Part shown: in pieces, positions 1 through 53,652 of the stretch
Position numbering within the stretch: the first letter of the stretch is position 1
How the letters are laid out: every line of letters begins with the position of its first letter
DNA from: Prorocentrum cordatum
Lineage: Eukaryota
Length of the DNA stretch: 53,652 bases
Assembly (NCBI GenBank): GCA_963575745.1
Contig: CAUYUJ010000302.1
Span: 62,001 to 115,652 of the forward strand
Direction of reading: 5' to 3'
The notes under the pieces: model-generated
Told to the model about the DNA's origin: nothing
The model's database searches: none
Seen by the model: only the letters and a program-made list of their open reading frames with translations
Made by a program: the position numbers and the translations under genes

Positions 1-5
1 TCCAG

Positions 6-1866
6 GTGTTATCTCGATTGGGGTGCGCAGTTGAATATCTTTGGAGGGTTGAGCGACGAGGATTTCCTTGGGTTCTTTTCCTTACCTTGGAGCGGCCTGG
101 GACGAAGGATCGAGTGAGCAAGATGTCCCAGCACCTGATGGACCCAATATCTTTGAGGATCATCACCGACCATCCAGACCTTCAAGGTGACCTGTGCGAT
201 GCCAAGATCTTCGCCTTTATGTTGAAGTGGCCGTGCGACAACGGACCGCAGGAGAGAGCATTCGCTCGGATCAGGAGAACAGTGGAGTCGAAATCAGCCC
301 ACCTTCCGCAGATATCCTTCTCTGACATGTCAAACGAATGGATGTTCCAACAGTCCGCTGCCAGAGCATCGCGCCAACTATTTACTGACGAGTTGGGTCA
401 GTCTACCGAACGCCGATGTCTTGAACCAGGAGACGGCAAGAGGTGGACTACGGCAGGTGGCGCATGGAGGGCATTTTGTAGGAAGAAGCTTTTGGCTAGC
501 AGCGGCGTTGCCGACTTTTCCACATGGGCGGTTGAGTACTGGAACCTGCCCCCCGACGAGAAGGCCCAGCTGAAGGAGATCGGGGCATCTGCGGCTCTCG
601 CGAATCGTTCCGGCCTGGTGACCACGAAGTCTTCATTCGGCCCGACGCCCTCCGAGGCTGGTCGGAAGGCGAAGCGCCAACAGTCGGTGACGGAGGCGAT
701 CCAGAACGTTGGGTGTACTGAGGTCGAGCTTTGTTCGCGGATTCCGCATTGTCAGCTTCCGTCGCTGGATGAGGCGCTCACGTCGTGCCGCGCAGTGATG
801 AGGGTCAAACGAGAGCGAGATCGACATTCGCTCCAGAACGACATCAAAGCCATTAACGATTTCAGAGAAGGCGTCGGCAAGAACCAAGTCGCCATGATGA
901 GTGAACGCGCGGCAGCTCACATTGATATTGGCATGAAGTTCGTTGCCGTCCCTGCGTCTGGAAAGCTACGAGTGGTAGAGCCTTCCTATCAGGTATCTGC
1001 GGATATTGGTCGTGCTACGGCGTGGGCATCTACGAGGTACAAGTCCTCTGGCATGTGCTGCGGGCTGGAGGCCTTCAACAAGTGGGCGCACGATTTCATC
1101 ACTCATGCAGCGGCGCCAACAGAGCTCGACGGGATGAGGGGCAGTGAATACCGCAAGTGCTGTGACGCCGAGATGTGCATATGCGTTGGTCGGGGCAAGG
1201 ATCTGGCGAACCGCGTCGCGACGTTCCTCGGACTGGTGAAAGGTATTTGCAGCCCAGGGACTTCAGCACGATCGATGTTGGGCGATGGCAGGCTCGTGGC
1301 CGAGCTCATCGGCCATGGCCCCGACGGCCCCGACGGGGAGGACCTGAACTTGTACAGCTGGCTGCATTTTGGTCTTATGTATTGGTCGCCGTACCGCCCG
1401 ACCTTCATGGAAGTGGTGCCCGTGGAGCCGATTGAGGATCTGCCACCGAGAGACGACAGAGTCTACATCAAGGCGACGTGCCAGTTTAAGACATTGTTCA
1501 AGGCGCTAGACCTCTTGTTGGATTGCTCTCACTGGTCTGTTCGGTGGTACGTCCTGGAGCACTCGGGCAGGCCGATCGCGAACTTTTCGCCGTTGGTTGT
1601 TCCTGTGCTGCCTCTGGACGGCTATGCGGTGGCGCCTTTCTGGCCGCGCCATGGCGCGGCCGCGCGGGCCCCTGGACCTGGCGAGCACCACCTACCCGCT
1701 GCAGACGTCGAGGAATACATCGATGGCGTTGACCTCCCCGAGGGCGAGAGCGACCACGGGGGCGGCGACGCCGTCTGCGGCGGCCACGCCCACGCCGACG
1801 TGAGCGACGGCGATGATGAGCTCGATGACTTGATCGATGAGCTCGAGGCTGCCGCCGAAGTGGGCA
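6..1866 (+). CDS. Internal exon of a putative DDE (hAT-like) transposase with an HMG-box-like segment and a Cys cluster; 5' end lies outside the window
   Basis: Starts right after an acceptor (tccag|g at 5/6) and gives ~620 codons of complex protein. CDNGPQERAFARIRR resembles the SxxERxFS motif around the third catalytic Glu of hAT-type transposases. GGAWRAFCRKK...ADFSTWAVEYWNLPPDEKAQL resembles an HMG box. CCDAEMCIC is a Cys cluster. After ~1866 the ORF runs into pyrimidine-rich intron-like sequence. The family call is inference and the 3' splice point is uncertain. Confidence 0.5.
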
Positions 1867-2707
1867 GGGGGCAGGGGGCGGTAGCATCCCCCACTTGCTT
1901 CCCTTTCCTGTATCCCCCCCGTCCTCTCGTCTCTGCCTCCCGTCACCCCCTCGTCCCCGCCCCCCCTTGCTCCTGTCCACGCCGTCCTGTCTCTTGTAGC
2001 CCCCCCATCCCCTCGATCTCAGCACCTACCGCTCTCGCCCCCCTCCATCCTTGCCCACTCCTCCTGCCTCGTCCTCGCCGTCAACGCCGATACGTGACGC
2101 TTCGCGGTTTCCCGCCAGCCAGCCCAGATACGACCCCCAGGCGAGTTGCCCTGATCAGGGAAGTGCAGTCCCAATCAGGGGGGCCATGGGGTGGGGGGGT
2201 GCAGTCCAACCGAATCTCTGGATTCACAGATCGCCGATCTTGGCACCCTCTCGGGTCTGCAGAATGCAGGCCCCGTCGAGACAGCTTCGGTCGCATCTGG
2301 GCTGAAGCGACCGATCTGGCCCCAGCGTGACCATTTGGCATTGGGTTCGTGGCCGATCGCTTGTTTCGGGCGGTCCACGGGGGACTTGGTAGGTGTTGGG
2401 CCATGTCGGAAACAGCAACGGCCCGCCCCGAGGGGGAGAGGGAATGGGGGTTGGAAGAGGTATCCAGGCCACCTCCGCCCAGAGGGACGGTAGGGTCCTC
2501 GCCCCGTGCCCGCGGGGCGAGGATCCTACCGTCGTGAGCTGTTTTGGTACTCCATGCCCGTCATGAGCTGGTTTGGCCCAGCGGGGCGGCGGCGGCCCCG
2601 TCGGAGCGACGGGGCGGGGCCGCCGCTTGCTTCCGCGGCGGCGGCGGCACTCGAGAGCCAGCTGCACGGCCCGTGGGCCTGCCAGGGTTTCGGTAAACCT
2701 CCGCTTA

Positions 2708-3616
2708 TTCCTCCTCCTCCTCCTCCTCCTCCTCCTCCTCCCCCTCCCCCTCCTCCTCCTCCTCCTCTTCCCCCCTCCTCATCCTCATCCTCATCCTCCT
2801 GGTCCAAATCCTCCAAGCAGCGGCGGCGCTCGAGAGCCAGCTGCGCGGCGCGTGGGCCCGCCAGGGCTTCGGCAACCACCCGTGGGCCCGCTGGCGCGGG
2901 CTCGGGATCGTGAACGGCCTCCCCCCTCCCTCTCTCCCACCCTCCTCCTTCCCCTCTCTCCTCCTCCTCCTCCTCCGCCTCATCATCATCATCTCTCCCC
3001 TCTCCTCATCCTCCCCTACTCCTCCTCCTCCTCCTCCTCCCCCCCCTCCCCCCTCCTCCTTCTCACCCCCCCTCCGCCTCCTCCCCCCCCTCCTCCTCCC
3101 CCTCCTCCTCCTCCTCCTCCCCCTCCTCCTCCCCCCCTCCTCCCCTCCTCCTCCTCCTCCTCCCCCTCCTCATCCTCCTCCTCCCCCACCTCCTCCTCCT
3201 CCTCCTCCTCCTCCACCTCCACCTCCTCCTCCTCTTCCTTTTCCTGCCCCTCATCCCCCTCCTCCTTCCCCCTCCTTCTCCTCCTCCTCCTCCTCCTCCT
3301 CCCCCTCCTCCTCCTCCTCCTTCATTCTCCTCCTCCTCCTCCTCTCCTCCTCCTCCTCCCCCCCCCTCCTATCTCCCCCCCCCCCCCCCTCCCCTCCCCC
3401 CTTCCTCATATTCCTGCTCCTGCTCCTCTCCTCCTCCTCCTCCTCCACCTCCTCCTCGCCCTCCCCACCATCCTCCTCCCTCCTTCCCCTCCCCCTCCCC
3501 CTCCCCCTCCCATTCACACCCCTCCCACTCACCCGTCTTCCCCATCCTCCTCCCCCCCTCCTCACCCTCCTCCTCCTTCTCCTCCTCCCCCTCCTCCTTC
3601 CCCTCCTCCTCCTCCT
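2708..3616 (+). repeat. Intronic polypyrimidine (CCT)n/C-rich tract
   Basis: Directly visible; it produces the poly-P/S/L ORF artefacts. Confidence 0.9.
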
Positions 3617-3703
3617 GCAAGCCATGCCAACTTCCTGATAGGGGGTGGGATGAGAGGAGGGGGGGGGGGGGGGGGCGGGAAGAGGGGGGCAGAGGAGCAA
3701 GGG

Positions 3704-4061
3704 GGGGCAGGATGGGGGGAGGGCACAATCAGCGGAGAGTGCATGCACCTTTCTCTCCTGAACGCTTTTGTAGGTAGAAAGCTGCCCCTCGCACCATCTC
3801 CTTATTGGTGCCGTCAAGTTTAGGAGTCCGAAACCACAGGAAGTTTAGGGGTGTGCGCTGCACGGGCGCCAGCGCGATCAGGAGCAAGAGCAGGGGCAGG
3901 ATGGGGGGAGGGCACAATCAGCGGAGAGTGCATGCACCTTTCTCTCCTGAACGCTTTTGTAGGTAGAAAGCTGCCCCTCGCACCATCTCCTTATTGGTGC
4001 CGTCAAGTTTAGGAGTCCGAAACCACAGGAAGTTTAGGGGTGTGCGCTGCACGGGCGCCAG
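3704..4061. repeat. Near-perfect tandem duplication, period 189 bp
   Basis: GGGCACAATCAGCGGAGAG...GCACGGGCGCCAG starts at both 3721 and 3910. Confidence 0.95.
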
Positions 4062-4133
4062 TGGGTGCCATTCCGATGAGTCGGTGTAGGTTTGTCCGTT
4101 TGTCAGGCCCCCAGCACATGCCAGCGCGATGTC

Positions 4134-4172
4134 AAGCAACGCCGAGTCTAAGCCTTAGACTCGGCGTTGCTT
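4134..4172. other. Perfect 39-bp palindrome (19-bp arms, 1-nt centre)
   Basis: AAGCAACGCCGAGTCTAAG-C-CTTAGACTCGGCGTTGCTT. Confidence 0.95.
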
Positions 4173-4218
4173 TACATTATGCTGGGGTGCGAGGCTATAA
4201 AACCTCACCACGCATCAC

Positions 4219-4540
4219 GGAGGAGGAGGAGGAGGAGGAGGCGCAGGAGGAGGCGCAGGAGGAGGAGGGGGAGGAGGAGGGGGGGAGGAGGGCGACGACG
4301 ACCACGAGGCGGCGGAGGCGGCGGAGGAGGAGATAGAGGAAGATGAGGAGGAGGAGGAGAAGGAGGAGGAGGAATATGATGAGGATGAGGATGAGCAGGA
4401 TGAGGAGGAGGATGAGGAGGAGGAGGAGGAGGAGGAGGAGGGGGGGGAGGGGCAGGACCAGGAGGAGCACGCACACACGCACACGCACACGCACACACAC
4501 ACACCCACAGGCACACACACACACACACGCACGCACGCAC
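4219..4540 (+). repeat. (GGA)n polypurine tract followed by (CA)n
   Basis: Directly visible. Confidence 0.9.
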
Positions 4541-4746
4541 ACCGTGGCAGCCACGCGCGTCGTGACGCGCGCCCTGCGCGTCATGGCGCCCCGTCGTAAC
4601 TAATGGACTTCTGGACTTTTGGGCGGCCCCGTCGGGGCCAACAGCGAAGTCGCCAAGGGGCATGGGCCTGGGCCTAGGGCGGGGTTGGTGATGAGCACGT
4701 GGTCTTAGATTCGGAGGGGAGGTGTCCGCCCTTCTCGCTGCGCCAG

Positions 4747-5345
4747 CTGGGGGTCCAGTGGGCGAGCCAGGCGGCGGAGGCGACGTCCAGCCAGATCCAG
4801 TTGGCGGGGGCGCAGGGGGCCCGCCTGCTGCGCCCGAGCTGCCGCATCCTGCCGCCCCCCCGCCAGGTGACGAGATTCCGCCTCCGCCACCGCCCCATCC
4901 CGTTGCAGCGAGGGCAAAGGCTATCGCTGCTGATGCTTCTATCAGGGTGGCGGGTGGCACTATAAAATATTATACTAAGTACAGGAATTTTGAGGCGATT
5001 TGCGGCAACCCCGATCACCATGTTTGCGTGGTTCGGCGCACGCCACTGGCGAAGCGCCTCCATGGCCCTGATGGGCTTCCAAGGGGCGGTCGGCCCGTAG
5101 GTTTCTTGGTGTCGTGGCTAAGCCTTGCCATGTCGACACACACCAGGGAAGAGCATAAAGATCAGCTCAGGGTTTGGAACTTTTGCAGCCCAGTGGGCCG
5201 CCGCCTGCATTTTAGGAATCAGCTTCGGGTTCACCCTGCCCACGAGATCCTCTTTTCTCGGGAGAGGGATCAGGAGGTCGCTCGCGGCGAGGGCGAGGAG
5301 CAGGCAGATCTCATAGACTTGTGGGACAAGCCTGCTGATGCATGA
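4747..5345 (+). CDS. Probable terminal exon of the transposase-like gene; Cys/His-containing C-terminal domain
   Basis: Acceptor cgccag| at 4746. A G/P linker is followed by complex sequence IKYYTKYRNFEAICGNPDHHVC...GRPVGFLVSWL...HTREEH and a TGA stop. Joining it to the upstream exon is inference; the phases are not resolved. Confidence 0.5.
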
Positions 5346-5609
5346 GTGTGCGTGACTGTGCAATGCGCATTGCATTGATGTTTGTTCCAGGGGGCTGGGA
5401 CAGTGAAAATAGAGCGTTCGGTCGGCGGGGGCGCCCGAGATGTGTGCGAGCAGCACTAGCGCCAGGACTGCCACGCACCCCTTTCCTCCAGCACTGCGCG
5501 GGCCGCGTGGTAACCGCGCGAGTTACTTGCTCGCGCGCGCGCGCGCGCGGGCGTACACATGCAACCTTTCTTAGTGCGTTCTTCTCGTGAGCTTCGCGGC
5601 TGGGCGTAA

Positions 5610-5880
5610 AGTAACTTTAGTTGCACTTAGAAGTGTCTTGCAGCTAACGGCACGTGATGCCCGAAACCCACTTTAGTTGCACTTAAGAGCGCGCGCACGC
5701 ACACATGCCACCGTCACTTTAGTTGCAACTAAACGCGGTTAAGTTACAACTAAACGCGTTTAGTTGTACTTACACTGTGTTTGACATACCGTGCGCAGTG
5801 TCGTGTAAGTGCGGTTTAGTTGTAGTTACGTCGCATTTGTCATGTAGCTCTGAGGCAACGCGAATGTGCAATTAAAGTGT
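5610..5880. repeat. Intergenic cluster of TTTAGTTGCA/CAACTAAA motifs in both orientations
   Basis: Several copies, including the perfect palindrome TTTAGTTGCAACTAAA (~5718-5733); an AT-richer island. Confidence 0.8.
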
Positions 5881-6611
5881 CTGTGTGTTCTATAGTATGG
5901 CGCTGTGAAAAGTATGGCATGGGGTAGGTGCGCGCGCGCGCTGAAGCTCTGGCACGCGCGCCTAGCGCGCGGTGCTGTTCGCGGGGTGACGTTGGGGAGG
6001 CGCCGCCTGCACTTGAGGTTCTGTTGCTTCTGGCCCGTGTCGAGGCAAGGCGCAGCTGGGTGCAGAGGGGTGCGCCCGTGCGGCTTGAGAGTCCGAGAGC
6101 GGCCGTGGGGGCCGCTGGCTTAAGGGAGGGAGGGGGGGGCGGGGGGGGGGGGGTGGGGGGAGATGGGGGGAGGGGCCAGGAGGGCGGGGGTGGGAATTTG
6201 GGGCACGAAATGGAGGGGGGGCGTCAACAGAAGGGTGGCGGGGATTGCGTTGACAACGAAGGTCGAGGACGGGGGGGGGGGCGGATGAGTAGGGGGTGCG
6301 AGGAGGAGGAGGCGGAGGAGTAGGAGGGGGCGGGTGCGAGTCCAGCTTCGCTTGCGGGCGACGGCCACTTTTCGTTTGGACTGCCGCTGGCGTGGTCATC
6401 TGCCCCCCTCACGCCCCGACTTGCCCGACCCATCCCGCCGTTCCCGAGCCTCGGGGCCGAGCGCCAAGAGGGCCTTGCCTTGCGGTTTATAGACGTTCTG
6501 GGAGGGGGAGGGGAGAGGTAGGGATGAAGGGAAAGGGAGGTTGGAGACGGGGTAAAGGTCACTCCAGAGATGGGGGGCGGAGTCCAGCCCCTGGTCAGGG
6601 ACGCCAACACA

Positions 6612-6836
6612 TGCAGCAACAGCGTTGCTGATACTGACGCAGAAAAGGGCACCATAACAACAGCAGCGTTACTGACGCAAAAGAGGCCCCCCAGTACAGC
6701 AGCAGCGTTGCTGACGCAAAAAAGGACCCCAATACAACAGCAGCGTTACTGACGTAAAAGAGAACCCCAGTCCAACAACAGCGCTACTGACGCAACACAT
6801 GAGCCCAGTACAACAGCAGCGCTGCTGGCGCAACAA
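6612..6836 (+). repeat. Minisatellite of ~43-bp units (5-6 copies), core CAACAGCAGCGTTACTGACGCAA
   Basis: The core recurs every ~42-44 bp; the array is bracketed by a 14-bp inverted repeat and a 12-bp direct repeat. Confidence 0.85.
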
Positions 6837-7527
6837 AAACAAGGATTGACCCAGGCGCAGGGGCTGGACTCAGAAGGTCACTCCATCTATAGACGACCCT
6901 CAGACTGGTTGCCCTGATCAGGGATGTGTAGGATCACTCACTGTAACACGAGGAAGGGTTGTAGTCAAATGGAGTGGTACCGAATCGCATTGACTAAGTG
7001 ACAGACCATTCGCCTCTTGCCCCAGCGAGCTGGTCCTGCTGACACCTCTCGTGTCATGTCGCATCTCATGCAAGAAACCTAGCGGCACGTTCTCACATAT
7101 TCGAGTCTCGTGGCAACCCTTTTGCCGCGGATGACCCCGTTGAGCCCCCCTGTTTTGGGCCGATTGGGCAACGTCGAAATCCAATCGACCGATGTGGCCC
7201 AAGTGGCTCCACGGTCTATTGAGTTCGTGACCAACTGGTCGCCTCGGACCCACACGATATTGATCTTGTTGGCCCCGCTCGGCCCGCGCCGAAAAAAAAC
7301 ATTGGTCGACGTTGCCCGAACGCTCCTCCACCGACACCCCTCCCCCGCCCCCTTGTTTCGCCATCCACCAGGCTGGCGCAGCCAGTGCCGCCCCCCTCCC
7401 CCCCCCCCCGCTCGCCCTTGCACCCGCCGCTGCTCTGACTCGAGACATTTTGGCGTCTTGTCTTGGGTGAGTGTCATCCATTCATCACGTCACCGCCCCA
7501 GCTGAGAGCTGGGCCCCAGTTCCCACG

Positions 7528-7959
7528 ATGGCCAAGACAATCGAAGAGATGTTGAGGGAGTCAAACGCCGCCCTGGCCCAGCAAGTCAGGGTCCTCACGG
7601 CAGAGGGCAAAAAGAAGGATAAGACGATCGTCAGCATGAGCGAGGCTATCAACAGCGTCGCCCTGAAGTTCCAGATCAAGGCAGCCGATACCCCCGAGGC
7701 AAAGGAGGCGGCGAGGCAGGAGTGGAAAACAGCAGCTCGGCTCAGGTCGAGGAAGCGCCTCAAGGTCAGTCACTCGAATCAGGGGCCCGCCGCTCCCGTG
7801 CCCCCGCTGCGGGCGGATGGGGACCCCGTGCCCGCCGACCCCCCGCCGCCTCCAGCTGAGGAGCCGCCTCAGTCAGCGGAGGGGCCGTCTGCAGCGGAGG
7901 AGCCGTCAGCAGCCAGCGGCTCGGGCGGGCCGCCAGGTGACCCCGATTGTGATCCATGA
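7528..7959 (+). CDS. Small intronless hypothetical protein (143 aa): helical N-terminus, basic RLRSRKRLK, P/E-rich tail
   Basis: ATG at 7528 follows a cccag site; GC3-rich codons; TGA stop. Confidence 0.55.
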   Translation: MAKTIEEMLRESNAALAQQVRVLTAEGKKKDKTIVSMSEAINSVALKFQIKAADTPEAKEAARQEWKTAARLRSRKRLKVSHSNQGPAAPVPPLRADGDPVPADPPPPPAEEPPQSAEGPSAAEEPSAASGSGGPPGDPDCDP

Positions 7960-8892
7960 GTTTGATGGTGGCACTTACGTGCCCAACAGTCGGAGCGGGC
8001 CAATGGCCTCGGTGATGAAGCCCGTGGCCCCCTCTGTGATCCCATTGCACGATGCGTCGCAGTAGGCCAGAGCCACGTACTCCCGAGGTGGATCGGCGAT
8101 GGCTCGCACCCACGGCGCTCGGGGGACATCGGTAACTCGGGAGATGGATGGAGCATGTGGAAGGAGGACGGGAATGGGAGGGCGTGCGTGCATGACCCGT
8201 TCAGTTGGATCTGCGTTGGCCGAAGTTTAGGTTAAGTGCAGCTTGCAGCCGTCGATCGCACAACTTTAGTCTCTCTGCAGCGGCGTTTTAGCGCACAAGT
8301 TTTTCCAGCGCTGAGCTCGGCCTGCGCTTGCCAGCCATCGGGCCACCGCATCGAGATGCCAAGAGCACCACGGAGCCAAATGCTTCTAAACAACTAATGC
8401 CCCAAGAGTCACATCCGACCTCCCCGCTCCCTCGCGCGTCGGCCGTTGTGCCGACTCTCGCGCCCTCCTCCTGCGCCCCCCACTTCTTCTTCTCCCTCCT
8501 CCTCGTCTTGCTTCCCCCCATCCCTCCTCACTCATCCACCACCGTCTTCCCTCCTCCGTCCTCACTCATCCCTCCTCGCTCATCCCCGAAGCAGGTTGTC
8601 CTCGTGTTCTGTGGCGGTGATTCGGCGATGACTCGGCGATGACTCGGCCCGAAAGTGGTTTCCCTGGTATTGTGCGTCGGTGACTCGGAGACTGCTCGCG
8701 GCGGCGTGGGCATGGGGACGCACGGGGGGCGCGCGGGGAAGCATTTGTGGACAAGTGGATGCGAGGGGAGCCAATGGGCCCATGGGGGTGCATGGAGAGC
8801 CATGGGGATACATGGGGAGCCACGGCGAGCTTTAGGGGCGCATGGGGACGTGTGGGATGCATGGGGGGCCATGAGCAGACAGAGAACACTAT

Positions 8893-9023
8893 GAAACGTG
8901 ACGCATACCTGACAACGCAATCTCCACTAATGCAGAGAGCACACGTACCTGACACATACCCGACAACATCATCTCCACTGATGAACGGGGAACAAGGGCA
9001 AACGTGACATATACCTAACAACA
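8893..9023 (+). repeat. Three degenerate ~50-55-bp repeats upstream of the 9171 gene
   Basis: ATACC(T/C)(G/A)ACAAC occurs three times and ATCTCCACT(A/G)ATG twice. Confidence 0.7.
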
Positions 9024-9170
9024 TGTTGCCCCCCCTCCCCAACCGCCCCCCCCCCCCGCCCGCGGCATTGTCGGCCCCAGCTCTGCTGTTCCGCGGGCTC
9101 GCTCGCAGGACAAGCGACAACCTATGATTTTGTAGAGTTCGGAACCGACCCAGCCCCCAGCCGCGCGACC

Positions 9171-12100
9171 ATGCCAGAGGTCGGCAAGAAAGGGCAGAAA
9201 CGTCAGCAGCCCGCGAGGCCCCGCACCCCCTTGCAGAAGGCGATGGCCGCCACCACGTCACCTGGCACGGGTTCGGCTCCAGTTGGCGCCCCGTCTACAT
9301 CCAAGCGTCAGCGTCGCACGAAACGCCAGATACAGACATCGGCCGAGCAGGCGAAGGCTGCGGGGTTGAGCACGGCCGACGCCACGAGCTGCTACCGCTG
9401 CGGGGAGCTTCCGGCACCAGAGGGGCAAACGCCGTCCCCACCTGGAGAAACGTCTTCATCCTCCCCCTCCTGTCCCCTCCCTCTCCCCCCTCTCCTCCTC
9501 CTCCTCTTCCTCCTGGGTTTGCTCTGCATGGGGGTCAAGATGAGTAGAGTGCAGTTTACATTCAAGTCCCGATCTTCCAAGCCAGCGGCTTAAACGTCAG
9601 AACGACGTTTTGGTAGGGATCAGCACGCGGCCGAGTGCTGATCCCTACCAAAATGGCTTTGGGGGACTCTTGTAAAGGGGGCCGTGGGGGACCGTAGGGG
9701 GCCGTAGGAGGCCATCTTCCCCCTGCTCCTCCTTCCTTTCCTCTTCCTCCTCCCCCTCCTCCTCCGCCCCTGCCTTGCGTTTGCCTTGCTTGCTAGCCCG
9801 CTGCCTTCAGGCTGCGGTGGAGTGGGCCCTCTACAGGGCGATGGGGTCGGCCAACGACACTCCCGTCGCGTGCGGCGAGGCCTGCAAGGTGTGCTACAAG
9901 GCCGTGGTCGCCGCCAACCCAGGTGCCACGTTCCGCGCGACGGTCGACCAGGCCCAGGCGGACGAGGAGCTCGAGGCCAAGCTGGAGCAGGCTACGAACA
10001 CCCAGAAGTCGGGCAAGCAAGCGTTCCAGCCGTCCGACGTGACTGAGAATGTTTGCGTTCGCCTGATCGTCAAGCGCCCCGTCTCCGTCGCGTCCTCCTC
10101 CACCGTGCGGGCCGACCTGCAGACGGAGCGCATCCCGAAGAAGATCAGCGACCAGACCGCGGTCGTCACCATGCCGCACGAGTCTGGGAAGGGTGAGGAG
10201 ACGTCGTTCCTCTTCAAGGGCGAGGGTGACGTGCCGCCGCGGACGGCCGAGCTCCAGGTCATCCGCGAGTGGACCATGAATGGGAAGGTCTTGACAGCAA
10301 GCAACCAGCTCTTCGCCGCTCAGGGCGGAGATGCATTCGCTCGCTGCGCGACGGCTGGCTTCGAGGAGCACGGACTTCAGGCGCTCCTCAGCAAGATCTC
10401 CTCCGACACGCTGCCGACCTACACGTCGTTCTTGGCAACGTCGGCTGACGCGGCCCCGAGGGCGGGGCATCGCCTTGCTGAAGCCGCGCCGACTTCGCCC
10501 ATTGGCTCGCGGATCCTTGGGGTGGCAGCCTTCAGCCCTGGGTCTGCTGCAAGGCGCCGCATGAGGGCGAAGACTTCGACGTCCGATTCCAGGGAGCCTT
10601 TCGACAGCCCCACCGCGGCCAGCATCATCAACGACGGGGCGTCTACTTTGGGCGGCGACTTAGACGACGGCGCCATGGGGAACGACCTCCTGGCCAAGTG
10701 GAAGGCGCGGCTCCCGATGCACGACGTCATGGCCGACACCGTGGACGGGAGGACTATATCTGCCTTGCTCAAGAAGATTGCTCGGTTGAACGCGACCGCT
10801 GAGGGGCAGGCCGACGGGGCCACCTTGACGATTTTCGCCGATGAGGTTTCTACTGCCAAGAAGCTGCAGCCTGCCAACATGGTCGGGTACGACTGGGGGA
10901 AAATCACGGAGTACGTGGACTGCATGGTCCGTGCGAACGCCTCCTTCCCGAAGGCCACGAAGGCCGCCTTGGTGACTAGCCGGTTGATGAGCTTCGACCA
11001 GCAGAACCAGTGGAAGCAATTCGTTCGCATCATGTCGCCGATTCTGACAGACGATGCAGAGTTTGACCCACTGAGCCCCACGTTAGCAACTGCAGTCGCC
11101 GACGAGGACGAGCGCGCGGAGACCTTCCTCGAGACTGTCGTGAAGAAGGCCATCTGCGGCGCCATCTCCAAGGGGGCCGCGCAGGCGTCCTTCGTGCGCA
11201 ACGTCGTGCATGCCTTGGGCGACGAGTTTATGGACGTGGATCTGCTTGATGTCGGCGGGAACCTCGCCGCCATCATCGCTGACATGCTCGACCTGCGCAA
11301 CGTTTGGGCCGTTGCCTTCGGCGACGGGCCCTGCTTCGACATCTCCCTGGACGCCTACGCCGCCTTCGACCGCCTCCACAAGACGATGGTGTCTTCAGGC
11401 ACGTCCGCGCTGCACCACGTCGGCGCAACTATTAGGAGGACGCCATACTATTGCACACCGTTTCAGAAGTTCTTCAGCAAGATCCCCTACCTGAAGGAGA
11501 ACTTGTCCACCTTCCGCGAGGCCATCGCCGCGCTCCAGGATGCGAAGGTTCTGAGGGCATTCGCATGTACCCTCTCACCGTCCTCGCTCCCTCTCGTCGT
11601 CGCCCCCTCCCGTTGTCGCCCCGTCGTCGCCAGCCAGTCGTCGCACTCGCATCCCCCCATCAGCCCGTCCCGAGAGTGTGCCCCCGCGCACCCCCGTCAT
11701 GATTTTAATGGTTGGCCCCGTCGGGGCCTAGAAAGTACACAGCGCCAAGAGGCCTCGGGGGACTTTAGTTTCTGGCCCCGACGTGTCCCCCTTGCTCCGA
11801 GGTCGACGGCGGCTTGCAGGGCGTCGACATCGACGCGCTGCGCGTCTATTGCGGCAAGTGTATCGCGTGGGCGTCTGGCTTCCCAGAAGGCTACTGCGAC
11901 GCGTTCGATGGCGACCTGAAGGATGCTGTATGCAGGGTTTGCATGTCCCTGCGTGCCGACGCCGACCCGCAGCTTCTGGAGGCAAGTCGGGTTCAGACGA
12001 TCTCGAAGTTGGCGCAGGAGGCGTCCCTGGTCTTCGCGTTGGACACGGCGGTCAGCGAGTCCACCAGCAGCGTGGCCGCCTTCCTTGGCCAGTTGGAGGC

Positions 12101-13160
12101 GCTGAACAGCAAGACCAAGTTGGTGGAGCTTTGCAAGGCCTTGTGGGATGATGTCAGCCTGGAGAGCATTCAGACGGGGATTCCGTTCAAGGATAACTGC
12201 ACTGACGCCATCAAGGCGCTTCTCAAGATGCTCCACAATTACCGCGCTGGGCCGATCAAGAAGGCGGACCCCGCTGCATTTCCTGTCATCGCTGCGGCAA
12301 TGGACGGTCTCGTGGTTGAGATTGCCACAGCGGGCTTTGGCAAAGAGTACGATGAAGATGCGTTGCAGTGCCTCGACAAGTTGTACGCGGCCACTGGGCA
12401 CAAGGACGACGCGATGGAGAAGACCATCGCCATCTTCAAGTTGGGCGCCGCCCTGGCTTCCACGATGAAGGAGGCCCATGCCTTCATGAACACGCCTGAC
12501 TACGACCAGAACCCCGATTGGCCAGATGTAGTTCGCGGTGTCGGCTTGAAGGCGCAGAAGATGTCGGACGTCATGCCCAAGGATGGTGGAGCGTTTGACG
12601 GGCTGCCAGACACGTTCTCCGAGGTCATCCGCGACATGATCCAAGGTGCCAATACCATGGTCAGCAACAGTGGTCGTGACCAGCTGGCACGGTCTGAAGC
12701 CGAGCTCACCAAGGCAATGGAGACGGTCGGCAAGATGCAGTACGCAACGTTGAACGGGAAGCCGTGGTTTGAGGGCTTGCCTGCAAGCCCGACCATGGCG
12801 AAGATCACCTCCCATATGAAGACTGCGACCGACGGCTTCAGCTTCGTGGCCTTCAAGGAGAGAATCCAGTCGTTGGAGGACGCTGTCAATAAGTACACGA
12901 CCGCGGCTGGCTTCATGTCTGAGAAGGTGAACGGTGACGACGTCGAGAAGGCCAACGCGATTGTGTTCAGAGCGCGCACCTCGTTGACTGAGTGCCTGAT
13001 CTGCATGCACGCGGAGTCGCATGCGAACAACGTGGACAAGATGAGGGCAGCGATCGTGGCGGAGCTCAAGGTGTTCCGTGCCAGCAAGGGTGCCGCGAAG
13101 GATCTTAACCCAGCGCTGCAGTCTGCCTTGCGCTGCGTGATTGCTGGCAGGCAGAGTTAG
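9171..13160 (+). CDS. 3-exon ~1115-aa hypothetical protein: N-terminal CxxC...CxxC finger and a long helical body
   Basis: Exons ~9171-9422, 9811-11547 and 11802-13160, all phase 0. Acceptors are cttcag| and tccgag|. CYRC in exon 1 pairs with CKVC in exon 2. Strong GC3 bias. Confidence 0.75.
9608..9653. other. Intronic hairpin, 19-bp perfect stem, 8-nt loop
   Basis: TTTTGGTAGGGATCAGCAC-gcggccga-GTGCTGATCCCTACCAAAA. Confidence 0.95.
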
Positions 13161-13995
13161 GCATCTCCTGCCGCCCGTGCGGGGCGCGGTGGGGGCTGTT
13201 GCCTGGAGGATGAGGATGAGCACGGGGGGGCATCGGCTCGTGGTGGATCGGCGGGAGGGGGGGAGAATACGGTGCAGGGAAACGCGGGAGGGGGGAATGA
13301 GGGAGCAGGGGGAGGGAAGGGAGGGAGACGGAGGATGGGTGGGCGGACGGGCATGCGAACGAAGGGGGAGTCACGCTTCGATGGGGCTTCCAGGCTACAG
13401 TTTGCCGACATGTGTGTCTGCACCCCTGCTCTATAGGTCAGGGGTCGCTTGCAGCCGACTTCTCCCTGGCCAGCTCGGCTCGTGCTTGCCGCCCCCGCCT
13501 CCAGTCGCTCCTGCATGGAGCGCGCCTCCCTCTTGGGTCCCGTCCTCCTCTCCTGGGTCGTCCTGGCCAGCAGCGCCGCGGGTGGCCATGCTCGATGGCG
13601 GAGCTTCTTTTTCAGCGATTTGTTTCGCAACTGGCTGGGGGCCGCAGCCGCGCACCATGGGGTGATTCCTCGAAACGAGGTTTGGTGTTGGTAGGTCGAG
13701 GGCTCGGCCCGCCTCCGCGACCTCCTCGCCCTCCCCCGCGAGGAGCTCGCGGGGGTAGTGACGAGGCCGCGGTGGCAGACGGATGAGGGGAGCGATTCGC
13801 AACAATGGGGGGAGGCGGGCGGATCCGAGGATTGAGAGTATGATGACGAGAAAGGCGGTTCACTTGATTCGATCGCGGCCCCCAGCGTTGCTCGCGAGGT
13901 CGGCGGCTCGATTGCACGCCGATCGTGCGTGCCCATTCGGCGTCAGCAGGTGAGAATACCTTGCGATATGTTCTTCCTCCGCCCCCCTCTCCTCT

Positions 13996-14040
<45 letters not shown>

Positions 14041-14043
14041 TCG

Positions 14044-14086
<43 letters not shown>

Positions 14087-14350
14087 TGCCGCCGCCGCCG
14101 CGGCCGTTGCTGCCGCCGTCGTCGCCGCCGCCGCCGTCGCCGTCTCCCTTTCTTCCCCCTCTTCCCCCCTCCCCCTCCTCGCTCCCCCTCCACCCTCCCT
14201 CCTTTCCCCCCTCCTCCCTTTTTTTCTGCCCCCCCCCCCTCCCGCCCGCCCTCCCACCGTCCCTTCCCTTCCTCCCTCTCCCCCCACCCCTCCCCTCTCT
14301 CCTTCCCCCCCCCCGCCCCCCCCACCTCCCCCCTACTTCCTTACTCCCCC
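13996..14350 (+). repeat. (GTC)n(GCC)n microsatellite plus C/T tract
   Basis: Directly visible. Confidence 0.9.
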
Positions 14351-14569
14351 CCTTCGGGAACAGCGCAGCGTAGCAATGGGCAGGGTAGCTTGCTTATCTC
14401 CTGCGTTATCTCGCGATCGCACGTGAATTCCCAACTTACTTTGACGTTTCCTTAACGCTACCTAGGCAAGTGTCCTTAAAGTCACTATATATTCAGTTAA
14501 AACCTACTTCTATTTGTTTGATTGCAGTGCCGATGTAGGAGATCACGAAATCGTTAACAGTAGATATTC

Positions 14570-14960
14570 TGGAGGCGTCTTTGGGGCTATGTGGTGGGTA
14601 TGTTGGGCTTATCGCTTGCTTGTTGTCGGCCTCCAGGCCTCCTGGAGACCGCTGAGGTGCTTCTAGGGGACTATTGGTCGCCTCTTGGGGGTCGGGGGCG
14701 GTCTCCAGGGCCCTCTTGGGAGCCTCTTGGGCTCTTCTTGAGGGCGAGGGGTGCGTCATGGGGCCATCTGGGGGGCCCTTTTTCGGTTGTCCTGGACGTC
14801 CTTATGACTGGGGGGACGAGCGCGCGACTGTCATGCAACGCCTTTTCGACGCTAGCTGACGTTAGTTTTTCGGGCTGGCCCCCCAGGCCCCCCAGACGGC
14901 CCGAGAGGCTTTCGGGGGGGCCCAGGGAGGCCCCGCGACACCGTTTTGAAGCACAACGTT
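14570..14960 (+). repeat. Dispersed degenerate (C/G)TCTTGG(G/A)G-type repeat; also at ~40740-41010, 42140-42330, 43180-43800 and 45480-45930
   Basis: The same short-period motif cloud appears in five places in the same orientation. Confidence 0.65.
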
Positions 14961-16429
14961 TGGAGCCAAGGCTACGCCCCCAAAGCGTTGGAGAAGTCAC
15001 GCGGCGCCCCAAGAGAAGCGCTGAAGAGCGCCCGAGGACTCCGCGAATTAAGGGGCTCACGTCCCTTACACAACATGTGCAAAATTCAGTTAGTTCGAAG
15101 GTGTCCGAGGACAGTCCACCCTGTACCTCGACGCGCGTGGGTGGACGCACACGTGCACACATGTATGCATGTAAACACGCGTGCACACATAACGCGCACA
15201 TGTGCACGCGAGGGCTTACGCGCCCCCCCTTGCGCCCGCGCGCACCAAGGCATATTTTCCAACAGTGTGCGTGCCTAATTCGTATCGGCACTCATGCGTG
15301 CATGCGCGCGTACGCGCGCACATGGACAGATGCGCGCGCGCGCGAGCCGTCTTCCGCATCCTCGTTTTCTGCAGTGAAGGCCCCTTCGAGACGAAGCGCC
15401 CGCTTGCGATGCAGGCCCTCCCCTGTTCCCCCCATCGGCGCGCGGCCCCAGGGCGTGCGAGGCAGAATCCGCCTGTCACGGGGCGGCGGGGCCGGCCAGG
15501 TGCGACCAGGTGGGAGATCTTCAGGGTCCGACCTTTCCTCGACCCCATCCCCCCGATCGCGCCCACCGATGCCCCACCTCCCCTCTCTTCCTCCACTTGC
15601 TTGCCGCCCTCCTCCTCCTTCTGCCCCCCCCCCTGCTGCTAGTCCCCCGCCTCCTTTTTTTGTTTGTTTGCGCGCTGTGCGCCGCAGACGTCGCGGAGTT
15701 GCGTCGCGCGTCGGCCGCTCGTGACAATGCAAGGCGACTCTGGTCGCCCATGGCAGGGCTACAAACGGTCGCAACGCGCGCACATATGCCAGCAAGCCAG
15801 GGGCTGCCCTGGCGATGAAGCTGCCCGGCCAAGTCGCGGCGCAAACCGCCCGGGCCCGCGTCCGCGCGCGGGCGTGTATTGGATCGCTTGCCTGATCGCA
15901 ATGCGCTTAGCCACGCTGCGCGCGCGCGGACAAATAAACTCGGGCAGTGCGGTCAGCGCGGAAGCGCTCCGCGCACGCCTCGCACATTTGCGCAATCTTC
16001 ACGAGCGGCTGTCCGCCAACACATTCGCCGAATCTGTATTTGCAGTGGGGTGTTTGTGGAAGTTGATGGAAACAGATCCTGACATTCTGCTTTTCCTGTC
16101 GCCCCTTTCGGGGCCCTCTGCGGCCGCTGCCCCCGTGGGGCGCCCAAGAGCCCCCCCACACCCGAAGCGCCCTCACAGAGGCATCGTTGCTCAAGGGCCC
16201 CCGGGGGGCACCGAGGGGGGGGGAAGGGCGGGGGCATGACTTGCATTTGCAGCGAGCTTCCGTGCGTCGGCGCCGCGAGCCACGAGGGTGGCGCAGACGC
16301 TGTTTGGGAACGGGGCGGGGGTTTCGTGTCGGTCGGGGGGCTTTGGTCTGGGGCATGCGGCATGCGCTGTGCGTGCTCGCAGTGGGCCGCGTTGCGTTTC
16401 CTATGCTTGGCGCCGCCCCAGGTGGCATC

Positions 16430-31415
<14,986 letters not shown>

Positions 31416-32431
31416 GGGCCCATGGCCCATGGCCAGCATGCAGAGCATGCAGCAGCAGAGCGGCAGAGCAGAGCGCAGAGCAGCAACAGCAGCAGCAGCA
31501 ACGGCTCAGCAGCAAACCAGCAGCAACGGCTCCCCGGCTCACTCACTCGCTCGCTCTCTTCGCGGAGTTATCTCCCTCGCTCTCCTCTCCTCCTCCTCTG
31601 CCTCCGCAGTCCTCAGCCCCGCCTGTCCCTGTTGCTCGTTTCTTCTCCGATTCGGGGTCGGAGACTCGCGCGCCCCGTGGCGGCGGGAACGCCTCGAGGA
31701 GCGGCGCGGCGCCATCTCGCGAGAGAATGGCTGCGCGCGCGAAGGAAGAGGGGGGGGAGGTGGGGGGCAGAAGGAAGAGGAGAGGGGAGGCATGGAAAGA
31801 GGATGGGGTGCAGGAAGATGAAGAGGAGAGGCAGGGGGGCCTGGGATTGGGGAGGCAAAGGAAAACGACGGGGATGGGGGGGCAGGGGCAGGGGGGGAGG
31901 CGAGGCAGGGCAGGGGAAGGACTGGCGGCTTGAGCCGAAGCCGCAGCCGAGAACCGACGTCCTCGTCCTCCTTGTGGTCCGCGACCCGGGGTCGAGACGG
32001 AGCTGGGTGAGGAATAGATTTGGAGGGGGGGGGATATTTGGAGGTGGATGGGGATGCCTTATCCTCTTCACCATTATTGTCAGATCCGTCTAGTCATCCA
32101 TGTCTCTACATATTGCGCCCCCCTGCATTCTCATCCTCCCAGTCCCACTTCCCACTCGCATCAACCCCTGCACTTCTGTGCACCTCCATTCTCCTCGCGT
32201 CCTCTTCCCCATTTCCCCCTCGCCCGTCGCCCGCCCCCCCCGCCGCCCGCCTGGCAATTTCCTGCCGCTTTCCTCCTCCTCTCTTCCTCTCTCCTCCCTC
32301 CCTCTCCCTCCGTCCCCCCTCATCCCTCTGGGGCCCTCCTCCTCTCCTCCCCCTCCCTCTCTGGGCCCCTCCCCCTCCCGCCCGTGGCACCGTAAAGTGG
32401 GGCAAGGTTGGTGAGATGTGTACCCACCCAC

Positions 32432-33670
32432 CCAACACCCAGTGCGCAACGGCATCCGTTTTTAACACAACACCCAATACTCAACAGCCTCTGTCTCCAA
32501 CACAAGCTGGCACTCAAGAGCCTCCGTCTCCGGCGCAACACCCTGTATTCAACGGCATTTCGCTGCAAGAGAGAGATCCCCTAGGAGTTCTATTCCAATC
32601 CCGATCCGCCCGCCCGCCGTCCGCCGCCCACCCGCCCGCCGCTCGCCCGCCGCCCGCTCGCCGCCCGCCTCCCGCCGCCCGTTCGCCGCGCTTCCGCGTT
32701 CAACGCGACACCCAGTACTCCACAGCGTCCGTCTCCAACACGAAACCCAGTGCTCAACAGCCTCCGCCCCAAACACAAAGCCCAGCACTCAACGGCATCC
32801 GTCCCCAACACAACACCCACTGCTCAACCGCCTCCGTCTTCAACGCAAAGCAGTACTCAACAGCCTCCGTCTCCAACACAGCACCCAGTATTCAACGACA
32901 TCCCGCTGCAAGAGAGAATTGAATTCTGAGGTCTTTGCAAGTCCCGGTCCGCCCGCCCGCCGCCCGCCCGCCCGCCTGCCCGCCGCCCGCCCGCGGCCCG
33001 CCTCTGCCGTCCGCTGCCCGCCGTCCGCCCGCCGTGCCCCCGCGTTCAACACAGCGCCTGGTAGTACTCGATAGCCTCCGTTGCCAACGCGACGCCCTGT
33101 ACTCAACAGCCTGCGTCTCCAGCGCAACACCCAGTGCTCAGCAGCATCCCGCTGCAAGAGAGGGGCGGGGCGATCAAAATCCCGATCCGCCCGCCCGCCC
33201 GCCGCCCGCCCGCCCGCCGCTTTCCCGCCGCCCGCCCCCCGGCCGCCCGCCCTCCGCGCTTCCGCGTTCAACCCAACACGCAGTACGCAACGGCATCCGT
33301 TGCGAACACAACACCCAATACTCAACAGCCTCTGTCTCCAACACAAGCTGGCACTCAAGAGCCTCCGTTTCCAGCACAACAACCCGTATTCAACGGCATT
33401 TCGCCGCAAGAGAGAATTTCCTGAGGAATTTGATTACAATCCCGATCCGCCCGCCCGCCGTCCGCCGCCCGCCCGCCCGCCCACCCGCCCGCCGCCCGCC
33501 TCCCGCCGCCCGTTCGCCGCGCTCCCGCGTTCAACGCGACACCCAGTACTCCGCAGCGTCCGTCTCCAACACGGAACCCAGTGCTCAACAGCCCCCGCCC
33601 CAAACACAAAGCTCAGCACTCTACAGCCTCCGTCACCAACGCAACGTACAGTGTTCAAGAGCATCTCTCT
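32432..33670 (+). repeat. Higher-order minisatellite: ~35-bp monomers in groups separated by a CGCTGCAAGAGAG linker and (CCGC)n blocks
   Basis: Monomer is approximately AACACCCAGTACTCAACAGCCTCCGTCTCCAACAC. There are five blocks, and ~33270-33640 re-copies ~32430-32800. Confidence 0.9.
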
Positions 33671-33759
33671 GCACGAGGTAACCTTCGGAGTTTGTATTGA
33701 AATGCCTATCCGCCGCCCGCCGCCCGCCCGCCCGTCGCCCGCCCGCCGCCCAGCTTTTT

Positions 33760-34510
33760 GGGAGGAAGCTTTCGTCAAATCTTCCGGAGGAAGGTCTTTG
33801 GCAGGTTTTAGGAGGAATCGCCCAAAACCTTCAAACAACCTTTCGGAGGAGGGTTTTTGGAAGGTTTCCTGCGAAAACTTGTCGAACATCTTCCTGAGGA
33901 ATGTTCCAGGAAGATTTTTAGGAGGAGTCCCGCTTGAAGTCTTCACGAGGAAAGTTACAGGACAGTTTTAAAGGAGGAAGCCCTTGTGAAACCTTCCCGA
34001 GGAAGGTTTCTTGAAGCTTTCTAGGGGGGATCCTCCAACAACCTTCCAACAACCTTCCGGAGGAAGGTTTTCTGACGGTTTCTCGGAGGAAACCAGCCTG
34101 AAAACTTTGCGAGGAAAGTTGTTGGAAGGCTTTAGGGGGAATCCAACAAACCATTGGAGATCTTCCTGAGGAAGGTTTTCGGGAGGTTTTAGGAGGAATC
34201 CTCAAACAACCGTTCGAAAGCCTTCCCGAGGAAGGTTTCGGGAGGTTTTTAGAGAAGACCCTTCTGAAACCTTCCTGAGGAAAGTTCTTGGAAGATTGTA
34301 GGAGGAATTCCTGATGGAGTTTTTAGGAAGGCTTCTGAAGAGGAATCGGCCCAAAAAACTTCAGGAAAGCTTCGTGTGAAGAGGGATCCTCCAACATTTT
34401 TTAATACATACCCCCCACAAGCCTACATATATAAATATTTGTAGGAAATTTAGAAGGTTTTAGAAGGAAGAATTCCCCACATCTTTTTTGAGGAAGGTTT
34501 CAGAAGTTTT
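33760..34510. repeat. Array of imperfect palindromes AAACCTTCC-nnn-GGAAGGTTT; related tracts at ~36910-37160 and ~38550-38720
   Basis: For example GAAACCTTCCCGAGGAAGGTTTC (~33988-34010); many further variants. Confidence 0.8.
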
Positions 34511-34717
34511 TTTCCCCAATCAGAGCTTGCCTCTGTAGGGGTCCTAGCGGATTAAAGGATTAGGTGAAAGGTGCGGCCGATTTCGGTGGCCGGGCCCGGG
34601 TGCCGGGTGCCCGGGTGCCTGGGTGCCCGGCGGTGCCCAGGTGCCCCGGTGGCCGGTGAGGTGCGTGGCCGATTTCGGTGGCCGGGCCCGGGTGCCCGGG
34701 GGTGCCCAATGGCCCAG

Positions 34718-34978
34718 TAGCCCTATAGTCCTATAGCCCTATAGCCGTATAGCCCCATAGCCCTGTAGCTTTATATCCCTACAGTCCTAATAGCCCTATA
34801 TCCCTATAGCCCTATAGCCCCTAAGCCCATATGGCTCTATAGCCCCATAGCCCTATAGCCCTATGGCCCCATAAGTCACAGTACTATAGCCCGATAGCCC
34901 TATAGCCCTATAGCCCGATCGCCCTGTAGCCCTATAGCCCGATAGCCCTACAGCCCTATAGCCCGCCCTATAGCCCGA
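34718..34978 (+). repeat. (TAGCCCTA)n 8-bp satellite, preceded by CCGGGTGC repeats (~34575-34710)
   Basis: Directly visible. Confidence 0.9.
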
Positions 34979-35048
34979 TTACAAAGGGAGCAATTGGAAG
35001 ATGAGAAACAAATCTGATTGGGCTTTTTCTCCGGTATCATGTTATTTC

Positions 35049-36184
35049 TGTCGGCGGTGCCTGGTGCGGAGCGACCCCCCCCCCCGCGGAATCGCTCGCC
35101 CTGGGGGTTTCGTGCTGGCCGCACCGCGGGTGCAGGCCGGTACGAACCCCCCCGGGATGCACGAACCCCCCGGGGCCGGTGCGCCCCGGTTCGGGACGCC
35201 CCGCCGGTGCGCCCCGGTACGAACCCCCCCGGGATGGCCAGAGCGCGGGGCAGCGCCCAGGCAGCGCGCGCGAGCGTCCAGCGGCGGCGTCGGCGGCGGC
35301 GCCTGCGACGGCGGCGTCGGCGACGGCGACGACGACATCCAGAGATCCCGGGAATCCCCCGCAGCCCCAGAAGCTTCCCGGAAGTAGGGGGCCAGACGGT
35401 CTCGGAGCTTCCCGGAAGTAGGGGGCCGGCTTTCCGCAATCCCCTGGAGGTCTCCCTGGGGCTCCCCACCCCTCCTCCAACTCCTCCCCACTCCGTCGCA
35501 CTTCTCGGCAATCCTCACCGCTCCCCCCACCCCATCGCAGTCTTCGGCTCGCCTCGGCACTCTTCCGCCTCCCCACTCTATCGCAATCCTCAGCCCCCGC
35601 TCCTCCAAGCTCCTCCCCGCCCCATCGCACTCCGCGGCTCTCCTCCCAGTTGCCCCAGACTCCTCCCCGCTCCATCGCCCTCCTCGGCCCTCCTCGGCAT
35701 TCTTCCCGACTCATCCCCACTCCATCGCACTCCTCGCCGCGACAACGACGCCGACGACGACGACGGCGACGACGACGACGGCGACGATTGCGAGCGCGAC
35801 AAGGGCGAGGACGAGGGCGAGGGCGACGACGGCGACGGCGACGGCGACGACGACATCCAGAGACCTCCGGAGGCCCCCAGAATCCCTGGATGTTTCCCGG
35901 GACTCCCCCCCCCTTCTCCGACCCTCCCCCGCTCCGTCGTGCTCCTCGGCATCCTTCGCCGCTCCTCCCGACTCCTCCCCGCGCCGTCGCGCTCTTCGGC
36001 CCTCCTCGGCGCTCATCCCGACTCCTCCCCGCTCCATCGCTCTACTGAGCACTCCTCCCGGCCCCTCCCGACTCCTCCCCATTTCATCGCACCCCGCGGC
36101 TCCCCCCCCACCTTTCTGAATCCCCCCCCGCGACCGCGACGACGAGACGACGACGACGCCGACGGCGACGACGACGACGACCAC

Positions 36185-36215
<31 letters not shown>

Positions 36216-36890
36216 GCGGCTGCGGCGGCGGCCGCCGCCGCCCCGCGCCCACAGGGGGGGGGGGGGGGGGCCGCCACGCCGCGCCCACAGGGGGGGGCCC
36301 ATCGCGCGGGGGGGGCCCGATGGCATCAGCGTGGGGGGGCGGGGGGGGGGCAGACCCTCGACCACCTATCTCATGTCCGTCCGTCGATCCGTCCATCCAT
36401 CCGTGCCTCCACTCCTCTATCTATCGCCCTCCCTCCCGCCCCGCGCCCGCGCCCCGAAGACCCATCCCCCTTGCTCCCGCGCGGCCCCCCCTCCCGCCCC
36501 CGCAGGCCCCCCCCCCCGCTCCCACGGGGGCCCCCCGCTCCGCGACCACAGGGGGGGGCGGGGGCGCCGGTGCGCCCCATGCAAACCCCCCCGGGAATCG
36601 ATTAGACGTAAGAGTGACCCTTCGCCGGAGTGACCTTTGGTGCGGGATCACCGGGCTCCCCCCGATCGCCGAGCACGATGCGATATGAGCGGCCCACTCC
36701 CTTGGGTTTGGCTCCCTCGCGCCCCCAAAAGCTGCGCACCAAAGGTCACTCTTCCCCAGGGTCACTCTCACGTCTAGCCGGGGGAAAGAGGGAGAGGTGG
36801 GGTTCCAGGTCGTCGGCGGCACCCGGTGCGCCCTGTACGAACCCCCCCGAGAAGGCGGGGGGGGGTTCGCGCCGCGGGGCACCGCCGACA
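35049..36890. mobile_element. Non-autonomous TIR element, ~1.84 kb
   Basis: Ends TGTCGGCGGTGCC and GGCACCGCCGACA form a perfect 13-bp inverted repeat that extends imperfectly for ~70 bp. GTACGAACCCCCCC repeats sit near both ends. No coding capacity and no target-site duplication seen. Confidence 0.65.
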
Positions 36891-37376
36891 TATATAGATG
36901 TATGTATATAGGAGACCTTCCAAAAACCTTCTTGCGGCAGGCTTTTGGGAGGTTTTAGGGGGGATCTTTTCAAAACCTTTTCAAAACCTTCCCGCGGGAA
37001 CTTGTTGCGAGGTTTAAGGGGGAAATCGTCCTGCAACCTTCTTGGGGAAGGTGGTTGTTGAAAGGTTTCTGGGCTTTTTTTTTGTTTTGTTTTGGGGGGG
37101 GTCTGGATTTTAGGAAGATTATTGGAAGGATTTTGGCCGGTTTTTGAAAGGCAGTTTGACATTTTCCCAACCCTCCTTGGTTAGGTATTCGTTTTGAATG
37201 AGGGACTATGGTCTCCACCTTCCTCTTCCTCCCGCCTCTCTCCCTCCTCCTGCGTCCTGCTTACTGCTTTATTCCCAACCCTCCTTGGTGAGGTATTCGT
37301 TTTGAATAGAGCACTGCTCGCGCGTCTCCTCCCGCCTCCCTCCTGCCTCCTGCCTGCCTCCTCCTGTCTTGCCTGC

Positions 37377-37847
37377 GGGGGGCTGCGATCTGTGAAACTG
37401 TCGCCACTTTCGAGGCCTGCTGGGGGGCCCAGCACAGTGAGGGCCACGGGCGGACCCAAATTAGACCTCGCCATCCCTGGGGGGCTGCGATCTGTGAAAC
37501 TGTCGCCACTTTCGAGGCCTGCTGGGGGGCCCAGCACAGTGACGCCACGGGCAGATTCAAATTAGACCTCGCCATCCCTGGGGGGCTGCGATCTGTGAAA
37601 CTGTCGCCACTTTCGAGGCCTGCTGGGGGGCCCAGCACAGTGACGCCACGCGAGGACCCAAATTAGACCTCGCCATCCCTGGGGGGCTGCGATCTGTGAA
37701 ACTGTCGCCACTTTCGAGGCCTGCTGGGGGGCCCAGCACAGTGACGCCACGCGCGGACCCAAATTAGACCTCGCCATCCCTGGGGGGCTGCGATCTGTGA
37801 AACTGTCGCCACTTTCGAGGCCTGCTGGGGGGCCCAGCAGACCTCGA
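37377..37847 (+). repeat. Homogeneous tandem repeat, ~101 bp x ~4.6
   Basis: GGGGGGCTGCGATCTGTGAAACTGTCGCCACTTTCGAGG at 37377, 37479, 37580, 37681 and 37782. Confidence 0.95.
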
Positions 37848-38752
37848 ATGTGGCGGGCGTCCTCGCCACGTCGGCGCGTCGGGCTAGCGTTTGGGGCCTG
37901 CGTGCGAGGCGCGTGCGCGGCAAGCGCGCCCGCACCGCGTACTGGGGCGTCGAGTGAATGCAGAGCGAGGCCCCACGTGGCGCAAGCCATCATGCTAGCT
38001 TTTAAATTGCTCTCCGCGTCACGTTGCTGCTGCCACGTCAGCGGGGGCTCTTAGGGAGCCTGGCGAGTAGTAGTTCAATCACATGTGTCTGCGTTTATGC
38101 TGCATCAAATTGGTTGGAACTCGCTGGGTGAAGAGTTGTACCTCGCAAAAGATGCAAGCGACTTGCACATCATTTGCAGGGGGCGAAGCGGAAAGAACAG
38201 CTTGCTCTCTACGAGACGCCCCTCATGCCTCGTGAGTTGCTCTCAGGCCCTCGATCACATCATCCTCGAACCGTTATTGTTTCTGGGACCTCGCCGCAGA
38301 CTCAAGTTCGACCTCGCCATCTTTCGGGGGCTGCTATATGATATTCCCGCTTTCGAAGTGGCTAGGGCTGCTCAGGGATTGTAACTATTCAGCTTTATCT
38401 AGTCCTTGCCCTGTAGCCAGTGTCCTGCGAGTCTATCGAATTCCGTCTGCAGACATATGTAATGCTCGCTCCGTCATCGCCCCACTTATAGAGTGTCCTA
38501 AACTATTTGCGCCCCGCGTTTGCGCAGGGGTTGGGTACGTCGCCAGGGTAATTTTGGAAGGTTGTTGGAGATTGAAGGTTGTTGGAAGGTTTATGGGAAG
38601 GTTTTGTTGCCAGGTTTTTTGGAGGTTACTGGATGGTTTTTAGAAGGTCGTTGGGAGGTTTGTTGGGGGTGTTTGGAACGACCTTCCAAAACCTCCCCCT
38701 CGGAACCAGGGAAAACTTGCGAAAACATGGCAAAACATGTTCCTCTGGATAA

Positions 38753-40477
<1,725 letters not shown>

Positions 40478-41011
40478 TGCTCTTGTTTGAAGAGGAGTTC
40501 CTGTCTAGATGGGGACTGCTCTCGCAATGGACGTTCAGGTTTGGCTGTCTGTTGCTGATGCGATCATTCAGGGCTTGGGACCATCCCCATTTATCCAGCT
40601 TTCTGCGGAACCCTTCGCCTCCGTGCTTGTATACCGGCGCAGCAGGACGGAGTTGAATTCCTGGTGCTTCGCTCATCCCCACCAGCCCATCCAGAAACGA
40701 TGCCCCGGGGAGCTGCGCTTATCGGGGGATCGTGGCATCACTTGGAGAGTTCGGGGGGCCTCCGTGGGCCAGAGGCTTCTTTGATGCCTCTCGGAGTCTC
40801 CTGGGACGTCTCTCGGTGTCTTTTAGGTGTCTCTTGGGGCGTCTTGGGGGCCTGCTGGCGGCTCTTGGACTCTTGGGGCCCTCTTGGGGCGGGAGCCTCT
40901 TGGAAGGCTCCGTGGACGCCTTGGGGGCCCTTTGGTGGTCTTCAAAGCATTTTGGGGCCGTCTTGGCTTCCTCTTGGGGGTCTCTTGGGATATCTTGGGG
41001 GCCGCTTACTT

Positions 41012-42005
41012 GGAGACCTCGCGGCTCCCTCGGGGGCTGCGATCTGCGCAGTTGTCGTCATTTTCGTGGGCGCCTGGGCACGGCGGAGGTGAGGGCCAGC
41101 TTCCAGCAGCTAAGTTGGAGACCTCGCGGCTTCCTCGGGGGCTACAACATGCGCAGTTTTCGTCATGTTCGTGGGCTCCAGAGAGGCACGTTGGAGGTGA
41201 GGGCCAGCGGATCATTTTGAAACCTCGCGGCTCTCTCGGGGGCTGCGAATTGCGTAACGGTTGTCATTTTCCCTCCGTGGGATCTTGGGGGGCACGGCGG
41301 AGGTGAGGGCCACGCGGATCACTTTGAGACCTCGCGGCTCCCTCAGTGGCCGCGAATTGCGCAGTTGTCAGCACTTTCGTGGGCGCCTGGGATGCACGGC
41401 GGAGGTGAGGGCCACGCGGATCACTTCGAGACCTCGCGGCTCCCCCGGGGGCTGCGGAGTGCGCAGTTGTCGTCTTTTTTCGTGGGCTCTAGGGAAGCAC
41501 GGCGGAGGTGAGGGCAGCGCGGATGACTTGGAGACCTCGCGCCCCCCTCGGGGGCTGCGCACTGCGCAATTGTCGTCACTTTCGTGGGCGCCTGAGAGGC
41601 ACGGCGGAGGTGAGGGCAGCACAGATTCAGGTGAGACCTCGCGGCTCCCTCGAGGGCTGCGAATGGCGCAGCTGTTGTCACTGTCGTGGGCTCTAGGGAA
41701 GCACGTCGGAGGTGAGGGCAGCGCAGATCACTCGAAGACCTCGAGTCTCCCCCTCGGGGGCTGCGAAGCTCGCAATTGTCGGTGCCTTTCGTGGGCGCGC
41801 CTGAGAGGCACGTTGGAGGTGAGGGCCACGCGGACACTTCGAGACCTATCGACTCCTTCGGGGGCTGCGAACTGCGCAGTTGTCGTCTCTTTCCGTGGGC
41901 GCCTGGGGGGCACGGCCGAGGCGGGGGCAGCGCGGACCACTGAGGCCTCGCGGCTCCCTCGGGGGCTGCGAGCTGCGCAGATGTCGTCACTTTCGTGGGC
42001 TCCTG
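41012..42005 (+). repeat. Diverged tandem repeat, ~100-108 bp x ~10
   Basis: GAGACCTCGCGGCTCCCTCGGGGGCTGCGA...TTGTCGTCACTTTCGTGGGC...GGAGGTGAGGGC recurs. Confidence 0.9.
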
Positions 42006-44209
42006 GGGGGGGGCACGGCGGAGTGCAGGGCAGCGTAGATTGTGCATATCTCTCGCGACGTGTTCTGTTGCATGGGGCGTTCATGCAAATGGTTGCCTCG
42101 CGTGGAAAAGGGGTTGGGTACGTCTCGGGGAAGTGCTGCCTCCTCGGGCTCTCCTGGAGGGCCTCCCTGGTCTTCGGGCCGTCTTGGAAGCCTCTCGAGC
42201 CGTCTTGAGGCCGTTTTGGGAGCCTCTTGAGTTGTTTGGGCCATCATGTGCGGCCTTGCTTCCTCGTAAGCGAGAGTCACCAGTTCGTGCTGACTCTCTT
42301 GGAGGCCATCTTGGCCGCCCGGAGGCCGAAGAGAGCCCCGGAGAGAAATCCAGCAAGGCCGATTTGTTAAGCACGCGCGTTGGTGAGGGGGGGTGCCGGC
42401 CCCAGAAAGCATTAAAACCGCACCAGGCAACATAAGAGCGTTGTCGTCGTTTTCTTATTCATTGTTTTTTCGATCGGCGCGGGCCTTCGCACCCCCCCTC
42501 CCCCCTCCCACCCCTCCCCCCCTCCCCCTCCCCCCTCCCCCTCCCGCCCAATGTCGAAACTCCGAATATGAAAGCATTCACATTCTTTCACGCCCACTCT
42601 GTGCAGGCACGGCGGCGGATCGTTGCCGATAGTTGCATTGCAGCATATGCGACGGCAGATCGCCAGCAGACAAGACGCTTCCACTGGAATGCTGTGCTTC
42701 TTTTTTCTCCATGTAGTTTGGTTCATAAGCGGCCAGTCTACGGGAACGGATAGTGCAGCCAGCATATATTCACAGGCGCATTTCAGCGCACATCTTCAGT
42801 ACATGAACTGCTGCCGTTAGGCACCGCCTTGAGACATGAGACACCACAGCTGCGTGGCATGGCCCGCTGTCGAGCGTGAAACAGATCAGTGTCGACCCCC
42901 TGCCAGCCCATATGGCATCATCGTTGCTTTCGGCTTGTAAGCTCGGGTGGATCTGAAAGTTGATGGGTTGTGGCCATTCCCCCAAAGTGTCGTGTGGTTG
43001 GAGTTTGGGGAGCAGTCGCTTCATAGCTCGAGGGCGATACCCGGTGGAAGATCCCTCCAGCTCCGTTCCGCCATCGACTGGGTAGATTGAGGGCGGAGCC
43101 ACGTAGAACATTTTGGTCAGCAGCGGAAGCGCACGCCAACGCGTTCGGAACCCAAGTGTAGCCATGGGAGCCCGTTCGAAGGCTGTCGGGAGCATCTTGG
43201 AGGTCCCTTGGGGGCCCCTGGGGGCCTTCTTGGAGCCCCTTTGTGAGCCTCACACAGGCTATTTGGCGCCTATTGAGGGCCTCCCTCCTCCCTGGGATTG
43301 CTTTGAACTATCATAGGGGCTATCTTCAGATATCTTGGGGCCGTCTTGGAGCCATCCTGGGGCCTTTCTGAAGCTCTTCTGTGGAATTTCGGGGAGCTGT
43401 TCGGGCTTTCTGGGGCCTTCTTGGGGTCACCTCGGGGTCTGATAAACCCAGCAAGCCTCGGGACCTTGAGGTCACCTCGGGACCTTGGGGTCACCTCGGG
43501 GCTTTCTGGGGCCCTGTTGGGGTCACCTCGGGGCTTTCTGGAGTCCGCAATGTCGAGAATTGAAAAAACATGTTTTCTTGGTGTGCGTTGAAGTTGGCTC
43601 TCTCGCGAGCTTCCGATGCTGGGCCCCATGGGCGGTCTCGGAGCCTCTTGGAGCGTCTTCGATTTTTTTGGCTTGGGCGTAACGGAGGCGTCTTGGAGGC
43701 ATCTTGGGGCGTCTTGGAGGCCTCTTGGCGCGTCTGCGAGGCGTCTTGGGGTCGTCTCGATTGCTCGAACGCAGACAGTTTTTTTCCTGGGATCGTAGCC
43801 TCGGGCGCGCTGATCGTGGCCCTGGGAGGGCGCGTCCGCGGTGTTTCGCGCATTCACGGTGTTGTTTCTTGTCCGATGGCTTCCAGAGACAGGGGCAGGC
43901 GAGGAACCCCACAGCTTCGCGGACGGCCCAAGCAGGCAACAAACACACAAAGGGATGTTTCAGTGGGACATCGGCCAGAGGATCTGACACGCAGTCGCCC
44001 AGTTAGGCCCGCGAAGTTCCCCACTGGCGCGCTCTGTGTGGTGCGCGCTCTACGAAGGGCGCGCTTGTTCCCGTGCCCCTTCTCCCCCAACCTGGCCCTG
44101 TAAACAAGGTAATTTTGGATTTTACACGCCACCCAAAGCGCGGACTCCAATGCGCGCGTCCCGTTTCTTGTTTCTTTTTCCCGCCCAGCCAGGCCTCGCC
44201 AGAGGGAGG

Positions 44210-45285
44210 TGTACATATACATTTATGCACATCTAAATACATATGCATATGCATGCATGTATGCATGCATACATGTATGTATGTATATGCGTATGTATGT
44301 GTGCATGCATGCATGCAGGCATTCATGCATGTATGCATGTATGTATGTAAATATGTTTATATGCATGTATGTCTGTATGTATATGTGCATGCAATTATGT
44401 ATGTATGTATGTATGTATGTATCTATATATGCATGCATGTATGCATGCATGTATGTATGTACATGTATATGTATATTGATATGTACATGTACATGTGCAT
44501 GCATGTGTATATGTATACGTACATGTATATGTATATGTAGATGTACATGAAGACGTATATGTAAATGTATATGTATATGTACATGTATGTATGTATGCTT
44601 GTATGCATGCATGCATACATGCATGCATGCCTGTACGCATGCGTGCGTACGTATGCATGCATGCATGTAATACGTATATGTACATGTATATGTATAGTTA
44701 TATGGATCTGTAACTGCATATGTATATGTATATGTACATGTGCATGTATAGGATATGTACATGCATGCATGTGTGTATGTATGTATGTATTCATGCATGC
44801 ATGTACGCATGGATTGATGGCCGTATGTATGTGTGTGTATGTATGCATGCATGTAGGTATATAGGTATGTACGTATGCATGTAGGTATGCATATGTGTAT
44901 GCATGTATGTATGTATGCATGCATGTATGTGTGTGTGTATGTATGCATGCATGCATGTATGTATGTATGTATGTATGTATGTGCATGCATGTATGTATGC
45001 ATGTATGTATATATGTATTCTGGTATGCATATATGCATGCCTGCATGTATGCATCTATGTAAGCATGTATGTATGTATGCATGTATTCATGCATGTATAT
45101 ATATATATATATGCATGTATGTACGTATGTGCGCATGTAAGTATGTATGCATGTATGCATGTATGTATGTAGGTGCGTGTATGCATATATGCATGACTGT
45201 GTGTATGTATGTATGTATGCATGCATGCATGCATGCATGCATGCATGTAGGTATGTATATGTGTATATACATACATGTATGTATT
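44210..45285. repeat. Compound (ATGT/ATGC/AT)n alternating purine-pyrimidine microsatellite
   Basis: Directly visible. Confidence 0.95.
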
Positions 45286-46118
45286 ACGCTCTTATCCTTG
45301 CGTCGTGCTCTGCGACACGTGCCGCGAGGCGCTGCTCGTGGCAGGTCCCGCCGCCGTGTCAGTGCAGCACTCAGTGTGGCGACGCTTCGGGCACCAGCCA
45401 GAAGGCAGCAGCACGTGGCGCCTCTCGTGCCCTATCCTTTGGGAGGTGCCCTCCCGGGGCGTAACATATTCTGTGGCTGCTTTCTGCGCTTCGAGGCCGT
45501 CTGGGGGGGCCCTTTTGGGCCGTCTGCGGGCCGTCTTGGGCTGCCTTGGGCCCCTCTCCGTCGACGAGGGGGCGTCTCTTGGGACCGTCTTTGGGGACCC
45601 TTGGGGCCCTCCTGGCGTCCCGGGCCCCCCTCTCAGCCAGTCTTGGCGCCCTCTCGGAGCTGTCTTGGAGCCTTCTTGGTGCCCTGATGGGCCCTTGTGG
45701 TATCTCTTTGGCTCCTCCCAGGCCCTCTTAGAAGACCACCTTGGGCCGAGAGACCCAGGAAGTTCGAAACGGTCCAATACCTATGGCCCCCCAGGTTTTT
45801 GGAGGATGTTGGCTTTCCCGGAGGGTTTCTTAGTTTTCCTCTTTGGTGTCTTTGAGTCGTCTTTGAGGTCTCTTTGACGTTTCTTGGGGTCTTCTCGGAG
45901 GCTGCTACTGTCTCTTGAGGCAACCGTCGGCCATCTTTCAGGAGGGAAAAAAACACAGACACACGTAATCCTCGATTCCCCAGAAGATATGGAACATATG
46001 GGAAGTGGGGGGGAAGACAGAAACCCAGAACATATGGGAAAATATGGGGAGTCTTTTTATTAGTGTGTACTTATTTGTGTGTCCTGGGGCCCCTTCCATC
46101 TTGGTGGCCTTGGTTCGC

Positions 46119-46315
46119 AGGCCTAGAAATTAACACCAACACCAATATCGGCGGTGTTCCTCCACCGAGGGAAGAAAGATCCCGATCTCGGTGATGGTGG
46201 TAATATTCTGGCTTCCAAGGTGGCCGAAGTATTACCACCAACGCCGAGATCTAGGATCATCTCCCCCCTGTGGAGGCAGCCCCCTGTCTTGGTGTTGGTG
46301 CCCATGTCCAGGCCT
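46119..46315. other. ~200-bp imperfect foldback
   Basis: Nested pairings CACCAACACCAA/TTGGTGTTGGTG, CCTCCAC/GTGGAGG and GATCTCGGTGATGGTGGTAATA/TATTACCACCAACGCCGAGATC. Confidence 0.85.
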
Positions 46316-46881
46316 CCAATTGGTGGCCTTCCTGGGCCGCCTTGGCAGACGCCTCGGCGTGCCCCGGAGAGCCCCGGGGAGGCGCCGGGCCGACCGGGAA
46401 GCCTCTGGGGGGGGGGGCGGGGGTGATGCGTGCGGCGGCGTGGGACAGGCGGGTGGGGGCCTCCAGAAGGGTCCAGGGCCCCCAGGAGAAGGAGGATGAG
46501 GAGGAGGAGGAGGAGGAGGATAAGGAGGAGGAGGAGGAGGAGGAGGAGGAGGAGGAGGGGGGGATCGGCAAGCAGAGGGAGAGGCGGAGGAGTGGGACAA
46601 GCTGGTGGGGGCCTCCAGAACCCAGCCAGGCAGCATTCGGCATTCTAGAAGCCTCCACGTGCCAGGAGCACGGTGGCGAATTCCCTAGGCCTTCGCCCGT
46701 TCAACCAGCGGGGTGCACATCGGTTCTGTTCACCCACTTGCGTCGTGCTTGCTTGCCCTTCATCCGCCCCTCGTCGTTATCGTTATCTTCGTACCATGGT
46801 GGTCGTCGTCATTGTTGTCGTCGGCGTCGTCGTCGTCGCCGCATGGCGGATGATGTCGGTAATAATGACGGTGATTAGGTC

Positions 46882-46884
<3 letters not shown>

Positions 46885-46928
<44 letters not shown>

Positions 46929-47224
46929 AGTGGCCTCCGGCCAGTGCCGCCGATCCGGGGCGCTCTGGATGATGAAGATGATGAATGATGATGATGCTGC
47001 TGCGCAGATGCTGATGCGATGCGTCTTGCGCAAGCTTGAATGATGAACGATGACGCTAGCTGATGATGATGATGAATGAGAATGATGATGATGATGATGA
47101 TGAAATTATATGAAGATGATGATGATCATGATAATTATGAGAAGATGAACCATATTGATAATAAGAATGATGATGATATTATGAGAAGAAGATGAGATTA
47201 AGATGGATGATGATTGAAGATGAA

Positions 47225-47298
<74 letters not shown>
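46885..47298 (+). repeat. (TA)n tract (~46885-46925) then (GAT)n tract
   Basis: Directly visible. Confidence 0.9.
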
Positions 47299-47304
47299 GA
47301 TGGC

Positions 47305-48465
47305 GCCGACGGTCCCGGGTTCCGGTTCCGCGCTCGTCCTGGGTCCCGCGTCCGCGCTCGTCCCAGGCCCCGGGTCCTGCGATGGTCCCGGGTCCCGGGG
47401 CTCGCGCCGGTTCCGGGTCCCGGGTCCTGCGCCCGGCCGGGTCCCGGGTTCCACGGCGGTCCCGGCGGCGTCCCGGGTTCCGCTCCGGTCCCGGGTCGCG
47501 GGTCCCGGGTCTCGCGCCGGTCGGGTCCCGGGACGGTCCCGGGTGCCGGGCTCCGGGTCCCGCGCCGGTCCCGGGTCTCGGGTCCCGCGCCGGTCCCGGG
47601 TGGCGGGTCCCGGGTCCGGCGCTCGTGCTGGGTTCGGGGTTCCGGGTTCCGCGCCAGTCCCGGGTCCCGAGTCCGGAGTCCCAGGTCTCGGGTCCCGCGC
47701 CGGTCCCGGGTGTCGGGTCCCGCGCCGGTCCCGGGTTCCGGGTGCCGGGTCCCGCGCCGGTCCCGGGTCCCGGGTCCCGGGCTGCAGGTTCCGGATCCCG
47801 CGCCGGTCCCGGGTCCCGGGTGCCGCGCCGGTCCCATGTCCCGGGCCCCGGGTCCCGCGCTCGTCCCGGGTCCCAGATCCTGCGCCGGAGGTCCTGCGCC
47901 GGTCCCGGGTTTCGCGCCGGTTTGAGTTCCGGGTTCCGCGTCACTCCCAGGTCCGGGTCCCGGGTCCCGCGCTGGTCCCGGGTCTCGTGCCGGTCCCGGG
48001 TTCCGGGTCCGCGCTCGTCCCAGATCCCGGGTTCCGCGCCGGTGCCGGGTCCCGGGGCTCGCGCCGGTTCCGGGTCCCGGGTCCTGCGCCCGTCCCGTGT
48101 CCCGGGTCCCACCGCGGTCGTCCCAGCTGGGTCCCGGGTTCCGCTCTGGTCCCGGGTCGCGGCTCCCGGGTCTCGCGCCGGTCGTACCCGGTCTCGCGCC
48201 GGTCGGGTCCCGGGACGATCCCGGGTCCCGGGTCCCTGGTCCCGCGCCGGTCCCGGGTCTCGGGTCCCGCGCCGGTCCCGGGTGGCGGGTCCCGGGTCCC
48301 GGGGCCGGAAAAACGTCAGCCCGCGTCAGCTCGCGTGAGCCCCCCCCCGCCTCGCCAGAGCCGGGTCCCGCGCCGGTGCCGGGTCCCGGGGCTCGCGCCG
48401 GTTCCGGGTCCCGGGTCCTGCGCCCGTCCCGGGTCCCGGGTCCCACGGCGGTCGTCCCAGCGGGG
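47305..48465 (+). repeat. GC-rich GGTCCCG/CCCGGG satellite with internal block duplications
   Basis: 7-bp periodicity; the block at ~47385-47620 is re-copied at ~48040-48300 and partly at ~48375-48460. Confidence 0.9.
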
Positions 48466-48484
48466 TCCTGCCTTGAGACTCCAA

Positions 48485-48522
48485 GGTCGATCTATAGTGC
48501 GGGGTCGAACTATAGATCGACC
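48485..48522. other. Hairpin, 14-bp perfect stem, 10-nt loop
   Basis: GGTCGATCTATAGT-gcggggtcga-ACTATAGATCGACC. Confidence 0.9.
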
Positions 48523-48747
48523 TGGCACTTTCCTTGGGTCGCACTATAGTCCAACCCATGATTTTTGGCCAGGTCGTACTTTTCTTCGCTCGCGCATTGT
48601 TAAGGATCCCCTGAGTGAGGGGGGCATGCGTCCCCTGAGCGAGGGGTATCGGCTGCATCACATTGCGCGCATGTTACAACATCCCGCAGCTGCGAAGGCT
48701 CGAGGGCACATAGCGCTACTCTTGCTTGCGCGCACTGGGGGTGGGCA

Positions 48748-50153
48748 ATGGTCAAGGGCAAGACGGAGGTGAAGATACGGGCTTCTTCTGTGACAGAGGA
48801 ACAGTTGAAGCCGCTCGTGAAACAGCACATTGATCTCATCGAAAAATGCCAACTGCAAGGGGGCATAGATGACTTCATGAAGAACAACATGCCGTTTCTC
48901 TTGCCGCTTGCGCAGCTCACCACACGCGTCAAATGGAAGAACCTCCAGGACGTCGTGTTGAAGCAGAAGCCGAACATGCACCAGGAAGAGTGTAGGCGTT
49001 TCTGCCAGGAGGTGGCCAACGCTTTCAGCCATGTTTGCAACAAGTTCTACATCGCCAAGACGGGGGGGAAGCTGGAGGCGCACGCAAAAATGCTTGGGGT
49101 GGCAATGGGGCTGCAGCCTGGCAGGGCAAGCCCAAGCACAGGAGAGAGCAAAAAACGCGCCGACAGCAGCTCCGACATAGAGATGAACCCTCCAAAATCT
49201 TCCACGGCCGCCGCGTCGTCCAGCGCAGATGGGGGCAGCAGGCGCAATGTCATCAAGAACGCCTTCGGCATCAGCCCGCCTCCGAAACCGGCAGGGAAGA
49301 AACAGAAGGTTGCCACGTGGAGCCCGATGGTGGTGTTCTCGTCGCAGGAGGACGTCGAGCTCGCTGACCCGCCCGCCGCGGCCCCGAAGGAGGATCGGAG
49401 GGGGCGGGCAGGGTGGGAGGGGGAGGGGAGCAGTTTTGATTTTTCACGGCGTAACCGAACCCCTTCGGGAGGGGAGCTCGGGAGGGGCAAGTGAGAGACC
49501 CGCCCCAGGATCCCCTGGCCGCGTATTTCGATTTCAACTCCGAGCCGATGTGCATGGTGATGAAGTTCGCAGACAGGGAGGAGCGGGGAACACTGACGAA
49601 AGGAGGCGATGGTTTCTTGGATGCCGTGTTTCCCGACGGCAGGACGGAGAAGACGGAGCAGCCCAACGCCCTCCTGGCAGCAAGAGCGGCAGCCGCGCAG
49701 GCGAAGGCGAAAGCGTGCAAAAAAGGGAAGCCAGCAGGACATGTAGTGGCAAAGAAGCCTGCAATGAGAAAGCCCAGTGCAGCCGCCGCGAACACGGAGA
49801 CGGACCAGGACGATGAGGGGGAGGAGGAAGAGCAGCTGGAACCCGATGAGCCCGTGGATGCTGCAGATGAGCCCTCGGTCGGCGCTGGGCCCCCCGCTGG
49901 CCACGCCGACCGCGGGTACAGCGTGATGTACTACAAGAGGGACCACTCTATCGGGTTGAAGCGGACGCACGGTGAGAAGAACCAGTTTGTGAGTTTCGGC
50001 GGGAAAAAGTACAAGGACACCTTGGACGAGGCCACGCTCAGGGAGATCGGCGCAGAGCTGAAGAAGGCCTTGGTCGACGGCACCGTGGCTGACACCAAGG
50101 AAGCTGCTAAGGCGGAGGCTGAGCGCTTAGTGGCACAGCGCTTGGGCGACTAA
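48748..50153 (+). CDS. 2-exon ~430-aa hypothetical basic protein with a possible AP2-like C-terminal DNA-binding domain
   Basis: Exons 48748-49392 and 49509-50153 join in phase 0 across a GA-AG intron with AG|GATC at both junctions. KKPA-type basic stretch, then YSVMYYKRDHSIGLKR...NQFVSFGGKKY and a helix. Confidence 0.7.
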
Positions 50154-50907
50154 TCGCATCCATCCTCATCATCGCATCCATCATCATCATCATCCTTACC
50201 GTCTTCATCGCCATTGCCATCGCCATACCCGTTGGCAGAGCGCCCTCTCCAGTGCTAGACGACACCCCCTCATCGCAGGGGCGCCCCTCCGTGAGGGGAC
50301 CGCGCGATGGATTGGCGAGTGATGGAACCCCTTAAGAGGGGAACCCCTTAAGAGGGGCTTCAGCACACTCGCGATAAGACAGGGCAACGGCCCCCTCCGA
50401 GAGGGGACCCCTCGGGGAGGGGATCAAAGGTGCGGCAGTCTGCTTACTCATTATGTGTATGGCATTGCGTTTCCTCCTCGTTCCATCCCTCTCCCATTTG
50501 CTTTCATGTTCTTCATCCGCAACCGTTCGACAGAGCTGACGCCCAGCGCGCTTGGGGGCCAGCCCCCCGCCCCGAGCTCGCGGCCACGCGGGCGCTCATC
50601 GTGTGCCTCTCGGCGCTCCAGGCCGCGCGGAAGCAGAATGCAAGGGGGGAGTTGGGGCAGGACGAGGAGAAAAGTAAGAGTGACGGCCACTTGTGTGGCC
50701 ATCTGGGCGATAAAAATCAATCCAGCAGCCGAGTTTTAGACCCACCTTTTTTAGCAAAAAAAGGGGGGGCTAACATTGGACGAATTCCTATGAAATTCCA
50801 TTACATTCACCCCCCCGAAGGGCCTCCCACGAGGCCCCCAGATTTTAGCCTTTTGAGTCTGACTAAAAACTTTCGGCCGCAACCGTTCTGGACCCCAGGC
50901 TTCCGGC

Positions 50908-53081
50908 ATGATGATGTCGGGCGGCTGCGGCGGCGGGCTGCCTCCAGAAGGCGGTGGCGGCGGCAAGCGGCCTCGCGAGGAGCTGGGGGTACACGGGGTT
51001 AAGAAGAAGAAGAGAGTTAGAGAAGATAGAAGAGTAAGAAGAAGAAGGAAGGAAGAAGAAAAGGAGAAGACGAGAGAGATAAGAGAAGTAAGAAGAAGAG
51101 GAAGAAAGGAAGAAGAAGAAGTAAGAAGAAGGAAGAAGAGAAGAAGCAAGAAGAAGAAAGAAGGGGAAGAAGGAAGAAGAAAAAGGAAGAAAAAAGAAAA
51201 GAAGGCAAAAAAGAAGGGAAGAGAAGTAAGAAGGAAGTAAGAAAGAAGAGAGAAGAGGAACGAAAGAGGGAAGAAGAGAAGCACGGAGAAGGAGAAGAAG
51301 TAAAGAAAGAGAAACAAAAGAAGAAGGAAGGAAAGTAAAGAAGATAAGAGCAAAGAGAAGGGAAGAAGGGCGCCCCTTCCTGAAGGGGATCCGTTTACAG
51401 AGAAGGGGATCCGTTTACAGAGACCCCTGCCAGAGGGGATTATCGATAGAACCTCCCCTTCCTGAGGGGATTCATTCACAGAGACCCGTGACCCTTCCTG
51501 AAGGGATTGATTTACAGAGACACCCTGCAGGACGGGCACGCGCCTGTCTTTGAGGTCGAGGACGACGACAGCGAGGCGGATGAGGAATTCATGCTGGACT
51601 TCCAGGACCACAGGAAGCGGTACACCCGCTCGTCCCACCGCTTGTGGCTTCGCAAGATGAACTGCAAGAAGTGTTGGCAGTGCGGCAAACACACCTTCTT
51701 CTCGGTGTGCGTTGGCAAGACGTGCCAGGAACACCACGCGACCCCGTGGTTCCACGAGCACGGCGACCGCGACCGCAACGGGAGGAGGTGGAGGGGCGGC
51801 AAGAGCGAGGTCGCCAGAGCCAGGCAACGCAAGGGTGCAAGTGGTGGGGAGGGGGGAACCCTCAAACATTGAGGAATGAAGTTATGTCGGTTTGATGTTT
51901 TGATTTTCTCAAAATGTTTATCCTGGTCAGTTTTCTGCGCCTGCCAGGCACTGGCAGCGGAGGTGCGATGCCAGGGAGGCGGTCTTGGTCGGCCTGCTGC
52001 AGGACCGCACCCCCCCCCTCTGCCCCGCGCTGCCAAGAAGGGAGGGCCCCTGTTTGAGGGGATAAACGAGGGGGGACCGACTAAACGCAAGAAGAGGCCC
52101 CTCTCATGGGGGTGAGCTTACTTCGTCGTTCCCCGACAGGAGCAGCAGAACGAAACAGCAGCGCAGCCGCCGCCCCCGCAGGGGGGGCCAACGCCACCGA
52201 TCGGCCCGCCACCCGCAGCACTGTTAGCAGCAGCAGCGGCTGGACACCCCGCAGCAGCAGCAGCAGCAGCAGCACCGCCCGCAGCAGCAGCAGCAGCAGC
52301 GGCAGCACCTGCCGAAGCAATGCAGGTTGACGGATCCGACGACGGAGCCCGAGAGGGGGAGGAAGAAAGGGAGGATGAGGGCGAGGAGGAAGAGGGCATG
52401 GAGGAGGAAGCGGAGTCAGAGGAGCCTGATGAGCTGATGAGGCTAGAGGAAGAGCACGCAAGGCAGCATCGGAGGCTCTTGCGGGCATTGAATCGCACGG
52501 AGGCGGCGCAGAGGTGCGTCGAAAGGCACAAAGAGCGCCTTCGGCAGGAGCAGGAGCGCAGGGCAGAGCAGGAGATCATCCGCCTGAGGCGGGCGCAACA
52601 ACAGCAGAGGGACGCCGCGCTGAGGCGGGAGGCACAGGCCCGCCTGGAGCTGCAGAGGGCAGCAGAGGCCGCCGAAGCGCAGGCGAGGACGAGGCTGCCG
52701 GCTGCCGAAGCGGCCGCACGGAGGGCGGAAGAGGCGGCCAAGGCTGCCAAGGATGCGGAGGACGCAGCGCGGGCCAATGAGGAAGCGGAGCAGAAACAGA
52801 AACGAGAGGCAGAGGAGCGGCAGGCGGCAGAGACGGCAGCGCCAGAAGCGGCAACACCAGAGCAGCCAGAGACGGGCGCAGCAACGGCGGACGCAGCCAG
52901 GGCGGACGCGGAGAACGCAGACAACAAAAAGAAGGACCCCAAAGCAAAAAAAAGGCCCCGCGCGGACCAGGCGGGGGGCAGACCCTCGAAAGGGGGGAGG
53001 GGCGGCAACGACAAGGACAAAGACACTGAGAAGGACAAGGGCAATGGCAAGCGCCCGAAGGCGACCTCTAAGAGGGGCTAG
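50908..53081 (+). CDS. Spliced hypothetical protein with a Cys/His finger and a long E/R/A coiled coil
   Basis: Likely exons ~50908-50979, 51531-51833, possibly ~51948-52100, and 52140-53081. Motif CKKCWQCGKH...C...C..HH; acceptors ctgcag| and cgacag|. Confidence 0.55.
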
Positions 53082-53403
53082 GACCGCTTCTCCATCCTCC
53101 TGGTCACTCTTCCTCCTGCTCCTGCTTGTCGCCCGCCCTCCTCCTTGTCCATATCACTCTTGCTTCTGCTCTTCCTCCTTGTCAATCTTCCTCCTGCACC
53201 CCCATCCGCCCCAGGACGGCGCGCCCTGAGCCGCGGGGCGACCGCGTCGGCGACGGCGCCGACATCCATATACATTTGCGCGGCCTCTCGCGCCAGAATA
53301 GAGGCGGTACGGGTTAAGGGGGCTCTGATTGACTGTGGCCCCTTCATTGCAGGGGCGCGCGCGGCTGCCCCTGGCAGAGGGGGCGGGCGATCACGAAACC
53401 GAT

Positions 53404-53565
53404 TATCTTAAGGGGAAATTCTCTTTGGAGAATTCTCTTAAGAGAATTCCCTTAAGAGAATTCTCTTAAGAGAATTCTCTTAAGAGAATTGTGTGGATGT
53501 CTCAGGCAAAACCAACAATTCTCTTAAGAGAATTCTCGTCAGAGAATTCTCTTAAGAGAATCCCT
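53404..53565. repeat. Tandem palindromes ATTCTCTTAAGAGAAT
   Basis: About 9 exact or variant copies. Confidence 0.9.
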
Positions 53566-53652
53566 CTCAAGGTCGCTTGCAGTGCACCCCCCCTCGCTGC
53601 ATGGGGGCCAGACGAGTCCCGCTGAGGGGCGAAACGCCCCTGGCTGAGGGTG

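What the first reader, a model, noticed from the sequence alone, without database searches (positions are those of the whole stretch)
6..34510. Candidate giant multi-gene DNA transposon (transposase plus three orphan genes) ending in structured repeat arrays
Seen: a transposase-like gene followed by co-oriented genes of 143, ~1115 and ~1350 aa with no recognisable housekeeping function, each separated by structured repeats, and closed by ~2 kb of higher-order and palindromic arrays (32.4-34.5 kb). The arrays at 6.6 kb and 32.4 kb share a CCCAGTA(CT)CAACAGC core. Inference: this is a >34-kb cargo-carrying element with intron-rich accessory genes, possibly an undescribed dinoflagellate superfamily. 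The left end is outside the window, so TIRs and TSDs cannot be tested here.
Basis: inference. Interest (0 to 1): 0.7.

Follow-up and report, generated by a model that had tools for sequence, protein, structure and literature searches.

The report
Transposase gene fragment, not giant transposon
The stretch looks like an ordinary same-direction run of dinoflagellate genes whose first gene is the back half of a large, uncatalogued cut-and-paste transposase, and nothing found here supports a single 34-kb jumping element.

Summary
The window is Prorocentrum-like dinoflagellate nuclear DNA. The first ORF is real. It belongs to a large family with no Pfam match (715 clusters at 50% identity) of proteins about 1,400-1,690 aa long. 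An AlphaFold model of the front half of a full-length relative has an RNase H-type DDE core with a helical insertion domain, and its best structural match is the hAT transposase Hermes (Z 13.9). The window holds only the back half: the helix with the catalytic E, an HMG-box-like module, a Cys/His-rich beta domain and, after a proposed 2.8-kb repeat-filled intron, a C-terminal Cys/His domain (3-1880 and 4722-5345). The two catalytic D residues would lie upstream of the window.

The "giant element" reading is not supported. All credible coding segments across the full 53.6 kb, including a polyubiquitin gene beyond 34.5 kb, lie on the + strand, as is usual in dinoflagellates. Gene C and the largest exon of gene D have no detectable homologue anywhere, although gene A has close Prorocentrum cordatum paralogues. 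The six metagenomic loci of relatives show only the transposase. No inverted repeat links the left part to 32-35 kb, and the "closing" array type recurs at 36.9 kb. The shared repeat core is marginal (9 of 200 shuffles reach it). TIRs and TSDs remain untestable.

The parts
3..1880 (+). Gene A, exon seen in the window. It is the back half of a DDE transposase-family protein and corresponds to aa 826-1438 of the 1,642-aa relative P0004 and aa 726-1278 of the P. cordatum protein P0155. It holds the helix with the catalytic E (QERAFARIRR, ORF aa about 83-92), an HMG-box-like module (aa about 145-209), a coiled coil, a beta-rich domain with a C..C.C...H cluster, and an acidic tail.
   Evidence: The exon end at 1880 (GT donor at 1881) is inferred and from where family conservation stops.
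1881..4721 (+). Proposed phase-0 GT...AG|G intron of gene A (2,841 nt). It is filled with (CCT)n at 2709-3616, a 189-nt x2 repeat at 3693-4061, (GGA)n at 4219-4467 and (CA)n, and it holds a 45-nt dispersed repeat at about 2125-2170.
   Evidence: The splice sites are inferred; no RNA data were available.
4722..5345 (+). Gene A, last exon: the family's C-terminal Cys/His domain (GGTIKYYTKYRNFEAICGNPDHHVCVVRRT...GRPVGFLVSWL), followed by the stop codon.
   Evidence: ORF; E 4e-10 to P0004 aa 1460-1637; tblastn hits at 4938-5264 from 3 of the 4 query proteins; P0155 gave none there.
6632..6838 (.). 38-nt x5.4 minisatellite between genes A and B.
7528..7959 (+). Gene B candidate: a 143-aa ORF with a coiled-coil-like sequence and no known family.
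   Evidence: It was not searched in the large protein databases.
9841..13160 (+). Gene C candidate (about 1,030-1,115 aa): two long coding ORFs (9808-11562 and 11796-13142) separated by an intron or frame break of about 230 nt. It is an orphan.
   Evidence: the highest coding scores in the window (300 and 244), though these two ORFs were also part of the score's training set; no homologue among proteins of 410-1308 aa; no Pfam family; only weak Atlas look-alikes (0.81).
13965..14353 (.). Low-complexity block, (TCG)n / (CGC)n / C-rich, between genes C and D.
16364..31089 (+). Gene D candidate (or candidates): 13 + strand exon candidates, the largest at 28289-29722. The introns between them hold (GA)n at 24447-24710 and the inverted (TC)n/(GA)n pair at 26982-27854. 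Whether this is one gene or two is not resolved.
32430..33751 (.). Higher-order satellite: CCGCCCG runs plus 35-nt ACCCAGTACTCAACAGCC... units, with a period of about 263 nt.
33760..34500 (.). Array of units of about 52 nt rich in short palindromes (CTTCC-N-GAGGAAGG). A related stretch recurs at 36928-37052, outside the proposed element.
38876..40474 (+). Polyubiquitin array (7 x 228 nt), outside the finding. It shows that the co-oriented gene run continues past 34.5 kb.

Best explanation
The 34.5-kb stretch is not one mobile element. It is the start of an ordinary co-oriented dinoflagellate gene run.

Its first gene (3-1880 plus 4722-5345) is the 3' half of a gene for a large DDE cut-and-paste transposase. 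The family has no Pfam model and is widespread in dinoflagellates.

Full-length members (about 1,400-1,690 aa) carry, in order:
- an RNase H-type core, with D on strand 1, D after strand 4 and a CxxH motif after strand 5;
- an all-helical insertion domain of about 440 aa;
- the catalytic E on the following helix (the Hermes/hAT layout);
- an HMG-box-like module, a Cys/His-rich beta domain, an acidic linker and a C-terminal Cys/His domain.

I infer that such a protein excises and reinserts a compact element carrying essentially only this gene, by hAT-like DDE chemistry. The window copy is cut by the window edge about 80 aa before the catalytic E.

Genes B, C and D are unrelated lineage-specific ('dark') genes with the long, repeat-filled introns typical of Prorocentrum. 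The satellite arrays are intergenic or intronic repeats, not transposon termini.

Shown: family membership, the fold of the family's front half, conservation of the catalytic and Cys/His residues, the absence of homologues for gene C and for gene D's largest exon, and + strand coding throughout.

Inferred: the transposition chemistry, the intron borders, the compact size of the element, and whether this copy can still move.
For: Family membership:
- ORF1 aa 1-570 finds 715 representative clusters at E<=1e-3, 254 at <=1e-10 and 21 at <=1e-30. Many are 1,500-1,690 aa, with the ORF1-like part at about aa 800-1400.
- ORF1 aa 3-590 aligns with P0004 aa 826-1438 (E 1e-52), and the ORF at 4695-5342 aligns with aa 1460-1637 (E 4e-10).

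Fold of the family:
- The model of P0004 aa about 201-949, built with 35 relatives, has pLDDT 84.4 and pTM 0.83 and the strand/helix order of an RNase H core.
- In Foldseek the top 10 rows are all Hermes (best E 4.6e-3, prob 0.99), although no row reaches E<=1e-3.
- In VIA-align, Hermes 8edg_A scores Z 13.9 with 365 residues aligned at rmsd 4.3. Next come retroviral integrase cores at about Z 9, P element 8.6, ISCth4 7.8, Tn5 6.8 and Mos1 6.7.

Catalytic residues:
- D306, D432, C462, H465 and E907 are invariant in 20 full-length members.
- They are also invariant when the P. cordatum protein P0155 is included (D230, D353, C378, H381, E809). P0155 is 57% identical to the window ORF.

Signs of a mobile or decaying family:
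- P0002 and P0155 fall in one 90%-identity cluster but sit on different P. cordatum contigs.
- The metagenomic copy L002 has its frame broken once, and L003 is in pieces.

Compact relatives:
- Ten relatives looked up sit on contigs of 3.2-8.3 kb that are nearly filled by the ORF. One further relative sits on a 32-kb contig.
- The 6 metagenomic loci show no match to any exon of genes B-D.

Ordinary gene run:
- Every high-complexity coding segment in the window is on +, or is the weaker antisense shadow of a + segment; there is one near-tie at 20.4 kb.
- Polyubiquitin at 38.9-40.5 kb is on +.
- Published figures for P. cordatum (PMC10666404, passages): mean gene 24.5 kb, 11.7 exons, mean intron 4.7 kb.
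- Dinoflagellate genes form co-oriented clusters (PMC11453091, passages).

No sign of shared cargo:
- Gene C found 0 homologues among proteins of 410-1308 aa.
- Gene D's 481-aa exon found 0 among proteins of 843-2405 aa.

No terminal structure:
- A DUST-filtered self-BLAST gave 10 non-tandem pairs, all direct. None links 1-7 kb with 32-35 kb, and 34162-34285 recurs at 36928-37052.
Against: - The left end of gene A and of any element lies outside the window, so TIRs and TSDs could not be looked for.
- The source organism's own proteins seem to be absent from the databases: ORF1's best hit is 57%, not about 100%. Paralogues of genes B-D within the source genome are therefore not excluded.
- The homologue searches are word-based and limited by length. 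Gene B and the smaller exons of gene D were never searched beyond Pfam.
- The RNase H fold was modelled on an environmental relative that is only about 26-28% identical to ORF1, not on the window copy.
- No Foldseek row reached E<=1e-3, and the HMG-box resemblance is weak (Z 5.1-6.5, below the tool's own caution line of 8).
- One relative (P0072) sits on a 32-kb contig that I could not read.
- L002 carries a tandem array right after its stop codon, which loosely parallels the array 1.3 kb after gene A's stop.
Confidence: 0.72

Rival explanations
1. One reading: a single cargo-carrying DNA transposon of more than 34 kb, made of the transposase plus three accessory genes, with the 32.4-34.5 kb arrays as its subterminal or terminal repeats.
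For: - Gene A does belong to a DDE transposase family.
- Genes B-D are orphans with no housekeeping function.
- The arrays at 6.6 kb and 32.4-33.6 kb share an 8-mer plus a 6-mer, always in the same orientation.
- A relative (L002) has a tandem array just after its stop codon.
- One relative lies on a 32-kb contig that I could not read.
Against: - Co-orientation is the default in dinoflagellates and continues to the end of the window (PMC11453091).
- Gene C and gene D's largest exon have no homologue, although gene A has three P. cordatum relatives on different contigs.
- The six relatives' loci show the transposase only.
- The similarity of the repeat units is marginal: 9 of 200 shuffles reach it. 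The copies are direct, not inverted.
- The terminal array type recurs at 36.9 kb, and further arrays follow up to 42 kb.
- No significant inverted repeat was found.
Confidence: 0.05
2. Gene A is a host-adopted (domesticated) descendant of the transposase family, kept for a cellular role such as DNA binding or rearrangement, and no longer part of any mobile element. The rest of the region is an ordinary gene run, as in the best explanation.
For: - The 833 codons seen are open. All family-invariant residues that fall in the window part are kept: the E and RR of the catalytic helix, C..C.C...H, and the C-terminal Cys/His residues.
- The gene has a long intron with plausible GT...AG|G borders, and it lies in the same orientation as its neighbours.
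- A transcript of a family member exists in a Biecheleria cincta transcriptome assembly.
Against: - The family is very diverse (715 clusters at 50% identity).
- It has near-identical copies on different P. cordatum contigs and broken copies, which is how a mobile family behaves.
- Transposase genes with introns are common in eukaryotic transposons (general knowledge).
Confidence: 0.2
3. Some of the 'genes' B-D are not genes at all but chance open frames in 62% G+C DNA, so the multi-gene picture is partly an artefact.
For: - The window has 181 ORFs of >=120 aa and 219 stop-to-stop frames of >=130 aa, most of them overlapping shadows.
- No RNA run was available.
- No homologue exists for gene C or for gene D's largest exon.
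- The polyubiquitin array shows local frame errors, so the assembly may carry indels.
Against: - The gene C frames score far above all others in codon-usage log-odds (300 and 244, against <=65 for their antisense shadows) and have high sequence complexity, but they were also part of the training set.
- The gene D exon candidates were not in the training set. All 13 of them lie on the + strand.
Confidence: 0.1

Closest known systems
hAT superfamily transposases (Hermes of Musca domestica; PDB 8EDG, 4D1Q, 2BW3)
   Same: - An RNase H-type DDE core interrupted after strand 5 by a large all-helical insertion domain, with the catalytic E on the helix that follows.
- A CxxH motif just after the second D.
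- The best structural match by a clear margin: Z 13.9 with 365 residues aligned, and the top 10 Foldseek rows.
   Different: - No sequence-level relation: 0 of 26 family proteins match any Pfam family at E<=1e-3, and among 20 members at E<=10 no family is matched by more than one member. So there is no Dimer_Tnp_hAT and no BED finger.
- The PDB sequence-profile search gave nothing.
- The proteins are 2-3 times longer than typical hAT transposases (typical length recalled), with about 700 extra residues after the catalytic E (HMG-like module, Cys/His beta domain, C-terminal Cys/His domain).
- TIRs and the 8-bp TSD were not observable.
Other insertion-domain DDE transposases: P element (6P5A), IS256-type ISCth4 (6XG8), RAG1/Transib (6OEM)
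   Same: The same general layout of an RNase H core plus an inserted domain. They appear as weaker structural matches: P element Z 8.6 with 350 aligned at rmsd 8.5, ISCth4 Z 7.8, and RAG1 as a weak Foldseek row.
   Different: They score much lower than Hermes. No THAP, GTP-binding or RAG1-type Pfam domains were detected.
Giant cargo-carrying eukaryotic transposons (Starships of fungi, Teratorn of medaka, Mavericks/Polintons; recalled, not tested by any search)
   Different: As I recall them, those elements are defined by repeated occurrence with conserved gene content and defined termini, and they use a tyrosine recombinase, piggyBac or integrase plus polymerase genes. Here no repeated gene order, no termini and no such genes were found.
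Ordinary dinoflagellate unidirectional gene clusters with 'dark' lineage-specific genes and repeat-rich long introns (PMC11453091 and PMC10666404, passages read)
   Same: - + strand coding across all 53.6 kb.
- Window G+C about 0.55-0.67, against published means of 59.7% for the genome and 65.9% for coding sequence.
- A multi-exon gene spanning about 15 kb.
- Micro- and minisatellites in introns and between genes.
   Different: Nothing that stands out, apart from the transposase-family gene at the left edge.

Membership tests
DDE (RNase H-fold) cut-and-paste transposases | RNase H-like beta-sheet core carrying two acidic residues, plus a third acidic residue on a following helix | tested here: met
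   Met for the family. The model of P0004 aa about 201-949 (pLDDT 84.4) places D306 on strand 1, D432 after strand 4 and E907 on a helix. All three are invariant in 20 full-length members and in the P. cordatum protein P0155. The fold matches Hermes, integrases, P element, Tn5 and Mos1. The window itself holds only the helix with the E.
hAT superfamily | All-helical insertion domain between strand 5 and the catalytic E, with a CxxH motif after the second D (motif definition recalled) | tested here: met
   Helices fill model residues about 264-700, between strand 5 and E708. C462 and H465 are invariant. Hermes aligns over 365 residues spanning model 53-748.
hAT superfamily | C-terminal hAT dimerisation domain (Pfam Dimer_Tnp_hAT) and N-terminal BED zinc finger, recognisable by sequence | tested here: not met
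   0 of 26 family proteins match any Pfam family at E<=1e-3. Among 20 members at E<=10, no family is matched by more than one member, and none of those is a hAT family. ORF1 has 0 families at E<=1.
hAT superfamily | Short terminal inverted repeats and an 8-bp target-site duplication (recalled definition) | tested here: inconclusive
   The left end lies outside the window. In L002 the only end-to-end inverted pair is 20 nt at 80% (341-360 / 6822-6841), which is unconvincing, and the contig may not hold the element's ends.
   Gene A has P. cordatum relatives on three contigs. Gene C (410-1308 aa) and gene D's 481-aa exon (843-2405 aa) have no homologue in the 5.8-billion-protein collection. No exon of genes B-D matches the 6 relatives' loci. 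Limits: the source genome itself was not available, and gene B was not searched.
   No genome is held for this window. Within the window no significant non-tandem inverted repeat exists.
Dinoflagellate unidirectional gene cluster | Neighbouring genes share one coding strand over tens of kb | tested here: met
   All high-complexity coding segments from 3 to 53072 are on +, or are weaker antisense shadows of a + segment. Ubiquitin Pfam hits are on +. Family matches are on + only.
HMG-box DNA-binding domain (module within gene A) | Three-helix L-shaped HMG fold, recognisable by sequence profile | tested here: inconclusive
   17 of the first 17 VIA-align rows for the ORF1 model are HMG boxes, on aa about 145-209, but Z is only 5.1-6.5. 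There is no Pfam HMG_box hit.

The most novel reading that the evidence does not exclude
The gene A family is an undescribed superfamily (or a very deep branch of hAT) of eukaryotic DDE transposons, specific to or greatly expanded in dinoflagellates. It would be defined by a transposase of about 1,600 aa with a Hermes-like core, an HMG-box-like module and two Cys/His modules after the catalytic E. If still active it could contribute to the restless, repeat-rich genomes of bloom-forming dinoflagellates. The bolder reading, that this copy mobilises the 34 kb downstream, is not excluded, but I put it at about 0.05.
Probability: 0.35. Interest if true: 0.6.

Novelty: new variant of a known kind. 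Interest (0 to 1): 0.4.

Why it matters
As proposed (a new giant cargo transposon) the finding would have been striking, but the evidence points to an ordinary dinoflagellate gene run.

What remains of value is the transposase family. It is large, transcribed in at least one dinoflagellate, and has no Pfam match. Only structure prediction shows it to be a hAT-like DDE transposase.

[quoted passage not shown] A family like this one could pass such checks unrecognised; that is my inference and was not tested. At least three members are deposited as 'unnamed protein product', so such copies may inflate counts of 'dark' genes.

Defining the family and its termini would improve repeat annotation of multi-gigabase dinoflagellate genomes. 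It would also give a candidate autonomous partner for some of their many non-autonomous DNA elements.

Tried and rejected
- Whole-genome search: no genome is held for this window.
- RNA evidence: no RNA holder was listed, so expression and splice sites could not be checked.
- Reads laid on 1-20000. Only contigs of DNA runs were available.
  - X1 (organism A) carries short contigs with 0 or few differences over parts of genes B-D (for example 7910-8453, 10039-10536 and 16520-17191 with 0 differences), so it holds this locus.
  - Summed word depth was 2-7 over ORF1, gene C and the start of gene D, and high only at low-complexity bins, at about 2111-2175 and at 14.7-16.0 kb. The tool states that this is not a copy number, so I draw no copy-number conclusion.
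- DinoSL relic in the window: 0 matches with <=3 mismatches.
- PDB sequence-profile search with the family alignment: one chance-level row (E 0.18).
- ESM Atlas: for P0004 the top cluster is an unnamed hypothetical protein (0.90). For gene C there were only 0.81-level look-alikes with a dynein-tail Pfam family, too weak to use.
- Foldseek with the ORF1 model: nothing better than E 0.1.
- Viral contigs: 50 pattern matches, none a relative, so no sign of a giant-virus origin.
- Nucleotide comparison of the 6 relatives' loci with the window: 5 short matches (36-49 nt), 3 of them to the (AT)n run at 46.9 kb and none to the window's satellite arrays. The array after L002's stop codon is therefore not the window's array family.
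- The first attempt at search for related loci with the 20-member alignment failed for lack of a conserved stretch.
- Earlier findings of this scan: none for this genome or sequence. The word search returned only hAT, P-element and Transib-type transposon cases from other genomes, and I did not use them.
- Literature. Four full-text searches were run and passages of three papers were read. Three searches looked for a described transposase of this kind; one search was for genome context. None of the listed titles, abstract starts or passages read described it. Repbase and Dfam could not be searched, so 'undescribed' is not established.

Full report
**What the window is.**
- In 2-kb steps the DNA is 55-67% G+C, apart from a 46% island at 44-46 kb. 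It is full of micro- and minisatellites (132 TRF rows).
- No genome is held for the window.
- The first ORF (3-2327, 775 aa, open at its 5' end) finds two proteins in the 5.8-billion-protein collection. Both are 'unnamed protein product [Prorocentrum cordatum]': P0002 (57% identity, 97% of the query covered, E 2.5e-201) and P0003 (50% identity).
- The composition fits the published P. cordatum genome: 59.7% G+C overall, 65.9% in coding sequence, mean gene 24.5 kb, 11.7 exons, mean intron 4.7 kb, and GT/GC/GA splice donors (PMC10666404, passages found).
- ORF1's best hit is 57% rather than about 100%, so the source organism's own proteins are apparently not in the databases. That limits every paralogue test below.

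**Gene A is a real member of a large transposase family with no Pfam match.**
- An exhaustive HMMER search with ORF1 aa 1-570 found 715 representative clusters (50% identity level) at E<=1e-3, 254 at <=1e-10 and 21 at <=1e-30. Many are 1,500-1,690 aa, with the ORF1-like part at about aa 800-1400.
- None of the 26 family proteins scanned has a Pfam family at E<=1e-3. At E<=10, no family is matched by more than one of 20 members. ORF1 itself has none at E<=1.
- A PDB sequence-profile search gave nothing, and the ESM Atlas gave only unnamed clusters.
- Twenty full-length members share invariant D306 (in YDETPL), D432 (TTDxxxANxxAE), C462 and H465 (LCxVH), E907 (IESxHAxIRR), C1227/C1233/C1235/H1299 and a C-terminal Cys/His block.
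- I folded P0004 aa about 201-949 with 35 relatives as the alignment. The model has pLDDT 84.4 and pTM 0.83.
- In that model three strands, a helix, a strand ending at the second D, a helix and a strand followed by CxxH form an RNase H-type core. About 440 residues of helices follow, and the invariant E sits on the next helix.
- In Foldseek the first ten PDB rows are all the hAT transposase Hermes (best E 4.6e-3, probability 0.99; no row reaches E<=1e-3). ISCth4, RAG1 and Mos1 appear lower down.
- An independent full scan with VIA-align put Hermes 8edg_A first: Z 13.9, 365 residues aligned, rmsd 4.3. It stands well above the retroviral integrase cores (about Z 9), the P element transposase (8.6), ISCth4 (7.8), Tn5 (6.8) and Mos1 (6.7).
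- The family is therefore a DDE transposase with hAT-like architecture. By sequence it is not a recognisable hAT member: there is no hAT dimerisation domain and no BED finger.

**What part of that protein the window holds.**
- ORF1 aa 3-590 aligns with P0004 aa 826-1438 (E 1e-52).
- ORF1 also aligns with aa 726-1278 of P0155, a 1,420-aa P. cordatum protein, at 57% identity. P0155 keeps all the catalytic residues (D230, D353, C378, H381, E809).
- The window therefore starts about 80 aa before the catalytic E (QERAFARIRR). The RNase H sheet with the two D residues would lie upstream. tblastn with four full-length proteins finds nothing else in the window.
- Conservation stops near nt 1880. The family's C-terminal Cys/His domain is encoded at 4722-5345 (E 4e-10; tblastn hits at 4938-5264).
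- A phase-0 intron from GT at 1881 to AG|G at 4720-4722 joins the two parts (inferred, no RNA data).
- A model of ORF1 aa 1-570 (pLDDT 83.1, pTM 0.56) shows helices, then a beta-rich domain.
- Its only consistent structural look-alikes are HMG boxes, on aa about 145-209: 17 of the first 17 rows, but only Z 5.1-6.5. Foldseek found nothing useful. The HMG reading is a lead, not a result.

**Mobile family or host gene?**
- P0002 and P0155 fall in one 90%-identity cluster but lie on different P. cordatum contigs.
- A family member is a Trinity transcript of the dinoflagellate Biecheleria cincta.
- Ten relatives looked up sit on contigs of 3.2-8.3 kb nearly filled by the ORF. One sits on a 32-kb contig that I could not read.
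- A metagenome scan returned six loci.
  - L002 (7 kb) holds the ORF broken once (1172-4684 and 4691-6076), no convincing terminal inverted repeat, and an 85/128-nt tandem array starting about 150 nt after the stop codon.
  - L003 is fragmented and carries a complete dinoflagellate spliced-leader sequence inside the match. That places these relatives in dinoflagellate nuclear DNA.
- No relative was found in the viral contig collection.
- High diversity, near-identical dispersed copies and decayed copies all fit a mobile family. Domestication of this particular copy cannot be excluded.

**The rest of the 34.5 kb.**
- I built a codon-usage log-odds score trained on ORF1 and the two gene C frames. 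It picks out a 143-aa ORF (7528-7959), the two gene C frames (9808-11562 and 11796-13142, scores 300 and 244) and 13 exon candidates between 16364 and 31089. All are on the + strand.
- The same score picks out + strand segments beyond the proposed end: polyubiquitin at 38.9-40.5 kb (Pfam ubiquitin, E down to 4.7e-69) and further + segments at 46.3, 48.7-50.2 and 51.5-53.1 kb.
- Every high-complexity minus-strand segment overlaps a stronger + segment, with one near-tie at 20.4 kb.
- Co-orientation is therefore a property of the whole window and of dinoflagellate genomes in general (PMC11453091, passages). It is not evidence for an element.
- None of 219 stop-to-stop frames of >=130 aa, and none of 22 exon translations, has a Pfam family above its cut-off, except ubiquitin.
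- Gene C (aa 45-630 of the 747-aa frame) has no homologue among proteins of 410-1308 aa.
- Gene D's 481-aa exon has none among proteins of 843-2405 aa.
- The exons of genes B-D match none of the six relatives' loci. They match none of the 158 fetched proteins beyond one E 0.003 row.

**The repeats.**
- The arrays exist as described.
- The quoted 16-mer occurs six times with <=1 mismatch, all between 32473 and 33592 and none at 6.6 kb.
- The 6.6-kb units carry CCCAGTAC directly followed by AACAGC.
- The best rotated alignment of the 38-nt and 35-nt consensus units is reached by 9 of 200 shuffles. That is a marginal relationship.
- A DUST-filtered self-comparison found 10 non-tandem repeat pairs, all direct, and none joins the left 7 kb to 32-35 kb. 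One pair shows that the 33.8-34.5 kb unit type recurs at 36928-37052.
- Further arrays follow at 34.6-35.0, 35.5-36.2, 37.4-37.8 and 41.0-42.0 kb. The arrays therefore do not close anything.

**Verdict.**
- The inference of a 34-kb multi-gene transposon is not supported.
- What is really there is the back half of a hAT-like DDE transposase gene with no Pfam family, at the edge of an ordinary co-oriented Prorocentrum gene run with orphan genes and satellites.
- Termini, target-site duplications, the front half of the gene and copy number in the source genome remain untested, because the flanking sequence and genome were not available.

Noticed in passing
window 38876-40474 (flanks 37377-37839 and 41008-42007): The polyubiquitin array has seven 228-nt units at about 96% identity, but units 2, 3, 4 and 6 carry local frame shifts, and unit 2 has an in-frame stop. 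It is therefore either a decaying array or the assembly has small indel errors. Related 101/102-nt tandem arrays in direct orientation (67-78% identity) flank it on both sides.
   Followed up: partly
window 2146-2161 and 6909-6924 (similarity over about 45 nt): A dispersed repeat of about 45 nt is built around the perfect 12-nt palindrome CCCTGATCAGGG. One copy lies in gene A's proposed intron and one just after the 38-nt array. In the organism's DNA contigs, 36-42 contigs overlap the first copy with variant letters, so it is multi-copy in the genome. It could be a MITE or introner-like element.
   Followed up: partly
window 26982-27484 and 27634-27854; also 24447-24710: A long (TC)n run lies about 150 nt from a (GA)n run, giving inverted arms of up to 219 nt at 85-97% complementarity inside a proposed intron of gene D. 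A third (GA)n run lies 2.3 kb upstream.
   Followed up: no
L003 2005-2026: A complete dinoflagellate spliced-leader sequence sits inside a metagenomic relative of gene A. It is bracketed by an 11-nt direct repeat (AGAAGTATATT) and is not followed by a GT donor. It looks like a tiny retro-insertion relic, not a spliced-leader gene.
   Followed up: no
L002 6227-6984: An 85/128-nt tandem array begins about 150 nt after the stop codon of a full-length relative and runs to the contig end. It has no nucleotide similarity to the window's arrays.
   Followed up: partly
window 28289-29722 (aa about 255-360 of the exon): The exon has a tryptophan-rich internal duplication (…WHTEWSTAVTESFWTQKLSVDLSSLTWDVKEGIVTENWEWTKNG… / …WLTRWTTVSKNGKYDVDLVSLSWDRKTHFVTEKWEWAQIG…) with no Pfam family.
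   Followed up: no
window 44248-45266: A 1-kb (TATG)n/(TATGTA)n island at 46% G+C lies in otherwise 55-67% G+C DNA.
   Followed up: no
window 14558-16147: The organism's DNA contigs include a 574-nt piece only 88% alike (69 differences) at 15572-16147, and a 1,935-nt piece with 14 gaps at 14558-15645. This suggests a second, diverged copy of the segment between genes C and D elsewhere in the genome.
   Followed up: no
protein P0155 (CAK0849263.1): UniRef names this full-length family member 'RNA-directed RNA polymerase', yet it has no Pfam family at E<=0.01. The name looks like an automatic mis-annotation of a DDE transposase.
   Followed up: partly
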